A stretch of DNA of 64,000 nt, from positions 58,138,946 through 58,202,945 of the forward strand of contig NC_092646.1 of the NCBI RefSeq assembly GCF_039555335.1, written 5' to 3'. Positions 1-64,000 of this stretch are shown here, piece after piece. Below the pieces are notes generated by a model. It was not told where the DNA came from, did no database searches, and saw only the letters and a list, made by a program, of their open reading frames with translations. The number at the start of each line of letters is the position of its first letter. Positions within the stretch are counted from its first letter, which is position 1. The position numbers and the translations under genes were made by a program. Origin of the DNA: Amphiura filiformis. Lineage: Eukaryota.

Positions 1-1378
1 GCATTTGTCTCGCATCAGTGGTCAATGCAATCAAATTTCATGAACCTGCGACAATCTATGGCGATTTGACCCCGGAAGACCCCAAAATTACCTTGACATT
101 TTTTGTCTTGCATAGTTGGTCGTTCTCACCAAATTTCATGAACCTGTGACAATCTATAGCAATTTGACTCCGGATGACCCCAACATGACCATGGCATTTT
201 GGGTCTCGCATCAGTGGGCAATGCCACCAAATTTCATGAACCTACGACAATATATGGCGATTTGACCCGGATGACCCGGATGGCCCCATAATGACCTTGG
301 CATTTTTAGTCTCGTATCTGTGGTCGATCGCACCAAATTTCATGAACCTGCAACAATTTATGGCAATTTGACCCCAGATGACTCCAAAATAATCTTGGCA
401 TTTTTTGGTCTCACATCACTGGTGAATGCCACCAAATTTCATTAACCTGTTACAATCTATAGCAATTTGACTCCAGATGACCTCAAAATTACCTTGGCAT
501 TTTGGGTCTCGCATCAAAATGGTCAATCCCACCAAATGTCATAAACCTACGACAATCTATGGTGATTTGACCCCGGATGACCCCAACATGACCTTGATAT
601 TTTTATCTTGCATTGTTGATCGTTCTCACCAAATTTCATGAACCTGCGAGAACAAAATGGCGTTTTGACCTCGGATAAATCCGAATGACCCAAAAATGAT
701 CTTAGCAATTTTGGTCTTGTATCGGCGATCAATCCCACCAAATTTCATGAACCTGCGACAAGCTATGGCGATTGGCCCCCGGATGACCCCGTATGGCCCC
801 AAAATGACCTTGATATTTTTATCTTGCATTGTTGATCGTTCTCACCAAATTTCATGAACCTGCGAGAACAAAATGGCGTTTTGACCTCGGATAAATCCGA
901 ATGACCCAAAAATGATCTTAGCAATTTTGGTCTTGTATCGGCGATCAATCCCACCAAATTTCATGAACCTGCGACAAGCTATGGCGATTGGCCCCGTTTG
1001 ACCCCGTATGGCCCCAAAATGACCTTGATATTTTTATCTTGCATTGTTGATCGTTCTCACCAAATTTCATGAACCTGCGAGAACATAATGGCGTTTTGAC
1101 CTCGGATAAATCCGAATGGCCCAAAAATGATCTTAGCAATTTTGGTCTTGTATCGGCGATCAATCCCACCAAATTTCATGAACCTGCGACAAGCTATGGC
1201 GATTGGCCCCCGGATGACCCCGTATGGCCCCAAAATGACCTTGACATTTTTGACTTGCATCGTTGGTCGTTCTCACCAAATGTCATAAACCTACGACAAT
1301 CTATGGCGATATGACCCCAAAATGATCTCGACATTTTTTGTCTGGCATCGTTGGTCGTTCCCACCAAATTTCATGTGT
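1..1378. repeat. Tandem satellite array with ~108-110-bp monomers (core caccaaatttcatgaacctgcgacaatctatggcgatttgacccc), organised at ~600-1260 as a 216-bp higher-order repeat of two alternating monomer subtypes. It decays into unique sequence near 1380.
   Basis: The monomer core recurs every ~108 bp from position 30 onward. Three near-identical 216-bp units start at ~733, 950 and 1164. Near-identical ORF-track peptides at 547-1260 are translations of this repeat. Confidence 0.9.
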
Positions 1379-2286
1379 TCATGGCAACCTATTGGGAGTA
1401 AAAGAGAAGACCCCAGAACGGGGTCCCCGGGGTAGTAATCCATTAACTAATGCAAACTTGGTCTGGCTCGGACCAAGCCGCACCTACCCACCAAGTTTGA
1501 GGAACATGCGACCCCCAATCTCAGAGAAAATAGCCTGACAAACAGACAGACACCCCGACGTACTGACAGATACCCCGACAGACTTGGCGTATATTATTTA
1601 TATAGATAACTTTTTATGGTGAAAATGCAAACATCATTTAATATTTTTAAGTTAAGAAAGAATGCCTACTACTTTGCTAGGAGTAGGACTAACATGACTA
1701 AAAATTATCCAAAACAGGTTTGATACTGCACGTTGGAAACAGTAAATTAATGACTAAATCGGTAAATTTTATGGCGGCGATACCGACATTTTTTCGGTTG
1801 CAATACATTGGTATACTTTTATTTCAAATTTCTAAACAATTAACATGTGAAATTAATTATTGTTTGCTCAAAAATAGACCTAAATCACAAAAATAATGCA
1901 TTTCCTCTCAAATATTATATTCCATTGTTTTCTATCTTGCAAATGGTGATTATTTGTGATATTATCAAGTATAAATTATTATTTTACCACTTATCTTGGT
2001 TTGATGAATACCAAATACATTAGGGCATATGGTTCCAACTAATCGCATTTGCGTGTGCTGATCGTACTCGTGATACTACTAATGACAAAATCACACCGAT
2101 TTAATTGATTGACAAATATTACCATCTTGTTTTTGAAAAATTAGGGGAAAATTTATTGTATTTTATTGTTTTTATTACGCACGCAATGCAAGAAACGTGT
2201 TGCACACAGCTTCAGCCCTATTCATTTTCCGATTTTACGTTTTGCCCTTTTATTGTTGTTTTACACTTGTTCAATTTACAATTCAC

Positions 2287-2623
2287 CAGTGGCGTAGCCA
2301 GGATTTTGGAACCGAGGGGGCACAACTTGTAAATGTACCGACGGAAATATTTTTTGCCGACAGAAGTTGTAATTTGTTGACCCAAATATTTTTGGCATGG
2401 TTTGAAAAAGTGAAGAGCAAAAAAAAAAAAAAAAAGGATATTAGGCGTTAACAACATAAATACACACATTTTTTTAATGTAAAATTTCATCATTATTAGC
2501 CTATTATAATTTTTCCTGTTACCCTGGCTATAAAATAGTCTATTGTTAACCCAATTTTTTTTTCACCAACGCCTTCATGAACCGACGGCCACCTGCCCCC
2601 CCCCCCAACTGGCTACGCCACTG
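2287..2623. mobile_element. MITE, family A, with 15-16-bp terminal inverted repeats (cagtggcgtagccagg / ctggctacgccactg) and internal G/C homopolymer tracts.
   Basis: Exact TIRs at 2287-2302 and 2609-2623. Related copies lie at 11218, 21422, 33904-34057 and 40671-40954. Confidence 0.7.
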
Positions 2624-2844
2624 CAATTCACTACTCATATAAGCGCTTTTTGTGCAATTAGTATTTCAGTGTCTTTCTACTCTTTTTTGCCTTGGAGAAC
2701 CATACTTGGATAGACTGCAATAAAATTACTGTACCGTATGCTCACCCCAGAGCACGATCACGTCAGTAAATGAATAATTTATTCTGGGACTGATTATTCG
2801 GAATATGTTCACCCCCTGGTTATGCAGCCTAAATAAACCAAGAT

Positions 2845-3010
2845 AAAGCCTCCAGCATACTTTCCTGCCGCTTGCCGCTGCGGCAAGCAGCAGGGCGTTT
2901 CAACCAATGACAAGCCTTTATTGTGTCCGTTTGTCTGTAATGCGCGTGTGCCACGCCGCTCAGCGGCAAGCGGCAGGGTAGTATGAAACCAGCATAAGTT
3001 AAGACCTGAT
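2845..3010. repeat. Dispersed repeat segment (ggcaagcagcagg...agtatgaaaccagc[a/g]taagt) with a second copy at 60185-60335.
   Basis: Shared ~60-bp block between 2950-3000 and 60270-60330. The copy carries an internal palindrome gccgctgcggcaagc. Confidence 0.5.
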
Positions 3011-3084
3011 TCGTTGAATCGGTCATGAAATTATCCGAAATCCCAAGAAAGGTGCAAATTCAAAAGGTGCAGTTTGCTCCATTT

Positions 3085-3356
3085 AGCTTGAAATTCCCCT
3101 GTACAAGGAACTTACTGCAAATTGTCTCGTGGTAACCCGTACGAAACTCGAGGAGCTGATCCTGGCTGCGAAGGTCTATTGTGGAATGTCTAGGGTGTGC
3201 GCTTCTTAGCTGCAAGTCCTTGTATTGTTGTTTAATTGTTAATGGTATGATGTGGGGCCGTAGTGGTCAACGACCACCTGTAAAGTGTGCTGAGGCTTGT
3301 GGATCAACGTCTAGGAGTTGTGCCTGTGTGTAGCGCACTATAAATCACTGCGCTTT
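3085..3356 (+). repeat. Copy 1 of a ~270-bp dispersed repeat that forms the body of a SINE-like element. It is 5' truncated, with no tRNA-like head and no microsatellite tail.
   Basis: About 85% identity to 6046-6330. Both copies begin agcttgaaattcccctg and end tagcgcactataaatcactgcgcttt. Confidence 0.7.
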
Positions 3357-4810
3357 TTGGTGTATTCTCGAACAAGAGAACGAGCGCCGTGCTTTCCATT
3401 AATAACAACACTGGTGTAACTTTTCAATTGATCATTCCTTGGGTTTTCGATCACCGTTTCTTTAATCGATTTCAACAAATGAGGTCTTAAATCCGACCTA
3501 AAAGGTACAGGTCGTGGCTGCTGGTGATATATTTGTCTTTGTTTAGGATAAACAGGGGTGAACATAACTGGTACCTTAATTATTTTGCGGTCTGTATTTC
3601 GTATTTGCACCCATTGACGGTTTTCCCAGGCGGTGGCGGATGCGATATCGCCATTTTGACGTCGCCATTGGATTAACACATAATCATGAAATCTTCACAA
3701 ACAATTCTAAATTTGGTGTGTCAAGGCAAAATTATCTTACTCTAAAACCGTTGGGGTACGACAAAGTACCCCCACTGTAAATATGTTGTTTTTCAATTTA
3801 TAACTGCTAACCGTCTATTTTGAATGGGGCTGTCAGCCTTGTATTTTCGCCAGCCTCTAACGTCACGTGTCCCGTGTCCTATACCGCCTGGGTTTTCCTC
3901 TCTCCCTAGATCGCCACGTGTCAGATAATCTGATAGTTGATCAATTCCGTCCCTGCAATTTTAGTTTAAAAATCACAGATTTGTGCAGGATATGTAATTA
4001 TGCAAATTTGGTTGAGAGCTAGTTGCAGCGATTGGTCAAATATTTATTTGGATATTGGTAGAGTGATGAGTACCGCCTCCTCCCGGGCTCTGGACACTGG
4101 ATAGTCAAAAGCCTATATCAACTGGAATTGTTTCCTCGATGTTTTACAAATCCTGTCAACGGTCCTACAAACAACACGTTAACAAGCAGGTGCTCTGTTC
4201 GTATTTCGCGTAGAACGGCAAATCGGAACTTTTTGCATTAATAGTCAACGTTGAAGTTAGAACGTAATTAGCATGGTAAGTGTTATAACTTATTTGATTT
4301 CTTTGCCCTATTATTGCGTTTTTAGTTGAAATTAATTCTTTGCCAGACGTATCATTGCTTCTATAGAAGACTGTATTTTATAGATAAATCGTAACCAAGT
4401 TTGATGATGTATTTTGTCACCCAAGTAGCAGTAGCAGCAGTAGTATTATTTCAACCGGTGTTCATAGGATACAGGGGCCGTCGCTGTGGTGAATGGGGTT
4501 GTGGACAATGCTAGATATTGATCACGTTTACGGAAGAAACAAATTTTTATTCATGTTGATTTGAAATCATTTTGAAGCAACCACTGTACTTGGGAAAATA
4601 CTAAAATTTGAAAATGATATATTAAATCCTTAAAAACTATCAACTTCGACCGACGCGATGTTTTAACTACTTTTTTACAAACGTAATCGGACTTTTTGAC
4701 CCCCTCCCTCCCTAAACGAAAGGACTTTCGTTTGAATAGGAATTCATCGAACTTTTGGGTTATTCCATTTCGCAGTTTCTGTGGTGTGAATAATTTTCCT
4801 TTTATATTCC

Positions 4811-4817
4811 TATAAAT
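4811..4817 (+). promoter_or_regulatory. TATA-like motif (tataaat) just upstream of a candidate signal-peptide exon.
   Basis: tataaat lies 7-22 bp before two in-frame ATGs at 4824 and 4839. That spacing is too short for a canonical -30 position, so this is weak. Confidence 0.2.
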
Positions 4818-4823
4818 TTATAG

Positions 4824-4974
4824 ATGGACATTTTCAACATGCGCAAGGCTGTACTGCTTTGCCTTGTGCTTATCTTGATCTGCGAGGTTAGCGGTCACAA
4901 CCCCAACGGCTGCGCATGCGGCAGCAGCAGCAGCAGTCAGGAAACCACGGTAACCGCCACTAGTGCTAGTAGTA
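4824..4974 (+). CDS. Candidate first coding exon encoding a signal peptide (MDIFNMRKAVLLCLVLILICEVSG) followed by a short Ser/Thr-rich stretch. It ends at a consensus donor, AGTA|GTAAGT, in phase 1.
   Basis: The hydrophobic core and small residues before HNP fit a cleavable signal peptide. GTAAGT sits at 4975-4980. Donor phase 1 matches the phase-1 acceptor of the SRCR exon at 6407, giving a joined codon A+TC (Ile). The ORF is shorter than 60 aa, so it is absent from the track. Confidence 0.35.
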
Positions 4975-5943
4975 GTAAGTAGCGCAGATTTCTTTTCAAA
5001 ATTGGGGGCGACGGTGGTGTAAAAACCACGAAGCAGTCTTTCGCTCTCAGAATAACTTGTGGTGGAATTATTAAAATCAATTTTGAATTCAACATTAGAA
5101 GAAAAACAAAACAAAAAGGCGATTCCTAACCACTGGACACGTGAAAAGAAGCCCTGAAATCTTAGATACATAATATATCGTAGCCGTGTGCGAAGAAGGT
5201 TGGAAATCAGAGCTATAGTGGAGTTAACTTAAAGCCATATTATAACATTTCCTGAGGAAGACGCCCTCACGGAATTTTTAAAATTCCTTTTTTGTCACGA
5301 TTAAATTGTACTTTATTAAACCAATATACCCTGCAAAAATGAAGACTCTAGGTGCTGTAGTTTTGTCAAAATCCGAGATTTTTAATAAAACGCCGGAACC
5401 GGCGCTTTATTATTACGATGGAATTATTAGTCGAACGCATACACGGTGTTCATAACACACAGTGCGTACACGGCGTGTGCGACGGTGATATACACAACAA
5501 AGGGTCGTACCACAACATGACCGAAGGAGTGGTACGTATTGGCGACATGTGCGCTGGTAGTAAATTCCAATTTTCTTTGCTTTGCCGTAGTTGTTCGGCT
5601 CAAAAATAAAAGGGGATATATCTGACAGTAAAAGCTAACATTTTATGGCAAAGAAATGCTAATCTATTTTGTTTGAAAATGTTATAATATGGCTTTAACT
5701 TCAACGGATTTAGATCCCCTGTGCCCAGAGCTCGGGTACCGCGGTTTTCGGATGGGAGCGATTCTCATTCTGAAATGAGTTGATATTGAAGTATACATTT
5801 CCAAAAGGGGCTTCTACAGCCCATGATGTGTCACGACTATGCATGCATGTATATCGAGGGTTGAGAGCCAGAAAAGAGTTAAGATATTACAGATATCAGG
5901 TCCAAAAAGACTTTAGCAAGTCTACACTGAGACCAGCATAGAC

Positions 5944-6355
5944 TAGTAGTAAAGTTAGCTCAATCGTTAAGGCGTTCGACTATCATAGTGCGAGAGGTTG
6001 CGGGTTCGAACCCTTGCGGTGCCTAGTATGCTCTCGTGGAAAAATTGAGTAAGCTTGAAATTCCCCTGGACAAGGAACTTACTGCTAATTTTTCTCGTTG
6101 TAACCCGTACGAAACACGGGGAGCTGATCCTGGTTGCGATGGTTATTTGTGGAATGTCTAGGGTGTGCGCTCTTGAAGCAGCAAAGTCTCTGATTTGTTG
6201 TTTAATGGTTTATGGAATGATGTGGGGCCGTATATGGTCAGCGACAACCTGTAAAGTGTGCTGAGGCTTGTGGATCAACGTCTAGGCGTTGTTGTGCCTG
6301 TGCGTAGCGCACTATAAATCACTGCGCTTTATTATTATTATTATTATTATTATTT
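5944..6355 (+). mobile_element. SINE-like element. It has a degenerate tRNA-derived head (5944-6030, with T-arm-like ggttgcgggttcgaaccc), the ~290-bp body shared with 3085-3356, and an (att)8 tail at 6331-6354.
   Basis: tRNA-like D- and T-arm motifs are present but no clean cloverleaf. The body matches copy 1. The microsatellite tail is typical of SINE 3' ends. Confidence 0.55.
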
Positions 6356-6406
6356 TCCACAAAAGATATCTTGCTCCTTACAAGTCTTATTTTGGACTTG
6401 TTTCAG

Positions 6407-6701
6407 TCCGCCTTTTTGGTCTTTCAAGTGGTACCAAATACGGCGAAGTGGAAGTATACTACAATGGAGCTTGGGGTGCAGTGTGTGCTGACAACTGGGA
6501 TAAAAACGATGCAACTGTAGCATGTCGTCAACTTGGATTCTTTCCAGCGCCATTTGTGAGTTCTTATGGACAAGTAACTGGACCATTATCGATGACCAAT
6601 GTAATGTGTACTGGTACAGAAAAAAGTTTAGATGAATGCAGTCATGAAGGTGAACCTCAAACCTGTGCGTCAGCACGCCATGCATATATAGATTGCAATT
6701 A
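6407..6701 (+). CDS. Single-exon SRCR (scavenger receptor cysteine-rich) domain. The peptide is (I/V)RLFGLSSGTKYGEVEVYYNGAWGAVCADNWDKNDATVACRQLGFFPAPFVSSYGQVTGPLSMTNVMCTGTEKSLDECSHEGEPQTCASARHAYIDCN.
   Basis: The acceptor is tttggacttgtttcag|TC at 6401-6406 and the donor is TTA|GTAAGT at 6702-6707. The peptide has the canonical SRCR pattern (VRL..G, VEV..NG.WG.VC.D.WD..DA.VVCRQLG, C.G.E.SL..C). Entry phase is 1 and exit phase is 2. Confidence 0.85.
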
Positions 6702-6714
6702 GTAAGTACTAAAT

Positions 6715-7032
6715 TCGACGTCGATGTGACGTAATAAATCGGATTAACTACCGTAACAATGGATGAATACAATTTTGAATAGATCGCTCTCCTTCACTAT
6801 CTATGCTCTGCACTACAAGCAGATTGCACTAATCACCTGTGTATGTCTGTAAACATAGATTGAATACAATACTAATCTTACTGGTGCGAGTGATCAGCCT
6901 TTCTTTGACATCTAGGCCTATGGTTCAATACATAGGTACCGCGTTAACGTTGTAGTGCTGAGCGTTCTATTCAAAAATTGTATTCATCCATTGCTGTGGT
7001 AGTTAATCCAATTATAACGTCACTTCGACGGC
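6715..7032. mobile_element. Fold-back MITE, family C. Its long TIRs are cgacgtcgatgtgacgtaataaatcggattaactaccgtaacaatggatgaatacaattttgaataga and the reverse complement. It sits 13 bp downstream of the SRCR exon donor.
   Basis: The near-perfect inverted arms of ~70 bp can be read directly. Five further copies are listed below. Confidence 0.75.
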
Positions 7033-7371
7033 GAATAACGAGTTACTCTAAGATGTACATTCACTCCGTAATTTGCATGGCAAAATGACTCCTCCGTATT
7101 CTCCTTCGCAGCCAGTTTGGTTCTACTCCCTCGGAATCAAATTGTTCGCGGAGGAGACTATCCTCCATTGAGTGATAAGCCTGTCACATGTTATGGGCAG
7201 TGAACTCTTGTTTTGGTCACTACTGAGTTGAGCTTTAAAAAAGGCATTTCTAGTACAATTATTGCTCTCCATACACAGATGAATGCAAATATAACGCAAA
7301 ATATTCCACCTTGCATTTTGTGTTATATAGGCCTACACATAATTTGTAGAGTATCATGAGAATGGGCTGAT

Positions 7372-7378
7372 GATTATG

Positions 7379-7459
<81 letters not shown>

Positions 7460-7492
7460 GTTATTATTATTATCATCATCATCATCATCATT
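7372..7492. repeat. Microsatellite (ATT)n of ~30 units, running into (ATC)n.
   Basis: Direct reading. Confidence 0.95.
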
Positions 7493-8490
7493 TACATTTT
7501 AGATGGTGAGTGACGTGACACGGTGGAAGCACGGACACCGCTGGAGAGACAACGCACTTGGCGTTTTATTATTAAGTCTTGAAGAAGTACAATATTATTA
7601 TTATAATTAATAGTCTTCTACACACACTGACGGTAAATATTACAACATCCTCATAATAGAGTTTTTCAGTTTAAAATTAGAAATGATGGCCGGAAGAAAA
7701 CCACTGGGAGAGAAAGCCAGAAAGGATTTCCAAAGATTACGAGATTGGAAAAGACTGAAAAACTGAAACTGCCATGTTCATGTCAATGATGTCATGTGAT
7801 TATCGCGAAAGACTCACTAGCGACTTTAACCATGCCGTGGACAATTAGAGCATGTTCATGATGTCAATTTCGGCGCTTTTTCAGGAATCGGGAGAGTTCA
7901 CATTAAGCGCTATATCAATTTGTTGTGACATTCGTTGTAGTCAGATGCACTATAATTGCAGATGACAATTTTCAGTCTATTTTTTCAGTCTCGTAATCTT
8001 TGTAAGACTCGTACCTTCTTTCCCTGTAGTTTTCTTTGGACCACCGCTTCCTTGTGACTTTCTGCCGGCAGCCTAATCTATATACATTTAACCCAAACCG
8101 AATAAACTCTTTGAATCCAATACCGAAGCAATCTTTCGACCAAAAGTACGAATTTTTGAACAAGTTCTGCCAACTTAAGCTCTTGCAACTGTCAGCTTTA
8201 TTTGTCTCGATATTGGGTACAGGACATCACTAGGTCATGCTCCCCTGCGACCCGCCTTATCAGGAAACCTCTATTTTGGTGATATTAGTATTGCGGACAG
8301 TGTGCATATTATGGGATGTAAATGGTGAATCTCAAAAATTAATGATATATTAATCCAAAGAAAAAATAGTAAAAATACTCTTTGTTTACCCAACTTATAT
8401 GTCAGTAGAAAACTGAATAATTACTCAACAATCCCATCTCATTTAAGCATTTAAATCCAAAGATGTAAGTCGTGTTCACACGGTCGGATA

Positions 8491-8524
8491 TAAGTCACTT
8501 ATTACCGGTAATAAGTGACTTATC
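8491..8524. repeat. 34-bp perfect palindrome, ataagtcacttattaccggtaataagtgacttat.
   Basis: Direct reading. It is followed at 8570-8655 by three 27-bp tandem units (caccac[c/t]agtgccga[t/c]a[a/t]catgctaca). Confidence 0.8.
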
Positions 8525-8940
8525 ATGCCCACTCAAAACATAACACAGAAATTTAAAAAAAATAGATGACTTGACCGATATCATGCTGCACACCACCAGT
8601 GCCGATAACATGCTACACACCACCACTGCCGACATCACACTGCACACCGCCAGTGAAAAAGTATTTTCGATAATCCTTTTCTTCTAGTCGACAAAAATGA
8701 TTTAGAATTGTACCATTTTTTGAGATACACCCCGGTGATGGGAAAAAAGGTTATATAATATCCGTATTATAATAACCATGTTAACCTTATAAAGATTAAA
8801 GATTCCGTTAAAACTATATGAATATGAAACCATTATGTGTTGAGAGTGTGTTTATTTAAATTGGATGCGGCTTAAAGGGAACTTAAAAAGGTTGGTTTTG
8901 TAGAGTCACGGGGGATGCACGTTAAACCCCGTATCCTGGA

Positions 8941-9198
8941 CTATTCGCCGTAGAAGCGATGATGTATCAGGATTAACTACCATAGCAATAGGTTCAAACA
9001 ATTTTTGAACATATCGCACTGCACTAGTACGTACATGCGGTACCTCTGCATTGGAACCATAGATGTCAAATAACAGGGATAAAGTACAAATGTGATGAGT
9101 GCAACCTGCTTGTAGTGCAGGGCGATATATTCAAAAATTGTATTTATCTATTGCTATGGTAGTTAATCCGATTATTACGTACCTTCAACGGTGAATAG
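8941..9198. mobile_element. Fold-back MITE, family C, copy 2.
   Basis: Arms ctattcgccgtagaagcgatgatgtatcaggattaactaccatagcaatagg and cctattgctatggtagttaatccgattattacgtaccttcaacggtgaatag. Confidence 0.75.
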
Positions 9199-9774
9199 GG
9201 GGTTAATCCAAATGATCGATGTCGATCATACATTTTCTCGTATTGATAACGCTTTCAATACATCAATGTTATTTTGACCCACAGATGCTGAGGGAAGAGC
9301 CAGTTACAAAACCAGTAATATTGCATTCTTTATTTTGATTTGTACCCTTAGTAAATTAAAGACCCGATGAAGCCAAGCAAATGTAAAGCTAGTTACAAAG
9401 CTTACCCGGTACCCCCTCCAACCCCACCCATGTAACGGAGCCATGCAGAAGTGGTCAAAACAACATTGATGTTTTTGTACGAGTTTTTGAGAAGCGTGAT
9501 AGCGATGTCTTTTAGGACATTCCCTCCCTCCGCAAGGCTTCGAGAAGTGTTATAGGGACCCTCCCTCAATGCATTTTCAAAACCCTCCTTCCCTCCGTAA
9601 TAGCGACGTACCATCGCAAGGCTTCGTCAACCTTTTAGTTTGTTCCCTTGGGTCATAAAAGCTGTAGAAATAAACATATCGGTGTTTCACGAGTAGTAGA
9701 CTTTAATCGAGTTATATAAATTATTCATGAGCTCCTCATGAATATTAATGAGGTGGATGTGGCTACACCGCTGC

Positions 9775-10473
9775 TTTGACCCCTATATGACCTTTGACCT
9801 ATATGACCCTATGTGACCCCACATCACACCCTTATGTGACCCTACATGACCTTTGGCCCCTACATGACCTTTAATCCGGATATGACCTTTGACCCTATAT
9901 AACCTCTTATACGGAAGTGATATTTGAAACCTATGTGACATTTAACCCATGTGACTTTTGACCCCTTTGTGACAGTGACACTATATGACCTCTGACCCAT
10001 ACATGACCTATGACCCAGAAGTGACTTTTTACTCCATACATGACCTTTGACCACTACGTGACCTTAGACACAGGAGTGACCTTTGAATCGGAAGTGATCT
10101 CTGACCCGGAAGTGACCTTTGACCCCTAAGTTACCTCTACATGGTCTTTGAACCCTATGTGACTCTACATGACCTTTCACCCCTATGTGACCTTTGATCC
10201 GCACGCGACCTTTATATCCTCTGACCTCTAACCTCTGAACCTCTAACCTCTGATCTTTGAAACCTTTTTGTGACCTTTGACCCTACGTGACTTTTGACCC
10301 ATATGTGACAATGACACTATAAGACCTCCGACCGCTGCATAACCTCTGACCCGGAAGTGACTTTAGACTCCCTAACCTTTGACCACTATGCCCCAGAAGT
10401 GACATTTTTACCAGGAAGTAATCTTTGACCTGGAAGTGACCTTTGACCCCTACGTAGCCTTTGACTCCTATTT
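9775..10473 (+). repeat. Minisatellite of ~35 degenerate 18-22-bp units built on TGACCTTTGACCC. Each unit is a DR1 arrangement of nuclear-receptor half sites (AGGTCA-n1-AGGTCA on the opposite strand).
   Basis: tgacctttgacc(c) or a one-mismatch variant recurs at 9791, 9884, 10037, 10114, 10160, 10272, 10434, 10441 and elsewhere. Confidence 0.85.
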
Positions 10474-10611
10474 GACATTGTAGAACGTTCGAGTGAATAA
10501 ATGTTGTGAGTTGCATTCGCCCCCAAACTTGCCCAAAACACCTGTTACACCCCGAAATAAAATAGCGATCAGAAAAGCGCCCACTATGCACGTGCAACTT
10601 CACTTCCTGGT

Positions 10612-10785
10612 TCACTTGAAGGTCAAAGGTCACATAGGGTCGAAGATCTCTTCCCGGTCAGAGGCCATAGGGGTCAATCATTTATTGGTCAAAGGTCACG
10701 TGGGGGTCACAGGTCATGTAAGGGTCACATATGGATCTAAGGTCAGGTAGGGGTCAAATGCTACTTCCGGGTCAAAGGTCACGCA
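10612..10785 (-). repeat. Shorter inverted arm of the same minisatellite (gggtcaaaggtca units). With 9775-10473 it forms a large fold-back structure; the flanks (cctcatgaatattaatgagg at 9735 and cctcataatattaattc at 10785) are also similar.
   Basis: ggtcaaaggtcac occurs six or more times in inverted orientation relative to the long arm. Confidence 0.8.
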
Positions 10786-11958
10786 CACCTCATAATATTA
10801 ATTCTCGTGAATATGCTAATTAACCATGCTCACCTCATAACGCGATGAAAGTAAAAGGGAAAGCCAGTTTCACCGATGTAGGAACTCGAGCAGTCACCGC
10901 AGGGGAATGGCCGCCTCCGCGCGCTTTTTGTTGAGGGAAATGTTTGTCCTCAGGGTGAACGAGCATACTGTGGATGATACGATGTGGCTTCAAGAAGAAA
11001 AACCGTGTCATCATTTCGCTCTGAAGTAAGTAAGGTAAGTAACTGAGGGGTGGATCCGTTTTCTTTGACTTTTTTAATTGACCAATCTGTGTGTCTGCAA
11101 CTTCGCGGATATTATTCTCCTCTTTATGTTTGTCCGCTTCCTCGGTTACCAACCATGCCAACTCGTCACTCCTATCTAACGCCGTTCTGACAACTCCCAG
11201 CTAAGGGGTGGTGGGTAGTGGCGTAGCCAGCTTTTTTTTTTGGTCGGGGGGGGGGCAAAATAAAATTTCGGGGGCACAGACGAAAAATAATTACAGTTGC
11301 GGTATAGATACAAAGTTTCACTTGTACAAAGAATTTGAGACCATTTTCGTTGAAATCGGAGCACTTTTAGTTGATAACCCTGCGTGGTCTGAAAAAAACC
11401 TGACCATATCGGTTTTGACATTTATGCTTATATTATATAAACTCAAAATATGTGTCGCAGAAAGGTCAAACTAGACTTTTTTCTGAATCCTTGAGATGAG
11501 AGGAAAACTTTGCTACGGCTGTTTGCAAAATTTGAGCAAGTTTGAAATTTGATCCCTGTGTTGATCTGTGATTGAACCAGATACTCGCTTTAATTTGTTT
11601 ATTTACTTCTAATTAACGTTTCCAGATCAGAAAATATGTGCAGAAAAATATAAGCTATGTGATTTTATGTTTCCTGTGTTGCAAAAAGAATGTATAGAGA
11701 AAGTCAGCTTTCGAAAATGTGTGCGGCACATCCCTTACAAAAATAATTGAAGAACACACCCCCGCCGGTCACGTATGATCAGTCCCTCTTATGAAAAAGT
11801 GGTTAATGTTATGACGAAAAAAAATATAATATTCATATCACTTCGTCATACGTCTACTTAATATTGAGTCGTGTGGATTATGATACAGCCCGTCTGTCAC
11901 CAGAATCCACAGAGGAGAGCGAAAAACAGAGGCTATACCACCAAAGTCTCCGCATCAC

Positions 11959-12157
11959 CCGATAATGAGGGCCGATTGTTCGGTGAAATGCGACATGCCC
12001 GGGCGACAGGCGAGACTGCTACGCAATTTCCGCTTATTTTCACGGTCTATCGCGTAATCGCGAAAGCACGCAACGCTCTATCGCGTATACGCAAAGACAC
12101 GCAGCGCTGGCGTGATTGTTAGACACGGCACGATCGAACAATCGGCCCTCATGAATA
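11959..12157. mobile_element. Small MITE with 23-bp TIRs (cgataatgagggccgattgttcg / cgaacaatcggccctcatgaata).
   Basis: Direct reading. The interior is rich in cgcgtaatcgcg-type motifs. Confidence 0.6.
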
Positions 12158-12764
12158 TGGGAGAAATCACACTATACAATACACGGGGACTTTGACTGTT
12201 GATACATGGTCTGTTCGTAGTCTGTGCCAGAATCATACAGCTTACCAGGGGAACAGCTGCAAATATTACGGTGGGACACATATGGAAAGGTTTCTATGCA
12301 AAACGATTCTCTTATAAACCATCATGCGCACAGTTTCCACCTCGATACATCGATCTGCGCACACATTTTCGTCCAAGAGCTTTCAAGCAAGCAGTGATTG
12401 TCTCCACTACAGTCTTTGATTACACTACACGGTTGAGTGCATAGCATCGAAGAGCTGTGAAGCTTCTAGCTGAAAAATGGGCCTCTTTGATTGGTTTTTG
12501 TCGAAACCTCAAGTGTTCCCTTCATCCAATCAGATTTTTTTTATATCAAACGAAAGCTAACACTTCCCCCTAGAAACAGTTTTCGTCATTAGGTCAACAG
12601 ATAACGCAATTTAATGTTATAGCAAGGCGATTGTGGTAAATCTGTTGAAAACTTCCTATCCAAGCACATTTTTTGACCAAAATGTAGGTTTTAAAAGTCA
12701 AAACCTCAAGTATTCCTTACAATATTTTTCAAATGCTATGTCATCAAATGAAAAGGCACACTTA

Positions 12765-14297
12765 CAGTCATGGACAAAAGTTTGGAATATTTTTATTTTT
12801 TTTATCAAATGCAGTTTTCAATCATTGTTCTGGAGTAGTGCTCAGTTGAATTAATTTGAAAGTTATGAATGTCATTTGATGTTTACATCACACAGTTTGT
12901 CAATTAAACAAAGAATTTCCTGAGGAAGCGCATTACAATGGAAGGATCACACAATCGCAACACTTTTTGGCGGTCTCTTTGTATCACAAAATGAAATTAA
13001 AGACAATATAAAACTTTATTGTTTAAACAAAAACTTCCACTGTCTCTGTAATTTGTTCCGGTAAGTCTCTTGCTTGAGAAAACACATCTCAATATTTGGT
13101 GTGTCCACCCCTTGTCAGCTCAAGATCATTTAGCCAACGTGACATTCCCTCGTCCAGGTTTGCCAAGGTCCCTTGTGGAATATCTCGCCAGCAAGCAATA
13201 AAGGCGTGTCTACGTTCCTGCAGGGTGATTGGTTGGTTGTCCATGTTACCTATCCTGCGGGATACTTCTGCCCATAAGTTCTCTATTGGACTCATATCCG
13301 GGCTCAAAGCCGAGCAGTCCAGATGTTCTACATTCTCATTTTCAAGGAATTCCCTCACGCGTAGGGTTCTGTGCGCCATGGTGTTGGATCACGAAATTGT
13401 TCCCGAAGTCTCTTCTTGCAAACGGAAGCATAACTGTATCAAGAACATAGAGGTATTGGTTCTGGTTCACGTGTCCTTCTAGCATGTTGAGTTGTGATTT
13501 CGACCTACTCTGAAATGTTCCCCATACTGTGACTCCACCACCATCTCCCTGGACTCTAGGAAGGATACAATCCGCAAGCAGGGCTTGACCAACCTGTCTT
13601 CGGACCTTGAATCGGTCATCTTGTCTGTAAAGGAGGAACCGGGCCTCTTCACTGAAGATCACATTACGTCAGTGGCCTACTGTCAAATCCCTATGTCTCT
13701 GTGACCAAAGCAAGCGCGCATGCCGATGTCTTTGCAGAAGTATCGGCTTTCTTATTGGTCGTTTTGCGCGAAAACCTGCACTAACCAGTCTATTGTTCAC
13801 AAGTTTCCTGGTAACAGGAGCTTTTATGGACCTCAGCCATTCTGTTCGTAGCCGACTTGCCGACTCCGTGCGGCCATTGTGGCAAAGTCTCAGGAGAGAT
13901 CGGTCTTCCCTGGCGGTTGTCTTTCGGGGCCGACCTGACCTTGGTCTAGGTGTAGTAGTTCCGGTCTCGTGACGTCTCTTCAAAATTTTAGAGACTGCAT
14001 CTTATGTAATTCCTAAAGCGACACCTATATCCTTCTGTTTGTAGCCGCGATTACGTAAGTCGGTGACTTTGGCGCATAAATAATTATGTGCTCGACTCGT
14101 ACCTATGATCAGAAATATCGTATACAACAGACAGATGCAACAAAATAAAGCTGCACTAGGTATTGTGTGATATGGAATGATACCTTAGCAGACACCCGTG
14201 ATCCATTTTGCATGTCTTATGGGTCATTGATGGTAAGAAATCTGCACTTAAAAACAGGGTTATGCAAAAAAATATTCCAAGCTTTTGTCCATGACTG
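12765..14297 (-). mobile_element. Tc1/mariner-family (Tc1-like) DNA transposon, 1533 bp. It has 25-bp TIRs (cagtcatggacaaaagtttggaata / tattccaagcttttgtccatgactg) and is flanked by TA on both sides.
   Basis: TIRs at 12765-12789 and 14273-14297. TA dinucleotides at 12763-64 and 14298-99. Transposase-homologous ORF fragments lie internally on the minus strand. Confidence 0.85.
13089..13983 (-). pseudogene. Tc1-like transposase remnant. The N-terminal HTH region (RSGRPRKTTAREDR...), the DDE catalytic region (...VWGTFQ...FVIQHHGAQNP...) and the C-terminus fall in three different frames, so the gene is disrupted by frameshifts.
   Basis: ORF-track pieces 13669-13983, 13342-13662 and 13089-13379 each match successive parts of the Tc1 / Sleeping Beauty-type transposase pattern. 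Confidence 0.8.
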
Positions 14298-14869
14298 TAT
14301 ATGTGACCTGTCACGGCGAATGAGCCGTAAATTCCTCCCCCGGTCAAAATTGTTTTATTTTGTGTTTAGAAAATATACATCATAAGCTTTGAAATGGTAT
14401 ATTATTTGACTTCAAACGATATCCAGTAGCGGGATTATGGTTTGTTGAACTTTACTCCTCCAACAAAATGGTAGCTTTTGTCGTTTCTACGTGTGTCTCT
14501 TTTTCCACATTGCTGTCAATAAATATCAAACAGTCATAATTGGCGGTCATATCAAATCATCCCCAAGTCAACGAGGTTCAAGAAAGTTCTCTCATTGTTA
14601 ATTGTTGGTTATACATACCTATACAAAATACAATGCCTGGTAACCCACCACTTGAACAGGATTTAGCCAAAGCAAACAAAGACCAGAGGTATTAAAAATT
14701 CTATTGCCATCTATACTTATTATCCTCTTCAATAATAGGATTATTGATTGGTGTTTGACTATCAAAATGAGATAGATGTCGCGCCAGCTAGAGATGCCGA
14801 TGAATACGACCTGCATACACATTTTACACTGTAACTCAGAATACAATTTAGGGAATTTACGGCTCATTC

Positions 14870-15060
14870 GAGCTGTTGGTCACATATTGTCCATATACTA
14901 GCGACACTCGAATGAGCAATGGCCAATTCTCTTTAAATTGCAAATCTTGTACAAAAAGTTACTATTTTCGCCTGTTTTTGTCATACGGTTGTAAATTCAA
15001 TGAACTGTGAATTTGCTAAAAGAGCGCTTAAAAATTGATATGTTTTACCTGCTGCATTTT
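14870..15060. repeat. Dispersed repeat (tattgtccatatacta...caatggccaattc...cgcctgttttt...ggttgtaaattcaatgaac...aaagagcgctta) with a second copy at 34440-34610.
   Basis: Two copies share ~75% identity over ~170 bp. Confidence 0.5.
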
Positions 15061-15090
15061 GTTCTCAATTTCAAGAAATAATTGACCTTT

Positions 15091-15276
15091 TCGGTAAATC
15101 CCATAAGCCTTTGCGAGTACACCTGAGATGTCGTCATATGACGTCACGTCGATCTGCGCCGATGCGCACATCGTTTATCGAACATCGTTACTGCGCACTG
15201 CAAGTCGGCGTGATGTCAAATGACGAGTTGTTAGGTGCACTCGCAAAGGCTTATGGGATTTACCGAAAAGGTCAAT
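15091..15276. mobile_element. Palindromic MITE with ~40-bp TIRs (gaccttttcggtaaatcccataagcctttgcgagt).
   Basis: Near-perfect inverted arms at 15091-15130 and 15237-15276. Confidence 0.7.
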
Positions 15277-15469
15277 TAGTAAGGAAATAATTAAAGCAAT
15301 AATGTGCGATTTCAGTGTAAAGGATTCAATGGATTCGGCAATTTTGTGCATTGGGTGAATTTGATTTAAAAAATGCCCATAATGAATTGACTTAAATTAT
15401 ATGCAAACATGATTTTACGGGTGATTTGTTTAAGGGATGGGGTATGAACGTTTGGACAGTATTTATTGT

Positions 15470-16051
15470 GGGACATTAGAGCACATCAGACATATCGAAT
15501 TCTGAATATTGCATTCTGAATACGAAGAATGTCCTTCTAATATCAAATAATTTAGATTTTTTTGAAATTCGCAATGTAATACACATTTTATGGCAAATTA
15601 TTAAAAATTGATATTTTTGATATTTAACAGTACTCGAAGTAAACTTTATAAATCTGATGATTTATACTTAACGTGTATGTAGGTGGGATGAAAACCGACG
15701 ATCAATTGAAAATTTTTGACCTTTCGTATTGAAGATATGGATTTTTTTCCCCAAAACACAAAAAAAATTGGTCTTTTGGGAAAAAAATCCATATCTTCAA
15801 TATGAAAGGTCAAAATTTTCAATTGATCGTCGGCTTTTTCTCTAGCTACATACACTTTAAGAATATATCATTAGATTTATAAAATTTACTTCGAGGACTA
15901 TATATATCGAAAATGTGAAAAATATCAAATTTTATTAATTTGTCATAAAATTTGTATTATAATCGTGAATTTCAAAAAATTATTTGATATTAGAAAGCCA
16001 TTCTTCGTATTCAGAATGCAATTCGATAAGTCTGATGTGCTCTCATGTCCC
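15470..16051. mobile_element. Large fold-back element, ~580 bp, with an almost perfect hairpin whose axis is near 15780.
   Basis: The left half gggacattagagcacatcagacatatcgaattctgaatattgcattctgaatacgaagaatg pairs with the right half in reverse complement along its whole length. A related half-copy lies at 17530-17860. Confidence 0.75.
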
Positions 16052-16215
16052 ACAAAAAATACTGTCGAAACGCTCAAAACGCTCATTCCAGATCCCTTAA
16101 CAAATGCACTATATAATCTACAGTAGACATAGGCCTATACCAAAGCACTCAATTTAAAATTCCCTCAAACAGTACTAGACAGGGAGCTTGCAGCACTGGA
16201 TTTGCATCTCCCCAG

Positions 16216-16432
16216 GACCAGCGGCGTCACCAGGAATTTTTTCGGGAGGAGGGCATTAATGAATCTTAGGAGGAGGAGGGACAAATCGACCAATTTTGCG
16301 CAACATTGCCGCAAAAAGTAGAAATTGACGTAATTTGGGGGTTTTTTTTGCCTTAAAAAAGGAGGGGGGAAATATTTTTGTGGAATACCCCCTCTTGACC
16401 CCCTCCCCCCCGTAGTGCCGCCACCGCCCAGG
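16216..16432. mobile_element. MITE, family B. It is related to family A through a TIR of the form CAG[T/C]GGCG..CACCAGG, and carries an internal block caaatcgaccaattttgcgcaacattgccgcaaaaagtagaaattgacgtaatttggggg.
   Basis: The internal block is homologous to 43740-43800. G and C homopolymers are present. Confidence 0.65.
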
Positions 16433-16564
16433 ACTAACCCTAACCAGCGTTTTGAAGTTCCAAATAACAGTCATGATTTTCCCAAATTAAAAAGTAGTCA
16501 AAAACTAAAAGTGCTCCGATTTCAATGAAAATGGTCTAAATTTTTTCGTCAAGTAATGAACATA

Positions 16565-16806
16565 ATGTGATGCGATCAAGCAAAATCAGTCGGAACTCGG
16601 TAATATTAAGTTTTCATAGGATAGTAAAAAGCATTTACAAAGCTGCATTTTGAAGAAAACCCCATTGAAATTGAACATCCATGAGATATGAGCACTTAAA
16701 GAGTTTCTTAAACAATAGGAAACAAAAAGAAATATTTCCTTTGTTTGGCTGTATCTCAAATTCAATATTTCCGAGTTCCGACTGATTTTGCTTGACCGCA
16801 TCACAT
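16565..16806. mobile_element. MITE with 43-bp TIRs (atgtgatgcgatcaagcaaaatcagtcggaactcggtaatatt). A related partial copy lies at 22400-22520.
   Basis: Direct reading of inverted ends. The interior motif cataggatagtaaaaagcatttacaaagctgcattttgaagaaaaccccattgaaatt is shared with 22445-22510. Confidence 0.75.
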
Positions 16807-17018
16807 ATAAAGGATAGTTCTCACCTTCTATGATGCTTCGTTATCTACCAGTATATCAATTTTTCACAACAAGCGCCCAAAAGCACCCAAATTTGCCTTA
16901 ATGTGGTGCTTTTAAGGCACTTTTGCCCAAATTTGTTTTTGCACTTTTGCCCCGGACTTTTACCACATAGGAGTGTAAATTTCAAATGGGGCTTCCTAAT
17001 TAGCGACAACACTTGAAA

Positions 17019-17100
17019 TCTACACCCCTATGTGTGAAATTTAGGTCATGTCTTCCATAGGGGGTGTATGGATGTCAACTGAAATAACCCATTTGAACTG
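17019..17100. mobile_element. Fragment of the family-D palindromic MITE (the ccatacaccccctatggaagacatgacc family).
   Basis: tgtcttccatagggggtgtatggatgtcaactgaaata matches the family consensus. Confidence 0.5.
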
Positions 17101-17529
17101 GTGGTGAAAAAATGTTTTGCAAGCCCTGTGTTTAGTCTCCTCCGCAGCCAGTTTGGTTACGCACCCTTTGTGTAGAGGGAGCGGAACCTGGCTGCTGTGG
17201 AGACAAACTGCAAGGAAATACATTTGAACTTGTGGCATTATAGCGGCGACCATATTTGCATATGGTCATACTGAACATGTCGCTTTATGTTATGTCAAGT
17301 GAATGATAAAAGAAAATATTGTCGAACGCGCTCATAAATGCAAACATGATGGATATATGCAGGTACTCTGCATTTTGCTTCGTTGTTGCAACTCTATTGT
17401 TCAACTCGTGCGCTGGTGATGGCCCGTACCCGCACCTGGGATTGGGATTGGGATCGTTATCGAGGTAAGATTAAGGTGTCGTTCAACCACCTTTGAACAG
17501 TTTTTTTTTGTGGGGCCTGAGCCTGAGAG

Positions 17530-17860
17530 CACAAAAGACGTATCTAATCATATTCTGAATACGAGGAATGTCCTTCTGATATCAAATAATTTTGATTTTT
17601 TTAATTCGCAATATAATAGTCCAACAAATTTTATGGCAAATTATTAAAAATTGATATTTTTAATATTTATAAACAGTCTTCAAAGTAAAATTTATAAATC
17701 TAATGATATTTACTTAAAGTGTATGAACTTGAGCCGACGATCATTTGAAAAGTTTTCGTATTAAAGATACTACGGAAGCACTAAGATACACATTTTTCCC
17801 CCAAAAGGCCTAAATAAAATATTTAGGTCCTTTGTGGAAAAAATGTGTATCTTCATAAAT
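17530..17860. mobile_element. Half-copy of the 15470-type fold-back element.
   Basis: About 80% identity to 15505-15760. Confidence 0.5.
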
Positions 17861-17894
17861 AAATAAATAAATAAATAAATGTTGGTATTTATAC

Positions 17895-18195
17895 AGCGCC
17901 TTTCACATGTGTAAATGTACCGAGGCGCTTTACATTTATTTCGCTGTCGTTAGAATTATGTCAGCTGCCATACAATGCCCAAGGCATGTTCATACTTTTG
18001 GGCGGCGCTCAATGGACAATATTCATAACAGCTCCCCATTTCACCCCTGGGTAGAGAGAGGCAAGTAAGGTAAAGCACCTTGCCCAAGAGCACAACACGA
18101 TGGCACCGCTGGGGCGCGAACTCGCAATCCACTGATTACAAGACAGAGCCCGTACCGCTGCGTCAACGAGCCCGTAATCCGAAAGGTTATCAAGA
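17895..18195 (-). mobile_element. tRNA-derived SINE copy in minus orientation, of the same family as 28484-28760. It is adjacent to an (AAAT)n microsatellite at 17860-17890.
   Basis: The reverse complement contains gagttcgcgccccagcggtgcc...tgctcttgggcaaggtgctttaccttacttgcc, parallel to 28530-28610. Confidence 0.5.
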
Positions 18196-18794
18196 GAAGT
18201 AAATAAAATCAGTTGTTAGTGACCCGTTGCTGTTCAAATGGAAAAACAAGGGTCTTTGGGTGAAGAATCAAAAGGGAAAAAATAAGATGTCTTTGGGTAA
18301 CAACAAAAATGGCGTCTTTTGGTGACAGTAATGCATACACGTCACCTCCAAAGTAGTGCTGCTACCGGCCCACCGGGAGCACAGATGAGACCTAAGACGA
18401 ATATAACTAAAATTTGTCTCCAAAAACACACACATTGTCAAAAATGTCTTCCAAAATAAAAAATAAAAATACCCCTTGGGCAATGTTATGGACCCCTTCA
18501 GAGGAAAATTTCACAAATAAAAGATTCCAAAAAATCAGAAAATACCCCTTCGGCAAACTGTTTAACATGTTTGAAGAAAACACCAAGCCTTCAAAGCCTA
18601 TTTATGAGTTCAAGTAAAAGTTGTAGGCCTACATGTTATTCCTATAATAGTCCAGTACCGTAGAAACCCGTCTATAAGGAATAGAAGAGACTGTGATGAT
18701 AGCATATTTCACGCTAGCGCCCTCCACAATATTATATCATTATGGAATTTGAGCAAATCATTTACCGACACAAGCAGGTATACAATGTATTATT

Positions 18795-18900
18795 TTATCT
18801 TTATTTCGCATCTCACGAGCATAGCTCACTTGGCAAGGCATAAGACTTTGGTTCTTTAGATCGGAAGATGGTGAGTTCGAGCCTCATCACGGTCACACAA
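18795..18900 (+). other. tRNA-like sequence, probably a SINE head rather than a functional tRNA.
   Basis: A D-arm-like motif (tagctcacttggcaaggca) and a T-arm-like motif (gagttcgagcctcatc) are present, but the acceptor and anticodon stems do not close. Confidence 0.3.
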
Positions 18901-19123
18901 ACTTTTATAAACAAAATATTGTTCAAACTTTTCATTTATATTTTCTTGCATTTTCTAAAGACTCCTTTCGTGATCATTTTTTTTCATATTTAGTTTAATT
19001 TATTCTATTGTTTTTCTTTTATTGTTTCTTTTCTTTGTCTTTTTTTCTTGTTTAATTTTATTTTTTTTTTTTTTTTTCTTTGATTCATATAATATTGGCA
19101 GGATAAGGAGAGGAGGGAACTAA

Positions 19124-19250
19124 AGACCCATTCAGTGATTTGCTCATCCGTACGATCGTAAAAATCATCAAAATTCACCTTTGTCATTGTCATAGATGTG
19201 GTAACATAGCCTGCTAGTGGTTCAGCAGAAAACCGTGTGACACATAATAT
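19124..19250 (+). mobile_element. 5' fragment of the TTAA-type non-autonomous element seen complete at 50479-51147.
   Basis: agacccattcagtgatttgctcatccgtacgatcgtaaaaatcatcaaaattca...catagatgtggtaacatagcctgctagtggttc is ~90% identical to 50481-50590. Confidence 0.5.
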
Positions 19251-19570
19251 ACATTTGGCTACATTTTATTATACGATAAATACGAATTTATTAAACATGG
19301 TAACACATATTCTCTAGCAGATCGGTTATACGATGGAACTGGTAGGCATAGGCCTATTATAAATTCGGGATATTAAATATCTTCCTGACGAGACAGATCT
19401 GCGCATGTGGTCAAAGACGATTCCTTACTAGCCACAGACCGTCCGCTGGAATTAGTTGAACATGAACCATTCGCTATGGCTGTTGGTCGGACCTCTCATC
19501 TCTCCACATCGATTGTGACCTATAATCCCCGACATTGCCCTTATGAACTCACATCCTCCTGTTTTATTCA

Positions 19571-19870
19571 ATACGCTGGCGAAGTTACGTAATAATCGGA
19601 TTAACTACCATAGCAATAGGTGAAAACAATTTTTGAATATACCGCGTTATACACTGATACGTTCAGGCGGTACCTCTTCATTGAACCATATCATGCTGCA
19701 CCTGTAAGATCTTTGAAAAGACCAGTATTGTATTCAATCTATGATTGCAGACATACACAGTACAGGTGATGAGTGTAACCTGCTTGCAGCGCAGCGCGAT
19801 ATGTTCAAAATTATTTTCACCTATTGCTATGGTAATTAATCCGATTAATTACGCAACTTCACCAGCGTAT
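19571..19870. mobile_element. Fold-back MITE, family C, copy 3.
   Basis: Arms tacgctggcgaagttacgtaataatcggattaactaccatagcaataggtgaaaacaatttttgaatat and the reverse complement. Confidence 0.75.
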
Positions 19871-19926
19871 AATGGCCGAATAAATTCTGACCATCACTTG
19901 GCTTGTTGGATTCGTCTATACTACAA

Positions 19927-20195
19927 TTCGCTGTCGAAGTGACGTAATAATCGCAATAACTACCATCAAGCAGATTGCACTAATCACCCGCGTATGTCAC
20001 CAAACATAGATTGAATACCACTCTTTTCATAAATACTAATCTTACATGGCGAGTGATTAGCATTTCTTTGACCACTATGGTTTAATGCATAGGTGCCACG
20101 TGAACGATGAAGTGCAGGGCTATATATTCGAAATTGTATTCATCAATTGCTATGGTAGTTAATCCGATTAATTTCGTCACATCGACAGCGAATAG
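19927..20195. mobile_element. Fold-back MITE, family C, copy 4, tandem to copy 3.
   Basis: Arms tcgctgtcgaagtgacgtaataatcgcaataactaccatc and gctatggtagttaatccgattaatttcgtcacatcgacagcgaatag. Confidence 0.7.
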
Positions 20196-21120
20196 CCCAT
20201 AGTATGGGTTCAAGTGGAACAAAAAATAGTGTATGTCCATTGCTAGCTATGGTAATTAATCATGTTAGTGTTTACATCACTACTTCGGTGAAGACAAGAG
20301 AAGTGTGCCTTCTCTACCAACGCCTGTGATATAACAGGTGCAAGCGAAACAAAATTGAATGACCAGAATAGTTTCCTTTGTCAGATGAATTGATTGAAGT
20401 TTTTGAAGACACTCTATTCTTGATGGGACAATAGATTCAAATATGGAATAATTATTATTCGTCATCTTTTTTTTTTTATTGAAAAAACTGCAATTGTGGC
20501 AACAGAACAATATTTATTTTGATTTCATTTCAAGTAGAAACAAAATCGTGCTTAAGCCAAAAACGCACCCTACCTCAAGAATTGGGATGGCACAAAGGTG
20601 CAACATAGGTTTTTATTGCAAAGACGAGGACAGACAAGTGGTTACAACACATCTGTCTAACCGTGGGTTTCGCTATTATTTAGAATAAATGCTTTTACTA
20701 GTTTCTATAAAACCACAAAATTACTAAAAAAACTATAAAAAAACTAAAAAAAAAAAAAAAAAAAAAAAACGCACCTAAAATTTAAAGTAGAAAGGTAGAT
20801 TTGAAGAAAGATAAAAAGAACATGTAAAAAAGTTAAAATTAAACGAGAATGAAAAAACGGAACCGGTGACCGGACCATGCTCTCTTCAGCATGTCTTCAG
20901 TTCCAAAGTCTGACGCTCTATCAATTGAGCTATACGATCCTGATATACGAAACAGTCGTTATTATGTCAATACAATTGATTGGTGTTACAACATACTTAG
21001 ATGGAATGCATAGCCACCCAGTGCCAGTATATATTTGCTCAAACTCCAAATACAACAAGCAACCAATTTTATTGAGGGCGTTTCTTAGGTATATCCTTGT
21101 AGACGGGGTTTTACGGTATT

Positions 21121-21255
21121 GTATTCAATCTTTGATTGCAGACATACACAGGTGATGAGTGTAACCTGCTTGTAGTGCTGCGCGATATGTTCAAAATTGT
21201 TTTCACCTATTGCTATGGTAGTTAATCCGATTTATACGTAACTTCGCCAGCGTAT
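21121..21255. mobile_element. Family-C MITE, right half only.
   Basis: About 90% identity to 19735-19870. Confidence 0.6.
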
Positions 21256-21510
21256 TCCAGTTAAAATCCATACAATCAGACATTGCAGGGCTACCGCGCG
21301 AACCAACTAACGCACATACCAACGCCTCGGCACTTCGCGTCACGTCTGAATGAGTTCGGCCTCATTAGAAGTTGGTTTTCCCGGCCCCCCCCCCCCCCTT
21401 TGCACACCCTCTGAAACAGTGCTGGCTACGCCACTAATTCCATGTAAGCCTTTAGACACGGCCTTTAGATAGCCTATTATGAGTTCAAGTAAAGTTGTAA
21501 ACATTCAATC

Positions 21511-22114
21511 TTACATGGTGCACACTCTAAATTAGAAAGACTTAAAATTTAAATCTTAGTTGAGACTTGTAAATTTTTAAGTCTTTAAGATTTATTTTAC
21601 GCGGGGTTTGATTTAATTTTCTTTGGGATCGGGAAAAAGAAAATGTATTTTTAAATCTTTCGAAAGACTTAAAAATTAAACCAATCACAACGCGATGGTG
21701 TGTGCACGTGATCAAATCGAAACGTTTTCCTGGACTGCTCAGCCGTCATCTTTCTTTTGCGATTTCGTGTGGTGGGGAGCGATTGAATGAAGTGATATGG
21801 ACGAATTTGTTTTGCGGAATGGCATCACAGATGCTGTACTCTCTAAATTCCTAAGATTTAAAAATAAGTCCAAGAGACTTATTAAAATGACAAAACCTTT
21901 GAAAGACTTAAAATTCAAATCTTTATTAGAGTATAATTTAAATCCATTAGATTTTAATTTTAAGTCTTTTCAAAGTTTTGTCATTTTAATAAGTCCCTGG
22001 AATTTAGAGAGTAATATTGATTGGTCCCTAACTACAGTCTCTGAAAGTTTTGAAAGTAAGTATTTTGGATTTGAATTTAAATCCCTGTAATTTAGAGTGA
22101 TGCATGGTGTACAT
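21511..22114. mobile_element. Fold-back element, ~600 bp, with 24-bp TIRs (tacatggtgcacactctaaattag) and internal subrepeats (taagtcttt / aaagactta, aatttaaatc).
   Basis: Terminal inverted match at 21511-21534 and 22088-22114. Internal repeats read directly. Confidence 0.7.
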
Positions 22115-22936
22115 AGGCCATTGGAATTCCTGTCATAGTCCAAACATTTCCGTTATTAATGGATCTCATCTACAAACACTTCCGATGTATAAAGCAGCCA
22201 CAATGGTTTTGCAAGGTTGGCGTGGGAATGGAGACAAATAAAAGCAAAATATTATTGTATATAAGGCATAAAAAGGTCTGTCTCCGATACCCGCGCGCTT
22301 TGCTATGTGAACTTAGTTCGCAAGGCAAACTTAAAAAAACCGGGCAAAACAGACGTGTCTAAAAATTTTCGACAAGTAAAATGACCGGCAAAGCAAAGCA
22401 AAAATCAAAGCAAAATTAGTCGGAAATATTAAATTATTTAAAGTTTCTTATCATAGGATAGTAAAAAGCATTTACAAAACTGCATTTTGAAGAAAACCCC
22501 ATTGAAATTTAAAATCCAGTTCCAAAGATTAAAGAGTTTCCGTAACCCGATCGACAGCATCATCCCCCCGATTTTTCTGCCTCCGCAGGAGGTAGTATGC
22601 TTTGAAATTGACACCTAAAATGCCGCACATTGCGCGGCATGTAGGCCGATTGTACAAATTTATATTCCGACAAGTACTCTAATTTCCGCCCAATATCGAG
22701 AGCCCAATATATATCCCCCACCTCTCTGCGCCATACATAAATTCGCCTATCGCCATTTCCGAATGTTCAAAAAGGTAATCACGCTTCCTCAGCACGTGCA
22801 ATAAATTAGCATTAAAATTAATCTTATTCTATAGGTATTCTAGAAACACCTAGCACGTGGCGACAATGGTGTGGGTATATCAAGTTCATGAATTATGCAT
22901 TAGAATTTTTTCAAACTCATATGTTGTATAATTGAA

Positions 22937-23070
22937 GACCGAATTAAAAGACTAGCTTGCGTATGCCGTCCTGTAAACCAGACCAAAATGCCATACTGCG
23001 CAGGTCAGCAACCAATCACGGCGCGCCTTTGTCATGACGTCAGACGCAAACTAGTCTTTTTAATTCGGTC
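22937..23070. mobile_element. Small MITE with 19-bp TIRs (gaccgaattaaaagactag), containing the CRE-like palindrome tgacgtca.
   Basis: Direct reading. Confidence 0.6.
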
Positions 23071-24378
23071 TTTAATTATTAGGTTGTAGCCTCAGCGCTC
23101 ATTAGCAGCTTTATCGTTGAAGACAAGTTGGAAAACCGTTATGCTGTGACAATGGGAATACACATCAAACAAGGTTTAATTTCATGATTACATGAAATCT
23201 GATTATCAATGGAAAAACTTTGGCTGGAGAAGTTGAAGCTGACGTTCATGGCGACACTTTGGATGTGATAATTTGACATCATGGATTGTTTTGTGCAAAA
23301 TTTGAGGTATTTTTGTGCCATTTAATACGCGGTGAGTCAGCAGGCCGACTGGCATGCAGGCTAGGCTCGACTAGGCCGCAATCATCGTGCATGCGTGTCT
23401 ACGTCATAATAATAGGTTGAAATGATGGGATTGAAAAGACCGGCTATAGCTATTTGATTTCTCTGCATACGAGATGTAGGCCTATGTGCTGTGCCGTGTT
23501 CAACGTACAAACGGCATGTCATGATCATGATGATGTTTCATTTGAACTGCAATGTATTGTATGGTATGATACGCCTAGCCGCGCCTATGGCCGGCTTCAT
23601 TGCTGTTCAAATACATGTACTAAAGTATTGCAATTTTATTGCGTTGATATAATTCGGAATAATTCGTTTTAAAGTATTTGCTTCCCCAATTCCCATGCGT
23701 GGTTGGTCATGTTGGTGGTATGTAGGCCTATGTCAGTTTTTACATTCTACTGAGTACTGTTGCAATATTTTTGCATGCATACCCATGACCGTTTCAAGAC
23801 TATGACTGAGAAAAAATAAAAATAAAATGCAAGAATCATCTTTCCCCACACAATACCGCTTACAAACAAGGTGTTGATATTGGCCCTTTCGATGCAAAAC
23901 AAAGCACAAATGAAGGAAAGAAAACAAAACAATAATGTTTTTGATTTTTTATTCAATTACACATACAAAAAAGTAATGGCCTATGAAAAGATCCCCATAA
24001 ATATAATAATATTAATATTATTTTAGTCCTGAATACAAAATATAATAAACAAGCATAAAAGAATCTGATACGAAAATTTGTTACTCTGAAACGTTACAAT
24101 CGTAATTTTCAGTCAAAAAATCCACAAGAAATGACTCTTGATACAACTTAGGCCTAGGCCTATATTTAAAAAAACAGAAACGGCTGCCTGCATCTGGAAC
24201 TCTTCATATCTGAAAGTTTGAAGGTTTTATTTCATACATCTGAATTATTTCCAAGATTACAAGATGGCTTTAGGTGACCGTGGCCCTATTGGCTAATGCA
24301 CAAATTTAGATTTTCTTTCTATTTAAATAATACTATAGTATGTTAAAGCTTATGCCCTGTAGATTACATTCGGTTCTT

Positions 24379-24876
24379 GAGATATGGCCTGTCAAAATGG
24401 CGCGAAACCAAAACAAAAAATTGGCAACAACTTTCTTTTTATTTTCTATATTTTGACAAGTCCAGTTGCCAGATGATTTTCTAATTACATGCACGAATTA
24501 TGCAAAGTAAAGATTTCAGATAACCACATACAATTAAAAGAGCTATGGCACTGAGGCATGGTACATGGGTAGAACACACACTATAGGCCTACTACAAAAT
24601 TACGGTTGCGTTTTGGCAAATTTCAATTTGCATAATTAATTAGGGCCACTTATTAGAAAAGTTGATTAGGGCCCTAATTAATTATGCAAATGGAAATTTG
24701 CCAAAGGCATCCATGGGTTTTATATCTTATTTTGTAGCCGTTCTGAACATTTTACTTTGTATAATTCTTGCATATAGGCCTATAATTAGAAAATAAGGCC
24801 TACCTGACAACATTGCATAACAAAAATAAAAGAAAGTTGTTGCCAACTTCTTGGTTACGTGCCATTTTGACAGGCC
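24379..24876. mobile_element. Fold-back element with ~55-bp terminal arms (ggcctgtcaaaatggcgcgaaaccaaaac...gaaagttgttgccaa) and a central palindrome, ttgcataattaattagggcc...ggccctaattaattatgcaa.
   Basis: Inverted matches at 24379-24440 and 24823-24876, and at 24615-24640 and 24672-24700. Confidence 0.65.
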
Positions 24877-25105
24877 ATATTTTGGTAACCGAATATCCGA
24901 TTAAAATAAAATGTTCAGTCTTGTAATCAGGAGAGAATGGGCTCACATATTTCAATCCAATAGCGTTACCTTAAAGCTAGCACTATAAGTGTCTCCTTAA
25001 CTAATAACAAAAGGTGCCCACTGGTATCTTGGAGGCATTGTCTTTTTTAAAGACATTTCTTGTTTTCATTGTTGATGAGTTTTTGATATTATTTAATACA
25101 TTAGG

Positions 25106-25386
25106 GACCGTTCACAAACACTTGTAACGGGGCCCTGATGCAAAAAAAGGGGAGGGGGGCTGAAATCTTTTGACCCTCCTAAGTGGGGCCCTGAAAAAAA
25201 TGACCACAAATTTCCTGGAAAATTGAGTTCATATGCTTTTCTATGGGGTTGACCCATAATTTTCATGTCAAAAAAAAAAGGGGGGCCTTGAAATTTTTGA
25301 GACCTGTAAAGGGGGGGCGAAACATTTTCACGATAATTTTTTTTTGCATCAGCCCCCCCCCCTTACAAGTGTTTGTGAACGGTCAC
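25106..25386. mobile_element. MITE with 22-bp TIRs (gaccgttcacaaacacttgtaa). The interior holds repeated ggggcc[c/t]tgaaa...tttga[c/g]c motifs and G/C homopolymers.
   Basis: Direct reading. Confidence 0.7.
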
Positions 25387-28346
25387 TTATAGTTTTCTCA
25401 TTACCATCCTTAAATTTGACGACCCAAATCAATGTATTTCCGGAGATACCAAGGAAAAAAAATGATGGTTTTTTGTATAATTAATGTTTTGATTATTTAA
25501 TGTACAATTATAATTATATGTTATAAGGTGGTACATCGTTTTCAGGCCTCTTGGCCTTGTGATGTGCCTGCCTTCATCAATACTTGTTAATGTGCAATAA
25601 TTTAATTTACCTCTGTTGTTACATTGTATGCTTTATGAGATTGATGAAAAATAAAAGATTGATTGAATGGTATACCACTTTTTGATTCTGGGTAGGAAAG
25701 AATGAATCCGTGAATTTGGTCCGTTTTACTCCCATAGCGTTCGATTGCGATCAGTTATACTCCGCATGAAATATAGGTCCAAAATAATACTCTCTTTAGA
25801 CCCCCCCCCACACACCCCAATATTGGGTAAAATTTGAAAGATGAAAAGAAAGTAGTAGGAAAAATTTAATTAAAAAAAAAAAACTCATGTCACGGAAGGA
25901 CGGTCGATGATCAGTGAGGGGTGCGTTAGCGAACTCAAAAGTAGTACGAGCGTACAGAAAAGAGAGTTCTCGCGTACGCCAGTTGAGTGCTCGCTCAGAT
26001 GAGGGATGCCGCCAGACCCGAACGCTGTACCGGCGTCATCAGCTGAATTCATACACCCTAGAGGGCACCGGGCACATATAGGGAATATTCCAATCTATGT
26101 ATTTATTAATGTATGGTTAAACTAACCAACTAACGCACCCACCAACGCCTCGGCACTTCGCGCCTGAATGAGTTCGGCCTCGACCCGCATGTGAAAAATC
26201 TTCCTGCCTATATGATTTTAAGTGACCAAGAGGAGGAGGGGTAGCTCCCCCTGTCTTACCCCGATACACTTTTTACGAAAAAGGCGCATAGTGGCGTATC
26301 TTGATTACGTGATCCCAGTAACGCCCCTATGGGATACACTTCTTCGTAAAAAGTGTATCACATAGTGGCGTATCGTGACGCCACTATGTGATGCCTACAT
26401 CAGTGGAAACTTTATGATAGAGACATTGCGATTTCCAAACGTAGACATCGGACGTACGTTGATCTATTCAAAACCACTCTCCTGTATCGAAGCGAGGTCA
26501 CGTATTTAGCTATTTTGGAAGATATTCCACGTGCGAAGTCGACGTAGATACATCGTTGAAAATGCACAAAATTTGTCCATTTCACAATATGTTAAAGACA
26601 GTCAAAGATAATGAACATATGAAGGAAAGTCTAATTATTATTATGATCCTTTTTGTTTGTAACAAATCATTATAATAAAGGTACAGCGATGTGTTAAAAA
26701 TGGATTTATTTTAAACGCAATATTCACACGCAGAGATTGCCCATTGAAATGTGTGTGATACTTTGCGTTGGAAAATGACATTGCGGTTTCCCATTTTGGA
26801 TTCCAACGTAGAATAAAAACGCAGATGGTACGTTGAAATATGCTGATTTGACCTCATGTTTAAGTCCATGCAACGCGCCCAATTTTCAGGACGAAAAAGT
26901 CTCATTTTAAAAGTAAAGTCATGATGTATGTATGTAGTGATCTTTAATCTACCAAAATATATGTTTTTGGGCAACTATAATATTTGTGGAGCACAAAAAA
27001 ACAATTAGGTTTAATCAGCATGTAGGTCAAAATTTTAATCAAAATCAAAAGCGGTCTGTTTGAATTTAGGCAGAGACTCAGCTCACTGTTATTTTTTCAA
27101 TCACTATGCCCTCTATCGACCTAGGTTAGAAGCTGTTAGATTAGATCAAATATAATAGTCTTTATTCTCATCTAGCTGTCTTGTTCTCCTTCGTGACGAA
27201 TGAGCACAATCCAGTCTGGAACCGAGACTAGCAATATTTAACATCGTATTAACGTACGCAAAAACGTACGCGAAAACGTACGTTCCACGTGCTGCGTTTG
27301 GAAAATCGCAATTATGCTGTCAGTTGTTTAATTCTTCATCCCGATACAGCAAACCAGTATAAGTTTAATGACTAATTAAAATTAATTTTCATATGCATTC
27401 ACCAACTGTTCCTAGCCGAGTATCTTCAGTAGCCAGAGCAGGCACATCAGCTAGCCATATCCTTTACTATGTCTTGTTCTCATTGGGTTAGTGGTGATTC
27501 CACCTTAGCCTTCTGCTCATCCATATTGTTGCAAACCTTTCTATGGAGTGGTTTAAACAATAGGCGCTAAAACAGCTGACCACAAAACGCGTATTTGGCT
27601 TCGATACGTAGACGACGCCTTTCTTGTTATTGAAGCGAATGAAGCGCAGCAGTTAACAGACAATATCACGTTTTTTAAACAGACATACACTAAAGCAAAG
27701 CATGAAGAAGTCCTAAGATACTTCAAGAACACACCTCAAAACAAATCATTTTCTGACATACTGCGCACAACAAATTCCTTCTCGTCTGGTTTCGTACGAA
27801 GCGTCGGGAAGTATTTAACTCTCTTCACGCGGGTGTCGACTGCAGACGACATGTTTCAAATTTTTTTTTTTAAATCAAAAATTTCAAAAATGTAAATTTT
27901 CATGACCATATTTGGAATCAGCTTGAAAAATGCATTAAAATGAGTACAAATAAGCCTAGTATTGGTTCAGTAGTTCTTAAGATAGCTCTTGATATTTTGA
28001 GAAAACATTTCAAAACTTTTTTTCCGTTGAAGCGCATGGCTAGCAAGCAGAGCATTAAAAAGAAGCAAAATTACCATAATGACTACATCAAGTTTACTAA
28101 TAACTAATTACAAATGGGGGTTAGGCGGTTTTTGCCCAAAGCAATTGGGATCATTGACAGATAATAAAAAGCGCAGTGATTTATTTTTTTTTGATAGATA
28201 ACTTTTCAGGAAAAAATATGCACCGTGCGCACAAGAATTTGCAATTTGCAATCTAAAATAGGTTAAACTTGTTCTTTTATGGATCAAATGGACATTTAAT
28301 TTACTGAAAAAGTATATGAGAGCTAAATATCCTTTAAATTTTTCAG

Positions 28347-28454
28347 ATGAATGTGAATCCAACCCTTGTCAAAATGGTGGTTTTTGTATAGATGGTGTCA
28401 GCCAGTATAACTGTATCTGCCGAAGTGGATTTTCTGGAACAAGATGCATGACAA
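28347..28454 (+). CDS. Calcium-binding EGF-like domain exon of 108 bp in phase 1-1, encoding (D)[35 protein letters not shown].
   Basis: Acceptor tttaaatttttcag|AT and donor ACAA|GTAAGT. The peptide has the cbEGF signature D-x-D/N-E-C, six Cys and the Asn/Tyr hydroxylation context. The symmetric phase 1 is classical for EGF modules. Confidence 0.85.
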
Positions 28455-28483
28455 GTAAGTACACGCTCATTGCTTTACGGCAT

Positions 28484-28760
28484 GGGGGGAGCGTGGCCTA
28501 GCGGTTATGGCGTTGGATTGTGAATCAAGAGTTCGAATCCCAGGTACGCCTGAGCTTGGCTGGCTCTTTGTGTCCTTGAGCAAGGCACTTCACTCTACTT
28601 GCTTAGTGCTTCGGAAGGCACTTTAAACTGTCGGTCCCGTGTACATGCATATTTTCTCACATTAATGTAGTGTGCACGTTAAAGAACGTCACAGGCTATT
28701 CGAAAAGAGCAGGGGATCATCCCGGTACTGTTGATTGTACTTCAAAAATACACTCATCTA
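28484..28760 (+). mobile_element. tRNA-derived SINE inserted 30 bp downstream of the EGF exon donor.
   Basis: Head gggggagcgtggcctagcggttatggcgttggattgtgaatcaagagttcgaatccc, with D- and T-arm-like motifs, followed by a ~200-bp body. A related minus-strand copy lies at 17895-18195. Confidence 0.5.
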
Positions 28761-28884
28761 CTCTATAGGTTGAATACAAAAGTTAAAAGTAGGAAACTAC
28801 CGTGAAGTATATAAAATTGGGCGAGCTTTCGGCCATAGGCCTTTTTCATAGCCATGATATAATACTTGTGAAAACAAAACATAC

Positions 28885-28990
28885 ACAAGAAAACGCGAGC
28901 GGAAAAGCACTAAAATCGCGAGCGGGGAAGCAAAAAAAACGCGAGCGGGAAAGCACAAAAAACGCGAACGGGGAAGCACAAAAAAACGTG
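28885..28990. repeat. Four tandem units of 27 bp (aaaacgcgagcgg[g/a]aaagcac[t]aaa), probably the 3' UTR repeat of the adjacent Penelope-like fragment.
   Basis: Direct reading. Confidence 0.7.
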
Positions 28991-28996
28991 AAGGGC

Positions 28997-29404
28997 CTAA
29001 CGACGGAAAGCGGGAAAATCAACGTTCATTCCTGCAGGCGTAAGTGTTCCTGAATTGAAAATTAGCTGCTGTTCATCTTTGCGGCGACTTGCCGTATTAC
29101 CGTGGCATTTTTTGAGTCCAGTAATTTGCATGTCTTCCTGGCTGTGACCATTCGTTGAAAAATGTTTAGCAACTGGTTTGGTGATGTCCCCTCTGTTGGT
29201 ATCTCTGAGATGTTCCCGAAAACGTTCTGATATCATTCGTCCAGTTTCACCGATGTACACTGAAGCGCATTTTCGACATGTAATGGCATATATGCAGTCC
29301 TTAGTGGTGCAAGTGAAGTCATCCTTGATGTTAAAGTTATCTTTGGGACCGTAGGTTCCAGAGCAAAAAATAAGTACAGCTTGTCTGTACGCAGTGTGAT
29401 AATA
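28997..29404 (-). pseudogene. C-terminal fragment of a Penelope-like retroelement ORF, covering the GIY-YIG endonuclease domain. The peptide is ...GPKDNFNIKDDFTCTTKDCIYAITCRKCASVYIGETGRMISERFREHLRDTNRG...PVAKHF..GHS.EDM...GLKK*. It is truncated upstream by the fold-back insertion at 29411.
   Basis: The minus-strand frame is open from 29404 to the stop at 28997. The pattern C-x-(V/I)Y-x-I-x-C-x-x-C-x-x-x-YIG(E/Q)TGR-x-L-x-x-R-x-x-EH is characteristic of PLE EN domains. The ORF-track entry 28997-29260 starts at a GTG codon and is a partial view. Confidence 0.6.
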
Positions 29405-29410
29405 CTCATA

Positions 29411-29764
29411 TCGTTATGAATACGGCAGACGGCCGAATCCAGATTCGACTTTTGGTAAATTCATTTTACACATGCATTACATTTGAATTCGAGAACAAGG
29501 GATCAATGCTATATCTATAGAGGGCAGCATATCGATTTTTTAACGGTTGCCGTCGGTGACCGTACTGTGATGCACCGTCAACTAACCTTGTATGCCGCCC
29601 TCTTTTGATTACTTATCATCTGGTCTCCGTTAAAAAAATGATATGCTGCCCTCTATCATGTACAGCATGGATCCCTTGTTCTCTAATTCAAATGTAATGC
29701 ATTCGTAAAATAAATTTACCAAAAGACGAATCCGGATTCGGCCGTCTGCCATATTCATAACGAA
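29411..29764. mobile_element. Fold-back element, ~350 bp, with ~95-bp inverted arms (cgttatgaatacggcagacggccgaatccagattcgac...gagaacaagggatc) and an inner palindrome (agagggcagcatatcgattttttaa...).
   Basis: Direct reading. The left arm at 29411-29505 pairs with the right arm at 29668-29764. Confidence 0.75.
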
Positions 29765-30237
29765 TGAGGGAGGCACAAGCGCATTATTGAAGACGAGAAA
29801 ATAATAATAATAATAATAATAAAAAACACGGAAAAATAGCTTTATATACCAAACAGCGCCGATTTACGCTCATTATGCTATCGTACCCAGCAAACACAAA
29901 ACGTTTTCGACATTATTCGCAAAGGTTAGAAAGGTTGCCAAAAAACGTTTAAATGTCGGGTTATAAAAAGGGTATAAAAAGGGTTATGAAACGGTTTCAT
30001 AACATTCAAAAACATTTTTTGAAAACTTTGCATAAAATATTTTCAATAAAATTTTGACATTTTAAATAAAATTAAAAACGTTTTTACCAAAACCACAACC
30101 CAAAATATAACCCGTTTAAAACGTTTTTAAAACGGTTTGTGTTTGCTGGGTTGTAGTAAACTTTATTTTAATGATCCATATCAATGAAAACTTGATAATA
30201 TGCTATAAAGTTGATTTAGATATGGTTATTACCACTT
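29765..30237 (+). repeat. Paralogous intron segment, matching the sequence immediately downstream of the 32504-32632 EGF exon but lacking the exon itself.
   Basis: 29775-29880 (acaagcgcattattgaagacgagaaaataataata...cacggaaaaatagc...ccgatttacgctcattatgctat) is ~85% identical to 32637-32757. 30195-30230 (aacttgataatatgctataaagttga) matches 32912-32940. Confidence 0.6.
29886..30150. mobile_element. MITE with TIRs cccagcaaacacaaaacg / cggtttgtgtttgctggg and an interior rich in aaacgttttt motifs. It sits where the paralogous unit at 32757 carries (TAG)n.
   Basis: Direct reading. Confidence 0.65.
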
Positions 30238-30578
30238 AAAGGAGTATTTCGTGATCCTAGCATCCTCTTTTTATGACATTTTTCAGTAGATACCCACGAA
30301 AAAGCTTATTTTCAAAATTTCAGTTGATTCCGATTTTGCGTTTGCGAGTTATGCATGATTATGTGTATTACACTGCTCCATAGACAATGTGTTGTAATTT
30401 CGTTCTGGTGCAGAACGAAATTCAAATTTGGCGATATTTTTTGCTAAACGAATTAATCTGCAAGGAATATTTGGTACATAAACATTATGTAGCCAGAGGT
30501 ATCCAGTGGTGTAAAAATCTCAACTTTTTTTGGAAAAGTGGGGAGATGAGGCTGTGGATCACGAAATGCCCCTTTAAG
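30238..30578. mobile_element. MITE, family F, copy 1, with TIRs aaaggagtatttcgtgatcc.agcatcctc / gaggctgtggatcacgaaatgcccctttaa.
   Basis: Copies at 53219-53557 (full) and 34243-34426 (partial) share more than 85% identity. Confidence 0.7.
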
Positions 30579-31485
30579 TGGCGTAGAATTCTTTTTGATA
30601 TTTTTTTTCACTATAGTGAATCCAGCACTTTTTGGCGACAGAAGTTGATGGTAAAAATACGCGACATTTTGCCATTTTGAAGCTAAACTGGTAAAATATG
30701 GTGCAAAATGGAACCAATTCACTCGAAGCGCGCAAAAAATGGGCACTTTTTAGGCCGAAACGGTCAAATATGAGATTAATTTGGTCAGAAACCCACATAC
30801 AGACGTCAACATGGGGGGGTTGTATGGACCATCCCCTATCAAAATATTGGGGGATTTATCCCTCTCCCACGGGATCTACGCTTATAGAATCAATTGACCA
30901 GATCACTTCTTACGACGGGCTGCCATGAACTCTTCTCAATTATCTGTTGTACAGGGTGTCCCTAAAAGAACTGTATCGTTGGAAACGTAATTGTTTGGGT
31001 ATTTTAATGCCACAAATAAATGTAATTAAATAACTGGTGTGGTTGAGGAATAAATCAGCTATCACATACTTTTTAAATTTTGACAATTGACTGCACCGTT
31101 CTTGAAAGGTAATAATTTTACTAAACTCCCTCATTTTCAAACCTCTCCACGGATTCAAAATATCAATCGATGATCTGTATTCGGAGTGCTAATCACTGTG
31201 CATCATCAGCGCATGAGGCATCGGTTGTCATGAGATATTTGACTCCGTAGAACTGATTGAAAATCAGGTAGTTTCGTAAATTACTTTATTTCAAAAACGG
31301 AGCGGTTAATTGTCAAGTTCCAAAGTATGTGATAGCGGATATATTCCTCAACCACATCGGTTATTTATATATGTTTGGTTTATGCGTTAAAATACTCAAA
31401 AAATTCGGTTCCCGACTATACAGTTCTTTCAGTGACACCCTGTATGTGTGAATGTGACCTTTATTGAGCACAGGACTATACGCTG

Positions 31486-32107
31486 GCGAAGTTACGTAAT
31501 AAATCGGATTAACCATAGTAGATGAAAATTTTTGAGCATATAGCGCTGCACTACAAGCAGGTTACACTAATCACCTGTGTATCTGCAATCAATACTGGTC
31601 TTTTCAAAGATACTAATCTTACAGGTGCAAGTGATCAGCATGATATGGTTCAATGCAGAGGTACCGCGTGAACGTATCAGTGCATTGCGGTATAGAGGGT
31701 ATTCATTACTACGTCATTGATCTGATTGCTCATGCATAAAATTCCTCCACATAGGTTGTTTAGCTTAATCGGGAGAGTGACCTCTTGAAATGATGATCAC
31801 AGTTATCTTTGAGTTATTACAGTGAGGCCCACGTACAATGTTCAACACAAAGTGAACAATGCTATAACTTGGAGGACAAACAAACCAACACCGCCAAATT
31901 CAACTTACATGTGTACAACGTGGGAAGCTATGGGGGAATTGAACACTTGTTGTCTGATCATGCATGTGTTTATGGTTCGGGTAGCGGTTACTTAGCAACT
32001 CTCGTTCCGCTTGGGTTTATTGCATACACTCTATATTCAAATATTGTTTTCACCTATTGCTATGGTAGTGAATCCGATTCGATTATTACGTAACTTAGCC
32101 AGCGTAT
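31486..32107. mobile_element. Family-C MITE copy whose arms (31486-31700 and 32035-32107) are separated by ~330 bp of unrelated sequence, suggesting a split by insertion or a recombinant copy.
   Basis: The left arm is tatacgctggcgaagttacgtaataaatcggattaacc. The right arm is ttttcacctattgctatggtagtgaatccgattcgattattacgtaacttagccagcgtat. Confidence 0.5.
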
Positions 32108-32503
32108 GAGGTACTCGTGTGGCTTGCTCGTTTGACCCGACTAAACTCTCTAAATCACAACTGTCCCTATAATTTGGTTCACATCAAGTTTGGTAGTGAC
32201 GTTACACATACGTCACTACGAAACTTGAGATGAACCAAATTATACATACTTAATGCGATTCTGAGGGAGTATGAACTGGGTGTGTTTGTACTCAAATATT
32301 GAGACATAGGCCTATAAAGCAGACACACAAGAAGAATGCTATGAGTTCTATAAAGGAGATCGTAAGGCTTCATATAGATTAAAGTACCACAACCCACGGG
32401 ATCTAACGTTGCCCACCAATGTGCTTTTCAGAGATTTCAGAGGCTCTGGACGGTTAGAGATAGAAGAGATGTGATCATGTATATGACAGCTAAATATCCT
32501 TTA

Positions 32504-32632
32504 ATTTTTCAGATATAGATGAATGTGCTTCTGGTCCTTGTCTAAATGGTGGTAGATGTAGAGATGGTGTCAACCACTATAGCTGTATCTGTCCAAGTGG
32601 ATTTGCTGGAACAAGATGCTCTGTGGAACACG
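32504..32632 (+). CDS. Second calcium-binding EGF-like domain exon of 129 bp in phase 1-1, encoding (D)[39 protein letters not shown].
   Basis: Acceptor cctttaatttttcag|AT and donor ACACG|GTAATG. The exon is ~80% identical in nucleotide sequence to the 28347 exon. The 30 bp upstream of both acceptors (tatatga[g/c]agctaaatatccttta) is conserved, indicating tandem duplication of the exon unit. Confidence 0.85.
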
Positions 32633-32757
32633 GTAATGAGACAAGCGCATTATTGAAGACGAGAAAATAATAAATAATAATAATTTTTAAAAAAACACAC
32701 GGAAAAATAGCCAAAATAGCCTCATATACCAAATGGAACCGATTTACGCTCATTATA

Positions 32758-32891
<134 letters not shown>

Positions 32892-33233
32892 CACTTTAAA
32901 AAAATCTATATGAATGGAAACTTAATAATATGCTATAAAGTTGAATAACATGTGGAACAAGAATCGCAAAACCTATATAAATATAAATAGAAACAAATTC
33001 AAAGTATAGACCTCTGGCAAGGCAACCGTTACTTAAAGTTTCACGGAATACCCTCACTTACGATCATTAAACCGATCATCAGGCGGATAATTTGTCATGA
33101 TTTCAAATTTACAGAAATGTTTATACAAGTATATACATTCTGTGGTGTCGAAAACATGACAAACCATGCCAACCAGAACAGTCTCTACTCCAAAAGTAGT
33201 CGAGAGTGCTCAACCACTAAAAATAGTGGGGGC

Positions 33234-33352
33234 GTATTATAACAAGTTTACTTTACAAGTGACTAACTTTGGAATTTAGAGTGCTCTTTGGAATTTAGAG
33301 AGCACTCTAAATTCCAAAGTTAGTCACTTGTAAAGTAAACTTGTTATAAATA
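33234..33352. repeat. 119-bp near-perfect hairpin (ttataacaagtttactttacaagtgactaactttggaatttagagtgctc...).
   Basis: Direct reading. Confidence 0.6.
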
Positions 33353-33903
33353 GAAATAGAAATAGAAATTATGAGCTTCTTCGACTCATTTTCTATACAA
33401 GGTCAACGTAGAGGAGAGCTGCCAACATTGGAATATGTAAATGCAGAAGATTTCTGCTAAGTGTAAAAAAAAGCTTAGGATGTGACGCTCTCGCGCCAAG
33501 GGCAACGGCCCTTGCGTGGGATCAGCACCACAAAAGCTCCTGGATGTTAGCTTTTTGAGACCTTAAAAATGCCTTGTCAAGGCTACTCAACCTTTTTAAA
33601 CAGGATATTGGGCGTATAATTGATTTTGTTTTGATTTTTAGCCAGATGGCTGTAAATGCAGAAGATTTAGCCAGACGGCTGCAAATGCAGAAGATTTAAT
33701 ATGTTTTGCAGAAGACAGAAGATTGTCAGCAAAAGTGGAAGACTTCTGCAGAAGTCAAGAAGGGTTGGCAGCTCTGAATAAGAAGTACATAGCTGGTTTT
33801 TAGTTAAATTGCTAAAACTGGACAAAATGTGTCTCCTGCCATCGTGTTAATGTACTATTCAAGTACTTCCGCACCCCATCCCTGGAAATGGCGGGTACTG
33901 CCG

Positions 33904-34057
33904 CAGTGGCGTAGCGTCATAGGGCACGGGGATCACGTGCCCCCAATCAATTGCAAAATTTAGAAAATCCCATAGGAAAATTGCCGAATACGGCTTGCCC
34001 CCCCATCAGACCCGGTGTCCACAATCATGATCGGTGCCCGCCCCCCGCTACGCCACT
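33904..34057. mobile_element. MITE, family A, short copy of 154 bp, with TIRs cagtggcgtagcg / cgctacgccactgg.
   Basis: The interior cccataggaaaattgccgaatacggcttgccccccc is shared with 40845-40890. Confidence 0.7.
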
Positions 34058-34242
34058 GGGTACTGGTGGTGACTGTAATCTGAGATTACATATAGATTAA
34101 CCGGTGACTGCACTCCAGGGGTAGGGCGTACTTTAGCAACAAGTCAAGAGCGGCGCTACTATATCAAGAGCGGTACTACGAGCTACTATACGTTTGGCAA
34201 GCATATGGAAAGATATAGCTACAAAACGATTCTCTTATAAAC

Positions 34243-34426
34243 GTTCTGGTGCACCAGAACGAAATTCAAATTTCACGATATCTTTGCTAAACGAATTAAT
34301 CTGCAAGAAATATTTTGTACATAAACATTATGTAGCCAGAGGTTGCCAGTGATATAAAAATCTCAACTTTTTTTGAGAAAAGTGGGGAGATGAGGCTGTG
34401 GATCACGAAATGCCCCTTTAAATGAA
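34243..34426. mobile_element. MITE, family F, partial copy (right half).
   Basis: About 88% identity to 30395-30578. Confidence 0.6.
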
Positions 34427-34794
34427 AGAGCACACTTATATTGTCCATATACTACATTCATTTCAATGAACAATGGCCAATTCCCTTTAATTGCCAATCT
34501 TGTGCGAAATGTTAGTAGTTTCGCCTGTTTTATCATGCGGTTGTAAATTCAATGAACAATGACTTTGCTTAAAGAGCGCTTACAAATTCATATGTTTCTT
34601 TGGTAGTTGAGAATTAGTCGGTATACCATGCATTTCTCCTGTTGAAGAAGACCAGGAACCATTAAGCACGGTTTACGTGCTTCTCCATTAGTTAAGCTGT
34701 AATTTGTTCTTACCCATTAATATCTGAAATATTTTAATGACTCACTACTGTATAGACATGTAGGCTATGAACGTTGACGACCATGATCGCAGTA

Positions 34795-35275
34795 TGTTTG
34801 TAAACATAAAGTCTGCATAAAAAGTAACTCAGCTGTTATATACACGCCTATAGATTCAGAACTAATAATTGTTTTCACAATGTTTCAACATAAAAAGAAG
34901 GGTGATTTATTTACGCGCATTTTGATACCCCATTTGTCCAATTTTGTTCAATATTGACAATACAGCAGTGTTTTGAAAGAAAAATACCCCAATTTAAAAG
35001 TTGCAGTTATTTGTATTGATTCGAAGATAATGGCGGGCTTTACGTGTTTACAGTGCTGGCATTATAACCACTGATTGCTATAAACTGCAACTTTTAAACT
35101 CGGGTATTACTACTGTGTTGTTAATATTGAACGACATTTGACAAATGGGGTATCAAAATGCGTGTAAATAAATCATCCTTCTCTCTATGCAGAAATATTG
35201 TGAAAACAATTATTTGTTCTGAATCTATAGGCGTATTTATAACAGCTGAGTTACTTTTTGTGCAGACTTTAGATT
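34795..35275. mobile_element. Fold-back element, ~480 bp.
   Basis: The left arm 34795-34990 (gtttgtaaacataaagtctgcataaaaagtaactcagctgttatatacacgcctatagattcag...) pairs with the right arm 35085-35275. Confidence 0.6.
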
Positions 35276-35419
35276 GTCAACATACAGCATTTAGTGTAAT
35301 AAATAACAGGTGTTGGCCAGACTGTGGTCCTTTTCTCCATGTCTCATTTTGGGCCGGTGCAAGTAAATTAGTCCACTCGTGGCCTGAGTACTTATGTGCA
35401 TGACTTTATATTATTGCAG

Positions 35420-35671
35420 ATCTTGAAATCTGGAAATGTGATGATATATTCAGGACGTCTTCAACAGAATATGTAAGAGTATTTTTCCTTCGCGGACGCC
35501 AAGCACAAAATAACGTAGGTGCTAGTGGGGGATATCACAGGGAATTCAATCCACCATCGGGCAGCATCTTCAAAGCTGGGACAATAACATCCGTCCGATT
35601 TACAGTTACCGATGAAAACACAGTCAATATTTCGTGTACATTCAAAGTGCAAGTCCAACACGACCAAAGAG
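35420..35671 (+). CDS. Candidate internal coding exon of 252 bp in phase 1-1, with an open frame of 84 codons: (D)LEIWKCDDIFRTSSTEYVRVFFLRGRQAQNNVGASGGYHREFNPPSGSIFKAGTITSVRFTVTDENTVNISCTFKVQVQHDQR.
   Basis: Acceptor tttatattattgcag|AT and donor AGAG|GTAGTC. There is no stop in 84 codons of AT-rich sequence and no ATG, so the frame is absent from the ORF track. Phase 1 at both ends is compatible with the upstream EGF exon and the downstream 36966 exon. An alternative short exon would end at the GTAAGA at 35473. Confidence 0.5.
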
Positions 35672-36965
35672 GTAGTCTACTTTATATCTTATAATACAAA
35701 ATGCACACATCAAAGAAAGAGTAAATGTAAAGCATAATTATATTGCAGTGGGAGAGGTGTAAAATTGTACTGCATTGAAAACCCCCCATAAAAATCGTAC
35801 ATTATGGCTGCAAGGCTGACAGAGTACTATTTTCTAAATTCAAAACTTTTAAGTTTAAAACCTATCATGTTATATACCATTATTTAATCATTCGTATCTA
35901 AAGTATTTCAGAGTTTATTATAGTATGCAAACGGTATGCTTATTTACAGCAGGTCTCATTTTCTTAGCATATATAAAGCACCCGGTTAAAGTATTTACTA
36001 CTATTTCATTAGGACTGAGGAAGAAAGTGGACTTTTAGGTTCAAAAGATTTTAAAAAAAAACCAACACGATACGTGATAAAACATGATACTAAATTCGTA
36101 ACTTCATAATATGGATCTAAGGATAGAAAATGAGTGCTTCTGAGTCGAGAAGACCAAAAGTCGGCATTTTCCTTTTTAACGTATGCTTGCATGTTCGTTT
36201 TTTGCTTGATACCATCTTATATTCCCTCCAATAATTCGACAATACCTTTCTCAAATAGCTAGATCAAATTGTCCAAGTGCAATGTTGGTAATTCTAATCA
36301 GAGATTAATACGGTATCATGCAATTGAATACATGAATACAAAAGCCACCTAAGTCCATGCGAAGTTATTTTGAGAGAAAAACCCGTGTATCATTTTAATT
36401 CCTTCAGTTAGATTTACCTGGTCAATATGGTAAGTTTTACATGCAAATGAGTGGATTAACCTGTATTAGGTATGACGATTAGCATTTCAGGGACTTCGTG
36501 GGGTTCATTTTAAATTTTGGACTTTTTTGGTTTTTTGAATCATATACAAAGACAACAATGTTAGAATGAGATTACCACTAGTAAGATAATACAAAATAAA
36601 GCACACAGGTATGTATAATGTAGATAAGCATTCTGCCATGTAATATAAACCACACACTTTCCTTTATTAAACCCATTTTTTGTTCAAAAGTCATTCTCTA
36701 GCAATGAATGTGTTACAAGTGGACTTTTATACATACTGGATTTCAATCAATGTGTTACAAGACTCAAATCATGGAATTGGGTGATTCTTTCATACATGCT
36801 ATTTTTCACATGCCCAATAGACACAGAGAATGAATTTGAGTTGTTCTTTCATGCATATGACAGGCCTATGTATAGCAACAATTTCCCATGCTTAACTCAA
36901 TTTGGCCAAAGTATGGACTTAGGTGGCTTTTGTATTCATATATTCAATTGTTACATTTTTTACAG

Positions 36966-37323
36966 CATGTCACGTTGGACCCGAAATACCACCGAAAGAC
37001 GAATTTCCGTGGGCAGGCCTTACGCCACCTTACGGCTATAAGGGGATTCGAGGTGGATACGTTTACATTTTAGCAGCAGATTATTATACAATATATTGCA
37101 ATGGATCTGTATCTAGTTGGGACTATTTTGCAGAGACGTCCGCAGCTTTCCGAGCTATAGTATTTAGACCTGGTGGTAACCCGAAACAGTGGACCATTGT
37201 CGGTATCAATGACATTCCTCCTCATACAGCCAAATACCAGTATAAGTCTACATACGTTGTTCCGTACGGTGATCGCATATCGGTTGAAGCGGGTGACGTT
37301 ATCGGTGTCGCAGTCGGTGAAGC
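36966..37323 (+). CDS. 5' part of the terminal coding exon, entry phase 1: (A)CHVGPEIPPKDEFPWAGLTPPYGYKGIRGGYVYILAADYYTIYCNGSVSSWDYFAETSAAFRAIVFRPGGNPKQWTIVGINDIPPHTAKYQYKSTYVVPYGDRISVEAGDVIGVAVGEA. In the present sequence it ends after 3 extra codons at a TGA (37331-37333) supplied by the inserted MITE.
   Basis: Acceptor ttacattttttacag|CA at 36951-36965. The frame is open for 120 codons. The first-codon junction with exon 35420-35671 gives G+CA (Ala). The domain is not recognised and appears beta-rich. Confidence 0.6.
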
Positions 37324-37699
37324 CAGAGGATGATTTAAGCACTTCCCAGCAAGTCTTGCGGTTAGCACAGCTGTGTGAGTGAACATGACACCACTGCCCG
37401 CCCACTGCACACACACGTGCATGGTTAAATTTGAATTTGGATAGATATATTTACAATAAAAACACCTTCAAAAAGTTGGTCGATTTCACATTTTATGTTA
37501 TCTACAGAAGGTGTGAATTATCCTTCATGCATACATCACTTTACATCTGAAATCGACCAAGTAATAATGACACACGGGCAATTCTAAAACAACATCTTTT
37601 GCACAGAGTTCAATGGGATTTGAAAAGTAAAGTGGCAGTTGAAACTCTAGTGATAACACTTTTACAGTGCATGATGGGGCTTCCTTAAATCATCCTCTG
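37324..37699. mobile_element. MITE, family G, 376 bp, with 16-bp TIRs (cagaggatgatttaag / cttaaatcatcctctg) and a perfect 9-bp target-site duplication CGGTGAAGC (37315-37323 and 37700-37708). It is inserted inside the terminal coding exon.
   Basis: TIRs and TSD read directly. The second copy at 39519-39903 has its own perfect 9-bp TSD, ATATCCTCC. A 9-bp TSD suggests a Mutator/MULE- or Merlin-like origin. Confidence 0.85.
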
Positions 37700-37708
37700 C
37701 GGTGAAGC

Positions 37709-37934
37709 AGACAACCCGAAAATACGGAACACGTATATTACTGAAATGCACGTTGAAAGCGCTCCGTTGGCTGACCCTATGACCCTGACGCCAGGTGACA
37801 CCGTTACTACTAATCATGATTCGAATTATGTCTACGATGCAATATCAATTTCAGCCATAATTTCAAACACAGAAGCAGGTAATATAAATGGCAAGTCTAT
37901 TCTTCTAAACTGTGTACACGGTTGTTTGATGTGA
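37709..37934 (+). CDS. 3' part of the terminal exon, contiguous with 36966-37323 once the MITE and one TSD copy (385 bp) are removed: ...DNPKIRNTYITEMHVESAPLADPMTLTPGDTVTTNHDSNYVYDAISISAIISNTEAGNINGKSILLNCVHGCLM*.
   Basis: After removing 37324-37708 the reading frame continues without a stop into ORF-track entry 37746-37934, in the same frame (385 mod 3 = 1 is exactly compensated). The stop is at 37932-37934 and an AATAAA lies 73 bp downstream. Confidence 0.45.
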
Positions 37935-38006
37935 TCATTTATTAATTTTTCTAACGAAACATTATTATGTTTAATTCTAGACCTAAATACGAACAGCTAT
38001 CACACT

Positions 38007-38012
38007 AATAAA
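38007..38012 (+). other. Candidate polyadenylation signal AATAAA, 73 bp downstream of the reconstructed stop codon.
   Basis: Read directly. The surroundings are AT-rich, so specificity is low. Confidence 0.3.
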
Positions 38013-39518
38013 CTGTATATACACATATATTTTGTAGCAATTTCTAACACTATATTTTCGTTTGTAGGCCTATATCAAATAATTTTTTCTACTTTTTGTG
38101 GTAATCATTTAATCCTATAAACTGTACATAAAATGTGTGTGCAAATTGATTTTACATATATTTTTCTTTAAATTAGCCAAATAATGACTTATACCTTACA
38201 TTTCACGATAAAAAGTTTTTTGAAAATTCCTTTGTCATTTGTTAATCTGTTTGCTGGTATTGTAAGTGTCTACCCCTTCCTGATGAAGATGCAAACAAGA
38301 TTTTAGATAAATAGCGCCATCATTGTTCAACTTTTCTTTAAAATGACTCGGTTTTACATACCATTAGTACTGGGTTATACAACCATGATATGGATTCTTT
38401 GGCACCAATAACATATAAAACAACACCAATATCAATAGAATAAGGCATAGAATAATATTTTTGATGCAAAATGACAATTTTCAGACCCCCCCCCCCTGGC
38501 CGAATAAGGTTTTTGGACGGCGCCTTCTCATTTTTTGGCCGATTTAAAAAAAAAAAAAAAGGTATTAGAATGCTCAGGAGACCATCCTGCATCAAATAAG
38601 CTTGAGCCCTAAGGAACCCGAAACATCACCATTTTTTTTACCCCTCTTTAACCGACACCTATACCATCAAACAACCGTGTGTAGCAACCAGATTAATTTG
38701 TGGTCAATGGGGCACACCGACACCGCCTGGCTAATAATTATTTGGTGGAGCAGAGACACTAAAATGAATACACGGGATCGATACACGTGAATTGCTATGC
38801 ACGATTTTGATATCAGACGAAAATCTTCGAATACTGGGTTAGAAATTGATGAATATCTCCCGCAAATGAATTTTCTCAAGAAACCAGATGTGGTCTCATA
38901 CACTTGAAAATACGTGTTGAACAGATATGATAGTCGCTAGAATGCGCTTTGAAAATTGGCCGTGCGCTTTGAACTCAAAATCTGACCATTTTATATTGCG
39001 TTGGTCCTGTAATACCCTGTATGGACTACAGCGTGTAGTACAGCTGCACTCACTGTAGGCAGTATAAAAGTCGATGACCATTGACCTCAATGGAGTATAC
39101 AAGCTTATTCACGCACAACCAAGATCAATAACCCGGCTATTGTGAGTAGCCTTAGTTATGTCCCTCGACTAATTATTAGTTCTAAAGAGCTTTAAAGGTT
39201 TGAACCAAATGGCTAATCGTGGCTGTGGATTCAACCTACCATGGCGATTCCTGCCATGAAGATATAGGGTCGATGACACTGTGTGGGGTTATTCCATTTC
39301 AAATCTAGATTGACGCAGAGACAAAACCACGTTCACTTGATGAAAGGGTATGAGGGCTATGATCAATATTCAATTATGCAAATGAATTATCGTCACAACA
39401 ATAATGTTTGAAACCCATACTGCCTTATGTAGCTAAATCTTCTACAGGAGTGTGGATTTCAAAAAGACTACTTTTATTTCGGGTGGTTTTCCGAAACCGC
39501 GAGATCTCCATATCCTCC

Positions 39519-39903
39519 CAGAGGATGATTTAAGGAAGCCCCATCTTGCACTGTAAAAGTGTTATCACGCGAGTTTCAAATGCCACTTAACTTCTGAAAT
39601 CGCATTGAAGTCTGTGCAAAAGATGTTGTTTTAGAATTGCCCGTGTGTCATTATTACTTGGTCGATTTCAGATCTAAAGTGATGCATGCATGAAGGATAA
39701 TTCACACCTTCTGTAGATAACATAAAATGTGAAATCGACTGGCATTTTGAATGTGTTTTATTGTAAATATATCAGTCCAAATTCAAATTTAACCATACAC
39801 GTTTATGCAGTGGTCCCGGGCAGTGGTGTCATTTTCACTCACACAGCTGCTAACCGCAAGTTGACCCCAGTGGAGTGCTGGGAAGTGCTTAAATCATCCT
39901 CTG
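39519..39903. mobile_element. MITE, family G, copy 2, 385 bp, inverted relative to copy 1, with a perfect 9-bp TSD ATATCCTCC (39510-39518 and 39904-39912).
   Basis: TIRs cagaggatgatttaag at 39519 and cttaaatcatcctctg at 39888. The interior is ~85% identical to 37324-37699 in reverse complement. Confidence 0.85.
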
Positions 39904-39919
39904 ATATCCTCCCTTCCTG

Positions 39920-40255
39920 TATCATAGTTCCGAGGTCAGATACTTCAAGTCCAGGGTCCTGCTTCAGCTCATGTAAGGGACGGTATACCAGGGTCAGATA
40001 CTTCAAGTCCAGGGTCCTGCTTCAGCACATGTAAGGGACGGTATACCAGGAAATTCGTACATGAGAGTGACATATAAATAGAATGAAATAACCCAAATGT
40101 TATCTTTTAATGTGACATTAATTTTGTGTAAAACGGTTGTATGTTTAAAAACATTCAACCGTTTTAGACAAAATTAATGTCACAAAAAATAAATGGGTGT
40201 GATTCTATATATTTACGTGTCACTCTCACTTTCCTGTACGAATTTTCCTGGTATA
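39920..40255. repeat. Two tandem 55-bp units (ggtcagatacttcaagtccagggtcctgcttcagc.catgtaagggacggtataccag) followed by a ~220-bp hairpin at 40035-40255.
   Basis: Direct reading. aggaaattcgtacatgagagtgacatataaatag at 40035 pairs with ctatatatttacgtgtcactctcactttcctgtacgaattttcct at 40205. Confidence 0.65.
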
Positions 40256-40670
40256 AATTATACCGTCCCTTATTATGTAGATGAGCTCAAACTCTGAGCT
40301 GTGAAATGACAATGAAATTTGCTCCTTATTTTACACACTACAAACAACCATAGGCCTATCCAAGCAACAAAAATGGAGATTTATTATACACTAAAATGGT
40401 TTATAACATGTGTGCTTTTTCGTTTGTGCAATCAGATCCAGATGGTAATCAACAGCAGCTTGTTCCAACAACGCAGGAGACGACCACTAGTGGCAGAGTG
40501 GTGAAGCCGAATTCCAGACCAGAGCCAGATGGCAGGCAACAGCCGAATTCCAAGAAGAGCTGGAAAATCTTCCAGCGTCCATAGATGTACTCACATTAGC
40601 CTCTGCCCGAAATAAATTTGGGTCTGCGAAACTGTTTTGGTTTAATGTTCAGTTTTCAGTTAGGTCGTGG

Positions 40671-40954
40671 TAGTGGCGTAGGCCTACGTCAAAAGGGCAT
40701 GTGCCCCCCCCCCCTCGATTAATAATAATAATAACAGGCTCTTATATAGCGCCCTTAACCCAGAGGGTCTCAAGGCGCTTAACAAACTAAAAACCACAGC
40801 ATAAAAATACCAGTATACTTAAGCCTACAATATACAGTCAAATATACCCATAGGAAAATTGCCAAAAAATTGCTTGACGTCCCACCCCTCCCCAATCAGG
40901 CGAGGTACCCACTCAATCATGCCTCCCCCATAGGATGACTCACGCTACGCCACT
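40671..40954. mobile_element. MITE, family A copy, with TIRs agtggcgtagg / cgctacgccact.
   Basis: TIRs plus the internal cccataggaaaattgcc block. Confidence 0.65.
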
Positions 40955-40994
40955 AAGGCGTGGATAGTTGTTACATTATTTGCTTAACCCCGTG

Positions 40995-41228
40995 GTCTCT
41001 TGCCTTTCTTACGGTGCACCTGATTGGTTAATCACATGTAAATAGGTCTCTTGCCTTTCTTACGGTGCACCTGATTGGTTAATCACATGTAAATAGGTCT
41101 CTTGCCTTTCTTACGGTGCACCTGATTGGTTAATCACATGTCTCTTGCCTTTCTTACGGTGCACCTGATTGGTTAATCACATGTCTCTTGCCTTTCTTAC
41201 GGTGCACCTGATTGGTTAATCACATGTA
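40995..41228. repeat. Minisatellite of five tandem units of 39-52 bp (gtctcttgcctttcttacggtgcacctgattggttaatcacatg[taaatag]), each containing a CCAAT-box sequence on the opposite strand (gattgg).
   Basis: Direct reading. Units 4 and 5 lack the taaatag tail. Confidence 0.85.
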
Positions 41229-42433
41229 AATCATCTGAGTAACCAATCAAAGTAGCACTATTCAAAATTACTGTAGCGATTCGTCAGGTTCAAATATTGC
41301 AGGTTGGTTTTATCAAACCAATAGATTAGTGGTGAAATGGTGGTAAAAAACTCACCAAATGACGTTTCATCCATCTAGATCAGGCGGATTTCTTCAGAGC
41401 TGCTTAAAAAACTTTTTAACCAATTAACAAAAACGATGGTTACACTCAAAAGTAAAACATAATCCGATATAAATTTTCCGTTGAACAAACTTTAACAAAA
41501 ACGTCACACAATGATACCAACTTTATTACATGTATTCCTGTTTAATAGCGACTACAAACACAGATTGAGAATTTGGATAGGCCTATAATTTCACACGGAA
41601 GGACGGAAAGATGGACAGCATCGTTTTTACAGTCTTACTCCATTCCATAGCGTAAGACAAAAAATATGGGGATTGATAGGACCATCCTATCAGAAGGTCA
41701 AAATACCTTAAACAATGATTTAACCAAAATTGTCTAAATTTTTTCTTGCAAAAATAATTCAAGTAAAGAATAATTTGCACTGTCTAGGATGCTTCCCTAC
41801 ATAAGTAATATTGCAAAATAGGTTAGGCCCAATAGAGTTTGTTGGCGTAGTGCACGTTAGAATATGACCGTTGCTAGGTCAACTGGCTCACGCTTTCTTT
41901 GTTATGAACCACTGATCGAATAACCATGTAATGGCATTACGGTATATCCCATTGAAACAATAGAGGGCTCCACCTAGGTTTCATTATCATTGAGGTATAG
42001 GACTTTTTATTTTTTCGGAGAAGAGCAAGTAGGGCAACTACTTGATTATATTTCTACACGTTCGTACTACATACTCTGAAAATTTTAGAAAATTCGCACG
42101 AGTCCGTTTTTTTTAAATCACAATTTTGTTCCTAAAATGGGGGTTATAGCGCCCTAAAATAAAATGGACTCGTGCGAATTTCCTCAAATTTTGCAAATGA
42201 TGTAGATCTGGAATTTAACATCACTTGCATTACATTCCAGATGTTAAAACATCTGGAATGTAATGCAAGTGATGTCATTGCTGCTCTTCTAAATTCATTT
42301 TTAAAATGTCCGCCCCAGACCAAGGTGCTCCAACAAAATCCACAAAGGCCCATCAGAAAAGTACAAAATTTCAAAATTCTATCGAGAACCTATTAATGCA
42401 TGCATACACATCCATTAAGATTCCATACAGGCA

Positions 42434-42624
42434 GAATTGGGATATTCCATGTGAACTCTATACTCCCTATGGAAGACATGATCTTAATCTTCCACACTGG
42501 GAGCATGGATTTCAAATGGGGTTACCTGAATGGCTGACTCTATTTGAAATTCATACTCCCAGTGTGGAAGATTCAGGTCATGTCTTCCATATAGCGGGTG
42601 TATGGACTTCAACTGGAATAAGCT
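42434..42624. mobile_element. Palindromic MITE, family D. The consensus is ggctattccagttgaaatccatacaccccctatggaagacatgaccttaatcttccacacagggggtgtagatttcaaatggagtcacccattcaggtaaccccatttgaaattcacactccctgtgtggaagattaaggtcatgtcttccatagggggtgtatggatttcaactggaatagcc. This is copy D1.
   Basis: Matches the family consensus. ORF 42306-42650 is a read-through of this repeat. Confidence 0.8.
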
Positions 42625-42681
42625 ATTTGAACTGGTTAGTGACCACATAGACATTATATTTGTCAGGTGATGCAAAAATAG

Positions 42682-42876
42682 ATCTAACATTGCCTCAGAT
42701 TGGTCAATTATGTGATATCTTTACTTTAATCACCAATCAAAATGGAGCTTTGCAAATAATTCACCCCAATTTTTTTGCGTGGTTAAATTATTCTAACAAA
42801 GTTGCTGATTGGTCCAATTGATAATGAAAACTTCTTTTTGGCCAATCGGCAGGTAATTCTCATGGGGTTAAACTTC
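42682..42876. mobile_element. ~195-bp repeat, family E, with TIRs ctgccgat / atcggcag. It holds at least four CCAAT or ATTGG motifs (gattggtcaat, caccaatca, gctgattggtccaattg, ggccaatcgg). This is copy 1; copies 2 and 3 are at 45849-46050 and 58264-58460.
   Basis: The three copies are more than 90% identical. Confidence 0.7.
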
Positions 42877-43668
42877 ATAACTACATGTATATTTAAAATC
42901 TCAAAAAGAAAATTTTTGAAATGTTCCACTGAGGTTTATAGGAACGGGTCACATAATCTAGGCCAGCTTAATGCTCTTCGTGCTAGCCATATAAAAAGTC
43001 CAAGTTTTGAGATATTTTCTCAAAATATCAAGAACTATTTTGAGAACTACTGAACCAATACTAGGCTTGTTTGTACTCATTTCAATGCATTTTTCATGCT
43101 GATTCCAAATATGGTCATGAAAATTTACAATTTTGAAATTTATGAATTTTTTTAAAACTTGTCGTCTGCAGTCGACACCAGCGTGGAGAGAGTTAAAGGC
43201 AAATCACTACCAAATAAAGATGTCTAACAACAGTCACAAGGTATTAGATAATACTAAAACAAATCTTTATTAATGCTGCTGCAATTTAATAGAACTTATC
43301 TACAATTATTTAGCAATGCAAATGACAGTACATTATTGTACTATAAGAAAAAGTGACTATAATAAATCAAGGTACACTTCTATACGCTTTGGTGTCATGT
43401 TTTACAGTATATAGCACTATGGACCACAATGGCCTCATCCAAATGGCCTAGTTCAATAACCTCAATTAAACAATTGTATTCCAAAATTTGACCTCAAGTT
43501 GCAGATGAGTTTTTGTACCCAAATTTTCAAATGTCATTTAATGAATGTACAAATGTATTGAGGTTAAAGAACTGTGCCCTGATAGATGAGCATGTTGTGG
43601 ATCCTAGTGCAAGATTTTGCTAACATACTATTCTACTGACCCTTCACCGCCCTGTTCCACATGTAGAC

Positions 43669-43832
43669 ATTGGCGGCACCAGGATTTTTTTTCGGGGGTG
43701 GGGGGATTGGGGACAAAGTGAATTTCTGGGGGGCAAAATCGACAAATTGCGTAAAATTGCCGCAAAAAGCGGAAATTTACGTAATTTGGGGGTTTTTGCC
43801 TCAAAACTGGCCCCCCCTTGCGCCGCCACTGC
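43669..43832. mobile_element. MITE, family B copy, with TIRs tggcggcaccagg / gcgccgccactg.
   Basis: The internal block gcaaaatcgacaaattgcgtaaaattgccgcaaaaagcggaaatttacgtaatttggggg is homologous to 16280-16340. Confidence 0.65.
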
Positions 43833-44014
43833 ATTTAGACACAAACTACAGTTCCTTAACTCAAATGAAGTATGGCCAAAAGGTTTTTTACTATCAAGTG
43901 CAGTGTTTTCTTAAGTCAAAGTTTAAACAAAAATATTTTGTGTCTTCTAGTTTTACGCCAGCGTAAACACTTTATATATCGCCTGTTTTTTTAAACATCT
44001 TTCATCCCTGACCT

Positions 44015-44210
44015 GTGACTGTGTTGGGCAATTCCAGTTGAAATCCATCCACCCCCTATGGAAGATTTGGTCTTAATCTTCAACACAGGGAGTGTGAATT
44101 TCAAATGGGGTTACCTGAATGGGTGACTCCATTTGAAATCTACACTCCCTGTGTGGGAGATTAAGGTTGCATCTTTCACAGGGGGTGTATGGGTTTCACC
44201 TGGAATAGCC
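44015..44210. mobile_element. Family-D MITE, copy D2.
   Basis: Consensus match. Confidence 0.8.
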
Positions 44211-45167
44211 CAAAGTGTTTGTTTATTTGTTTGTGTATGTGCTTGTACTTTTATTGCATCCAATTGAAAGACTTTTCCTGGATTGCAAACTTTTATAATA
44301 TATAATTCAAGTGAAAAAATCAAAACAAAAAACACAACAACACCATCGTGATAATCTTAGCATACCTTGACCTACAAATGCAATAGAAATAATATCATAT
44401 TTGATACTAATTGGTAATATCAGTAACCATTTCCACTCCCATGACCACACTCATATTTTGCCCAATAAGCCTGAAAAAATGTGCATTTCTAGGGTTGATA
44501 CGCCAAATTTCCCATAAAAAGTACTGAATTTCTCATCATTTTCCATGTATTTCAAATACCACAAATTTTCCTGGAATCCACAATTTTTCCATAGACATGT
44601 TCTTTGTATGAAGCAGTAATTAAAAATGCCATATCTTTAAGCTTCTTCATGAACTTAAAAAACAGTTAGTACTTTTTTTGCTTGGGAGGCAGGTGTATAG
44701 GAATCAATCTGTTCCAGGCCTGTAGTCGTAATTCCTGGCTGTGGACCTGGGGCCCATTTCAATAAACTTTGACCCGTATCTCAAGTAAACATTCGCAAGT
44801 TACAAATACCCTTTTCCTTGAAGTAAATTTACAGAAGGTTCCCTGTAGTAAATCCCTAATATTACTTATGAAGTGTAACGTTCATAAGTTTATTGAAATG
44901 AACTTACGATAAGTTAGGATTGATTTTGAGACTTGCAAAGCTTTGTAAAGTTGAGTGAAATGGACTCCAGGTCTGCTCCAAACGTAAAATTACCTACAGA
45001 TGATGTCTTTGCAAGGAAGATATCTTACTCTTCCCAGCATTCTTTGCAACACAGTCACCTCATTTCATCAAATGACACTCCCAGATTCCCTTTGTTTTCA
45101 TTTTGAGAATCTACTGGTTAAATATGGTCTAATAGTCAAGAAATTTATTTTGTAAGATCAGGATTGA

Positions 45168-45490
45168 GGTACCGTATTCATTCCAATAAGCGCCCAGGGC
45201 GCTTAACAAAGTCATTTTGGGTGGACGCTTTTTTTTACCTTGTTTGCGTAAGGGGCATTTATTAGAGACGAATTTACATATGTTATAAACGGGTCCTGAG
45301 ACGTTCTAATAGCTTTTCTGATGCAGAAAATGTATTGCAAGTTTACGCAGGACTTGTACCTGTAGTCCTGCAGCTATTTCACTGTATCAACATCTATCTG
45401 TCACATTAATGGTACCCTTTAGCAAATTGAAAATACCCTGGGTGGGCGCTTTATATTAGGGCATGGGCGCTTATTGTAATGAATACGGTA
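45168..45490. mobile_element. MITE with ~30-bp TIRs (gtaccgtattcattccaataagcgcccagggcgc / gcatgggcgcttattgtaatgaatacggtac).
   Basis: Direct reading. Confidence 0.7.
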
Positions 45491-45848
45491 CATTTTGTCA
45501 CTATCGACTCATGTTGCATTAAATCAGTACAGGAAATTAAAATGGGAGAAATGGGTTACGGGAAGTCCTGGATATCTTCTCTACAGCATTTGTACTTAGG
45601 AGGACAGGTTTGTGGAAATGTTCACTTTTGTTAATAATATTACCAAAAGCAGTTGCCACACCCTCAATTCACTTACTCTATAATAATTGAAAAACAAAAC
45701 AGAACAAGCGTAAGTTAATATTTAATAAGAATTGAGAATGATAATTATGTAAATATAAAATTGAATTGGCAAAGAGATTAGAGTTAAGGAGTACCAACTT
45801 CACCATGTTTGCGTGTAACACATGGAGGGCAAAATGGTGTACCACTAC

Positions 45849-46050
45849 CTGCCGATCTAACATTGCCTCTAATTGGTCAATTATGTGATATCTTCACTTT
45901 AATCACCAATCAGAATGGAGCTTTGCAAATAATTCACCCCAATTTTTTTTGCGTGGTGAAATTATTCTAACAAAGTTGCTGATTGGTCCAATTGATAATG
46001 AAAACTTCTTTTTGGCCAATCGGCAGGTAATTCTCATGGGGTTAAACTTC
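45849..46050. mobile_element. Family-E repeat, copy 2.
   Basis: See 42682. Confidence 0.7.
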
Positions 46051-46271
46051 AATTTAAAGTCTGTGTTTGTTTGCGTTGTGTGAGCAATGAAATTTGCCCA
46101 TAACACACGCTAAGCGCTACGAGTGCAATTTGTAGTTCAATTTCTGTTTTTTGTAGAAAAATGGCAGCAGTAACCTATTTTGCTATGTGTGATCAACCAA
46201 TACATGGCAGATTTACCATAGCGTTAATTACGCACAGCACTATTCCGAGTTGGTTCTCTTTAGGCCTAATA

Positions 46272-46436
46272 GGCTATTCCAGTTGAAATCCATACACCCC
46301 TTATGGAAGACATGACCTTAATCTTCCACACAGGGGGTGTAGATTTCAAATAGAATCACCCATTCAGGTAACCCCATTTGAAATTCACTGCCCTTGTGTG
46401 GAAGATTAAGGTCATGTGGATTTCAACTGGAATATC
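46272..46436. mobile_element. Family-D MITE, copy D3.
   Basis: Consensus match. Confidence 0.8.
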
Positions 46437-46845
46437 CCTATCTCTTTGTACACACTAGGAACCTTTCCATGTACCTCATCACTAAAACGATCCAATTTTC
46501 AAATGTAAAATGCAAATTGTGAAAATATATTAATCTGCTTGTTAATTACATGTCTATTTTACAAAATGAGAGAATTTGAACTATTTTATGGCAACAAGTT
46601 GGATTGGACTATTTTGTTCTGAAACGCTATACCTTCTTTTGAGATTTTATATCTCCATAATAAGATGAACATTCACATGGGTTTTTAAGCAGCCTTTACC
46701 TTTTACTTGATTTAGATAATCATAAATTGACCATCTGTTCTTTTGTTGGATTTGAGTCACTATAGGCAATGTAACATTATTCTATCCCTACTCACTATTC
46801 CAGAAAAATACAGCACTAATTTTTTGATATTAAAATGGGGGGTAC

Positions 46846-47606
46846 TGGGGGCAATTCACCCAGTCAGAACTCTTGCTCCCGTGTTTCCCCCCAGAAAAAA
46901 ACGCAAAATTACGAAAATGTCAACTTTCTGCGGTAATTTTTACGCATAAAATTGGATGATTTTGCCCCCCCCATGAAATTCACTTTGCCCTCTCAATGCC
47001 CCCCCCCCCCAACAAAAATTCCTGGTGCCACCACTGGACACCCATATGTGTAGAGGGTTAAATACTGTTCAACACACATTATTGCGTATCAAGAGAAGTT
47101 TATAATGTTACAAAAACAAAATTTTGCGCCAAACTTTTACCATAAAATAGCCAAACGGACCAACTACAGGCCTGTGATTTTGTTTCTGTACATCCCTGTC
47201 ATCTAGTGCAAATATGATTTGGGGGGGGGGGGTACTGGCACGAGGGTGCAATTCACCCAGTCAGAACTCTTGCTCCCGTGTTTCCCCCCAGAAAAAAACG
47301 CAAAATTACGAAAATGTCAACTTTCTGTAATTTTTACATAAAATTGGATGATTTTGCCCCCCCATGAAATTCACTTTGCCCTCTCAATGCCCCCCCCCAA
47401 ACAAAAATTCCTGGTGCCACCACTGGACACCCATATGTGTAGAGGGTTAAATAATGTTCAACACACATTATTGCGTATCAAGAGAAGTTTATAATGTTAC
47501 AAAAAACAAAATTTTGCGCCAAACTTTTACCATAAAATAGCCAAACGGACCAACTACAGGCCTGTGATTTTGTTTCTGTACATCCCTGTCATCTAGTGCA
47601 AATATG
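46846..47606 (+). repeat. Tandem duplication of a ~390-bp segment (unit 1 at 46846-47220, unit 2 at 47221-47606). Each unit contains a family-B MITE remnant (right TIR cctggtgccaccactgg at 47021 and 47411).
   Basis: The two units are ~95% identical, and cagtcagaactcttgctcccgtgtttcccccc appears at 46861 and 47258. Confidence 0.8.
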
Positions 47607-47739
47607 TGTACACTGCCCTGGGTATACCACATCCAGTATAAAGATAATGTATCATTGTTTCAAATTCTTAAAACAATAGTCTTTAGAACTTGTTCAGGAT
47701 ATAATGTTGTGGAATTCTAAACTTGATAGGCAGACCCTA

Positions 47740-47900
47740 TTCACTCGGTCGGACATCCGGGAGCATTGTCCCCTTTGTGCCCTTTGTACAAGCGCGCGCA
47801 TGGCAACCAGCTCGAGAAAGGGGAACTGCACATGCGCTGCACATGCGAACACTGGTTTTACAAGGCTATTTCCCCTTTGTGACGTCAGCCCGACCAAGAG
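47740..47900. other. Isolated ~160-bp CpG- and GC-rich block in an AT-rich region, containing the CRE palindrome tgacgtca and the direct repeat cccctttgtg.
   Basis: About 11 CpG in 160 bp against roughly 1 per 100 bp elsewhere. No function is assigned. Confidence 0.3.
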
Positions 47901-48347
47901 AATTGATAGCACAAAATTGATTGACAGCCTGACAGGCCACTTGCAACAAAAATACACCAAAAATAATGATGTCACCCATAGCATATGAGACAATAGAAGC
48001 ACGGCAGCAGCTAAAAACAGTAACTTTGTTCTCATTCTTAAACACTTCAAGAGAGTGGTCATTGAGGGCACTATCAGCTGGGCAATCAGCTCAGTTTTCA
48101 TTTAGTTTTAGGCCTGTAGTAAAAAAAATCAGTGTTTTGTTTTTCTTAAAATTTGCACATTAATTATGTGCTTCAAACATCAAGTTGATGACACATTACG
48201 CATGCATGAGTCCTGCTCAAAATGTATGCTTAAACAAGATAATGCTGATTGCCACTGTTATTATTGCTATATTGCTTTTTACAAAAATAAAACTTACAAT
48301 TGCAATATGCAAAAAAAAATGCCTTTATCTAGTTTCTTTAACTAAGA

Positions 48348-48524
48348 GATTCCAGTTGAAATCCATACACTCTATGAAAGACATGACCTTAATCTTCCAC
48401 ACAGGGAGTGTGAATTTTAAATGGGGCTACCAGAGTGGGTGACTCCGTTTGAAATCTGTACCCCATGTGTGCAAGATTACTGTCATGTCTTCCATAGGGA
48501 GTATGGATTTCAACTGGAATAACC
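48348..48524. mobile_element. Family-D MITE, copy D4.
   Basis: Consensus match. Confidence 0.8.
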
Positions 48525-50430
48525 AAATAAACTTCTCTTATCTTCCAAAAACTCACAAATGTTTTACTGATTTAATATTCCAAACACTTTGTGTTCTTTT
48601 CAAACTGAATAATCTATCTCAAGCTGAATATCTCAAACTGAATATTCTTTTATAAGCAAACACAGTAAAATTTATTATATACTACAAATTATTCTTCAAT
48701 TTGGAATCATGTTCAAACTTTTTTGTAAGACCACTTAACCATTTAACAATTTAAAAATACATCATAACACTATCTTTGTACTCAAAGTTTGTACTACTTC
48801 TTGTTGGCTCACATTATTCTCATACCCAAATACAGAAGTAAAACAACACATATGTGAGTGATTTGAATACCCTGGGTATGATGCAACATAATCATGATAT
48901 AAATGAAGTAAAACGCTTAAAATTAGACCAAAACCATACTTCTGTGTGCTTATACTCAGCACTCTATATTTTATTATTTTTGATTCAGTATTACCTGGTA
49001 ACCCACAATCCGATTCATCAACAGCCAGCACGTTTCTACTGATGCTTAAAATAAGGGTTGTGGTGTGTACTGCAAATGCTTTCTTTGCATAACCCCCAAC
49101 TGCTTTTAAGGTGTATGATGGGATACATAAAATGTACATAAATAAAAGAAAACACCCAGCAACCGTTAACCATTGTGTTTCTACTGGCATCACGGCTTGG
49201 GCTGCAAAGTGCCAACACCGTATCGCTCCAAACTGATGCGTTTCCACTGAGCACATTAACCGGTAACTAAACCACATCAGCCGCCAACCTTTCACCAGTA
49301 GAAACATGCAGCTTGTTTTCTGAAATACCATTATGCAGCAGCATAGGAGGCTTTAAAGTGTCAATATTGGTAGCATATCATGTGATATTTACTGCATATG
49401 GTGTTCTTTTTTACTGGTGGGTGGGGTGGGGAAGTCAACTCCTTAAACTGCCACCAACCCCCTCAGATGTATTTCCTGATATATTTCTTTATTCTACTAT
49501 TCTTTACTCTCCCAACACAGGGGGTGGGGAGATTTTGGTAGGGGTGTATGGCGCAGAGTGCCTAACTAAGAACTGATTTCGGGCAAAATAGGGGTTTGAG
49601 GAACTGAAATTATGGGCAAATTATAGGTTGTGGAGTCAAAAATTTCCCATTTTTTTCTTCAAATTTCAGCTTAAAGAGCTACAATTGTCAGAGTTTGTGG
49701 CTCAAAGATATTGTATGAAATGTTTTTTGTATAATCGGGTCAAAAATCATTACATTACCCAAGGACCAACAGGGTCTAACTTAAAGCTCACATCAGCTTA
49801 TGCATAATGTCACTTGCACCCTGGGTATGAGAATACCAGTCAACTGAAAATCACACACCTGTAGCGACTCTCTATAAAGTTTTCTTTCTTTTTATGTAAC
49901 ATATTTTACACTTTCAATGTACATTCATTTTAACTAAACACTGTCATATAAATAAGTTAATGGTTTTTTTTAGAAAACAACAATTATTTACATATATGCA
50001 ACATTTATGTAACATGTACATTGTCTTTATCTTAAATAATAAATAATACAGGTTTGCCTTAATATCTGGTAACAGTGTGTAAACTCAATAACCCTGACAA
50101 TTATTCATATTAAACTACATGTAGTTTTTACAACTCATTTCAGATAAAAGTGAATGCAAACTTACTATAAGTAATACTAGAAAACAATACTAGAAAACCA
50201 TAATAAAGCGTAAAACTGTATTATTTGAAAAAGAACATTATAAATATAAACGTTATTCACTTATGCAGACTACCCAATTACCAAATCTTCCTTAAGTTTT
50301 TAGCACAACTGATTAAAGTTTTTGAAACAAATTAACGAGTAAAAAATATATGAATATAATTATCAACTTCAATGTGTTACCCTATAGTCCATATTTGTTG
50401 GCACTATTATGCAATTCTAAACTTCTATTT

Positions 50431-51290
50431 GCCATTCTATTTGAAATCCATACATCCCTATGGAAGACATGGCCTTAAAGGCCCATTCAGTGATTTGCTC
50501 ATCCGGACGATCGTAAAAATCATCAAAATTCAGATTTTGGTACCTTTGTAATTGGCATAGATGTGCTAACATAGCCTGCTAGTGGTTCGATTCGAAAACC
50601 GTGTATTTTAGACAAAATAAAGCATTTGCATGATTCTGGACTTTTGATACTGACAGTACAAAAGTCCGACTCGAGATCGAAAGAAGCTCACTCTACACCG
50701 TACCAACACGCGTTGCGTATTGTTTCTACTACTTATTACATCAGTAGCTACTATTTTAAACAAAATACACAATTTTAACTGTTTTTCATATTTGAATTGA
50801 CCGTTAGTTTGCCTCGGTGACCTTTAATTGCTTACTTTGTTTTCTACTACAAAAATTAAGCGTCTGTTTTAAATCAATTTAGACTCTACTTCCCCGTGTT
50901 AGAAACACTGGACTAGGAAGTTTTTCCAGTCGATTAAGTGGCGCACTGTACGAAAATCTCGATCTTCACGAGTCGATCTGAGTTGAGGGAGAAAAACTTT
51001 CTAAAACTTCTGTTTTTGACTAATTTGTCGATGTATTCAGGGGAAAAGTGGTTTAATGAAATTCTGTAGACTTATTCTTTGTTTCTAAGCAACTCTGACA
51101 AATTTCCATTTTTTTTAATGTTCCTGTGAAATCACTGAAAGGGCCTTTAATCTTGCACACAGGGAGTGTAGATTTCAAACGGAGTCATCCATTCAGGTAA
51201 CCCAATTTGAAATTCACACTCCTGTGTATAAGATTCAGGTCATGTCTTCCATAGGGGTGTATGGATTTCAACAGGAATCGCCTATTCTAT
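50431..51290. mobile_element. Family-D MITE, copy D5, split into 50431-50478 and 51148-51290 by a nested insertion.
   Basis: The left part ends ...gacatggccTTAA and the right part resumes TTAAtcttgcacacagggagtgtagatttc. The intact family sequence has a single ttaa at this point. Confidence 0.75.
50479..51147. mobile_element. Non-autonomous DNA transposon of 669 bp with 19-bp TIRs (aggcccattcagtgatttc / gaaatcactgaaagggcct), flanked by a TTAA target-site duplication. This is compatible with the piggyBac superfamily or another TTAA-specific one.
   Basis: TIRs and TTAA flanks read directly. A homologous 5' fragment lies at 19124-19250. Confidence 0.7.
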
Positions 51291-52994
51291 GATCTAATGA
51301 TAGTACTGTAAAGCAGGATATTATAGTGAGATTTTTTTTGCAATTTTAACTTTTCTTAACAGTTTACGGTTCTAAACAGTTTAACTGTTCTAAACAGTAA
51401 ACAGTTACGGTGTCTATGATTCCCATTTTCAAACAGCTACGCATTAAACGTGCGAGTCCAGATATATTTTTGCTGGTTTTTGAATTAATGGTTCTAAAAT
51501 CATCGTAACCACTTGGGAAGCCCACCCTCTAGATAAGCAATTTTATTCCAAAACTGGGGGTGGATTTATAATTAGGGAGGAGCTAGTGCTTGAATTTAAA
51601 AACAATCTTCTTAATTTGCATAACAGTCTTACAGATCAGATGTACTGGAAATTTCAATCATCTGTCAATGTTTTTAAGTATGGAATGTCAATTTTTAACG
51701 GATATTTTTTACAGTTGTTCATAAACATGAGAGCAAAGCTATGATTTGATTAAAGAATTTGGGCAAAATCACTACTGGGCTTAAAAGCTATAAACCACTT
51801 GGCATGTGACGTCATTGCCCGGCAGTATGCGTGCGCATTATGACAATTTACATTGTTCTTTGCCCTGCATCATAGTCTGCTAAGGGCACGTGCATTTTAA
51901 ATCGCCCGCCACATTTCATACAGTACAAGAAAGCCATTGATCAGTGTAGTGGCTCGTTCGAGCATATCGCCTTTGTTGATAAACAGTGATGTCAAGTGGT
52001 CTATAGCCAAGTGCATTCTTTTTTTTCCAGATTGTCTTGAAAAATAGGGATGGGGTTATACCTGAATGTGGGCTAAAACCCGTGTGTTTACGGTAATCAT
52101 GAAAAACGCAAAAATAAACCTGCCTTATATACATCCCACTTTACAGTACATGTATGTCAGAAAAGATATCGAACCCTTCCCAGAATCCTTTGCAACATGA
52201 TGCATCACCTCATTACAGCAAATTCCACTAACTCCTATTACTTTGTACAGGTTCCCTTTGTTTTCATGCCGAGAATAGACTGGCTAAACATGGGTCGATA
52301 GTTTTGCAAGATCTTGATGTGCACTGTTCATGTGTTGCTATCGACCCATGTTAGAATGGAAGAAATACATTGTGGGAAGTGTAAGATATATTTTCTGACA
52401 GTGCATCAACTTAAATAAACTAACCTAATCATATCTTTGGCATTATTATGTAATTCTAAGCTTCTATGCTATACTAATTTGCCATAAAATCTATTCTAAA
52501 ATAAACCATTACATTGCTTGATTTCATATATTATACATACATGTATAAAGACTTATCAATATCAAATATGGAAATAAAATCAAACGATTGCTTCAATCAA
52601 AATTTATCTTCAAAAAAACTTCCAAATTCTCAAACTTGTTGCGCTATGACGGTCCTTGTAGCCTTTTCCATTCGTTTATACTGCAAGTCAAGTTACCTTG
52701 CTTGCATGTGGCTGTGGCTATTCTATTTAAATCCACTCTACCCTATGGAAAATGTCACCTTTCTTGAAACTAAATGGTCAACCCATGTGAATTATTTTGT
52801 GCGATTTATATCAAAAACTTAAAATTCACCTGAAAACAGTGCAAAACATTAAAATGCAGTTGAATTTAACTCAATTTGGGCCATGTTTAGGCAATTTTGT
52901 TTGATTTCCAACACTTTTTCCAGTCTTTGGATGCAAAGTGCTGAATCTGGAATGGCTCTAACTATTTATTTTGGTTGGAATTCAAAAATATTTC

Positions 52995-53187
52995 CTCAAG
53001 GGGGTTTGGTTTTCAAATGGAATAGTCTATTGGGCTATTCCAGTTGAAATCAATACACCCCCTGTAGACTGTAGATTTCAAATGGAGTCATCCATTCAGG
53101 TAACCCCATTTAAAATTCACACTCCCTGTGTGGGAGATTAAGGTTGTGTCTTCCATAGGGGGGGTGAGTTTCAACTGGAATAGCCCA
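52995..53187. mobile_element. Family-D MITE, copy D6, with an internal deletion.
   Basis: Consensus match. Confidence 0.7.
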
Positions 53188-53218
53188 CTTGTTTAACTTA
53201 TTCTACAACTGCCTGTTT

Positions 53219-53557
53219 AAAGGAGTATTTCGTGATCCTTGCATCCTCTTTTTATGACATTTTTCAGTAGATATCCACGAAAAAAGCTTATTCCCAAAAT
53301 TTCAGTTGATCCCGATTTTGCGTTTGCGAGTTATGCATGATTATGTGTATTACACTGCTCCATAGACAATGTGTTGTAATTTCGTTCTGGTGCACCAGAA
53401 CGAAATTCAAATTTAGCGATATTTTTGCTCAACTAATTAATCTGCAAGAAATTTTGGTACATAAACATGTAGCCAGAGGTAGCCAGTGGTATAAAAATCT
53501 CAACTTTTTTTGAGAAATATGGGGGGATGAGGCTGTGGATCACGAAATGCCCTTTTA
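53219..53557. mobile_element. Family-F MITE, copy 2 (full length).
   Basis: About 88% identity to 30238-30578. Confidence 0.7.
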
Positions 53558-53847
53558 ATAATGAAAAATAAACACACACACACACAAAAATCCCCAAAAA
53601 CACCCCACTACACTAATAATAATTATACAATGCCTTTGAAAGAACACAAAATGCAATTTAAATATCGCCATTGTTTGCACTAATTAAGAACTGTTTTTGA
53701 TAAAACTAATAATAAGCTAACAATATTGATAAGTCTTGCAATAATTATTGGATTTTCATCAAACAAACACAATCATTTATTCCTGAGCTACAAAGGTAAT
53801 AATAATATACTAATCATGGGAAGTACTGGTCAGTCAAAATGCTATCG

Positions 53848-54030
53848 GTTATTCTAGTTGAAATACTTACAACCCCTGTGGAAGACATGACCTTAATCTT
53901 CCACACAGGGAGTGTGAATTTCAAATATTCAAATACTTGAATGGCGACTCCATTTGAAATCTCCACCCCCTGTGTGTGCAATTAAAGTCATATCTTCCTC
54001 AAGGGGTGCAAGGATTTCAACTAGAATAAC
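53848..54030. mobile_element. Family-D MITE, copy D7.
   Basis: Consensus match. Confidence 0.75.
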
Positions 54031-55845
54031 CTAACCTTTGTACTTGTGTGTCTTCTTTTGTTTATTAGTTTGTTTGTTTGGATGAATGAAAATGAGTTAT
54101 TGTTTTATAATCATTCAATCTCATGAAATATGTAGCTAAAATGCAGACTTTTACTTATGAACATCTACAAGTTCAAGTGCGAAGGTCAACTCATCGAAAT
54201 TTTTCCCAACTACATTGTTGGTATCAGCACAAATTTAAGGTCAACATAATTGCACATCAAACTTAGGTCAAAGGTCAGTTTGGTAATTTGCATATATTTC
54301 GGTTAAACAAATGAAACAAGGACCTCCGTATCTATTCAGCGGCTTTCAGTCGCAAGTAAAGCTGACCAAAAATGAGCATGATGCATATGAAGTTGCCAAT
54401 ATTGAAGAGAATGCTTTCACTTCTCAGCATGCTGAAATTGCGTGCAAAATGTGTCCAATGTTTCTGATGCTAAAGCAGACCTAGTACTAAGTCATCAGCC
54501 ACTTGGCAATATAAATACATAAGGGCACATAGGTCGAAGGTCATTAGTTGACAGAAATATACCAGGTCAAAGGTCATTAGGTGACAGAAATATGGTCAAA
54601 GTTTATTTCATTAAGATTCATAACATACAACCTCTGTTGAATAACAAAATGTTATTTTTGTGAAATTTCCATTTTCTTCAGAAAAATAATTTGAGGATCA
54701 AAGTGTCAGGTTTTTGGGTAAAAATATGTTGCTGTTTTTATTTTCCAAACTGAGCATTTCTGCCCAAATTTGAACTCACAGATGGATTTGTCAAAACGTT
54801 GCAATGACAGTTTGTTACGCTTCCAAACTGATGAAACAATAAGACAGAATTGTCTGTCAAAATGTAATATATAAACATGTGTGTCCATCTACATGTAACT
54901 CTTTAAAATGTAAAATACACTCTTTTATGGATTGTCTATATGCAATGATCATGCCAATGGAGTAACGCTGTACTCTTTTTGAGAGTGAATTGCTGTCTTG
55001 TTTACTCTTTCCAAAGTGAAATTTACTCAAATGTCATTCCATCAGGCAATTGTTTTATTAAAGTGAAATTATTTCTTTTCACTATTTTACATTTAGTGAG
55101 TAGCACATACCGTATTTAAATCAAATAGTCGCCCCCCCCCTCAAATAAACGCCCCCACCACTTTTTTCAACCAAGATGTTTCAAAAATGCCGATATTTCC
55201 ATGCTATCTTGTGTAGTAAGCTTACCAAGTTGCGCACATGGTCCATAATAGCGTCAATAATTGGCGAAAATCTGGATCAGAAACCCGGAAGTGAGCCAGA
55301 AGTCAGTGTTTCTAGTTCATAGTTCGTCATTTTAGCGTGTGTTTTTAGTTTACCTAATGATTTTAACGGGAATTATTGTTCTAAAATTGACCTTGAATAA
55401 ACGCCCCCCCCCCCCTTGGGAAAATGTAACGCCCCGGGGCGTTTATTTGACGAAATACGGTAACTTATTTGTGGACATTGCTTTTAGAAAAGAAATCTAT
55501 TTCAGTTGGTTTCCTAAATCTATATTTGTAATATCAACTATATATTGTACACTCTTATCAAGGCATCATCAGGGCACATCACACTCGTTTTATGTCTAAA
55601 TTGGTTCTAGTTTATGGCAAAATAACGTACATTACAAAGCACATTTGGCTATTAATTTTCAACCTCTCTTATGTACTTGTGTCACCCTCATTGCCAAATC
55701 AAGCAATTATCGCAGGGCGAGTGAAGAAGTCCTATCTGTGATAGCTGCCATATAGACATTTGATAATTTCTGCATTTTGTATTGTACACATCAGAAAATA
55801 TGACACCTGGCAGCTATTTGAGATTTCAACACTAACCCTCCAATT

Positions 55846-56120
55846 GGCTGTTCCATATAAAATCCACACTCCCCCTGTGGAAGATTTTGGAAATATCTTC
55901 CACAGGGGGAGTATGAATTTCAAATGGAATGAGCACATTAGGCAGCTCCATTTAAATTTCATACACCCTCTGAGAAAGATTCAACCTGAATCTTCCCGAG
56001 GGAGAGGAGTTTCAAATGGAGCTACTAATGTGTTAATTCCATTTGATATTCATACTCCCTCTGTGGAAGATATTTCCAAAATCTTCCACAGGGGGAGTAT
56101 GGATTTCAACTTGAATAGCC
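55846..56120. mobile_element. Family-D MITE, copy D8, with ~1.5 units.
   Basis: Consensus match. ORF 55760-56128 is a read-through. Confidence 0.75.
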
Positions 56121-56277
56121 CAATATGACCAGTGATGATTAGAAAGCAGCAGTGACGATGGGCATCCCCGGAAAATTCCAACCACATAACTTAAGAAATG
56201 GGCTATTCCAGTTGATTGCCAAATTCAAATCACTGGAAAGACACAGTACACTGCTCGTTATGTGTAAATTTAAGAAA

Positions 56278-56372
56278 TGGCTATTCCAGTTGAAATCCAT
56301 ACACCCCTTATGGAAGCCTTAATCTTCCACACAGGGGGTGTACATTTTAAATGGGGTCACCCATCACTGGAA
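56278..56372. mobile_element. Family-D MITE, partial copy D9.
   Basis: Consensus match. Confidence 0.6.
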
Positions 56373-56413
56373 AGACACATTACACTGCTCTTTTTGTGTA
56401 AAATTTAAGAAAT

Positions 56414-56600
56414 GGGCTAGTCCAGTTGAAACTATACACCCCCTATGGAAGACAAGACCTTAATCTCCCAGACAGGGGTTGTATACTTCAAATGGAGTCG
56501 CCCATTCAGGTAACTCACTTTGACATACATAATCCCTGTAGGAATGAATATAAGGGCAAACCTTCCACAGGGGGTGTATGGATTTCAAATGTAAGAGCAC
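56414..56600. mobile_element. Family-D MITE, copy D10.
   Basis: Consensus match. Confidence 0.75.
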
Positions 56601-57739
56601 AATTTGCCCCTTCTTTTTCACTGCTAGTATTCTGCTCAACCCCTGCATTCTTTTCATCCAAAAGATTACACTACTACAAACCAAGGAACAAGCTATGTAT
56701 TGGTATTTAGAAGATTTGGAACTCTTTAAAATTTAGAAAAAGTACTGTGAAGAAATGTACTACTAATTTTTTAGTGTAGGAATGACATAAAATTGAAAAG
56801 TGAATAATCTTGGATGCAAAAGGAGTACTGACATTGTTGACTATATTTTTAATTGAAAACGTGATGTACTTTTCTACTAAAAGCTGTGACAGTTAATAAA
56901 ATTTACCAAAGATGATATTCTCAAAGATTACCGACATAACATTGCACCATAAGTAACGCTGTGGCAAATTGGCTACCTTGGTTTGTCGCTCATATCAAAC
57001 GATAATTTGCATCTTTAGAAATAGCATGTAGAAGTGCTTGCGTGTATTTTTGGCACAACACGTTACATATAGAATGCAAATGACCACATATATTGAATCA
57101 AAAGTTTGCTGGGTGCTTAGCAAAATAGCCAGGTACATTAAATGGCCTCCATGAGTGACACACATAAACGAGGGAGTCGGTACTCTTTGATTCTACCTCC
57201 ATGAGTGACACACAAAAATGGGGGAGTCTGTACTCTTTTGATTCTACCTCATTGAGATTTAGAGAATTGGGAAATGGCAAGTGCTGTGAGAGCAAAAATA
57301 GCTTAATATATCTTCAATGTTCTGAAAATAGTATTTGAGCCTATATATATTTTGGAATAAAATGGTATCAAATTAATCTACATGAATATATACAGGGACA
57401 ATTTCTATGAAAGTGAGCTTGTTTGAGTTTTGAAAGAGGCCGTCAAATATAATAATTTAGACCAATGAAAGATGGTTATATTATCCAAAATAGAAGCAAC
57501 TTTGAAAAAAGATTTTATTCAAACTATTCAATTCAGTACTGTCACTCTTTTGTTGAAAATTCCAAGCATAAATATAAAATGCTGACCACCAAGCCCCTTC
57601 TTCATAAAAAGTTTGACTATATGAATTAAATCTGTGATAGTACTGTCTTTTTGATGAGTACTGTCATTTTGAAAAGACTTATGAAAGTATTTGATATTAA
57701 TAAACTTATGAAACAAGCCTAAAGATTGAGAAGGCCATT

Positions 57740-58096
57740 AAGGGGGTACTACACCCCTGCTCAATTTTTTGCCTATGTTTATGTTTTTCTCAAAAATTAT
57801 AGCGCATCGGTCATAAGTTAAGATATGTCTATTATAGGGGCAAGGACTACAACTACTGCACTGGAAATTGTATTTCAGCACAGACAACAGTTGTGGAGTT
57901 ACAGTCAAAAATGAGGGAACCCCCATATTTCATCAATAAATCAATAACTACTTGCCTTGAGTTGCTGAATTTTCAGTGCAGTATTTGTAGTCCTTGCCCC
58001 TATAATATAAATATCTAATTTGTTATCAATGCGCTATAATTTTTGAGAAAAATGCAAAAATAGGCACAAAATTGGCCAGGGGTGTAGTACCCCCTT
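57740..58096. mobile_element. MITE with 20-bp TIRs (aagggggtactacacccctg / caggggtgtagtaccccctt) and extensive internal self-complementarity.
   Basis: Direct reading. Confidence 0.8.
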
Positions 58097-58263
58097 AATC
58101 AATACCATTACTAGTTTAGCTTAAAATGCAAGTGGGGTAAAATAACATCAATATTTTACAAGAAATTTTGTTGATATTTGAATTTCCCTCTAACTAGTTT
58201 TGATCACAATGCTTCATCAATCATTTGGTTTATTCCTTTAGCTGTTAACGCCCTGAGCACTAC

Positions 58264-58460
58264 CTGCTGATCTAACATCGCCTCTGATTGGTCAATTACA
58301 TGATATCTTCACTTTAATCACCAATCAGAATGGAGCTTTGCAAATAATTCACCCCAATTTTTTTGTGTGGTGAAATTATTCTAACAATGTGGCTGATTGG
58401 TCCAATTGATAATGAAAACTCCTTTTTGACCAATAGGCAGGTAGTTCTCATAGGGTTAAG
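58264..58460. mobile_element. Family-E repeat, copy 3.
   Basis: See 42682. Confidence 0.7.
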
Positions 58461-59240
58461 ATATTTAAGTCAACCAAATATGACAAGGCTTTAGTAGTCA
58501 TACAGTGATATTGAGTCATATATTAAGGTCCCCTCTCATAATAACCATGGTAACCAAGTCCCAATGTCCCATCTTCAGATAATACTGGGGTAGTGCAGTT
58601 TTTCTGTCCAGTCAAGTCTAATAAAAGTGAAGTCACAGGATTGTAAAGTTTTAAAGAAAATCTTCATACATATTTTGTTTCCACTACTAGAAGAAAATGA
58701 ATATACACATTTCTTTTGACAAAATGTGAGCAACCTGATCAGAAGGCTGTCTGCTCCGAGTCCAAGTCTCATTCTTACCTACTGAGCCAATAATCAAGGA
58801 AGAGTTTTCTGAAGTCTTTTGATCAGATATATATATAACAAGAGAATAAAAAAAAATGTATGGCACACTAGCCCATTTTAACACAATATTATAATAGAAA
58901 GATTACATGCATATGCAGATATAAAGCCAGAGGAAAGAAACCTGCCTGTGCAGGCAATTTGAACCCAGTGCCGGATTTACCACTGGGCCAGATGGGCCCG
59001 GGCCCAAGGCCCCCTAATTGCCATGTGCATGTTCCTTTTTAGCCCCACAACACCATAGCTGAGTCATTGCATTGTTCTGAGCCATACTCCGCATGTGTAA
59101 ATCCTGTTGAGTTAGTCTCAAACTATGTGTCCTGAGTAAGTTGCAAGTTGAGTCAATTTGTCCAGTCATATAATCATTTATTTATCAGTATCAATCATTA
59201 ACAAAATTTAGTTGAGTCATTGTATTCGACGATCGCACGG

Positions 59241-59425
59241 CCATCTCAAAACGAGGTTCTACCCGCAAAGTGCTGCGTATAGCGTGTGCCTGTCAAACGC
59301 ATGCTTTAAATGCTGTGTACGCTTTGAAAAAGCCTTCTGGCTCATTTCTAGAAAAGTGTGAGAAACAAAAATGCACTTTTTGCGCATGCGTTTGCAGGTA
59401 GAACCTCGTTTTGGTAGCAAGATGG
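59241..59425. mobile_element. MITE with ~29-bp TIRs (ccatctcaaaacgaggttctacccgcaaa / tttgcaggtagaacctcgttttggtagcaagatgg).
   Basis: Direct reading. Confidence 0.7.
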
Positions 59426-60184
59426 TGGATCCGTGCAAAGGGTGAATAGTGGTAACATAATATCTGAAACTGAGTCATACAAGTCATTACTGCACAGAAG
59501 TATGATTGCATTTCTCCTGAAGCACCACTTAAAAGTACCCTCTTTCAAGTTCACCTTATCCACCAATGTATTAAAAATATCACATAGCTTGTTCCTTGGT
59601 TTGGTATAATACTGATTGCTGAACATTTCTGATTTGTATATAGATATAATGTAAACTAGTATTCACACACATTTAATACCACAAGTTTTTGTCTTTTCAT
59701 TTACCAATCACGTATTTTTTTATGGTGGGGAGTCATCTTCATATTCCGGAAATTCATTATGCCATACTGAAATATGTATTATGTTCAGTTTCAAAAGTTA
59801 TATATTTATTCCAAAAAATGTATTTCCTTTTTTCTTTCTATAAAAAAAGGGGGAGGTTCTCTACATGAATGCAAGTACCATAAATTCGACTAATAAATGC
59901 CTGTTTTGCAAAGTTACTAGCCCTGGGCACATCAGTAGTTGTGACTAATTTGCATACTGCATGTTATGAGGAATATTATCTGATCTGATCTACTCAGGCC
60001 AAAGTCAGGAATTTTGTAGAATTAGTTTTTACCATTTCTAGCTTGCTCAGTGCCTTAGCCTACTGATATTGAAATGCCTAATGCTGGCTTCGAGACGCTT
60101 CATCATGCAGCTTGCACTGTTCAGCAACGCTCCAAAATGATATTGACTTGAATTCAATGCCCAGCGATGCTGGCGCTTGGGCAA

Positions 60185-60335
60185 AACGGTGAGGTAATCG
60201 ATATATCGGCTTGCCGCTGGTCACTGGCTAGCATTTCTGGTGCAACTGCGCAGTGAAGCAAAATCATCTTCAGAGCGGCAAAGTGGCAAGCAGCAGGAAA
60301 GTATGAAACCAGCGTAAGTCCCTGGCATATTTGAT
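60185..60335. repeat. Second copy of the 2845-3010 dispersed repeat.
   Basis: ggcaagcagcaggaaagtatgaaaccagcgtaagt. Confidence 0.5.
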
Positions 60336-60490
60336 TACAAAGTTATGAACTTTTAATATGTCCATTTTCATGTTTTTTTGTTATTATATGTTTTTGTTAA
60401 TTTTTGTTTTGTATTTTGGCGTAAATCTCAATTTCATTATTGCAGACTTTGGTTTGAAATTTAGATCAGATTATGTCACATATTACATTG

Positions 60491-60672
60491 CACTATTCCT
60501 GTTGAAATCCACACACCCCCTAGCTGTGGTAGACATGGCCTAAATCTCCCACACAGGGGGTGTAGATTTCAGATGAAGTCCCATTTAGGCAACCCCATAT
60601 GAAATTCACACTCCCTGTGAGGAAAATAAAATCCATGTCTTCCAAGAGGGTGTATTGATTTCAACTGGATTT
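60491..60672. mobile_element. Family-D MITE, copy D11.
   Basis: Consensus match. Confidence 0.75.
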
Positions 60673-60984
60673 GCCCATTATGATGGAAATAGATGCTGAT
60701 TTCATATCCATCTCTGACTCGATATTAACTAGAATACTGAAAATAATCAAAGTGCCTTTTTCTTTCTTCTAAGTATCTAAATATATACATGGGAAATACT
60801 GCCATCGATTAAGAAAATGGTTATGATATTATAATATATATAGTTACCAAACAGTTATTTGATGAATGGCTACTTATAATTATACTTCAAATATAGAAAA
60901 TAGAATTACAAATGAAAACTTCAATAATAACATAGCTATGCATAGTTGTCACTCTCAATCAGTTCAATACGTCTCCTTCTACAC

Positions 60985-61166
60985 TGGGCTGTACCAGTTT
61001 AAATACATACAACCTCTGTTGAAGACATGACGTCAATCTGCCACACAGGGGGTGTAGATTTCAAATGGAGTCACCCATTCAGGTAACCCCATTTGAAATT
61101 CATGCTGTGTGGGAGATTGAGGTTATGTCTTCCATAGGGAGTATGGATTTCAACTGGAATAGCACT
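60985..61166. mobile_element. Family-D MITE, copy D12.
   Basis: Consensus match. Confidence 0.75.
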
Positions 61167-62243
61167 ATGGCAACATGGGATGCAATTAAACAAAATAAGT
61201 CATTTCTCAAACAAAGTTTCATTTTTGTTTTCATTTATCATTGTCCAGTTTATTACAAGCAATAATATGCTGAAAATCCCTTCAAATTTATTTTCCTCTG
61301 AAAATATGATTACAGACATGAAAATTCCTTCATCCAGACTGGAAATTCAACATTTCAGGTAAGTCTTTAATTTGATTATTTGCTGAAAACAATCATATAT
61401 GAAACAATTGGACTACTTTTGAACACAACTGAGAGAAAATTTTTTAGTATTTCCTTCGACCAGTGGTCAACTTTTCAAGACTGTTGTCCGTCTCTTCTGT
61501 GTTTACACTTGTGTAAACGCTCGGCGCACAGCGCAGACCACAGAAGTAATAAAAAAATTATTTTCGACAAAAAACTTTGCACTGGTTTGATCTCCTCAAA
61601 CAAGCTGATGAGTCCATTCTTACTAAAATGGACTTTGATCAAAAGTCTTGTTCAGATTTTTTTAAAAGTATTTTTAATTGGTTTCAGCAAAATGATAATG
61701 AACAAATCTCAGGAAATCTGGTATATCCAATTTTTATGGGATTTTCAAAAAAATTTAGCATATGTGAAATGGACATGAATGTTATAAAAAATGTCATACT
61801 GGCTAGGTTGTGTCTGATACCCTCTGACATAGCCTAATACTAGCCCAGTGTGATACCTCAACGGCTAGCCCAATAGAGCAGATGCACAACAATTGCATCA
61901 CTATTTAGCAAACTGAGACATCCATTCAAATGAAAAATGCAACTTTTAAGTAAATACTGTCAGAAGGATTAGGGGGCTAAGGATTGATCCCTGTGGAACT
62001 GCAATTGCTTGAAATGACTTCTTTTGTTTAAATGCATCACATATCGGCATATAGGGTCACTTGGGGATATACATGAATTGTACACATTGCTTTATGATAA
62101 GAACACACACCTCACATACTAGTTATTAAGGAATCAAGTAACACAATATACGCTGGGTCTTAAATTGAATCCAATTGCTCCAAAGTTTCTGTTTTATGAC
62201 ACGTAGTCAACTGAATTTCGTAATGGGCTAATCAATTCTAAGC

Positions 62244-62636
62244 TATTACGCAATAAGAGGCGCCGCCAGCGGTTTGCGATGTAATCGTGATGTATCATGG
62301 GAAAAGGTCGACATCAAGTCCAGCATGTCAATCGAATATTACCATGCTATTACATAGGAACACGTGACAATATTTTTTAGTTTGGCAATATAACGGTATT
62401 ACACGCAAATCGATAGAGAAAAAAATAATTGTGCACATTTCAAATCACATTATTAAGTATTATTGAGTATCGATTCGCGTGTAACACCTTTATTTTGACA
62501 AACTAAAAAATATTGTCACGTGTTCCTATGTAATAGCATGGTAATATTCAGTATTATGCGGACTTGGATGTCGACCTTTTCCCATGATACATCACCATTA
62601 CACCGCAAACCGCTGGCGGCGCCCTTATTGCGAATA
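62244..62636. mobile_element. Fold-back element, ~390 bp, with a near-perfect hairpin whose axis is near 62440.
   Basis: tattacgcaataagaggcgccgccagcggtttgcgatgtaatcgtgatgtatcatgggaaaaggtcgacatc pairs with its reverse complement at 62565-62636. Confidence 0.75.
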
Positions 62637-62812
62637 GCGAGAATTGAAATCCATCCACCCCTGTGGAAGACATGACCTTAATCTCCCACACAATGGGTGT
62701 AGATTTCAAATGGAGTCACCCATTCAGGTAATCCCATTTGAAATTCACACGCCCTGTGTGGAAGATTAGGATGTGTCTTCCACAGGGGTGTGTTGATTTC
62801 AACTGGAATATC
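62637..62812. mobile_element. Family-D MITE, copy D13, abutting the fold-back element.
   Basis: Consensus match. Confidence 0.75.
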
Positions 62813-63299
62813 CCATTCAAGGCAATAAGTTCCTCTTCCCATACTTCAAACAATGTCCTATTGTTATGATGTAAATTGATTCCTCTCTGGGTACAGGTGG
62901 AAATACATCAGTGCACGATGGAGTGTATAAAAGTTTGTCCTGGTTGGCAAAGAACTACGGTCCAAAAAGAGACGATTGAAAATTAAATTTCATTCTTTCT
63001 GCCCCTATTATACTGCAAAATATGTGTCCAAGAGGGTAGTCGGACACCACCCCAGGTTTCAACAATGCTACACTCCATAAAACTGCTGCAGCTGCATGTT
63101 TCCATAAAAGGAATGAACTATAATTGATGAAATCCAAATATTCCAGAGTAAACCACCATCAAGATAACTAGCTGCAGTATGCTACTTTCATGGTGTGTTG
63201 CTTTTAGCAGAAAAATATAGATGGGCCAAAACTTGATTGTCTTAAATTCACAATATTTGCAGCATGCTGAATGAATTCACAGGGTGGTGTGGCCGAGTC

Positions 63300-63570
63300 C
63301 TTGAGGACAGACTTTGGAAAATACTGTCAGGAGGATTAAGGGGCTAAGGATTGATCCCTGTGGAACTGCAATTTGTAAAATGCTACAATTGAACTTAAGC
63401 TAGAAGATAAAGGAAATCACTCTTGGAAAAACACTATATATTTGAGGCTTATTGTGGAAATCCTACTAGGAAGATTGGGGCCAAGTTTGAATCCTTGGGG
63501 TACACCTTATAAAATCCTATCAGGAGGTTGGGGCCAAGGCTAGATCCTCGAGGAATCACACATGAAAATA
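63300..63570. repeat. Tandem array of ~50-bp units ([a/t]cctatcaggagg[a/t]ttggggccaag[g/t]...gatcc.tgggg). A related single unit lies at 61960-62020.
   Basis: Four units read directly; 61965-62015 matches 63315-63365. Confidence 0.6.
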
Positions 63571-64000
63571 TTACAGGTAGCTTGTTGAAAAACAAGAAGA
63601 CACACACTTACACCTCTACGGTATAGATATATTTTTTATACAATATTTCATCATATATTATTCTATCTCTGATATACTGTAATAGTGCATTTCATAATAT
63701 AATATCTATGTAGACATCACTTGGCTGGCCGGATTGGAGACACGTTTTGGAATTGATCTATTCAGTGCATGGGATGAATGGATGGATGGAATGGAACCAT
63801 GTTTGGTTGAATTCGCATCGTCGTTAATGGCTGCGATCCAATGCATCTAGGTACTTGGTCGGAATCAGATACGGAATCAGTTTGTGCCTGGACAGAGCAA
63901 AAAAAAAACAGGAAGAAAATGAAAATTTATTAAGGAGGAAGTCCTGCCAGAGCTGGGGTGAACCAAATCTGCCTGGATATCAAATTAATCAGTGAAAAGG

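What the first reader, a model, noticed from the sequence alone, without database searches (positions are those of the whole stretch)
4824..38012. Phase-coherent mosaic gene: signal peptide, SRCR, two cbEGF modules and an unclassified C-terminal region spread over ~33 kb of TE-filled introns
Six plus-strand exon candidates were found independently: 4824-4974, 6407-6701, 28347-28454, 32504-32632, 35420-35671 and 36966-37934. They obey one consistent splicing logic. Every module exon enters in phase 1, and each junction I could test yields a sensible codon (A|TC, G|AT, G|CA). Secreted or membrane SRCR-plus-EGF mosaic proteins are typical of invertebrate-deuterostome innate-immune and adhesion repertoires. 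The last ~280 residues (exons 35420 and 36966, starting DLEIWKCDDIF... and CHVGPEIPPKDEFPWAGL... through ...GDVIGVAVGE...) carry no motif I can assign to a known domain. That tail is the most likely place for something undescribed. One inconsistency remains: the SRCR exon leaves in phase 2 while the first EGF exon enters in phase 1. So at least one exon in 6.7-28.3 kb is missing from my model, or there are two genes.
Basis: partly seen in the sequence, partly recalled or inferred. Interest (0 to 1): 0.7.

Follow-up and report, generated by a model that had tools for sequence, protein, structure and literature searches.

The report
Two brittle-star genes, one transposon-truncated
The supposed 33-kb mosaic gene is most likely two neighbouring brittle-star genes for extracellular-type proteins, and a small transposon in the last exon of the second one cuts short a widespread protein domain that has no Pfam model.

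Summary
The window is from Amphiura filiformis (brittle star). All six exon candidates are real, but they most likely belong to two genes.

Gene A (4824-4974 + 6407-6702) encodes a signal peptide plus one SRCR domain, 148 aa. A 174-aa paralogue ends at the same position. A polyA signal lies 31 nt downstream.

Gene B is the RefSeq 297-aa 'uncharacterized protein'. Five exons (17419-17464, 28347-28454, 32513-32632, 35420-35671, 36966-37333) reproduce it exactly. It reads EGF-EGF-HYR-tail.

The "unclassified" 280 residues split into two parts:
- A HYR domain, which fills exon 35420-35671.
- A roughly 146-aa domain with no Pfam model. It has over 100 representative relatives in echinoderms, molluscs and an annelid. 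Its predicted fold is a jelly-roll beta-sandwich, nearest to carbohydrate-binding modules and phage tail or decoration proteins.

A 376-bp MITE (37324-37699, 16-nt terminal inverted repeats, perfect 9-bp target duplication) sits inside that domain and supplies the annotated stop codon. Removing it restores the remaining 37% of the domain, up to the stop at 37932-37934.

The annotated N-terminus of gene B has no signal peptide. A signal-like ORF lies out of frame in the same exon.

This is mostly ordinary biology. The points of interest are an annotation correction and an unnamed domain family.

The parts
4824..4974 (+). Gene A, coding exon 1. It holds the start codon, a signal peptide (MDIFNMRKAVLLCLVLILICEVSG) and a Ser/Thr-rich linker, and it leaves in phase 1.
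   Evidence: Translation. AG before the exon and GTAAGT after it. The N-terminus aligns with paralogue P0002, MDVFKMRKAVLLC.... The signal-peptide call is by inspection; no predictor was available.
6407..6702 (+). Gene A, last coding exon. It encodes one six-cysteine SRCR domain and ends at the stop codon TAG (6700-6702), which overlaps an apparent GTAAGT donor.
   Evidence: Pfam SRCR E 5.7e-24, 84.8 bits. The ORF ends at 6702. Paralogue P0002 ends at the homologous residue...FIDCS.
6733..6738 (+). AATAAA polyadenylation signal 31 nt after the gene A stop codon.
   Evidence: Pattern search. Its use as a polyA signal is inferred.
17346..17415 (+). Signal-peptide-like ORF (MMDICRYSAFCFVVATLLFNSCA) in the first exon of gene B. 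It is one base out of frame with the annotated start. It would be in phase only if the weak donor CTG|GTGATG at 17415/17416 were used.
   Evidence: Sequence; frames. Inference only; there are no transcript data.
17419..17464 (+). Gene B, annotated first coding exon (MARTRTWDWDWDRYR, no signal peptide). The donor is GAG|GTAAGA and the exon leaves in phase 1.
   Evidence: Located from RefSeq protein P0001.
28347..28454 (+). Gene B exon 2: EGF domain 1, entering and leaving in phase 1.
   Evidence: Pfam EGF E 2.8e-10. 83% DNA identity to exon 3 over 103 nt (D18).
32513..32632 (+). Gene B exon 3: EGF domain 2, with a complete N-I-D-E-C ... C-x-D-x-x-x-x-Y-x-C calcium-binding-type motif. It enters and leaves in phase 1.
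   Evidence: Pfam EGF E 4.4e-11; EGF_CA 23 bits, below the cut-off of 27. Borders.
35420..35671 (+). Gene B exon 4: HYR domain, entering and leaving in phase 1.
   Evidence: Pfam HYR 25.6 bits against a cut-off of 21.7. The same HYR-then-domain order occurs in hyalin-like P0099 (BLASTP E 5e-13 across the junction).
36966..37323 (+). Gene B exon 5, part before the MITE. It encodes the N-terminal 63% of the unnamed roughly 146-aa beta-sandwich domain (family profile positions 3-93).
   Evidence: Local family HMM, 117 bits. 114 relatives found.
37315..37323 (+). Left copy of the 9-bp target-site duplication, CGGTGAAGC.
37324..37699 (+). 376-bp MITE with 16-nt perfect terminal inverted repeats (CAGAGGATGATTTAAG). 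It supplies codons R-G and the annotated stop TGA (37331-37333), and it also carries an AATAAA at 37455.
37700..37708 (+). Right copy of the target-site duplication, CGGTGAAGC.
37709..37934 (+). Displaced remainder of the last coding exon: 74 codons plus the TGA stop at 37932-37934. It encodes family profile positions 93-145.
   Evidence: In-frame ORF after excision. HMM 24.9 bits, E 8.9e-10 for this piece alone. Relatives align through query residues 170-179.
38007..38012 (+). AATAAA 73 nt after the ancestral stop codon; the likely original polyA signal.
   Evidence: Its function is inferred.
39519..39903 (-). Second copy of the same MITE family in inverted orientation (385 bp, about 89% identical), with its own perfect 9-bp duplication ATATCCTCC.

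Best explanation
The interval most likely holds two independent plus-strand genes of the brittle star Amphiura filiformis.

**Gene A** (4824-4974 + 6407-6702) encodes a 148-aa protein: signal peptide, Ser/Thr-rich linker and one SRCR domain. It has the same layout as a 174-aa paralogue on the same chromosome. It is absent from the public protein collection.

**Gene B** (17.4-38.0 kb) is built from phase-1 module exons: EGF, EGF (a recent exon duplicate), HYR, and a C-terminal domain of about 146 aa that has no Pfam model. That last domain is a shuffled extracellular module. It occurs alone in small secreted-type proteins. It also occurs next to HYR arrays, SRCR-trypsin, C-type lectin, F5/8-C, sushi, cadherin and adhesion-GPCR parts, in echinoderms, molluscs and an annelid. 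Its predicted fold is a jelly-roll beta-sandwich closest to carbohydrate-binding modules. I therefore infer that it is a ligand-binding (probably glycan-binding) module presented on an EGF-HYR stalk.

**The MITE.** In this assembly a 376-bp MITE has inserted into the last coding exon at domain position 93 of 146. The first stop codon in frame lies in its terminal repeat. The annotated protein therefore ends ...GEARG and lacks the last four predicted beta-strands. This allele most likely yields a product whose terminal domain cannot fold.

**What is shown and what is inferred.** Shown: the exon structure, the domain calls, the stop codon, the MITE anatomy, and homology of the displaced ORF. Inferred: secretion, the binding function, loss of function, and the true 5' end of gene B.
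For: **Organism and gene B model**
- Exact RefSeq match. The five exons reproduce the protein with AG/GT borders.

**Two genes**
- TAG stop at 6700-6702.
- Paralogue P0002 is 60% identical over 99% of gene A and ends at the same residue.
- AATAAA at 6733.
- No bridging acceptor at the 17.4-kb exon.

**Domains**
- Pfam SRCR, EGF x2 and HYR all pass their cut-offs.

**MITE**
- Two copies with identical 16-nt inverted termini; 4 pattern matches against 0.06 expected.
- Perfect 9-bp duplications at both copies.
- Excision restores the reading frame.

**Displaced ORF is real coding sequence**
- An HMM built from relatives covers residues 31-172 of the restored sequence end to end (profile 3-145 of 146, 153 bits).
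- The piece after the MITE alone scores E 8.9e-10 at profile positions 93-145.
- Only 1.5% of window positions have 78 stop-free codons.

**Domain family**
- 114 representatives at E<=1e-3, of which 26 at E<=1e-10.
- No Pfam model matches in 10 homologues, in 51 aligned members, or in the precomputed Pfam column for 83 of 85 profile hits; the other 2 list only EGF-type models.
- Taxa and partner domains.

**Fold**
- AF2 model: pLDDT 79.5, pTM 0.79.

**Genome background**
- A recent DNA-transposon burst and 3.2% heterozygosity are reported for this genome (PMC11310086).
Against: - No transcript data could be consulted. The stop-overlapping GTAAGT at 6702 is a perfect donor consensus and could be used in an alternative isoform.
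- Gene A is not annotated in RefSeq and may be unexpressed.
- The annotated gene B protein lacks a signal peptide although all its domains are extracellular types. The 5' end is therefore wrong, or a weak donor is used, or the gene is decaying.
- Structural similarity is at fold level only: sequence identity is at most 10%, and Foldseek finds nothing at E<=1e-3. Glycan binding is a guess from the fold class.
- The MITE may be present on only one haplotype, or it could be an assembly choice.
- InterPro, CDD and HHpred could not be consulted, so 'unnamed' means not in Pfam and not named by any source seen here.
Confidence: 0.78

Rival explanations
1. This is the first reader's model: one long mosaic gene, with signal peptide and SRCR spliced through a missing exon in 6.7-28.3 kb to the EGF-EGF-HYR-tail exons.
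For: - All exons are on the same strand and in the same order.
- GTAAGT immediately follows 6701.
- The annotated gene B product has no signal peptide of its own, whereas exon 4824-4974 has a good one.
- SRCR is combined with the tail domain in another Amphiura protein, P0035.
Against: - Reading through gives TAG at 6700-6702.
- Paralogue P0002 stops at the same place.
- A polyA signal lies 31 nt downstream.
- The phases are incompatible (2 against 1), and no acceptor in the 17.4-kb exon fits.
- tblastn with 147 family proteins finds no extra module exon between the two genes.
- RefSeq models gene B separately.
Confidence: 0.08
2. Gene B is a decaying gene or pseudogene, not a functional gene carrying one damaged allele. 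Its signal peptide has fallen out of frame and its terminal domain is broken by the MITE, so no working protein is made.
For: - The signal-like ORF at 17346 is one base out of frame with the annotated ATG. With the strong donor it terminates as a 40-codon upstream ORF.
- The MITE removes 37% of the domain.
- There are many paralogues in the genome, so redundancy is likely.
Against: - All four module exons and the displaced 74 codons remain open with intact splice sites.
- The target duplication is perfect, which suggests a recent event.
- An alternative donor at 17415/6 would restore signal peptide plus EGF in frame.
- The assembly is nanopore-based, so a one-base error is possible.
Confidence: 0.25
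3. The MITE-derived ending is the functional form. The insertion was co-opted to give a shorter C-terminus and an earlier polyA site (AATAAA at 37455 inside the MITE).
For: - RefSeq's model ends in the MITE.
- The MITE carries an AATAAA 122 nt after the new stop.
Against: - The truncation removes four predicted beta-strands and the near-invariant last-strand alanine of a jelly-roll fold.
- Every full-length relative keeps this part.
- The displaced ORF is still intact, which is unexpected if it had long been dispensable.
Confidence: 0.07

Closest known systems
Hyalin-like and other HYR-repeat extracellular proteins of echinoderms (for example XP_072017507.1, hyalin-like, Amphiura filiformis)
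   Same: A HYR domain is followed, a few residues after its last cysteine, by the same C-terminal domain of about 146 aa. BLASTP across the junction gives E 5e-13.
   Different: Gene B has one divergent HYR instead of ten, and two EGF modules in front. Its terminal domain is interrupted by a MITE.
XP_072044362.1, an uncharacterized A. filiformis protein (EGF-EGF-same terminal domain, 249 aa)
   Same: It has the same EGF-EGF-domain architecture and the same domain family.
   Different: It has no HYR exon. Identity over the domain is only about 35-39%. Its domain is uninterrupted.
Small secreted single-SRCR proteins ('neurotrypsin-like' P0002, A. filiformis, 174 aa)
   Same: Gene A shares the signal peptide, low-complexity linker, single six-cysteine SRCR domain and the stop right after the domain. 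Identity is 60% overall and 74% in the SRCR domain.
   Different: Gene A has a shorter linker and is not in the public protein collection. Despite the name, neither protein has a protease domain.
Galactose-binding-domain-like / carbohydrate-binding-module jelly rolls (CBM of SGNH acetylxylan esterases 7tog/7toj/7tok, CBM6, CBM32, F-type lectin) and phage tail-spike or decoration domains (9d93, 9jwb)
   Different: There is no detectable sequence relationship: identity is at most 10%, and there are no PDB hits by sequence or profile. The animal extracellular context is different. No binding data exist.
MITEs (non-autonomous DNA transposons) inserted in coding exons
   Same: The element has short size, terminal inverted repeats, a target-site duplication, no coding capacity and multiple copies. 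A recent DNA-transposon burst is reported for this genome.
   Different: The superfamily is not assigned. From my own knowledge, a 9-bp duplication is typical of Mutator-like or Merlin-type elements; this was not tested. No autonomous partner was identified.

Membership tests
SRCR domain (Pfam PF00530) | Profile match above the curated gathering score | tested here: met
   84.8 bits against a cut-off of 26.1, covering profile positions 6-100 of 100.
SRCR domain (Pfam PF00530) | Conserved cysteine framework (six cysteines in group A-type domains) | tested here: met
   Six cysteines counted in the translated exon. Disulfide pairing is not testable here.
EGF-like domain (Pfam PF00008) | Profile match above the gathering score, with six cysteines | tested here: met
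   40.7 and 43.3 bits against a cut-off of 21.5. Each exon has six cysteines.
Calcium-binding EGF (Pfam PF07645, EGF_CA) | Profile match above the gathering score | tested here: not met
   16.7 and 23.0 bits against a cut-off of 27.
Calcium-binding EGF (Pfam PF07645, EGF_CA) | Consensus D/N-x-D/N-E/Q-C at the start and C-x-D/N-x-x-x-x-F/Y-x-C inside | tested here: inconclusive
   EGF2 has N-I-D-E-C and [10 protein letters not shown], which is complete. EGF1 has only ...R-D-E-C plus [10 protein letters not shown]. The first position of the EGF1 motif depends on the unresolved upstream exon.
HYR domain (Pfam PF02494) | Profile match above the gathering score | tested here: met
   25.6 bits against a cut-off of 21.7 for the exon alone, and 22.1 bits in the full protein. 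Only profile positions 46-81 of 81 align; the N-terminal half is divergent.
Unnamed ~146-aa extracellular domain family (defined here hits) | End-to-end match to a profile built from relatives | tested here: met
   After MITE excision: 153 bits, profile 3-145 of 146. The annotated protein covers only positions 3-93.
Unnamed ~146-aa extracellular domain family (defined here hits) | Near-invariant residues (C-x-G, W, R, G-x-N-x-I, V-P, I-x-V-x-x-G-D-x-x-G, and Ala in the last strand) | tested here: met
   All are present in the restored sequence: G47, W52, R68, G80, N82, I84, V99, P100, I105, V107, G110, D111, G114, A169. A169 lies beyond the MITE.
Unnamed ~146-aa extracellular domain family (defined here hits) | Already described in a curated domain database | tested here: not met
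   No Pfam model matches in the query, 10 homologues, 51 aligned members or 83 of 85 profile hits (2 list only EGF-type models). No source gives a domain-derived name. InterPro, CDD and HHpred are not available here.
Carbohydrate-binding module / galactose-binding-like jelly roll | Shared fold | tested here: met
Carbohydrate-binding module / galactose-binding-like jelly roll | Detectable sequence homology to a CBM or lectin family | tested here: not met
   No PDB sequence or profile hits. Foldseek finds nothing at E<=1e-3. No Pfam CBM or lectin hits.
Carbohydrate-binding module / galactose-binding-like jelly roll | Carbohydrate binding | not testable with these tools
   This needs a glycan array or a co-crystal.
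MITE (non-autonomous class II transposon) | Terminal inverted repeats | tested here: met
   16 nt perfect, at both ends of both copies. Four matches against 0.06 expected.
MITE (non-autonomous class II transposon) | Target-site duplication flanking each copy | tested here: met
   CGGTGAAGC on both sides of copy 1 and ATATCCTCC on both sides of copy 2, each 9 of 9.
MITE (non-autonomous class II transposon) | Small size, no transposase ORF, several copies | tested here: met
   376 and 385 bp, two copies at 89% identity within 2.6 kb. The genome-wide copy number was not tested.
MITE (non-autonomous class II transposon) | Assignment to a transposase superfamily | not tested
   No repeat library is available. 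The 9-bp duplication only narrows the options.

The most novel reading that the evidence does not exclude
The last exon encodes a member of a so far undescribed extracellular domain family. The family has about 146 aa and a jelly-roll fold, is lectin- or CBM-like, and is present in echinoderms, molluscs and annelids. It would act as a glycan- or matrix-binding module. It has been shuffled as a phase-1 exon onto hyalins, SRCR-proteases, C-type lectins, cadherins and adhesion GPCRs, and expanded into many small secreted paralogues in the brittle star.
Probability: 0.4. Interest if true: 0.5.

Novelty: new member of a known kind. Interest (0 to 1): 0.3.

Why it matters
- **Annotation corrections.** One unannotated small SRCR gene should be added. 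One RefSeq protein has a C-terminus (…GEARG) that is a transposon artefact, and an N-terminus that is doubtful.
- **A recent exon disruption.** This is a clean example of a DNA transposon truncating a coding exon, in a genome known for a recent DNA-transposon burst. It would be useful as a polymorphism marker.
- **A candidate domain family.** The broader value is the terminal domain. It is a large family with no Pfam model, found in marine-invertebrate extracellular proteins, with a lectin-like predicted fold. It is a candidate for curation and for binding studies in adhesion or innate immunity.
- None of this overturns current understanding.

Tried and rejected
- **Genomic context look-ups.** Searches for P0001 and P0002 returned nothing, so the paralogue's locus could not be compared.
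- **AlphaFold-database fold search.** It was unavailable.
- **Sequence and fold searches on the terminal domain.** Foldseek against PDB gave no hit at E<=1e-3. Sequence and profile searches of PDB gave nothing usable. Pfam gave nothing on the restored domain or on 51 family members, apart from sub-threshold DUF7323 in 4 of 51 (best E 0.0023). A literature search for DUF7323 found nothing.
- **A downstream inverted paralogue.** I suspected one because two ORFs shared 'CWEVLKSSS'. That match turned out to be the second MITE copy.
- **A bridging exon.** I looked for an acceptor that would make the 17.4-kb exon bridge SRCR to EGF. There is none in frame.
- **Extra module exons.** tblastn of 147 family proteins against the window found only the known exons.
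- **Other ORFs.** Ten long ORFs elsewhere in the window gave one Pfam hit, a Tc3-type transposase HTH.
- **RNA genes.** ARAGORN found no tRNA. Rfam found one marginal tRNA-like hit.

Full report
**Source and observation**

A search with the C-terminal 206 residues returned one protein at 100% identity and coverage. It is a 297-aa 'uncharacterized protein' of the brittle star Amphiura filiformis, on a 60-Mb chromosome. The window is therefore echinoderm nuclear DNA with 38% G+C.

Pfam gives these results:
- SRCR at 6407-6701: E 5.7e-24.
- EGF at 28347-28454: E 2.8e-10.
- EGF in the 32.5-kb exon: E 4.4e-11.
- HYR in exon 35420-35671: 25.6 bits against a cut-off of 21.7.
- Nothing for the last exon.
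- EGF_CA stays below its gathering score for both EGF exons.

Only EGF2 has the complete calcium-binding motif.

**Gene B model**

The RefSeq protein starts MARTRTWDWDWDRYR, which maps to 17419-17464. Joining 17419-17464, 28347-28454, 32513-32632, 35420-35671 and 36966-37333 reproduces the protein exactly, with AG/GT at every border.

- The true acceptor of EGF exon 2 is at 32512/32513, not 32504.
- The three internal module exons each enter and leave in phase 1, and the last exon enters in phase 1. This is the classic pattern of shuffled extracellular modules.
- The two EGF exons are 83% identical in DNA over 103 nt (D18). They are 71% identical in protein. This points to a recent exon duplication.

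**Why two genes**

This has a simple cause. The two leftover bases TA, plus the G of the apparent donor, form the stop codon TAG at 6700-6702, and TAA follows.

- A search with signal peptide plus SRCR found no identical protein. It did find a 174-aa A. filiformis paralogue on the same chromosome. That paralogue is 60% identical over 99% of the query. It has the same signal peptide, linker and SRCR layout, and it ends at the homologous residue...FIDCS.
- An AATAAA lies 31 nt after the stop.
- The exact 148-aa product is not in the 15-billion-protein collection, so gene A is unannotated.
- In the 17.4-kb exon, no AG acceptor lies in a position and frame that would take a phase-2 entry to the phase-1 exit.
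- tblastn with 147 related proteins finds no further module exon anywhere in the window.

I therefore favour two genes at about 0.85. A rare read-through-splice isoform cannot be excluded without transcripts, because GTAAGT follows position 6701.

**The 'unclassified' tail**

Its first 84 residues are the HYR domain. The last exon is more interesting.

A self-comparison showed that 37324-37699 is repeated, inverted, at 39519-39903 with 89% identity.
- Each copy begins and ends with the same 16-nt inverted repeat, CAGAGGATGATTTAAG. This gives four matches against 0.06 expected.
- Each copy is flanked by a perfect 9-bp direct duplication: CGGTGAAGC for the first and ATATCCTCC for the second.

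These are two insertions of one MITE family. The first lies inside the coding exon. The annotated stop TGA (37331-37333) sits within its terminal repeat, so the annotated C-terminal residues R-G and the stop are transposon sequence.

Deleting the MITE and one duplication copy leaves an open frame. It runs a further 74 codons to a TGA at 37932-37934, followed 73 nt later by AATAAA at 38007.

**Is the displaced ORF real?**

I searched the restored 194-aa segment against 1.84 billion representative proteins.
- It found 114 relatives at E<=1e-3, of which 26 were at E<=1e-10.
- Many align through query residues 170-179, well past the break at residue 119/120.

I then built a profile from those relatives only.
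- It matches the restored sequence end to end: profile positions 3-145 of 146, 153 bits.
- The annotated part alone covers positions 3-93.
- The piece after the MITE alone covers positions 93-145, at E 8.9e-10.
- A stop-free run of 78 codons occurs at only 1.5% of window positions.

The MITE therefore interrupts a conserved domain and removes its last 37%. The intact displaced ORF and the perfect duplication suggest a recent insertion. The published genome paper reports a recent burst of DNA transposons and 3.2% heterozygosity (PMC11310086). The insertion may therefore be polymorphic.

**What the domain is**

None of ten homologues has a Pfam model over this region. They do show the partner domains:
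- ten HYR repeats (hyalin-like);
- SRCR plus trypsin;
- C-type lectin plus PAN;
- F5/8 type C;
- EGF-EGF;
- astacin-ApeC-CUB-kringle-sushi-C-lectin followed by three copies of the domain;
- sushi;
- proteins named cadherin-like and adhesion-GPCR-like by their sources.

Named members come from the following species:
- Amphiura, with many paralogues on several chromosomes;
- the crinoid Anneissia;
- the molluscs Crassostrea, Elysia and Babylonia;
- the annelid Owenia.

Further searches did not name it either.
- A scan of 51 aligned members gave no consistent Pfam family.
- A profile search of 5.8 billion proteins gave 85 hits. 83 have no precomputed Pfam domain and the other 2 list only EGF-type models. 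All that carry a name are 'uncharacterized'.
- No PDB chain matches by sequence or profile.

Foldseek has no hit at E<=1e-3. Its best hit is again an acetylxylan esterase CBM.

I conclude that the fold belongs to the jelly-roll, galactose-binding-like class. From that and from the extracellular partner domains, I infer a ligand-binding, probably glycan-binding, role. This is inference, not a tested function. The truncated product lacks four predicted strands and the near-invariant alanine of the last strand, so it should not fold.

**The 5' end of gene B is unresolved**

The annotated N-terminus has no signal peptide, which is odd for an EGF-HYR protein.

In the same exon, an ATG at 17346 opens MMDICRYSAFCFVVATLLFNSCAG, which looks like a signal peptide. 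It is one base out of frame with the annotated ATG. With the strong donor at 17464 it terminates as a 40-codon ORF. If the weak donor CTG|GTGATG at 17415/6 were used, the signal peptide would join EGF1 in frame (…[12 protein letters not shown]…).

Three options remain:
- an alternative donor;
- a one-base assembly error;
- real decay of the gene.

**Verdict**

- The single-gene interpretation is not supported.
- The 'undescribed tail' is one HYR domain plus a member of a large family with no Pfam model and no source name. In this assembly a MITE breaks that member.
- In kind this is ordinary: shuffled extracellular modules, a transposon in an exon, and annotation errors.
- The domain family has modest curation interest.

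Noticed in passing
window 1-1435: A tandem satellite of units about 100-109 bp long, with at least 13 copies at 60-100% identity to one another, runs off the left end of the window (D1/D4/D6).
   Followed up: no
window 42400-62800: A dispersed repeat family of about 110-150 nt has 11-12 copies in both orientations across the gene-poor right third of the window. It is probably a SINE or MITE family. Several long ORFs there (42306-42650, 55760-56128) are just translations of it.
   Followed up: partly
window 13096-13983 (-): A remnant of a Tc1/mariner-type transposase lies between the two genes. It matches Pfam HTH_Tnp_Tc3_2 at E 1.3e-10, and the adjacent ORF has a DDE-like sequence.
   Followed up: partly
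window 39519-39903 (-): A second copy of the exon-disrupting MITE lies 1.8 kb downstream in inverted orientation, with its own perfect 9-bp duplication. Together the two copies look like a 2.6-kb inverted-repeat structure, but they are independent insertions.
   Followed up: yes
window 17346-17468 (+): A 40-codon ORF resembling a signal peptide overlaps the annotated start codon of gene B in another frame. It could be an upstream ORF, the true start used with another donor, or the trace of a frameshift.
   Followed up: partly
window 32640-32894 and 7370-7500: There are two long trinucleotide microsatellites. (AGT)n starts within 10 nt of the EGF2 exon donor and gives a poly-Tyr ORF on the minus strand. 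(ATT)n lies 0.7 kb after gene A.
   Followed up: no
window 20867-20939 (-): A marginal tRNA-like Rfam hit (29.5 bits against a cut-off of 29) that ARAGORN does not call. It lies in the first intron of gene B, among copies of an 88-nt repeat (9088, 19762, 20085, 21148). It may be a tRNA-derived SINE.
   Followed up: no
window 34798-35280; 29411-29763; 30950-31444: Close inverted-repeat pairs (arms of 100-170 nt, 80-91% complementary, 139-235 nt apart) lie in gene B introns. One is only 140 nt upstream of the HYR exon. They are probably further MITEs (I2/I5/I11).
   Followed up: no
window 47001-47606: A local tandem duplication of about 390 bp at 96-100% identity lies next to two unassigned minus-strand ORFs (47694-48101, 135 aa; 48762-49331, 189 aa) that have no Pfam match.
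   Followed up: no
window 9940-10480: An 18-bp tandem repeat array (…GTGACCTTTGACCC…) lies in the intergenic region and gives rise to a spurious 116-aa ORF (D11/D20).
   Followed up: no

Follow-up and report, generated by a model that had tools for sequence, protein, structure and literature searches.

Position and anatomy of the array

The repeat studied here lies in intergenic DNA, ~3 kb past the stop codon of a small SRCR gene, within a 64-kb stretch of Amphiura filiformis DNA that was analysed as a whole (the window; all positions refer to it). Brittle-star genomes contain ~59% repeats and have experienced bursts of DNA transposons (PMC11310086). The first-pass annotation guessed at an intron or gene desert, which was roughly right: past the SRCR gene, the array has MITEs and a Tc1 remnant as neighbours (Table 1). 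The window contains three separate TGACC-rich repeats, including arrays at positions 1-1375 and near 54.3-54.6 kb, while the 18-bp unit described below forms a single array in it.

Table 1. Features of the repeat and its surroundings, in window positions
Feature	Position	Strand	Remarks
SRCR terminal exon	ends 6702		
Hairpin MITE copies (two)	6737-7051; 8941-9211		
Small palindrome TCATGAGCTCCTCATGA	9725-9741		before and overlapping the left flank motif
Left outer flank motif CCTCATGAATATTAATGAGG, palindrome	9734-9753	.	sole match in window
Left arm, degenerate 18-bp minisatellite	9774-10478	+	TRF and unit phasing
Higher-order copy A, block of ~12 units	9918-10145	+	79% identity to B
Higher-order copy B, tandem duplicate of A	10251-10480	+	abuts core; offset ~336 bp
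Non-repetitive middle domain (119 bp)	10479-10597	.	no other copy in window
Right arm, inverted 18-bp unit	10598-10790	-	inverted pairs I1-I25; 8 recognisable cores
Right outer flank motif CCTCATAATATTAATTC	10788-10804	.	read directly in sequence
Tc1 transposase remnant	13.1-14.0 kb		

The left arm is a tandem array of 39 phased 18-bp units with the consensus TGACCTTTGACCC followed by a 5-nt spacer, either CTAYR or GGAAG; when read on the minus strand it corresponds to GGGTCAAAGGTCA. TRF reported a period of 18 with 16.4 copies and 66% matches for positions 9774-10069, with overlapping rows reaching position 10448 and a match level of 66-71% across the array rows, and the units were phased by wrap-around alignment to TGACCTTTGACCCCTATG. 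Both procedures showed the unit to be 18 bp long, and not 13 bp as initially described. The 13-mer core could be recognised with up to four mismatches in 30 of the 39 units, and was exact in four. The unit is laid out as TGACCTT, TGACCCC and TATG in succession, that is, the heptamer TGACCYY is repeated inside it, and the spacing between half-sites alternates between 7 (DR1) and 11 (DR5) along the array.

The right arm contains about 8-10 units, which on the plus strand read as GGTCAAAGGTCA. The first-pass annotation had described an array of ~35 units directly followed by an inverted arm; the tandem array and the inversion were confirmed, although details of the unit, the arm and the motif were not, and a unique 119-bp core separates the two arms. 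The longest inverted pair between the arms spans 88 nt with 73% complementarity, the best short pairs reaching 81-95%, and the single-strand fold of positions 10040-10800 had a z value of -7.5 relative to shuffled sequences. Classical satellite DNA was considered and rejected: the array extends over only 0.7 kb, its units match poorly, at the level reported by TRF, and there is no second such array in the 64 kb.

Stops interrupted all six frames across the array, and no protein homologue was found for the longest ORF, of 116 aa, which spans the core and the array. A synthetic consensus based on the three open hexapeptide frames (TFDPYV, HRGQRS, IGVKGH) yielded 7890 word-sharing candidates, none of them significant, composition correction having probably removed them, while a HMMER search with a 64-aa array ORF against 1.84 billion representatives returned just three matches, all spurious and to unrelated repeat proteins. 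A protein-coding repeat was discarded, given the frames broken by stops and the lack of homologues. Neither an Rfam E-value scan nor ARAGORN rendered an RNA family or tRNA match in the region; elsewhere in the window, one borderline tRNA-like Rfam match was seen at 20867-20939. A search of the literature for the motif in a 'repeat' or 'satellite' context retrieved primers and receptor oligonucleotides only.

Divergence within the array and its outer ends

Copies A and B, of ~230 bp each, were 79% identical over 218 aligned columns. Identity rose to 82% when 9941-10038 was compared with 10277-10374, which marks an internal higher-order duplication of 336 bp. This duplication was absent from the first-pass annotation. 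The Jukes-Cantor distance between the two copies was 0.25, equivalent to ~65 My at the neutral rate of Amphiura filiformis (PMC11310086). The right arm was 66-70% identical to blocks A and B; the idea that it could be the mirror image of block B was rejected, the 66% identity observed being no better than that of any two stretches of the repeat. Overall, the array is ~30% decayed and about three quarters of its units have no intact DR1. The region is an old, degenerate array that is not homogenised.

The sequence CCTCAT(G)AATATTAAT is present at both outer ends. The right flank motif matches the left one at 16 of 17 positions, with one gap; the local alignment score was 24, as compared to a mean of 14.5 for shuffled sequences, and was equalled in 2 of 1000 shuffles. 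Both of the similar flanks originally reported near 9735 and 10785 exist. The left motif matches its own opposite strand with two mismatches and, since the 17-nt common motif is palindromic, an inverted and a direct relationship look the same in it. The inverted similarity of the longer flanks was not significant, being equalled by 24 of 500 shuffles and by 20 of 300 random pieces of the window. Candidate pairs of ends were scanned systematically for a target-site duplication and none was found, only 2-bp coincidences; such a duplication may possibly have eroded, the element being old. Neither the flanks nor the core recurred in the 64-kb window or among 120 metagenome loci (see below), which leaves the mobility of the repeat putative. 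A P-element-like terminus was also considered by comparing CATGAATATTAATGAGGTGG with the P-element inverted repeat, and was rejected: the right end is not its mirror and there is no 8-bp duplication.

DR1 motifs and TGACC arrays in other repeats

The strict DR1 form AGGTCANAGGTCA (AGGTCA-N-AGGTCA) was found at two sites, and the form RGGTCANRGGTCA (RGGTCA-N-RGGTCA) at ten, seven of them in the left arm and three, on the plus strand, in the right arm. Allowing one mismatch to RGGTCANRGGTCA increased the number to 20 sites, and allowing two to 31; the left arm accounted for 16 of the sites with at most one mismatch, all of them on the minus strand. The 'dozens' of perfect or near-perfect AGGTCA-n1-AGGTCA motifs claimed previously were thus an overstatement, although the enrichment itself is real: the 20 sites with at most one mismatch, in 1.1 kb, compare to 0.007 expected from shuffles, so that, in the comparison with shuffled sequences that had been suggested, the density of DR1-like sites was far beyond chance. 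The resemblance to DR1 arises because TGACC recurs 7 bp apart in the unit, and would best be read as incidental. Among the three readings initially proposed, that of a satellite whose unit merely happens to contain the motif fits best, since a DR1 follows automatically from TGACCYY and arrays of this kind occur on many unrelated flanks; what is present is, however, a short degenerate minisatellite rather than a classical satellite.

Metagenome contigs with two adjacent TGACCTTTGACC units numbered at least 120, against an expectation of ~0.01; soil appears to be the origin of some of these metagenomes. A scan of viral contigs rendered 0 matches, and a 20-kb eukaryotic piece reached via an SRCR homologue was devoid of TGACCTTTGACC. 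When 120 of the metagenome arrays were grouped according to their flanks, 49 loci shared one flank set, nine shared another, and 49 were singletons. Two of the loci, L035 (positions 1-280) and L088 (200-560), are clean hairpin MITEs whose arms consist of GGTCA/TGACC repeats, including GGTCAAAGGTCA. Like the repeat in the window, they are fold-back structures with arms made of direct repeats of the TGACC half-site, although they show no sequence homology to it beyond the motif. Their arms, unlike those of the window repeat, are nearly perfect and mutually abutting, and the spacing of their half-sites is a mixture of DR0, DR1 and DR2. The order of the arms differs as well, being TGACC-core-GGTCA in the window and GGTCA-TGACC in the two MITEs, a difference that was counted against a fold-back transposon. 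The presence of these arrays in at least 120 contigs belonging to many unrelated flank families, together with the two hairpin MITEs, indicates that TGACC direct-repeat arrays are a common cargo of interspersed repeats. That a single metagenome scan found TGACCTTTGACC arrays on several unrelated repeat families is the wider point; if their over-representation outlasts a permuted-motif control (such as TCAGCTTTCAGC, its gaps unchanged), the question would be why mobile DNA multiplies the TGACC half-site.

Possible origin of the repeat

The region is probably, and we say this with moderate confidence, an old non-coding repeat of the fold-back type, most likely a decayed non-autonomous fold-back or MITE-like DNA transposon with arms made of short subterminal repeats. 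Long inverted arms surround a middle domain, and tandem repeats lie inside the arms. A fold-back transposable element had already been proposed in the first-pass annotation, and its architecture (inverted tandem-repeat arms, unique middle, common outer motif) holds, while a target-site duplication and a similarity between the longer flanks did not emerge; the strongly unequal lengths of the arms (705 and 193 bp) also count against this interpretation. A TGACCYY heptamer would have been duplicated and extended to form the 18-bp unit, which could then have been amplified through unequal exchange or slippage. Later, ~12 units may have been duplicated as one block, generating copies A and B, and the array would since have accumulated changes over tens of millions of years, with nothing to homogenise it. 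In a fold-back element that was still active, the repeats would have acted as a reiterated transposase-binding or hairpin-forming sequence, rather than as host hormone response elements.

A rather unlikely alternative, although the most serious one, is that no transposon was involved: slippage and unequal exchange would have expanded a TGACC-based unit where it stands, and an inverted duplication would then have copied a segment with its short flank, perhaps when replication or repair switched templates, with decay to follow. An origin of this kind agrees with the failure to find a target-site duplication, a significant long terminal inverted repeat or any recurrence of the flanks or core, with the fact that the array clearly grew by local duplication of blocks (A and B), and with the 49 singletons among the 120 metagenome arrays, whose unrelated flanks imply that such arrays can also originate or survive where no repeat family is recognisable. 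The common outer motif and the unique middle, on the other hand, form a fold-back layout, most metagenome arrays with recognisable flanks lie on multi-copy interspersed families (the groups of 49 and 9 loci), including hairpin MITEs, and the surroundings of the locus are rich in transposon remnants. Inverted duplications are also a known long-read artefact, and a chimeric fold-back read could in principle have produced one here; this is, however, extremely improbable, since artefactual arms are nearly identical and abutting, while those observed are 66-73% alike, differ in length and have a unique core between them. The arms are divergent enough to effectively refute an artefact, and their divergence, together with that of the units and of copies A and B, rules out a recent event as well. 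It is also very doubtful that the inverted arms, if transcribed, would generate a long hairpin RNA that could be processed into endo-siRNA or piRNA directed against related repeats. The significant fold-back potential and the abundance of TGACC-bearing repeats that might serve as targets, such as the two other arrays located above, would be in line with this, but the arms are only ~70% complementary, which would limit the duplex to short stretches, and no RNA family match was obtained.

The array might instead work as an enhancer, silencer or sink for nuclear receptors, its DR1 and DR5 sites being bound by HNF4, RXR, COUP-TF or TR2/4-type receptors with effects on the SRCR gene or on chromatin, a role that we regard as improbable. 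The density of exact and near-exact RGGTCA-N-RGGTCA sites would favour it, as would the consensus GGGGTCAAAGGTCA, which equals the textbook DR1. The units were, in addition, more alike at half-site positions (mean ~0.83) than at position 7 and in the spacer (0.65), and copies A and B differed at 10 of 105 half-site positions as compared to 13 of 59 elsewhere (Fisher p = 0.035, a comparison biased by spacer subtypes, spacer CpGs and phasing). A contrast between half-sites and spacer is, however, expected in any case, given that there are two ancestral spacer subtypes, that the phasing is anchored on the core and that all CpGs lie in the spacer, and a transposase-binding core would give an equal contrast in conservation. 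Moreover, the array was not homogenised, with few DR1 left intact, and the finding of 12-mer arrays in at least 120 unrelated contigs, soil metagenomes apparently included, indicates that the motif can arise without receptor selection. A role in receptor binding, suggested solely by the match to the motif, is unsupported. Primate Alu repeats carry DR2 and HNF4 sites, with half-sites of the AGGTCA type. In the cNRE, a 32-bp cluster of hexads, as here, half-sites of this type were delivered or multiplied by repetitive DNA, and clusters of the cNRE type, possibly derived from viruses or transposons, can be real regulatory modules (PMC10995137). For the Alu sites and the cNRE, with 2-4 hexads per element, receptor binding or reporter activity has been demonstrated, while the ~40 degenerate units found here are known from their sequence. 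Even less probable is a broader proposal, namely that TGACC arrays (DR0/DR1/DR5) are a recurrent, convergent cargo of unrelated transposons of marine invertebrates, recruiting HNF4, COUP-TF, RXR or GCNF-type receptors and thereby making the activity of the element tissue- or germline-specific; the locus would then be a decayed instance, perhaps with receptor binding retained. As it stands, the locus matters little: it adds one to the decayed minisatellites that derive from repeats and lie between genes among transposons, and searches for nuclear-receptor motifs in such genomes should mask it.

With regard to the preferred fold-back or MITE-like origin, fold-back elements whose long inverted arms contain tandem repeats are well established, a sea-urchin example being cited among them (PMC4079207), which indicates that the kind exists in echinoderms. 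Drosophila FB, Galileo, Tetris and the sea-urchin element resemble the repeat described here in their inverted arms made of tandem repeats, non-coding middle, asymmetric copy number between arms and lack of an ORF (PMC4079207). In contrast, these elements have long and clearly homologous terminal domains, target-site duplications of 7-10 bp and many copies, whereas the terminal similarity detected here is limited to 17 nt, with no duplication seen. Their unit sequences are unrelated to the present 18-bp unit. The arrays of bivalve DTC84 and of oyster Helentrons are reportedly central, in one orientation and composed of monomers of ~150-170 bp; the array in the window differs in its 18-bp unit and in being split into inverted arms. 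The bivalve tandem-repeat MITEs (DTC84, PMC3879986) and the oyster non-autonomous Helentron elements (PMC7492417) share with it the presence of short tandem arrays carried as cargo by non-autonomous elements of marine invertebrates, and these bivalve arrays are dispersed in euchromatin.

Architecture of the array and its inverted arm

TRF detected a period-18 array (66–71% matches) running from position 9774 to ~10450, and wrap-around alignment to TGACCTTTGACCCCTATG phased 39 units over 9774–10478. The 13-mer TGACCTTTGACCC was found in 30 units when up to four mismatches were allowed, and was exact in four. The unit is itself internally repetitive (TGACCTT, TGACCCC, TATG), so that the spacing of the TGACC half-sites alternates between 7 and 11 bp (DR1 and DR5). 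The spacer, 5 nt in length, is either CTAYR or GGAAG, and the second of these types generates ETS-like CCGGAAGTGA strings. The spacer (C)CGGAAGTGA, identical to the ETS-family core consensus, accounts for about one fifth of the array spacers (at 9905–10435 and 10600–10770), and GGAAGTGA occurs five times on the plus strand of the region and once in the rest of the window.

The array contains two higher-order copies, blocks A and B (79% identity over 218 columns), and is succeeded by a non-repetitive core and by the same unit in inverted orientation (see table). The tandem array, inverted arm and similar outer flanks described in the first-pass annotation were all recovered, the last of these as a 17-nt end motif whose match between the two ends was equalled in 2 of 1000 shuffles; the arm had been said to follow the array, and the inverted unit is indeed present, but the 119-bp core lies between the two. 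When the structure was folded as single-stranded DNA, it proved far better than shuffled sequences (z = –7.5). The sequence shows a heptamer-based 18-bp unit that was amplified in tandem, the subsequent duplication of a block of 12 units, an arm in inverted orientation, and a long, neutral-looking decay.

Features of the minisatellite region and of other repeats and exons in the window
Feature	Position	Strand	Description
98-bp-period satellite	1–1375		13 copies, 69% matches
216-bp higher-order form of the 98-bp satellite	568–1296		96% identical
GACAGAC-type microsatellite	~1540–1600		closes the unique tail after the satellite (within 1–1620)
SRCR exon	6394–6702	+	only clear exon in the window; closes at stop codon
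Hairpin MITE (~300 bp), two copies	6737–7051; 8941–9211		arms 80–90% complementary; copies ~80% alike
Outer motif CCTCAT(G)AATATTAAT	9734–9753; 10788–10804		common to both ends
Block A	9918–10145		higher-order copy within array
Block B	10251–10480		higher-order copy within array
Core	10479–10597		119 bp, non-repetitive, directly after array
Right arm	10598–10790	–	18-bp unit inverted; 8 recognisable cores
Tc1/mariner-type transposase remnant	13089–13983	–	frame-shifted; HTH_Tnp_Tc3_2, E = 1.3e-10
33-bp repeat (×1.9)	54531–54593		contains AGGTCGAAGGTCA and the AGGTCAAAGGTCA at 54564

DR1 content and divergence of the units

The strict form AGGTCA-N-AGGTCA occurs twice in the region and RGGTCA-N-RGGTCA ten times, seven in the left arm (minus strand) and three in the right (plus strand); allowing up to one or two mismatches, 20 and 31 DR1 sites were found, respectively. 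The region had been credited with dozens of perfect or near-perfect DR1 motifs, and a comparison with shuffled sequence had been proposed. The number of perfect or near-perfect sites was overstated, but the enrichment is real: shuffling the region yielded 0.007 sites at one mismatch or fewer, and the DR1 density is well above that expectation. About three in four units have lost an intact DR1.

The Jukes-Cantor distance between blocks A and B is 0.25, with 21% of sites different; under the neutral rate applied to A. filiformis (1.885 × 10–9 per site per year; PMC11310086), their duplication would roughly date to 65 My ago, since when the array has gone without homogenisation. Across units, uniformity was higher at the twelve hexamer positions (mean ∼0.83) than at position 7 and in the spacer (0.65), and the blocks differed at 10 of 105 half-site positions and 13 of 59 others (Fisher P = 0.035, a value confounded by spacer subtypes, CpGs and phasing). 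This uniformity is not read here as selection for receptor binding, since two ancestral spacer subtypes inflate the spacer differences, the CpGs of the unit all fall in the spacer, the phasing was anchored on the core, and the same contrast is also expected of a homogenised part of the unit or of a transposase-binding site.

TGACC arrays elsewhere and the origin of the region

When two adjacent units (TGACCTTTGACC, 5–7 nt, TGACCTTTGACC) were sought in JGI metagenome contigs, at least 120 contigs matched, against ∼0.01 expected in random sequence (our own estimate from 24 specified bases and ∼4 × 10^11 bases searched). The scan covered the TGACC motif only, so that the excess is relative to random sequence and not to other 12-mer arrays. 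Among the matches listed, the contigs came from several WGS projects and ∼30 JGI data sets, ten loci bore arrays in both orientations, and spacers, periods and flanks were highly diverse; after array masking, the flanks placed 49 loci in one set and 9 in another, with a few pairs, a triple and 49 singletons. Two loci, L035 (1–280; JAAUXW010181562.1) and L088 (200–560; JAAUXW010038319.1), are near-perfect, clean hairpin or fold-back MITEs, with ...GGTTGCGGGGTCATCCGGGGGTCAAGGTCAAAGGTCA... in one arm and ...TGACCTTTGACCTTGACCCCCGGATGACCCCGCAACC... in the opposite one. Since the loci include shared-flank families and such MITEs, interspersed repeats of other organisms commonly carry TGACC direct-repeat arrays, some of them fold-back. 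The flanks, core and other TGACC-rich repeats of the window matched none of the 120 loci listed. L035 and L088 have the outer sequence AGTAGTGTAGGGTGA... and arms of GGTCAAGGTCAAAGGTCA-type repeats that read as DR0/DR1 strings. Arrays of the TGACCTTTGAC type also lie on long JGI contigs (up to 48 kb; L025, L048, L055, L084 and L114), which, by accession prefix alone, may be of soil or rhizosphere origin and might be bacterial.

Fold-back elements are described as having a flanking domain, an outer tandem-repeat domain, a middle domain and target-site duplications of 8–10 bp, and a sea-urchin element is listed among the known examples (PMC4079207). The region resembles them in its inverted arms with tandem repeats inside, which supports the earlier suggestion of a fold-back transposable element; its terminal homology is weak and amounts to the 17-nt motif (the score of a longer flank alignment was equalled in 24 of 500 shuffles), and a target-site duplication, looked for at its ends, was not found. 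With two features present, a third weak and the duplication not found, we call the region fold-back-type and, on balance, probably transposon-derived. The main rival, in which a minisatellite arose entirely in place and was duplicated in inverted orientation, appears less likely. Other readings were rejected: a coding region, as stops break all six frames; a known RNA, as Rfam and ARAGORN scans gave no match in the region; an assembly artefact, as the arms are 66–73% alike, unequal in length and separated by unique sequence; and a classical satellite, as the array spans 0.7 kb, has heterogeneous units and is the sole one of its kind in 64 kb. A 116-aa ORF across the core had no homologue, and a HMMER scan of 1.84 billion representatives gave three matches, all to unrelated repeat proteins.

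If transposon-derived, the arms would represent the reiterated subterminal repeats of a non-autonomous DNA transposon that is now dead, and the DR1 resemblance would be a by-product, in agreement with the alternative first put forward that the satellite motif is only incidental. In living relatives, arm repeats of this sort would increase the number of transposase-binding sites and favour the formation of hairpins, as has been discussed for Galileo and Tetris (PMC4079207). The array is improbable as a functional regulatory element, and its suggested role as an enhancer or receptor-binding sink found no support. It is chemically plausible that the surviving predicted sites could be bound by receptors of the HNF4, RXR or COUP-TF type. 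It also seems improbable that several transposon families carry TGACC arrays as convergent cargo that recruits nuclear receptors.

Genomic setting and other TGACC-rich repeats

The window is eukaryotic, with 37.8% G+C and almost no long ORFs; the Amphiura genome is reported to have 36.67% G+C, 59.3% repeats and bursts of DNA transposons (PMC11310086). [quoted passage not shown] It is the predicted last exon of a gene for a small secreted protein with a single SRCR domain. One hairpin MITE copy immediately follows the stop codon of this gene, and the array lies ∼3 kb downstream. The translations of ORFs at 42306–42650, 55760–56128 and 56426–56710 have an HTPxVED...FH...G string in common (e.g. 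HTPSVEDSGHVFHIAGVW, HTPPVEDFGNIFHRGSMNFKWN), which suggests another dispersed repeat family; these ORFs had no Pfam match.

Each unit of the 98-bp satellite holds three TGACC half-sites (TTTGACCCCGGATGACCCCAAAATGACCTTG). Metagenome locus L045 (3990–4300) has the same layout, a TGACC array and then a tail with gacggacagacagatggacagacgg, and the repeat at 1–1620 therefore seems to be an interspersed repeat of a type that occurs widely. At 54140–54600, two perfect AGGTCAAAGGTCA (at 54265 and 54564) and one AGGTCGAAGGTCA were found; an octamer-like ATTTGCAT adjoins the 54265 site. Outside the 9.7–10.8-kb region, this is the only place in the window where an exact RGGTCANRGGTCA occurs.

Follow-up and report, generated by a model that had tools for sequence, protein, structure and literature searches.

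The predicted protein XP_072018549.1 of the ophiuroid Amphiura filiformis ends inside a domain, at a stop codon located within a transposable element. The locus thus raises the question of whether the element interrupted an exon that once encoded the whole domain, and what such an interruption would mean for the product. We addressed this question in a window of 64,000 nucleotides (NC_092646.1:58138946-58202945), and all positions given here are counted from its first base. The reading that we favor, with a probability of about 85%, is that a MITE inserted into the exon of the C-terminal domain and truncated the predicted product, most probably causing a loss of function for this domain.

The element and its second copy

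The features of the locus, with the evidence for each in brackets, are as follows.

17419-17464, plus strand: exon 1, with the annotated start MARTRTWDWDWDRYR and no signal peptide (RefSeq match)
28347-28454, plus strand: exon 2, an EGF domain, phase 1-1 (RefSeq match, Pfam)
32513-32632, plus strand: exon 3, an EGF domain, phase 1-1 (RefSeq match, Pfam)
35420-35671, plus strand: exon 4, a HYR-like domain, phase 1-1 (RefSeq match, Pfam)
36966-37323, plus strand: 5′ part of exon 5, encoding domain residues 1-118 and two bases of Ala-119 (RefSeq match, HMM E-value 2.7e-31)
37315-37323, plus strand: left copy of the target-site duplication (TSD), CGGTGAAGC (direct-repeat comparison)
37324-37699, plus strand: MITE of 376 bp (copy A), with terminal inverted repeats (TIRs) at 37324-37351 and 37672-37699 and no long ORF (TIR, second copy)
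37331-37333, plus strand: in-frame TGA from the left TIR of the MITE, the stop of the annotated protein (...GEA-R-G-stop)
37455-37460, plus strand: AATAAA within the MITE, ~120 nt past the new stop
37700-37708, plus strand: right copy of the TSD, CGGTGAAGC (direct-repeat comparison)
37709-37878, plus strand: 3′ part of the ancestral exon, from the third base of Ala-119 to Ala-175 and the first base of Gly-176 (HMM, homologues, AlphaFold)
37879-37934, plus strand: candidate phase-1 donor CAG|GTAATA, followed by a 17-codon tail to the TGA at 37932-37934 (homologue donor, alignment, pLDDT)
38007-38012, plus strand: AATAAA, 73 nt past that stop and, for a terminal exon, possibly its poly(A) signal
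39519-39903, minus strand: second MITE copy (copy B), 385 bp, ~89-91% identical to copy A (self-BLAST of the window)

The original prediction described a 376-bp MITE with a perfect 9-bp TSD, and both the TIRs and the two copies of the direct repeat were confirmed. The inverted ends of the element, CAGAGGATGATTTAAG...CTTAAATCATCCTCTG, are located at 37324 and 37699; their outer 16 nt match perfectly, and 28 nt match at 82%. When the 19-nt terminus was searched with up to three mismatches, the only matches in the 64-kb window were the four ends of the two copies, and shuffled sequence gave none. When metagenome contigs were scanned for the TIR, two 19-mer matches were obtained, of which that on contig L001 is a chance match. 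As single-stranded DNA, the MITE is predicted to adopt a hairpin-like fold, which scored better than 100 of 100 shuffles (z = -3.7). No transposase ORF was found in the 376-bp or the 385-bp copy, with stops in all three forward frames, and no ORF of at least 50 aa lies wholly within either copy, the longest of those listed overlapping an end only. We classified the element as a MITE on account of its TIRs, the constant 9-bp TSD in independent copies, the small size and the lack of an ORF.

Self-BLAST located two copies of the MITE within the window. Copy B lies 2.2 kb from copy A and 1.6 kb 3′ of the stop at 37934; the identity of the two is 89% in BLAST, or 91% when only ungapped aligned sites are counted, and copy B carries a 12-bp insertion relative to copy A near the left TIR. 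Copy B has a perfect 9-bp TSD of its own on both sides, which reads GGAGGATAT on the minus strand and ATATCCTCC on the plus strand, at 39510-39518 and 39904-39912. The ninth base of the TSD differs between the two copies of the element and in each case matches its own partner, meaning that it is not part of the element. Since the second copy has a different perfect 9-bp TSD, the MITE belongs to a mobile family whose insertions duplicate 9 bp of the target. In a six-frame scan, the surroundings of copy B had no recognisable coding potential, and the copy lies in no recognisable exon. No autonomous partner element was seen within the 64-kb window.

We also observed several other repeats. The left edge of the window (1-1375) gives repeated offset self-BLAST matches of 70-82%, the pattern expected of a tandem array of the satellite type with a ~100-bp period. 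A dispersed repeat of ~180 bp has at least eight copies in the right half, on both strands and with 80-88% identity (42437-42620, 44025-44216, 46272-46441, 48346-48527, 51147-51282, 60485-60677, 60985-61168 and 62644-62815; self-BLAST). Two further families, of ~198 bp (copies 92-97% identical) and ~342 bp (90-93%), were located at 42681-42877, 45854-46051 and 58258-58459, and also at 30236-30577, 53217-53558 and 34242-34427; their younger pairs are more alike than the two MITE copies. Moreover, 46837-47216 and 47227-47606 form a direct tandem duplication of ~380 bp with 95% identity.

The interrupted exon and its ancestral reading frame

Exon 5 follows the acceptor ttttacag and has its first base, in phase 1, at 36966. 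The start proposed beforehand for the open frame was therefore right as an exon boundary, but the first full codon is located at 36968. From there, the frame reads CHVGPEIPPKDEF...GDVIGVAVGE-A-R-G-stop, with the TGA at 37331-37333 inside the left TIR. The insertion site falls in codon 119 of the exon, and Ala-119, which is now GCC (37322-37324), becomes GCA after excision. Removal of 37324-37708 (385 bp) joins ...GVAVGEA to DNPKIRNTYITEMHVESAPLAD... and the reconstructed frame continues beyond the junction as DNPKIRNTYITEMHVESAPLADPMTLTPGDTVTTNHDSNYVYDAISISAIISNTEAGNINGKSILLNCVHGCLM, open to the TGA at 37932-37934. The predicted empty-site junction is GTCGGTGAAGC|AGACAACCCG. In this respect, the original prediction held in all its parts: an open frame ending at a TGA within the TIR, a 385-bp removal that rejoins the same frame and runs on to the stop at 37932-37934, an AATAAA 73 bp downstream (38007-38012), and the loss of about 75 residues with the addition of R-G-stop. 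The computed loss is 74 residues.

The annotation ends at the same point. Among 5.8 billion protein clusters, the sole close protein was XP_072018549.1, an “uncharacterized protein” of A. filiformis, whose residues 177-295 match residues 1-119 of the query at 100% identity and which ends ...GVAVGEARG. We rebuilt it to the final RG from five exons, the last being 36966-37333, with GT-AG introns and phase 1 junctions. A word-indexed protein search matched the same RefSeq protein alone, so there is no record of an empty-site allele or of an ORF derived from a transcript. As a product truncated by a transposon, XP_072018549.1 shows only about two-thirds of the domain, and it should be flagged as such.

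The reconstructed 193 residues were compared with 1.84 billion representatives in an exhaustive HMMER search, which yielded 114 homologues (E < 0.001). Of these, more than 20 align unbroken from approximately residue 40 to residues ~171-178, across the junction at 119. A D-N-P motif is conserved just past the junction, where the query has EADNP and the homologues have ANDNP, ESNDP, SPNNP or KTDNP; the motifs D-P, L-PG, TT and S-x-SA, common to the alignment, follow later. On an ENA contig, the whole domain of a homologue is encoded by a single uninterrupted exon, meaning that the MITE does not reside in an old intron.

We then scored the possible joins with a family profile built from 25 homologues, the query being left out. 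The reconstruction scored 141.3 bits over profile positions 30-168, compared with 105.3 bits for the annotated truncated product. Four wrong-frame joins, shifted by one or two bases in either direction, gained nothing (105-108 bits), and the downstream part alone scored 23.1 bits (E-value 1.5e-8). Of the 1664 open stretches in a six-frame HMM scan of the window, only the two halves of the exon matched, 36923-37330 (E-value 2.7e-31) and 37689-37931 (E-value 8e-7), in different frames; the genomic halves match the jelly-roll family only separately, whereas the reconstruction matches the profile at full length. In a leave-one-out test, the downstream half scored 19.8 bits against a median of 16.2 for the 25 intact homologues, showing no decay. 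The proposal that the reconstruction is the ancestral sequence is strongly supported by these comparisons. The homologues that cross the junction, the second copy with its own TSD and the end of the RefSeq protein also agree with the earlier claim that the element inserted into coding sequence.

In the mechanism that we propose, a non-autonomous cut-and-paste MITE, mobilised in trans by a transposase making 9-bp staggered cuts, would have entered codon 119, and repair of the staggered cut would have duplicated CGGTGAAGC. The left TIR brings in the in-frame TGA three codons into the insert, at which both the ORF and the RefSeq model end. The remaining 57 domain codons lie intact downstream, in another frame, and encode five of the eleven β-strands of the domain.

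Exon, domain and age of the insertion

The gene encodes a mosaic protein, in which a pair of EGF domains is followed by a HYR-like domain and then by a jelly-roll domain that has no name; Pfam recognised EGF and HYR but nothing in the last exon. All exons of the gene are phase 1-1 modules. If the MITE is left out and the GT at 37879 is taken as the boundary, exon 5 comprises 528 nt, i.e. exactly 176 codons. In the ENA homologue (L003 3001-3531), the acceptor ...cctttag|TG TGT... is located just before the first Cys, and the donor CCAG|GTAAGT occupies the position aligned with G176, where the window has CAG|GTAATA (37878|37879). Within the alignment, G176 is near-invariant and followed by K, N, M, E or T, as expected of a translated donor (G|GTAAG, G|GTAAT, G|GTATG or G|GTGAG). 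We must also note that many of the metagenome-derived homologues of 160-190 aa are single eukaryotic exons called as bacterial-style ORFs. Such calls already begin within the intron before the exon and continue past the donor, and the resulting spurious near-invariant Gly marks the position of the intron.

These features bear on the description of exon 5, in the original prediction, as a terminal coding exon. The phase 1-1 module and the conserved donor speak against a terminal position. In its favor, no downstream exon was found after 37934 by tblastn with 116 mosaic proteins, by the six-frame HMM scan or with an EGF regular expression; in the paralogue XP_072044362.1 (EGF-EGF-domain), the protein stops shortly past the domain; and the AATAAA at 38007-38012 is suitably placed. 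The 17-residue tail NINGKSILLNCVHGCLM has no homology and a pLDDT below 50, and it may be either intron read-through or a true C-terminus. Judging from phase and donor, the ancestral exon was probably internal, and in that case the stop brought by the MITE would invite nonsense-mediated decay. The AATAAA inside the MITE (37455-37460) could also provide the truncated transcript with a premature poly(A) signal.

A Pfam scan of the reconstructed domain and eight homologues found no family for the domain itself, and the neighbouring modules were assigned to EGF, HYR, CUB, SRCR and similar families. AlphaFold, run with an alignment, predicted an 11-strand jelly-roll sandwich (pLDDT 83.2, pTM 0.81), with pLDDT values of 80-96 across residues 101-150, which include the junction. 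The model rests on this alignment-based run, as prediction from the single sequence gave a pLDDT of 31 and was unusable. Six of the strands precede residue 119, and five follow it (126-132, 134-138, 150-152, 160-164 and 166-171). Since five of the eleven strands are missing, the truncated domain is not expected to fold. According to the model, it should misfold, and the allele of this haplotype is most probably a loss-of-function allele for the domain. The analysis also brings to notice a widespread, unnamed extracellular domain of ~140 residues, encoded as a phase 1-1 exon module and with a predicted lectin-like jelly-roll fold. The domain family was found in marine invertebrates and has no Pfam model.

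The original prediction called the insertion recent. The perfect TSD and the undecayed 3′ half would suit a young event, yet the two MITE copies differ by a K2P distance of 0.094 (9.4%) and three indels, and we do not maintain this claim. At the published neutral rate of A. filiformis, 1.885e-9 per site per year (PMC11310086), and with the distance split evenly, this divergence would correspond to ~25 million years per lineage. By a rough estimate, a neutral stretch of 56 codons would stay open over that time with a chance of 15-30%, so the intact 56-codon stretch is compatible with an age of ~20 million years. The data are thus compatible with any age, from an insertion that is still segregating to one that took place some tens of millions of years ago. 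A heterozygosity of 3.22% and a burst of DNA transposons 10-15 million years ago were reported for this species (PMC11310086), and with such heterozygosity it is plausible that the insertion is polymorphic. The exact empty-site junction would be a handy marker for polymorphism and activity of DNA transposons in this genome.

Alternative explanations and known elements

It is unlikely, in our view, that the MITE was a neutral hit, and not the disabling event, in a gene that was decaying as a pseudogene beforehand or was redundant within a large family. In favor of this reading, the annotated start MARTRTWDWDWDRYR provides no signal peptide, although the modules are extracellular, and a good signal peptide, MMDICRYSAFCFVVATLLFNSCA, is encoded at 17346-17415 on the plus strand, in another frame of the same exon region as the annotated ATG at 17419. 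Moreover, the gene family has many paralogues in A. filiformis, which makes redundancy likely. However, an alternative donor, CTG|GTGATG at 17415|17416, is in phase 1 and in frame to the EGF exon, and its use would restore a complete secreted protein. The odd N-terminus is thus as likely to come from a mis-chosen donor in the annotation as from a lesion or frameshift in the exon. Exons 2 to 5 are intact: their splice sites are canonical, and phase 1 is kept throughout. The scores of the two halves of the split exon are also in the range of intact family members. Farther upstream, we observed an SRCR-like exon on the strand of the gene (6394-6651, plus strand), which is 43-45% identical to SRCR domains of two proteins, P0004 (an A. 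filiformis neurotrypsin-like protein) and P0051.

Another explanation accepts the insertion but has the MITE removed from the transcript as a nascent, introner-like intron, through a GT and an AG supplied by the duplicated target, leaving the domain and the gene functional. The left TSD contains a donor, TCG|GTGAAG at 37317, and AG dinucleotides end at 37707 or 37710, in the right TSD or just past it. The in-frame pairs 37317-37707 (391 nt, 191-aa product) and 37317-37710 (394 nt, 190 aa) would cost the product Gly-Glu or Gly-Glu-Ala only, and there are additional, more destructive pairs. The right TIR TCATCCTCTG, which precedes the acceptor, is rich in pyrimidines, there is no decay in the downstream half, and transposon-derived introns are reported from another echinoderm, Strongylocentrotus purpuratus (PMC12130899). 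Nevertheless, the RefSeq model has no intron here and stops in the MITE, the donor GTGAAG is weak, with C at -2, and the purine-rich GCGGTGAAG is placed directly before the AG. The MITE has no terminal GT or AG of its own, its only other copy is outside recognisable exons, and the absence of decay is explained equally well by a young or polymorphic insertion. We therefore regard splicing of the element as very unlikely; if true, it would be a case of transposon-driven intron gain in an animal caught in the act, within a single-exon domain. An exact GT-AG intron of 385 bp was considered and rejected, as the register starting with GT ends with CG and the register ending with AG starts with CC. 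Finally, that the 9-bp repeat and the open frame arose by chance, or that the insert is an assembly error, is scarcely credible. Approximately 1.8% of the positions in the window open 74 codons, and otherwise this explanation would have to draw on its prior alone. The downstream half, however, matches the profile by itself and only the correct-frame join adds score, in line with the improbability of chance asserted in the original prediction. As for an artefact, the element is present twice with different TSDs, and an assembler would not make a TIR element with a perfect target duplication.

Introners were reported in the sea urchin S. purpuratus (PMC12130899), and the locus resembles them in that a TIR element resides in a coding exon and the target duplication happens to include a GT and an AG so placed that in-frame removal would be possible, although these sites are weak. 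It differs from them in that the annotation ends inside the element and the element lacks splice signals of its own.

In terms of superfamily, termini starting with CAGAG are typical of hAT elements such as hobo, Hermes and Tol2, whose TSD is 8 bp long, and the termini of the MITE, which start in this way, look hAT-like. A hAT-type 8-bp TSD was rejected, as both copies have 9 bp. The TSD length is 9 bp in Rehavkus and 8-9 bp in Merlin, and we take the 9-bp TSD of this MITE to be compatible with these two as well. For Mutator/MULE elements, the expected TSD is 9 bp (8-11 bp), which is what both copies have. Maize Mu elements are described with 9-bp TSDs (PMC2774946), so Mutator fits the 9-bp duplication. 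The Mutator/MULE elements (including Rehavkus) and Merlin thus share the 9-bp TSD with both copies, whereas the CAGAG termini are instead hAT-like.

MITEs known from exons are non-autonomous class II elements, such as mPing, Stowaway and Tourist in plants and hAT-, MULE- or P-derived MITEs in animals. The present case differs from them in its host, an ophiuroid, and we found no description of an individual exon-disrupting MITE from ophiuroids in the searchable literature. The proposed disruption makes the locus an ordinary transposon-disrupted exon, which leaves the understanding of transposon insertions unchanged. The element agrees with exon-inserted MITEs in being small and non-coding, with TIRs, a TSD of fixed length and more than one copy. 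The agreement extends to the effect on the host exon, as the insertion introduces a premature stop and the precise loss of the element together with one TSD copy mends the frame.

Follow-up and report, generated by a model that had tools for sequence, protein, structure and literature searches.

Two insertions of a MITE-type element with 9-bp target-site duplications in Amphiura filiformis, one of which splits the final coding exon of an EGF-EGF-HYR gene

We conclude that the window studied here, a 64-kb stretch of DNA from the brittle star Amphiura filiformis, contains two copies, 1.8 kb apart, of a genuine MITE-type non-autonomous DNA transposon, and that these copies represent two independent insertions. 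The element is considered real because its boundaries are exact, its terminal inverted repeats (TIRs) share the same 16-nt ends, each copy has its own 9-bp target-site duplication (TSD), and it is devoid of coding capacity. One of the two copies lies within the last coding exon of a gene. The locus as a whole is very probably explained by two insertions of an ~380-bp MITE through a transposase that cuts its target with a 9-bp stagger, most likely a Mutator-like (MULE) enzyme, with copy 1 truncating the host gene. As a transposon, the element is routine. The A. filiformis genome consists of 59.3% repeats and has experienced a recent burst of DNA transposons (PMC11310086), so that MITEs are expected there, and the pair is an ordinary sort of element.

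Copy 1 occupies positions 37324 to 37699 (376 bp, plus strand) and copy 2 positions 39519 to 39903 (385 bp, minus strand), which are exactly the limits proposed in an earlier, sequence-only reading of this DNA. That reading had also placed the copies in opposite orientation, and indeed copy 1 aligns with the reverse complement of copy 2. The homology between them is bounded exactly by CAGAGG at one end and CCTCTG at the other, and the flanks are unrelated. The bounding sequences of the element are CAGAGGATGATTTAAG…CTTAAATCATCCTCTG. The same perfect 16-nt repeat occurs at all four termini (in copy 1 at 37324-37339 and 37684-37699, 16/16), and the match is 23 of 28 positions when the TIRs are extended, in both copies. 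Searched for across the 64 kb with up to three mismatches, the 16-mer is found at the four termini only; shuffled sequences gave a mean of 0.75 sites, and none of 100 shuffles reached four. An 11-mer with at most one mismatch again recovers just the four terminal sites.

Each copy is flanked by a perfect 9-bp duplication, and the duplications differ between the copies, as had been claimed: CGGTGAAGC for copy 1 (37315-37323 and 37700-37708) and ATATCCTCC for copy 2 (39510-39518 and 39904-39912). By chance, a perfect 9-bp flanking repeat would be expected with a probability of ~4e-6 per copy. The register of the copy 1 duplication is unique, at 9 bp, because the bases just beyond each repeat do not prolong it. 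The repeat around copy 2 can be read as 10 bp only if the terminal repeat gives up its initial C, a reading that copy 1 excludes. The ninth base is C in one duplication and A in the other and is therefore target-derived. Thus defined, the TSD has a fixed length and a site-specific sequence in the two copies (n = 2), and the copies, at 376 and 385 bp, fall below the size of ~800 bp that bounds MITEs. The DNA of copy 1 is predicted to fold at -52.6 kcal/mol (z = -3.7) with its termini paired. Removal of this copy and one TSD gives the empty-site sequence …GCAGTCGGTGAAGCAGACAACCCG….

The host of copy 1 is an EGF-EGF-HYR gene whose product is RefSeq XP_072018549.1 (A. filiformis), with 100% identity over the exon. 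The part of the last coding exon that lies upstream of the insertion spans 36968 to 37323 (plus strand; 100% identity in tblastn with the annotated protein and the reconstructed exon), and tblastn places the other exons at 17419-17463, 28340-28456, 32506-32640, and 35419-35670. Translation enters the terminal repeat by two codons and then stops (…GEA-RG-TGA). The TGA of the annotated protein, at 37331-37333 (plus strand), is located inside the TIR of copy 1 and closes an ORF (36923-37333) with the C-terminus …VGEARG. The abrupt …GEARG end of XP_072018549.1 is thereby explained as the work of a transposon-derived stop codon. Without the MITE and one TSD, the frame runs on continuously through the orphaned rest of the ancestral coding exon (37709-37934, plus strand), which ends with the ancestral TGA at 37932-37934 (plus strand). 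A candidate poly(A) signal of the ancestral gene, AATAAA, follows 73 nt past that stop (38007-38012, plus strand). The sequence-only reading had described the two copies as bracketing the 3' end of the gene. This description stands for the ancestral stop codon and the AATAAA, both of which lie between the copies, and needs correction at its upstream limit, where copy 1 interrupts the last coding exon and itself contains the annotated stop. Copy 2 is situated in non-coding DNA, ~1.5 kb past the poly(A) signal of the ancestral gene, and its insertion there, beyond the gene, is presumably neutral.

Copy 1 splits a conserved C-terminal beta-sandwich domain that follows EGF-EGF-HYR. The reconstructed exon has 116 homologues, many of which align across the junction (residue 119/120) and out to residues 153-171. 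All of the conserved motifs, namely N-P, DP..L.PG.T.TT, and S-x-S-A-x-[IV]-S, have their coding sequence 3' of the MITE. In an AlphaFold model (pLDDT 87, pTM 0.86), strands 126-138, 150-152, 158-164, and 166-171 are encoded downstream of the insertion. The homologues and the model thus show that the intact ORF, obtained by taking out the MITE and one TSD, encodes the last four beta-strands of the domain; the orphaned segment provides the last ~57 residues of the domain and an 18-residue tail. The protein of the reference allele is without these four strands, and the insertion has removed one third of a conserved extracellular domain. We leave the domain unnamed, as no Pfam family scored over threshold on it and Foldseek searches against the PDB returned only weak jelly-roll/CBM-like matches (TM ≤0.51).

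The segment that follows the MITE is present in no database protein, and therefore none of the annotated isoforms is spliced across the insertion. The reference allele has probably lost its function or become hypomorphic. Its transcript should escape nonsense-mediated decay, since the last exon is where the premature stop occurs.

The element shows no coding capacity. Stops occur in all six frames, in copy 1 as in the element generally, and the concatenated six-frame peptide had no match among 5.8e9 proteins. The window contains six ORFs of at least 130 aa, of which the search named only the host exon ORF and an SRCR ORF; no transposase-like ORF was seen among the six. By blastn, just these two copies, and no other copy or fragment, occur in the 64 kb. 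Their closeness, with no others in the window, suggests that the element reinserted locally or prefers targets in this region. Scans with structured patterns and with 25-nt terminal patterns returned 0 matches in JGI metagenome contigs, GTDB genome contigs, and IMG/VR viral contigs. Brittle-star DNA would not be expected in these collections, and the zero counts are therefore uninformative with regard to copy number. The terminal 13-mer had only unrelated matches in the literature, and in an Rfam scan of 37000-40400 the MITE copies were without match.

Other readings of the pair, and of copy 1 in particular, deserve consideration. The two arms could be the long TIRs of a single ~2.6-kb element (a long-TIR MULE, a foldback element, or a composite) or the halves of an inverted segmental duplication, given that the pair shows 100% complementarity over its outermost 28 nt (37324-37351 with 39876-39903) and that arms of ~380 bp are of the size of classic MULE TIRs. 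However, each arm has TIRs and a perfect 9-bp TSD of its own, the outer flanks do not match (CGGTGAAGC versus ATATCCTCC), the homology halts exactly at the element ends, and the DNA between the arms starts by continuing the host exon in frame. We consider a single element or a segmental duplication extremely improbable and reject it on the basis of the arm-specific TSDs and the interior that continues the host exon. Two separate insertions remain our reading of the pair. Within it, copy 1 might be a nascent transposon-derived intron in a metazoan, spliced from a GT at 37317, within the left TSD, to an AG either within the right TSD (37707) or just past it (37710), with the frame kept minus two or three residues. 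Suitable in-frame pairs exist (37317..37707, 391 nt, minus 2 aa; 37317..37710, 394 nt, minus 3 aa) and create no stop, both the exons upstream and the orphaned ORF downstream have stayed intact, and transposon-derived introns have been reported in the echinoderm S. purpuratus (PMC12130899). As with introners, found in Strongylocentrotus purpuratus among others, we see here a small DNA transposon in an echinoderm coding exon. Unlike with introners, the RefSeq CDS ends inside the element, and the sites available are weak, imprecise, and cryptic. In the RefSeq model, the reading frame continues into the element and terminates within it, and no database protein includes the downstream segment that splicing would restore. 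The donor matches 5 of 9 consensus positions, and pyrimidines make up 59% of the acceptor tract, which has A at -3 in one of the two options; these sites are clearly weaker than the real ones of the gene. A precise GT-AG intron equal to the insertion is impossible, the only options being imprecise ones of -6 or -9 nt. We regard the intron as very unlikely, and truncation by copy 1 as the reading to be preferred. If the element were spliced out, the gene would still be intact, and brittle stars would have an introner-like family with 9-bp TSDs. The TSD of copy 1 happens to include both GT and AG.

In the mechanism that we propose, a DDE transposase encoded elsewhere would bind the identical 16-bp termini, excise the element, and integrate it where the two target strands are cut 9 bp apart, and gap repair at these cuts would produce the 9-bp duplications. 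Copy 1 landed mid-domain in the final coding exon of the EGF-EGF-HYR gene. As the source of the transposase we tentatively favor a MULE because of the 9-bp stagger, with Merlin second and a hAT-like source a poor fit. The assignment to Mutator or Merlin made in the sequence-only reading is likewise tentative, with TSD length as its one guide. An origin outside Mutator, as a Merlin-derived MITE or as a hAT- or P-like element with an atypical 9-bp stagger, is possible, although we think it the less probable of the two. Elements of the hAT superfamily follow a terminal YARNG rule, to which the CAGAG at all four ends conforms, and this terminus resembles the ends of hobo and Tol2. A short TIR combined with such a motif is what the present element shares with hAT-type MITEs (Ac, hobo, Tol2), whereas the TSD of hAT elements is 8 bp and that of both copies is unambiguously 9 bp. 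Merlin TSDs are, reportedly, 8-9 bp according to Feschotte in 2004, so that 9 bp would sit at the edge of a range of 8 (to 9) bp. The animal MITEs derived from Merlin (IS1016-like) resemble this element in being small, short in TIR, and non-autonomous, with TSDs of 8(-9) bp, and TIRs as short as 16-28 bp are found more typically in Merlin or hAT elements than in classic MULEs. Merlin TSDs are nevertheless mostly given as "8 bp" (PMC10045372), in contrast to the exactly 9 bp, not 8, of both copies. Repbase does include hAT families with TSDs other than 8 bp, for example, one with a "7-bp TSD" (PMC4455052).

For a MULE source, the length of the duplication is unexceptional. MULE TSDs are 8-11 bp and MULE TIRs 14-500 bp, and short-TIR groups with 9-bp TSDs are known (PMC6446971); the 9-bp duplication, found twice here, is within that range and is the modal length for MULEs, which argues against the non-Mutator alternatives. 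Muta1, an animal MULE, generates TSDs of 8 or 9 bp, and its non-autonomous derivatives number in the hundreds (PMC5225508). Like the element described here, non-autonomous MULEs (the Muta1 derivatives of Aedes aegypti; TvMULE, Phantom, and Rehavkus) have 8-9-bp TSDs without an obvious target sequence and are TIR-bounded, non-coding derivatives of a few hundred base pairs, often in or near genes (PMC5225508, PMC6446971). In contrast to most MULEs, in which the TIR exceeds 100 nt, only 16 nt are perfect here (~28 nt imperfect). A TIR of 16-28 bp is short for a typical MULE yet inside the range of TvMULE, Phantom, and Rehavkus. The element also differs from non-autonomous MULEs in that no subterminal tandem repeats were seen in it and no link to a MURA-type transposase was found. 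Its defined terminal sequence and TSD length can be used for finding the autonomous element.

The two copies are ~91% identical (340 of 373 aligned positions, with three indels), and the K2P distance between them is 0.094. At a published neutral rate, this distance corresponds to ~25 Myr, if all of the divergence is post-insertion. No change is seen in the TSDs (36 nt in total) or the termini (64 nt), and the mismatches between the copies are clustered; therefore the bulk of the divergence probably predates insertion. In the A. filiformis reference, copy 1 is a clean, datable case of insertion into a coding exon and possibly a presence/absence marker or a natural knock-out allele. The inverted arrangement had also been thought capable of driving inversion or hairpin formation. 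Either may occur between the copies and is physically plausible. Cofolding of the copies predicts an energy of -578 kcal/mol and the formation of 348 base pairs between them. An RNA hairpin of both copies would need read-through beyond the AATAAA at 38007, and the longest unbroken identity that the copies share is only ~63 bp.

The noteworthy feature of this locus is an exonic insertion, in which a MITE (a non-autonomous small DNA transposon) truncates a conserved domain and provides the stop codon of the annotated protein. The exon flanking the first copy is 100% identical to the corresponding part of XP_072018549.1 (NCBI, Amphiura filiformis), a 297-aa protein annotated as "uncharacterized," with two EGF domains and one HYR domain (Pfam) and exons at 17419-17463, 28340-28456, 32506-32640, 35419-35670, and 36968-37333 (+). 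Its C terminus reads …VGEARG, and the terminal inverted repeat (TIR) of copy 1 contains both the final two codons and the TGA (37331-37333); the effective stop codon in the present sequence is transposon supplied. Excising the element and one target-site duplication (TSD) fuses …GCA GTC GGT GAA GC|A GAC AAC… into a single continuous frame, which runs for 74 further codons to a TGA at 37932-37934, with AATAAA 3' of it at 38007.

With the exon reconstructed in this way as the query, an exhaustive HMMER search returned 116 homologues at E ≤ 1e-3, many of which align uninterrupted over the insertion point (query residue 119/120) and reach residues 153-171. The coding sequence 3' of the MITE contributes all three motifs conserved in the homologue alignment (N-P, DP..L.PG.T.TT, and S-x-S-A-x-[IV]-S). 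An AlphaFold2 model of the reconstructed exon (42 sequences) is confident (pLDDT 87, pTM 0.86) and predicts a beta-sandwich in which the final four strands (126-138, 150-152, 158-164, and 166-171) are encoded after the insertion. Because homologues cross the junction and both motifs and modeled strands fall downstream of it, the reconstructed frame is not a chance ORF. We therefore conclude that copy 1 is inserted in the last coding exon and truncates a conserved domain, a placement that the sequence-only reading missed. That reading had the two copies bracketing the stop codon, 3' UTR, and poly(A) signal, which holds for the reconstructed ancestral gene only, and not for the present sequence, where the stop lies inside copy 1.

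Could copy 1 instead be a transposon-derived intron, spliced via an in-frame GT..AG pair? A sea urchin has been reported to carry such introns (PMC12130899), and two pairs are available, 37317..37707 (losing two residues) and 37317..37710 (losing three), neither of which creates a stop. However, the donor at 37317 matches only 5/9 consensus positions, pyrimidines make up only 59% of the acceptor tract, and the RefSeq model uses neither pair; we consider splicing of copy 1 very improbable. The orphaned segment downstream of the MITE is contained in no database protein, and thus none of the annotated isoforms is spliced across the element.

The interrupted exon (36968-37323 plus 37709-37880) encodes an extracellular beta-sandwich domain of ~135 aa. 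There is no Pfam model for this domain, and its structural neighbors are limited to weak jelly-roll or CBM-like matches. Many of the homologues are single-domain proteins of ~170 aa, and others pair the domain with SRCR, trypsin, F5/8-C, and ApeC domains (SRCR+trypsin; F5/8-C; astacin-ApeC-CUB-kringle-lectin). It looks like an undescribed domain family. Separately, a clear SRCR domain (Pfam PF00530, E = 1.7e-23) is encoded by an ORF at 6289-6702 (+), presumably one exon of a neighboring gene of the scavenger-receptor type that lies upstream of the EGF-HYR gene.

Copy 1 occupies 37324-37699 (376 bp) and copy 2, inverted relative to it, 39519-39903 (385 bp). The sequence matches the earlier description of perfect, differing 9-bp TSDs, namely, CGGTGAAGC at 37315-37323 and 37700-37708 and ATATCCTCC at 39510-39518 and 39904-39912, without mismatch within either copy. 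When copy 1 was aligned with the reverse complement of copy 2, each with 30 nt of flank per side, homology started exactly at CAGAGG and ended exactly at CCTCTG, with unrelated flanks; 340/373 aligned positions are identical, with 3 indel events (K2P 0.094). The TSD register of copy 1 is unique. An 8-bp TSD is ruled out by the extra base, C in one copy and A in the other; because it differs between copies, this ninth base is target derived. All four element ends carry a perfect copy of the terminal 16-mer CAGAGGATGATTTAAG, which has no other match in the 64 kb with ≤3 mismatches allowed, and four matches at that tolerance were reached in 0/100 shuffles. The terminal 11-mer, with one mismatch allowed, finds the identical four sites. 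Beyond the perfect 16 nt, the TIR continues imperfectly to ~28 nt (23/28 matching), and blastn found no further copies or fragments of the element in the 64-kb window.

Both copies are rich in stops in all six reading frames, their concatenated six-frame peptides matched none of 5.8 billion proteins, and neither copy matched Rfam. Folded as single-stranded DNA, copy 1 pairs its termini (-52.6 kcal/mol, z = -3.7). MITEs, which form multi-copy families, are defined structurally as small elements with TIRs, fixed-length TSDs of varying sequence, and no coding capacity. Both copies share this size, these TIRs, differing TSDs of fixed length, and the lack of coding capacity, which bears out the earlier claim of a MITE with a 9-bp TSD; judged by its sequence, the element is a real MITE of the ordinary, cut-and-paste kind with a true 9-bp TSD. 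Its terminal sequence is absent from the searchable literature, and there were 0 matches to it in metagenome, prokaryotic-genome, and viral collections, which are not expected to hold brittle-star DNA. An internal imperfect palindrome, TTGGTCGATTTCA…TGAAATCGACCAA, with 29-nt arms (79% complementary), is conserved in both copies (37476-37560 and 39661-39739).

Ranking possible source superfamilies by TSD length and termini alone suggests that a Mutator-like (MULE) source is most likely, followed by Merlin and then others. The CAGAG terminus fits the hAT YARNG rule, but hAT TSDs are 8 bp, whereas both copies have 9 bp, and hAT membership fails on this length. The original description of Merlin reportedly gave a TSD of 8-9 bp. 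Elsewhere, it is stated as 8 bp (PMC10045372). Mutator-like elements have TSDs of 8-11 bp and TIRs of 14-500 bp, and some of their groups combine a 9-bp TSD with TIRs of ~20-40 bp (PMC6446971); the animal MULE Muta1, whose non-autonomous derivatives number in the hundreds, makes TSDs of 8 or 9 bp (PMC5225508). Repbase places non-autonomous elements by equal TSD length and an 11-nt terminal match (PMC4455052). No transposase-like ORF was seen among the six window ORFs of at least 130 aa. The presence of a MITE is entirely expected in A. filiformis, because repeats make up 59.3% of its genome (4,695 families in the de novo library) and a burst 10-15 Myr ago involved chiefly DNA transposons (PMC11310086).

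At their outer ends, the two copies are 100% complementary over 28 nt (inverted repeat I5), which might point to a single 2.6-kb long-TIR element. Such an element and an inverted segmental duplication are both ruled out, because each arm carries separate inverted termini and a separate TSD, the outer flanks mismatch each other, and the interior opens with the continuation of the host exon; the copies are two insertions. At the neutral rate of 1.885e-9 per bp per year (PMC11310086), they would be ~25 Myr old if the entire K2P distance arose after insertion. As the 36 nt of TSDs and 64 nt of termini hold zero changes and the mismatches are concentrated in one half of the element (alignment columns 168-296 hold only two), subfamily variation that existed before insertion probably accounts for much of the difference, and the insertions are probably more recent than this estimate. 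That the upstream exons and the orphaned ORF remain intact is consistent with a fairly recent insertion into the exon.

A single RNA carrying both copies would be predicted to form a very stable duplex (-578 kcal/mol and 348 intermolecular pairs in the cofold); copy 2 sits 1.5 kb past the AATAAA, and the duplex therefore needs read-through transcription. DNA inversion through homologous recombination would have stretches of no more than ~63 bp of unbroken identity to act on. The outer ends form a perfect transposase substrate pair, and composite mobilization of the 2.6-kb unit is conceivable.

Directly after copy 2, the segment 39934-40275 probably represents a further small repeat of foldback or MITE-like type. 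A 58-bp unit in tandem (39934-39991 and 39992-40049; 98% identical) leads into a ~245-bp foldback whose inverted repeats (40051-40070/40226-40245 and 40062-40087/40203-40228) are nested, whose center holds a 41-nt palindrome (40106-40189), and in which TAAGGGACGGTATA is inverted at 40259-40272; its Rfam matches are sub-threshold miRNA hairpins only (~28-35 bits versus gathering scores of 70-101). Between the MITE copies, C10 and A14 runs ~60 bp apart (38486-38565), flanked by a short inverted repeat (38460-38473/38583-38596), may be what remains of a further small repeat.

Follow-up and report, generated by a model that had tools for sequence, protein, structure and literature searches.

Introduction

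Tourist- and Stowaway-type MITEs are mobilised by PIF/Harbinger or Tc1/mariner transposases and are defined by TA or TWA target duplications. Helitrons have 5'-TC and 3'-CTRR termini and a sub-terminal 3' hairpin, and they insert between an A and a T without a duplication. Clusters of old MITEs in gene-free DNA are common in both animal and plant genomes. Made1, an 80-bp primate element made up of two 37-bp TIRs and 6 bp, is the source of the hsa-mir-548 family (PMC1784062). Bivalves have modular or tandem-repeat-containing MITEs, pearl-like elements among them; DTC84 of Donax trunculus is built on direct core repeats with a microsatellite and only short inverted repeats, and has a putative AA target duplication (PMC3879986). 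Satellite-like repeats carried by Helentrons are described from Crassostrea gigas (PMC7492417).

Here we describe a palindromic, hairpin-forming, non-coding repeat family in a 64-kb stretch of DNA, very probably of animal origin, which we refer to as the window. The family is new or uncatalogued and of a known sort, a MITE. We consider it probable that its copies are old, independent insertions of a non-autonomous DNA transposon that have decayed neutrally ever since.

When compared by build, the window element resembles Made1 in being short, non-coding, almost wholly palindromic, and probably present in many genomic copies, and it would form a very stable hairpin if transcribed. Unlike Made1, it is ~190 bp long and has four arms arranged in two modules. 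Made1 also has documented mature miRNAs, whereas the window element shows no sign of constraint on its stem. With Tourist and Stowaway elements it shares its size class, TIRs, the absence of coding sequence, insertion into AT-rich surroundings, accumulation beside genes, and probably a high copy number. The TA and TWA duplications of those elements were sought in the window family and not found; its flanks read A-W-T. Like the modular MITEs of bivalves, it has a variable number of internal units with palindromes at the unit junctions, and in a related genome related units also occur in short tandem arrays. It is unlike DTC84 in its inverted modules, its long termini of ~35 bp, and the absence of a visible duplication, and unlike the Crassostrea gigas repeats, so far as these are described, in having no Helitron-type termini by eye. 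Two long inverted arms of sub-repeats, and blocks that can seed tandem arrays, are also described for the foldback element Tetris of Drosophila virilis (PMC4079207). As a class, foldback elements tend to be far larger, each arm holding an extended array of sub-repeats and some copies carrying coding sequence, whereas the window family is fixed at ~190 bp. The likeness to the long inverted repeats described in LIRBase (PMC8728187) is one of structural potential only, that is, a double-stranded stem of 60–85 bp if the element is transcribed.

Copy Number, Length, and Divergence

An nhmmer profile search identified 17 loci of the family in the window, each flanked by unique sequence, with 15 of them within 42.4–62.8 kb (Table 1). 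Two of these 15 loci are parts of a single copy interrupted by a nested element, which brings the number of insertions to about 14. The 15-mer TTCCAGTTGAAATCC is strongly over-represented, with 41 matches at up to 3 mismatches compared with 3.2 expected. The loci and the 15-mer excess both confirm the single interspersed palindromic family recognised in the initial annotation, although several of its dimensions have to be revised. The unit length is not ~170 bp but typically ~190 bp (range for full copies 162–194 bp, mode 187–194), with length variants of 90 bp (half copy) and 283 bp (three modules). The copies are not near-identical: pairwise identity is 65–85% (mean 75%), and identity to the local consensus is 73–92%, i.e., a divergence of 8–27%. 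What had been read as a dimer at 55846–56120 is a single 283-nt palindrome with three hairpin modules. Both orientations are present, with a weak bias (9 minus and 3 plus).

Table 1. Copies of the repeat family and neighbouring features (window coordinates; dG in kcal/mol)
Feature	Position	Strand	Evidence and details
Partial copy outside the flagged region	16961–17094	+	nhmmer score 90.6, model positions 59–193
Weak fragment outside the flagged region	39408–39467	.	nhmmer E = 2e-5
Full-length copy, 192 bp	42435–42626	+	nhmmer score 199.7; 81-pair hairpin, dG -117.6
Full-length copy, 190 bp, best-preserved palindrome	44024–44213	+	nhmmer score 204.1; 85 pairs, dG -130.1, z -19.8; 91.6% identity to consensus
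Full-length copy, 175 bp, ~18-bp internal deletion	46268–46442	-	nhmmer, alignment, fold
Full-length copy, 188 bp	48342–48529	-	nhmmer, fold; 80.4% identity to consensus
Split copy, one end	50430–50477	-	nhmmer fragment; other part at 51147–51286
Unrelated TIR element, 669 bp, nested in split copy	50478–51146	.	flanking TTAA duplication
Split copy, other three arms	51147–51286	-	nhmmer fragment, junction sequence
Lone terminal arm fragment, abuts next copy	52986–53027	.	repeat family D5; 15-mer match 53008–53022
Full-length copy, 163 bp, ~33-bp internal deletion	53028–53190	-	nhmmer, alignment, fold
Full-length copy, 189 bp	53845–54033	+	nhmmer, fold
Three-module palindromic variant, 283 bp	55843–56125	-	inverted repeat I14, 96-nt arms, 90% complementary; 120 pairs, 51-bp perfect run, dG -183
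Local triplication, element's 5' end and ~45 bp of flank	56190–56450	.	repeat D16; period (start to start) 134/141 bp
Terminal fragment	56195–56220		within the 134–141-bp triplication
Half copy, single hairpin module, 90 bp	56275–56364	+	nhmmer model positions 5–96; 33 pairs
Full-length copy, 194 bp	56411–56604	-	nhmmer, fold
Full-length copy, 194 bp	60487–60680	-	nhmmer, fold
Full-length copy, 188 bp	60982–61169	-	nhmmer score 197.9; fold
Full-length copy, 182 bp, one terminus degraded	62638–62819	-	nhmmer score 191.6; alignment

The family has no detectable coding capacity, as ORFs of at least 72 aa in 42–64 kb have no Pfam match. The ORFs at 42306–42650, 55760–56128, and 61065–61265 do exist and run through copies as had been noted, and those overlapping copies are read-throughs only, again with no match in Pfam.

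Element Anatomy and Conserved Termini

The ~190-bp element consists of four arms of ~45 nt in alternating orientation, an arrangement visible in sequence and alignments alike. This gives it the look of two fused hairpin modules of ~90 bp, and we infer that it originated in this way; as a single strand, it folds into one long imperfect hairpin. The outer inverted termini are ~35 bp long (GGGCTATTCCAGTTGAAATCCATACACCCCC and its complement), and the TIRs GGGCTATTCCAGTTGAAATCC...GGATTTCAACTGGAATAGCCC are kept both in the window copies and in copies from the unrelated metagenome assembly JAAUXV01. The terminal 19-mer matched at least 120 metagenome contigs, almost all from JAAUXV01, and 99 of the 120 contigs fetched contain copies detectable with the profile. 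Among these metagenome copies, mean column identity is 0.81 and 0.91 in the outer arms, 0.61 and 0.68 in the inner arms, and 0.46 in the centre, with the value for one terminus inflated because that terminus was the search key used to retrieve the set. The 24-nt centre of the window subfamily has no match in the metagenome collection, so only the termini are common to both genomes, as transposase recognition sites predict. Conserved termini around a variable interior fit a non-coding MITE mobilised by a transposase. The MITE reading of the initial annotation is further supported by small size, absence of coding capacity, long conserved TIRs, unique spacers, and the presence of numerous copies in a second genome.

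Head-to-tail arrays of half units and of monomers also occur in the related genome. One of these (L033) has six units of ~70 nt, and in another (L075) the monomers are separated by spacers of ~35 bp.

Target Sites and Mode of Spread

No target-site duplication was detected above permuted controls at offsets of 0–8 and lengths of 2–9 in 28–53 copies, and the best-match mean for flanking direct repeats was 2.32 compared with 2.36 in the control. Insertions read ...T, element, A..., and both flanks are A-W-T without a direct-repeat relation (4 TSD-like cases vs. 4 TIR-like cases). It may be that age, at 8–27% divergence, has wiped out short target duplications. A search for empty paralogous sites found none, and no autonomous element with matching termini was found in the window. 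The sole transposase remnant there, a Tc1-like element at 12749–14313, was rejected as a partner since its termini are unrelated. There was also no transposase among the long ORFs of the related contigs (293 kb); window and contigs together are far too small a sample for the absence to count for much. With neither a target-site duplication nor an autonomous partner found, cut-and-paste is the presumed mechanism, and any assignment to a superfamily would be presumptive too.

The lack of a detectable duplication also fits a reading in which the family is not a classical TIR/transposase MITE but a foldback or satellite-like module spread via a Helitron or Helentron, by recombination, or by hairpin-driven replication slippage. 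The number of hairpins per element (1, 2, or 3) and the head-to-tail arrays of L033 and L075 point in this direction, and MITEs and Helentrons have been linked to satellite-like arrays in what is described for bivalves and Drosophila (PMC3879986, PMC7492417, PMC4079207). However, both termini are sharply defined and their inverted repeats are conserved in two genomes while the interior varies, and most copies are solitary, of constant size (~190 bp), and surrounded by unique DNA. Carriage by a Helitron or Helentron is further opposed by the ends, which by eye read GGGC...GCCC and are unlike 5'-TC and 3'-CTRR. We therefore regard such a module as an unlikely account of the family.

Hairpin Stability and RNA Constraint

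As single strands, the copies each fold into one long hairpin (dG -72 to -130 kcal/mol, z -8 to -20) with 59–85 pairs including G-U. The longest uninterrupted runs are 12–27 bp, well short of the ~80-bp perfect stem that had been claimed, and Watson-Crick complementarity between arms is 61–82% within copies compared with 94% for the consensus.

Hairpins of this stability in every full copy raise the question of whether they are functional small-RNA precursors, with the region retained as a hairpin-RNA, endo-siRNA, miRNA-like, or piRNA locus. There are precedents for palindromic MITEs as miRNA sources, as with Made1 and hsa-mir-548 (PMC1784062), and for long inverted repeats as siRNA sources, as LIRBase describes them (PMC8728187), and the weak orientation bias would also be compatible with such a locus. 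The pairing itself argues otherwise. No covariation was found: 84.0% of cells were paired compared with 83.5 ± 0.5% in shuffled controls, with 89 of 500 shuffles reaching the observed value; the covariation score was 0.120 vs. 0.123 shuffled; and the RNAalifold covariation term was positive (+3.28), which is unfavourable. Inner arms are no more complementary within copies than between copies, either in the window (0.645 vs. 0.647) or in JAAUXV01 (0.544 vs. 0.547). No conserved sub-segment fit for a mature RNA is present in the diverged copies. Matches to Rfam miRNA families (MIR8565, MIR5649, mir-1, and others) were rejected, as the best scored 55 bits where 136 is required and 53 where 100 is; since they lie far below gathering scores and the same copies are hit on either strand, they reflect structure only. 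Arm complementarity is what a palindromic ancestor would show after decaying neutrally, and nothing points to selection acting on the hairpin. We consider a functional small-RNA locus quite improbable, while incidental Dicer processing of any putative transcript of the copies is possible.

A combined scheme can also be drawn up, in which the ~90-bp hairpin module is the multiplying unit, with slippage driven by hairpins, or template switching, yielding elements of one to three modules and head-to-tail arrays, and the 20-kb cluster is a putative transcribed hairpin-RNA, endo-siRNA, or piRNA-type locus policing the family. None of our observations speaks for this scheme, and we give it very little credence.

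One copy was later struck by another transposon, which fits an old family. Its junctions read ...GGAAGACATGGCC TTAA, insert, TTAA TCTTGCACACAGGG..., and the nested 669-bp element has terminal repeats AGGCCCATTCAGTGATTT and AAATCACTGAAAGGGCCT with TTAA at each side.

Clustering and Genomic Setting

The local enrichment suggested by the initial annotation is significant when tested within the window, as 13 of 15 loci fall in 20.4 kb (scan statistic P = 0.0005, or P = 0.003 with everything at 55.8–56.6 kb counted as a single event). The clustering is real at this scale, and the copies are independent insertions. Self-BLAST (word size 9, E < 1e-6) showed the spacers to be unique except for a few unrelated short repeats, and copies lying farther apart were no less similar (Spearman rho +0.24, P = 0.08); together these results indicate independent insertion rather than segmental duplication. 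Multiplication of one copy-bearing segment in tandem or segmentally, the local amplification that had been proposed, might be suggested by the 1.6–2.2 kb spacing of the first five copies and by the one genuine small triplication, which takes in the element's end, but it is largely refuted and most improbable given the unique spacers, a rho of the sign opposite to expectation (neighbours are no more alike than distant copies), and the presence of copies in both orientations.

Exons were detected only at 6–37 kb, on the + strand, with those for SRCR, EGF, and HYR domains at 6–36 kb. The cluster coincides with DNA without detectable exons downstream of this gene, and no Pfam-detectable ORF is present in 42–64 kb. 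The earlier suggestion that the region is gene-poor and selection there relaxed is consistent with the cluster, as is, to the same degree, an insertion hotspot or local hopping.

Proposed Origin of the Cluster

For the non-autonomous MITE family that we favour, mobility would depend on the outermost ~35 bp at either end (GGGCTATTCCAGTTGAAATCCATACACCCCC and its complement), presumably bound by a transposase provided in trans. Such a transposase would have cut and pasted the elements in an old burst of activity. The copies at 42.4–62.8 kb inserted separately into DNA that has no detectable exons and lies downstream of the SRCR/EGF/HYR gene. Their clustering may reflect a tendency of the transposon to re-insert close by, through local hopping or a preference for the region, or a better tolerance of insertions there, and probably reflects both. 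After insertion the copies have decayed neutrally, and the hairpin would be a legacy of the element's palindromic build rather than a maintained RNA structure.

For annotation, we advise that the family be masked. The three ORFs listed above are artefacts of repeat read-through, and the sub-threshold miRNA-like Rfam matches are structure-only artefacts. A relative age for the family can be read from the nested TTAA insertion together with the figures for neutral decay. The conserved 35-bp termini offer a probe with which to look for the family, and perhaps for its transposase, both in the source genome and in related ones.

Copy inventory and element structure

Repeat finding in the 42-63-kb part of the window returned many overlapping direct and inverted families, all of which are facets of a single palindromic element. 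A family profile built from seven copies and run against the window detected 17 loci, every one matched on both strands, as a palindrome should be. Fifteen of the 17 lie at 42.4-62.8 kb, with a partial copy and a weak fragment in the first 42.4 kb. The terminal 15-mer, allowing up to three mismatches, occurs 41 times where 3.2 occurrences are expected. On reading the sequence, the 15 cluster loci amount to about 14 events, comprising 11 copies of full length, one half copy, one variant of 283 bp and end fragments. The pieces at 50430-50477 and 51147-51286 belong to one copy, interrupted at TTAA by a 669-bp element. That element carries inverted termini of its own and is bordered by TTAA on either side; this is a clean nested insertion from a TTAA-targeting transposon family. 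The group at 56190-56450 contains a local triplication with a period of 134-141 bp, consisting of an element end plus 45 bp of flank.

The initial annotation had described copies of about 170 bp, near-identical in length and with perfect stems, occurring singly and as dimers, and this description needs revision. Full copies measure 162-194 bp, mostly 187-194 bp. Although similar in length, they are not near-identical in sequence, with 73-92% identity to the local consensus and 65-85% pairwise identity (mean 75%). Each folds as one long, interrupted hairpin of 59-85 pairs, with at most 12-27 bp paired without a break (dG -72 to -130 kcal/mol, z -8 to -20). Strict Watson-Crick complementarity between arms is 61-82% in the copies, and the consensus is 94% self-complementary. 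What had been taken for a dimer (55843-56125) consists of three hairpin modules that together make up a palindrome of 283 nt; its fold contains 120 pairs and includes a perfect run of 51 bp. The three ORFs that had been called read-throughs do exist and cross family copies; no Pfam match was found for them.

The consensus has the layout A-A'-A-A', that is, four arms of about 45 nt in alternating orientation. GGGCTATTCCAGTTGAAATCCATACACCCCCTATGGAAGA and its complement form the outer arms. The inner pair (...TCTTCCACACAGGGAGTGTGAATTTCAAATGGGGTTACC with its partner) consists of diverged yet recognizable versions of the outer-arm motif, so the element resembles two fused hairpin modules of about 90 bp. 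It can pair as two short hairpins or as one long hairpin, the long one being more stable. Module number varies, with one module at 56275-56364 and three in the 283-bp variant. For the palindromic design the closest described analogue is Made1/mir-548 (PMC1784062); for the variation in module number it is the modular MITEs of bivalves (PMC3879986).

The family outside the window

The terminal 19-mer of the element matched at least 120 metagenome contigs, and nearly all of the matches listed come from one assembly, JAAUXV01. Profile-detectable copies were present on 99 of the 120 contigs fetched, with 166 hit intervals in total among the matches listed. Four JGI contigs that also matched the 19-mer (L014, L057, L058, L074) lack a profile match and were set aside as chance. 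A central 24-mer specific to the window had no match in the metagenome collection; its only match in genome_contigs, at 5500-5523 of L121 ('Parcubacteria MAG'), falls within bacterial coding sequence and is due to chance.

Among the matches listed, other short repeat families are common to the window and these contigs at 70-85% identity, and no JAAUXV01 copy exceeds about 76% identity to any window copy. Together these values indicate that JAAUXV01 includes DNA from another, related organism. The short repeat family found twice in the window and in four contigs supports the presence of such a related host. The separate dispersed family of about 190 nt also weakly matches JAAUXV01 contigs.

Mobility

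We aligned 11 window copies with 25 JAAUXV01 copies taken from the matches listed. Column identity is uniform in the window copies (0.81-0.86). In the JAAUXV01 set, for which one of the two termini served as the search key, mean column identity is 0.81 and 0.91 in the outer arms, 0.61 and 0.68 in the inner arms, and 0.46 in the center. Outer arms that are kept while the interior is free are the signature expected if a transposase recognizes the termini, and it is from this conservation of the termini that we infer cut-and-paste mobilization.

Spread without a transposase, in the manner of a foldback or satellite-like repeat, would fit two other observations. No target-site duplication was found around the copies, either at any offset or length in a fixed-offset grid or when the free-offset best match of the flanks was compared with a permutation control. 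A-W-T stands on both flanks, but four cases look like a duplication versus four that look like an extension of the inverted repeat, so that neither reading is clear. The second observation is that half units and monomers form short head-to-tail arrays in JAAUXV01 contigs among the matches listed. These arrays echo published work connecting MITEs, foldback elements and satellite-like repeats with one another (PMC3879986, PMC7492417, PMC4079207). A search with the joined flanks of 122 copies against all collected sequence found no empty site, and no transposase ORF was found in the related contigs among the matches listed. The decayed Tc1-like element in the window was rejected as an autonomous partner: its termini are unrelated to the family and its TIRs do not match. 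With conserved termini on the other side, we consider spread without a transposase unlikely and favor cut-and-paste mobilization.

Hairpin maintenance

The copies could instead form a small-RNA locus maintained for its hairpins. However, the hairpin is not maintained. For the long-hairpin structure in the window alignment, 84.0% of cells were paired versus 83.5 +/- 0.5% when partners were shuffled among copies, and 89 of 500 shuffles reached the observed value. The covariation score was 0.120 observed versus 0.123 shuffled in that alignment, and the RNAalifold covariation term was positive, that is, unfavorable. Inner arms were no more complementary within a copy than between the left arm of one copy and the right arm of another (0.645 versus 0.647 in the window; 0.544 versus 0.547 in JAAUXV01). 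The observed arm complementarity is close to that expected if the ancestor was 94% palindromic and its two arms decayed independently. Matches of the copies to Rfam miRNA families were sub-threshold and on both strands, and thus reflect structure alone. At gathering thresholds Rfam returned only a marginal tRNA-like match elsewhere in the window, and at an E-value threshold only generic hairpin matches. We regard a maintained small-RNA locus as improbable and prefer neutral decay.

Clustering

The dense clustering noted in the initial annotation stands within the window: at most 13 of 15 loci fall in any 20.4-kb span (P = 0.0005), or 11 of 13 when the group at 55.8-56.6 kb is counted once (P = 0.003). 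The family occupies 12% of the cluster region, where no ORF of at least 72 aa matched Pfam; all exons that could be detected are confined to 6-37 kb. Near an ascertained copy in JAAUXV01, additional copies occur only about once per 16 kb among the matches listed, similar to the one per 21 kb in the first two-thirds of the window. The cluster is 10-15 times denser than JAAUXV01, a rough guide given that the species differs and that short metagenome contigs break at repeats, which biases the estimate.

Duplication as the source of the copies is essentially excluded: the 0.5-4-kb spacers are unique in a sensitive self-BLAST save for a few unrelated short repeats, copy similarity does not drop with distance (rho +0.24, P = 0.08), and full copies occur in both orientations (3 plus, 9 minus), so the copies inserted separately, a small triplication at 56.2-56.45 kb excepted.

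Other features of the window

The window has a G+C content of 34-44% and no convincing prokaryotic features; a scan for bacterial promoters and terminators gave background levels and is irrelevant to such DNA. The exon-like ORFs for SRCR, EGF and, marginally, HYR probably belong to one large multi-domain gene. Taken with the Penelope-like and Tc1-like remnants, these domains point to a metazoan genome. Four palindromes unrelated to the family (200, 58, 363 and 216 bp) indicate that small hairpin repeats are general in this genome rather than family-specific. The 363-bp palindrome probably represents another MITE family with a piggyBac-like target type. The 58-bp palindrome was rejected as a mir-1 gene, its match being a structure-only artefact. 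The marginal tRNA match may be what is left of a tRNA-derived SINE, or else a pseudogene, and the tandem units of about 390 bp look like a recent local duplication.

Features of the window and of related JAAUXV01 contigs
Feature	Position	Strand	Details
Tandem repeat array	1-1375		Up to 13-fold self-similarity; long spurious ORFs in several frames
SRCR exon-like ORF	6286-6699	+	All homologues carry PF00530; best 49% identical (5.8-billion-protein set)
Decayed Tc1-like transposon	12749-14313	-	46-nt TIRs; frame-shifted transposase fragments, HTH_Tnp_Tc3_2 E = 6e-9
200-bp palindrome	15079-15278		dG -133; family other than the one studied
Nested inverted repeats	15530-16000		Hairpin-forming; families other than the one studied
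Partial family copy	16961-17094		Outside cluster; profile search
Marginal tRNA covariance-model match	20867-20939	-	29.5 bits, cut-off 29; not called by ARAGORN
Penelope-like retroelement fragments	27557-29413		RT motif (YVDD) on +; GIY-YIG endonuclease ORF on -
Short repeat family	27812-28059; 43022-43197		Also in L017, L037, L029, L070; 70-85% identity
EGF exon-like ORF	28262-28498	+	Domain match
HYR exon-like ORF, marginal	35404-35691	+	Domain match
136-aa ORF	36923-37330	+	Looks coding; no homologue in 5.8-billion-protein set
Weak family fragment	39408-39467		Outside cluster; profile search
58-bp perfect palindrome	42218-42275		mir-1 at 37-38 bits, cut-off 45.6, both strands; other miRNA families below threshold, both strands
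Dispersed repeat family, ~190 nt	42681-42871; 45854-46044; 58269-58459		67-92% identical
Two tandem ~390-bp units	46837-47606		96-100% identical; C-rich tracts; within MITE-rich region
Nested element, 669 bp	50478-51146		Non-coding; 18-nt inverted termini AGGCCCATTCAGTGATTT / AAATCACTGAAAGGGCCT; TTAA duplicated on both sides
363-bp nearly perfect palindrome	57737-58099		dG -192; ends GGGGGTACTACACCCC...; TTAA at both sides
216-bp palindrome	62334-62549		82-nt arms 94% complementary; ~60-bp perfect stem; beside copy 62638-62819
Satellite-like arrays, 3-6 units	L033 3800-4250; L075 1020-1370; L054, L078, L010, L005		Half units ~70 nt; monomers ~90 nt + ~35-nt spacer

Interpretation

We found no paper with 15-18-mers of the element and none mentioning the accession prefix JAAUXV. 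The family is likely an old palindromic MITE family that is decaying neutrally, represented here by about 14 independent copies in exon-free DNA beside a gene. Its accumulation there may reflect re-insertion nearby, a preference for the region, relaxed selection or some combination of the three.

Follow-up and report, generated by a model that had tools for sequence, protein, structure and literature searches.

The window, i.e. the whole 64-kb stretch of DNA that was analysed, has a G+C content of 35–44% and resembles animal genomic DNA. It contains a copy of a repeat family, denoted family D, which extends from approximately 50430 to 51284 and is interrupted by a 668-bp segment, denoted family A (Table 1). 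The original prediction had recognized the interrupted family-D copy, albeit with the slightly different extent 50431–51290, and had given the insert one base too many (669 bp). The insert is flanked by TTAA on both sides, as had been claimed, and directly inside the two TTAAs lie terminal inverted repeats (TIRs) with arms of 18 nt, complementary at 17/18 positions; the 19th base of the arms is unpaired (G vs C). The TIR pair reported earlier is thus real, but not its length of 19 bp, since 18 nt pair, and the 19-bp string given for the left arm ended in a wrong letter. Across 50475–51150 the sequence reads ...CATGGCC-TTAA-AGGCCCATTCAGTGATTTGCTC ... GTGAAATCACTGAAAGGGCCT-TTAA-TCTTGCAC..., with the insert termini being 5'-AGGCCC...GGGCCT-3'.

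Table 1 Coordinates of the interrupted family-D copy, its insert and other inverted-repeat elements in the window
Feature	Position	Strand	Remarks
Insert (family A), non-autonomous DNA transposon	50479–51146	+	668 bp; boundaries from TIRs, target-site duplication and empty-site reconstruction
Left TTAA of target-site duplication	50475–50478	.	Read directly
Right TTAA of target-site duplication	51147–51150	.	Read directly
Left TIR of insert	50479–50496	+	AGGCCCATTCAGTGATTT
Right TIR of insert	51129–51146	-	Reverse complement AGGCCCTTTCAGTGATTT; 17/18 with left arm
Host family-D copy, left part	50430–50478	+	Ends in target TTAA; aligned with 5' arm of ten other copies; 87.5% identity to family-D consensus (BLAST)
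Host family-D copy, right part	51151–51284	+	BLAST against family-D consensus; aligned with ten other copies
Family-A copy 2, truncated 5' fragment	19124–19238	+	Preceded by CTAA; terminus AGACCCATTCAGTGATTT
Family B copy 1, MITE	30240–30573	+	334 bp, TTAA-flanked; TIRs AGGAGTATTTCGTGATCC / AGGGGCATTTCGTGATCC, related to family A
Family B copy 2, full-length	53221–53554	+	TTAA on both sides; 93% identical to copy 1
Family B copy 3, 3' fragment	34242–34417	+	Terminus abuts TTAA
TTAA-flanked TIR element	5233–5694		Starts AGCC; TIR AGCCATATTATAACATTT, 18/18; single-copy
TTAA-flanked TIR element	57742–58094		Starts GGGG; GGGGGTACTACACCCCTG; long, nearly palindromic; single-copy
TTAA-flanked TIR element	3003–3486		Starts GACC; GACCTGATTCGTTG; single-copy

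The inverted repeat of the insert stands out from the background of the window. Allowing up to three mismatches (≤3), the TIR 18-mer occurs 3 times in 64 kb compared to an expected 0.08, and alignment of the left and right ends of family A gives a score of 31, where the null distribution has a mean of 17 and a maximum of 24. Shuffled windows contained 0–2 TTAA-flanked TIR pairs per 64 kb at 12/14 or better. A control scan over all 256 4-mer duplications was confounded by long inverted repeats and is not used as evidence.

No open reading frame longer than 59 aa and no tandem array was found within the insert, and an Rfam scan returned two weak matches, one of them outside the insert. These matches (SNORD82 and mir-3129) are meaningless, their 23 and 19.5 bits falling well short of the respective gathering scores (43 and 90). 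Lacking longer frames, tandem arrays and significant RNA-family matches, the insert is non-autonomous. It displays the generic features of MITEs and other non-autonomous class II elements, namely TIRs, a target-site duplication, a lack of coding capacity and a copy number above one. However, a length of 668 bp is near or above the usual upper size limit of MITEs, and non-autonomous element is consequently the safer term. A literature search with the TIR strings gave no match. The 23-mer at the 5' end of the insert had 0 exact matches in metagenome and prokaryote genome collections, where animal genomes are not expected, and this count has no bearing on copy number.

The empty site was reconstructed by joining 50431–50478 to 51151–51290, thereby deleting the insert together with one TTAA. 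This restores family-D sequence, as expected for the nested insertion that was originally proposed to have duplicated a TTAA of the MITE. The join reads ...GACATGGCCTTAATCTTGCACAC... and falls in a gap-free block of the alignment with ten other family-D copies, the consensus of which is GACCTTAATCT at this point, with a single CCTTAATCT at the target; the full CTTAAT is present in six of the ten and point variants are seen in the rest. The intact, uninterrupted form of the host copy can be written as ...GGCCTTAATCTTGC..., and BLAST places 51147–51282, TTAA included, at positions 49–185 of the family-D consensus with 90.5% identity. It had been suggested that a family-D consensus with additional sequence at the insertion point would undo the claim, but such sequence was found in 0/10 of the other copies from the window. 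The proposed order of events also stands: as the empty site is clean in the reconstruction, the MITE is older and the 668-bp element came later. The statement that the MITE has a single internal TTAA applies to the reconstructed copy but not to the consensus, which has a second, mirror-image TTAA (GATTAAGG). In the host copy this has mutated to GATTCAGG, leaving one TTAA only.

The 668 bp could formally be ancestral family-D sequence that was lost from the other copies, or an inverted repeat that arose by chance, and nothing beyond this formal possibility speaks for such an origin. The segment is missing from 10/10 of the other family-D copies, all with an uninterrupted CCTTAATCT; it carries TIRs of its own, matching at 17/18 positions and abutting a perfect direct repeat of TTAA; and its terminus recurs in an independent fragment at 19124, outside any family-D copy. 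The likelihood of this explanation is close to nil, and the ten-copy alignment effectively refutes it.

Family D itself (consensus TGGGCTATTCCAGTTGAAATCC...) measures ~187 bp, has long inverted arms and is represented in the window by ~14 copies or fragments, most of them tightly grouped in the final third at 42–63 kb (42438–62815), and also at 16963–17091. No consistent target-site duplication was readable in the flanks of these copies. Beyond the consensus, some of them have additional sequence in common (ACCAGTTCAAA). The metagenome and prokaryote genome collections, in which animal genomes are not expected, contained 0 exact matches to a 25-mer of the family-D core. A tandem repeat with an 18-bp unit (TTTAACTGTTCTAAACAG, 51345–51398, 3.1 copies) is found ~60 bp downstream of the interrupted copy.

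The degraded homologue of the 5' end of the insert, previously placed at 19124–19250, was found to be real with a span of 19124–19238. Its alignment to the first 126 bases of the insert spans 126 columns, a 10-nt deletion included, and shows 85% identity and ~7% substitutions. No trace of the 3' part (the remaining 540 bp) was detected within ~4 kb on either side, local alignment scores being at the level of shuffled sequence. The family is consequently multi-copy, as stated earlier, with at least one further copy in the window in the form of this fragment; there are at least two copies in the window, and neither of the two is young. The expectation that other copies would likewise be flanked by TTAA was not borne out for this copy, which adjoins CTAA. 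In the sister family, family B, TTAA adjoins all five termini. A separate, hairpin-like repeat family is present at 8973–9166 and 19601–19839, with related ends near 20162 and 21225 and inverted arms containing ...GGATTAACTACCATAGCAATAGG...; one of its copies follows the truncated family-A fragment at a distance of 350 bp.

The TIRs of families A and B have 12/18 identical positions, in register, and share a terminal motif consisting of TTAA followed directly by AGGNNNWTTYMGTGAT. The motif AGGNNNWTTYMGTGAT has 8 matches in the window compared to 0.76 expected, and 8/8 are termini of A or B, a count which is partly circular as the motif was built from A and B sequences, although it is still absent elsewhere in the window. 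TTAA adjoins 7/8 termini, beyond which the bases differ, and the remaining terminus adjoins CTAA. The termini of family B, AGGAG and AGGGG, represent the exact T2-MITE/Kolobok motif TTAAAGGRR, with TTAA at 5/5 termini. No significant similarity was found between the subterminal regions of A and B; the link is confined to the terminal 16–18 nt and was spotted post hoc.

Three other clean TTAA-flanked TIR elements are present in the window (Table 1). The first two bases are purines in all three, and no C-first TTAA-flanked element was found in the window. These elements may belong to further non-autonomous families of a Kolobok-like type. The interior of the element at 3003–3486 (its positions 83–354) is repeated at 6052–6330 with 88% identity.

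The assignment of the target requires some care. With a palindromic TTAA next to a TIR whose first base is A, the site allows a second parse, flank-T / TA / AAGGCCC...GGGCCTT / TA / A-flank, which yields the same empty site as the first. This formal ambiguity with a Tc1/mariner TA duplication, which arises for any TTAA flank next to an A-first TIR, was missed in the original prediction. The insert would then be a Stowaway-like Tc1/mariner MITE with the termini AAGG...CCTT that duplicated TA, at a target which happened to have T and A on its outer sides. The empty site would again be GGCCT-TA-ATCTT, the window does contain a Tc1-like element (~12765–14297), and the C-TA-A flank of the copy at 19124 fits TA and not TTAA, which is slightly in favour of TA. 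With TTAA at 2/3 termini, family A gives weak evidence, and the target is not decidable from this family by itself. Conversely, the outer base completes TTAA at 7/8 termini when A and B are combined, corresponding to p ~0.002 under the TA model (own calculation, ~32% T). As the outer base would be free under TA, TTAA is taken as the real target, an argument that leans on family B, whose tie to A is limited to the termini. Moreover, the TIR of the Tc1-like element in the window, CAGTCATGGACAAAAGTTTGG, is unrelated to that of the insert, and AAGG is not known as a common terminus of Tc1/mariner elements. A Tc1/mariner origin of the insert is thereby regarded as very improbable.

The Tc1-like element at 12765–14297 is degenerate; its TIRs are CAGTCATGGACAAAAGTTTGGAATATTTTT, and its minus-strand transposase is frameshifted, with a HTH_Tnp_Tc3_2 match at 13672–14001. 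Its unrelated TIRs rule it out as a partner of the insert. The protein closest to its transposase is 67% identical and is encoded on a 1.66-kb Logan contig (SRR12011312); the coding DNA of this contig is 71% and its TIRs ~96% identical to the element in the window, indicating a related Tc1 family.

Kojima and Bao told Kolobok from piggyBac elements by their termini, the Kolobok signature being TTAA in combination with 5'-RR...YY-3' (PMC9587614). The Kolobok-related T2-MITEs of Xenopus combine TTAA with a terminal AGGRR, and the TIRs of full-length Xenopus Kolobok elements (XKol) start with AG or AGG (PMC6004289, Table 5). In a survey of 157 piggyBac-like elements, on the other hand, the first TIR residue was C, with the ends described as CCC/GGG or C[C/A/T][C/A/T], and the TIRs had a length of 12–19 bp (PMC5381638). 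The assignment of TTAA-flanked MITEs to piggyBac has similarly been based on a CC[C/T]T motif (PMC2872659). The insert has a 4-bp TTAA duplication that is perfect on both sides and corresponds to a single TTAA in the ten-copy empty site, and its ends show both the RR/YY pattern and AGG. The full AGGRR is seen only in family B, the corresponding bases of family A being AGGCC. In combination, these features suggest that the insert is probably a Kolobok-like, TTAA-specific, non-autonomous class II cut-and-paste element, analogous to the T2-MITEs of Xenopus. We infer the superfamily solely from the two terminal bases and the target specificity.

The original prediction had attributed the insert to piggyBac-type, or other TTAA-specific, transposition. 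As a non-autonomous member of the piggyBac superfamily, the insert would have been moved by a TTAA-targeting piggyBac-like transposase, and both the TTAA duplication and the 18-nt TIRs, inside the range of 12–19 bp, are in agreement with such an origin (PMC5381638). However, the AGG...CCT termini are at odds with the C-first, G-last ends of piggyBac (PMC5381638) as well as with the CC[C/T]T motif (PMC2872659), and it is the termini that separate Kolobok from piggyBac (PMC9587614). The piggyBac attribution is consequently not supported, while the hedge proved to be the better half of the claim, TTAA with RR...YY being Kolobok (PMC9587614) and TTAA with AGGRR being T2-MITEs (PMC6004289). The superfamily is the sole substantial correction to the earlier description.

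Kolobok elements encode a DDE transposase with a C/DxxH signature, often in combination with THAP. Among the 146 open frames ≥71 aa in the 64-kb window, none had a THAP domain or PF13843 (DDE_Tnp_1_7, piggyBac), the latter representing the piggyBac-like transposase that was originally suggested as a partner. Within the window there is neither a PF13843 domain nor a C-first TTAA-flanked element, and we consider piggyBac a rather doubtful source of the insert. As Pfam lacks a model for the Kolobok transposase (PMC5751038), the same scan says nothing on a Kolobok partner.

The insert could also belong to another or an undescribed superfamily that generates 4-bp duplications with a preference for A/T-rich palindromes, e.g. 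a Sola group. The Sola groups have 4-bp target-site duplications with group-specific target preferences. The basis of the Kolobok assignment is termini and target, with no transposase partner seen in the window, and the AGGCC of family A departs from the T2 motif AGGRR; both points leave some room for such an origin. Still, the Kolobok signature of TTAA and RR...YY is matched exactly and provides the simplest fit (PMC9587614, PMC6004289), and the literature search found nothing tying Sola to TTAA. Another superfamily is therefore judged unlikely. Likewise, it is doubtful, albeit conceivable, that A and B, with their common TTAA and AGGNNNWTTYMGTGAT ends, were moved by an undescribed TTAA-specific transposase lineage. 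This could be a Kolobok clade that has diverged in a little-studied animal phylum, or a distinct superfamily with TTAA and purine termini acquired by convergence; such a lineage would, if real, be of modest interest.

Among known systems, the Xenopus T2-MITEs (e.g. Xmix / T2-A1, T2-C) are similar to the insert in their TTAA duplication, RR/YY termini and TTAA-AGG start, and also in being short and non-coding, with short TIRs and with several copies and related subfamilies per genome (PMC6004289, PMC9587614). They differ from family A in having AGGRR in place of AGGCC, whereas family B is an exact match, and the XKol TIRs show no likeness to the insert TIR beyond AGG (PMC6004289, Table 5). Moreover, the host here is an invertebrate-like animal genome rather than Xenopus, and the Kolobok likeness is one of termini and target. 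The piggyBac-derived MITEs, e.g. coral CMITEs, human MER85/MER75 and TTAA-specific MITEs of mosquitoes, share with the insert the TTAA duplication, TIRs of 12–19 bp and the lack of coding sequence, as well as the use of TTAA sites inside other repeats as targets (PMC2872659). Their ends are however CC[C/T]T...A[G/A]GG, as compared to AGG...CCT, and the window has no piggyBac transposase domain. Stowaway-like and other Tc1/mariner MITEs are likewise small, with TIRs and an A/T-rich target, and the empty site alone fits a TA duplication; they differ in that the outer T and A are kept at 7/8 A and B termini, and in that the insert TIR is unlike that of the Tc1-like element in the window.

By analogy with the known behaviour of DDE/DDD cut-and-paste transposases, the favoured Kolobok-like element would have been mobilized in trans by the transposase of an autonomous relative at another genomic location. 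The enzyme would bind both 18-nt TIRs and excise the element, which would then integrate at a TTAA inside the already resident family-D MITE via cuts staggered by four bases. Gap repair at the stagger would finally duplicate the TTAA.

Repeat-rich animal genomes commonly contain small DNA transposons nested in older MITEs, and TTAA-specific MITEs of the Kolobok type are well known from the literature. The value of the locus is accordingly mostly one of annotation, as a clean and dated example of a nested insertion, and it bears on no open question. It does illustrate that TTAA flanks alone are no proof of piggyBac, the terminal dinucleotides in this case pointing to Kolobok. Families A and B can serve as seeds for two putative Kolobok-like non-autonomous repeat families in annotation; should an intact autonomous partner of the two survive, it would be a candidate for an active TTAA-specific transposase.

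Several other features were observed in the window. Isolated open frames on the plus strand match SRCR (6286–6699, E 1.7e-23), EGF (28262–28498, E 2e-9) and HYR (35404–35691, E 2e-5) domains. These are probably exons of mosaic extracellular proteins, and they indicate an animal, invertebrate-like genome. The SRCR exon and the open frame at 36923–37333 had no match in a collection of 5.8 billion proteins. A GIY-YIG nuclease domain, as in Penelope-like retroelements, was detected in an open frame on the minus strand (29000–29413, E 4e-5) and represents a remnant; nearby, the plus-strand frame at 27557–27892 contains a YVDD-like motif and has no Pfam match. A large inverted duplication (~37070–37700 / 39530–40030) is centred near 38610, with arms of at least ~350 bp and several in-register TTAA pairs, and the peptide CWEVLKSSS is common to its open frames at 37073–37450 (minus strand) and 39726–40031 (plus strand). 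A long trinucleotide microsatellite at ~32600–32920 would be translated to poly-Tyr or poly-Val, depending on the strand. Finally, the minus-strand open frames at 629–841 and 1060–1272 (window 629–1311) have 93% protein identity, a repeat that indicates a local tandem duplication or a satellite with a period of ~430 bp.
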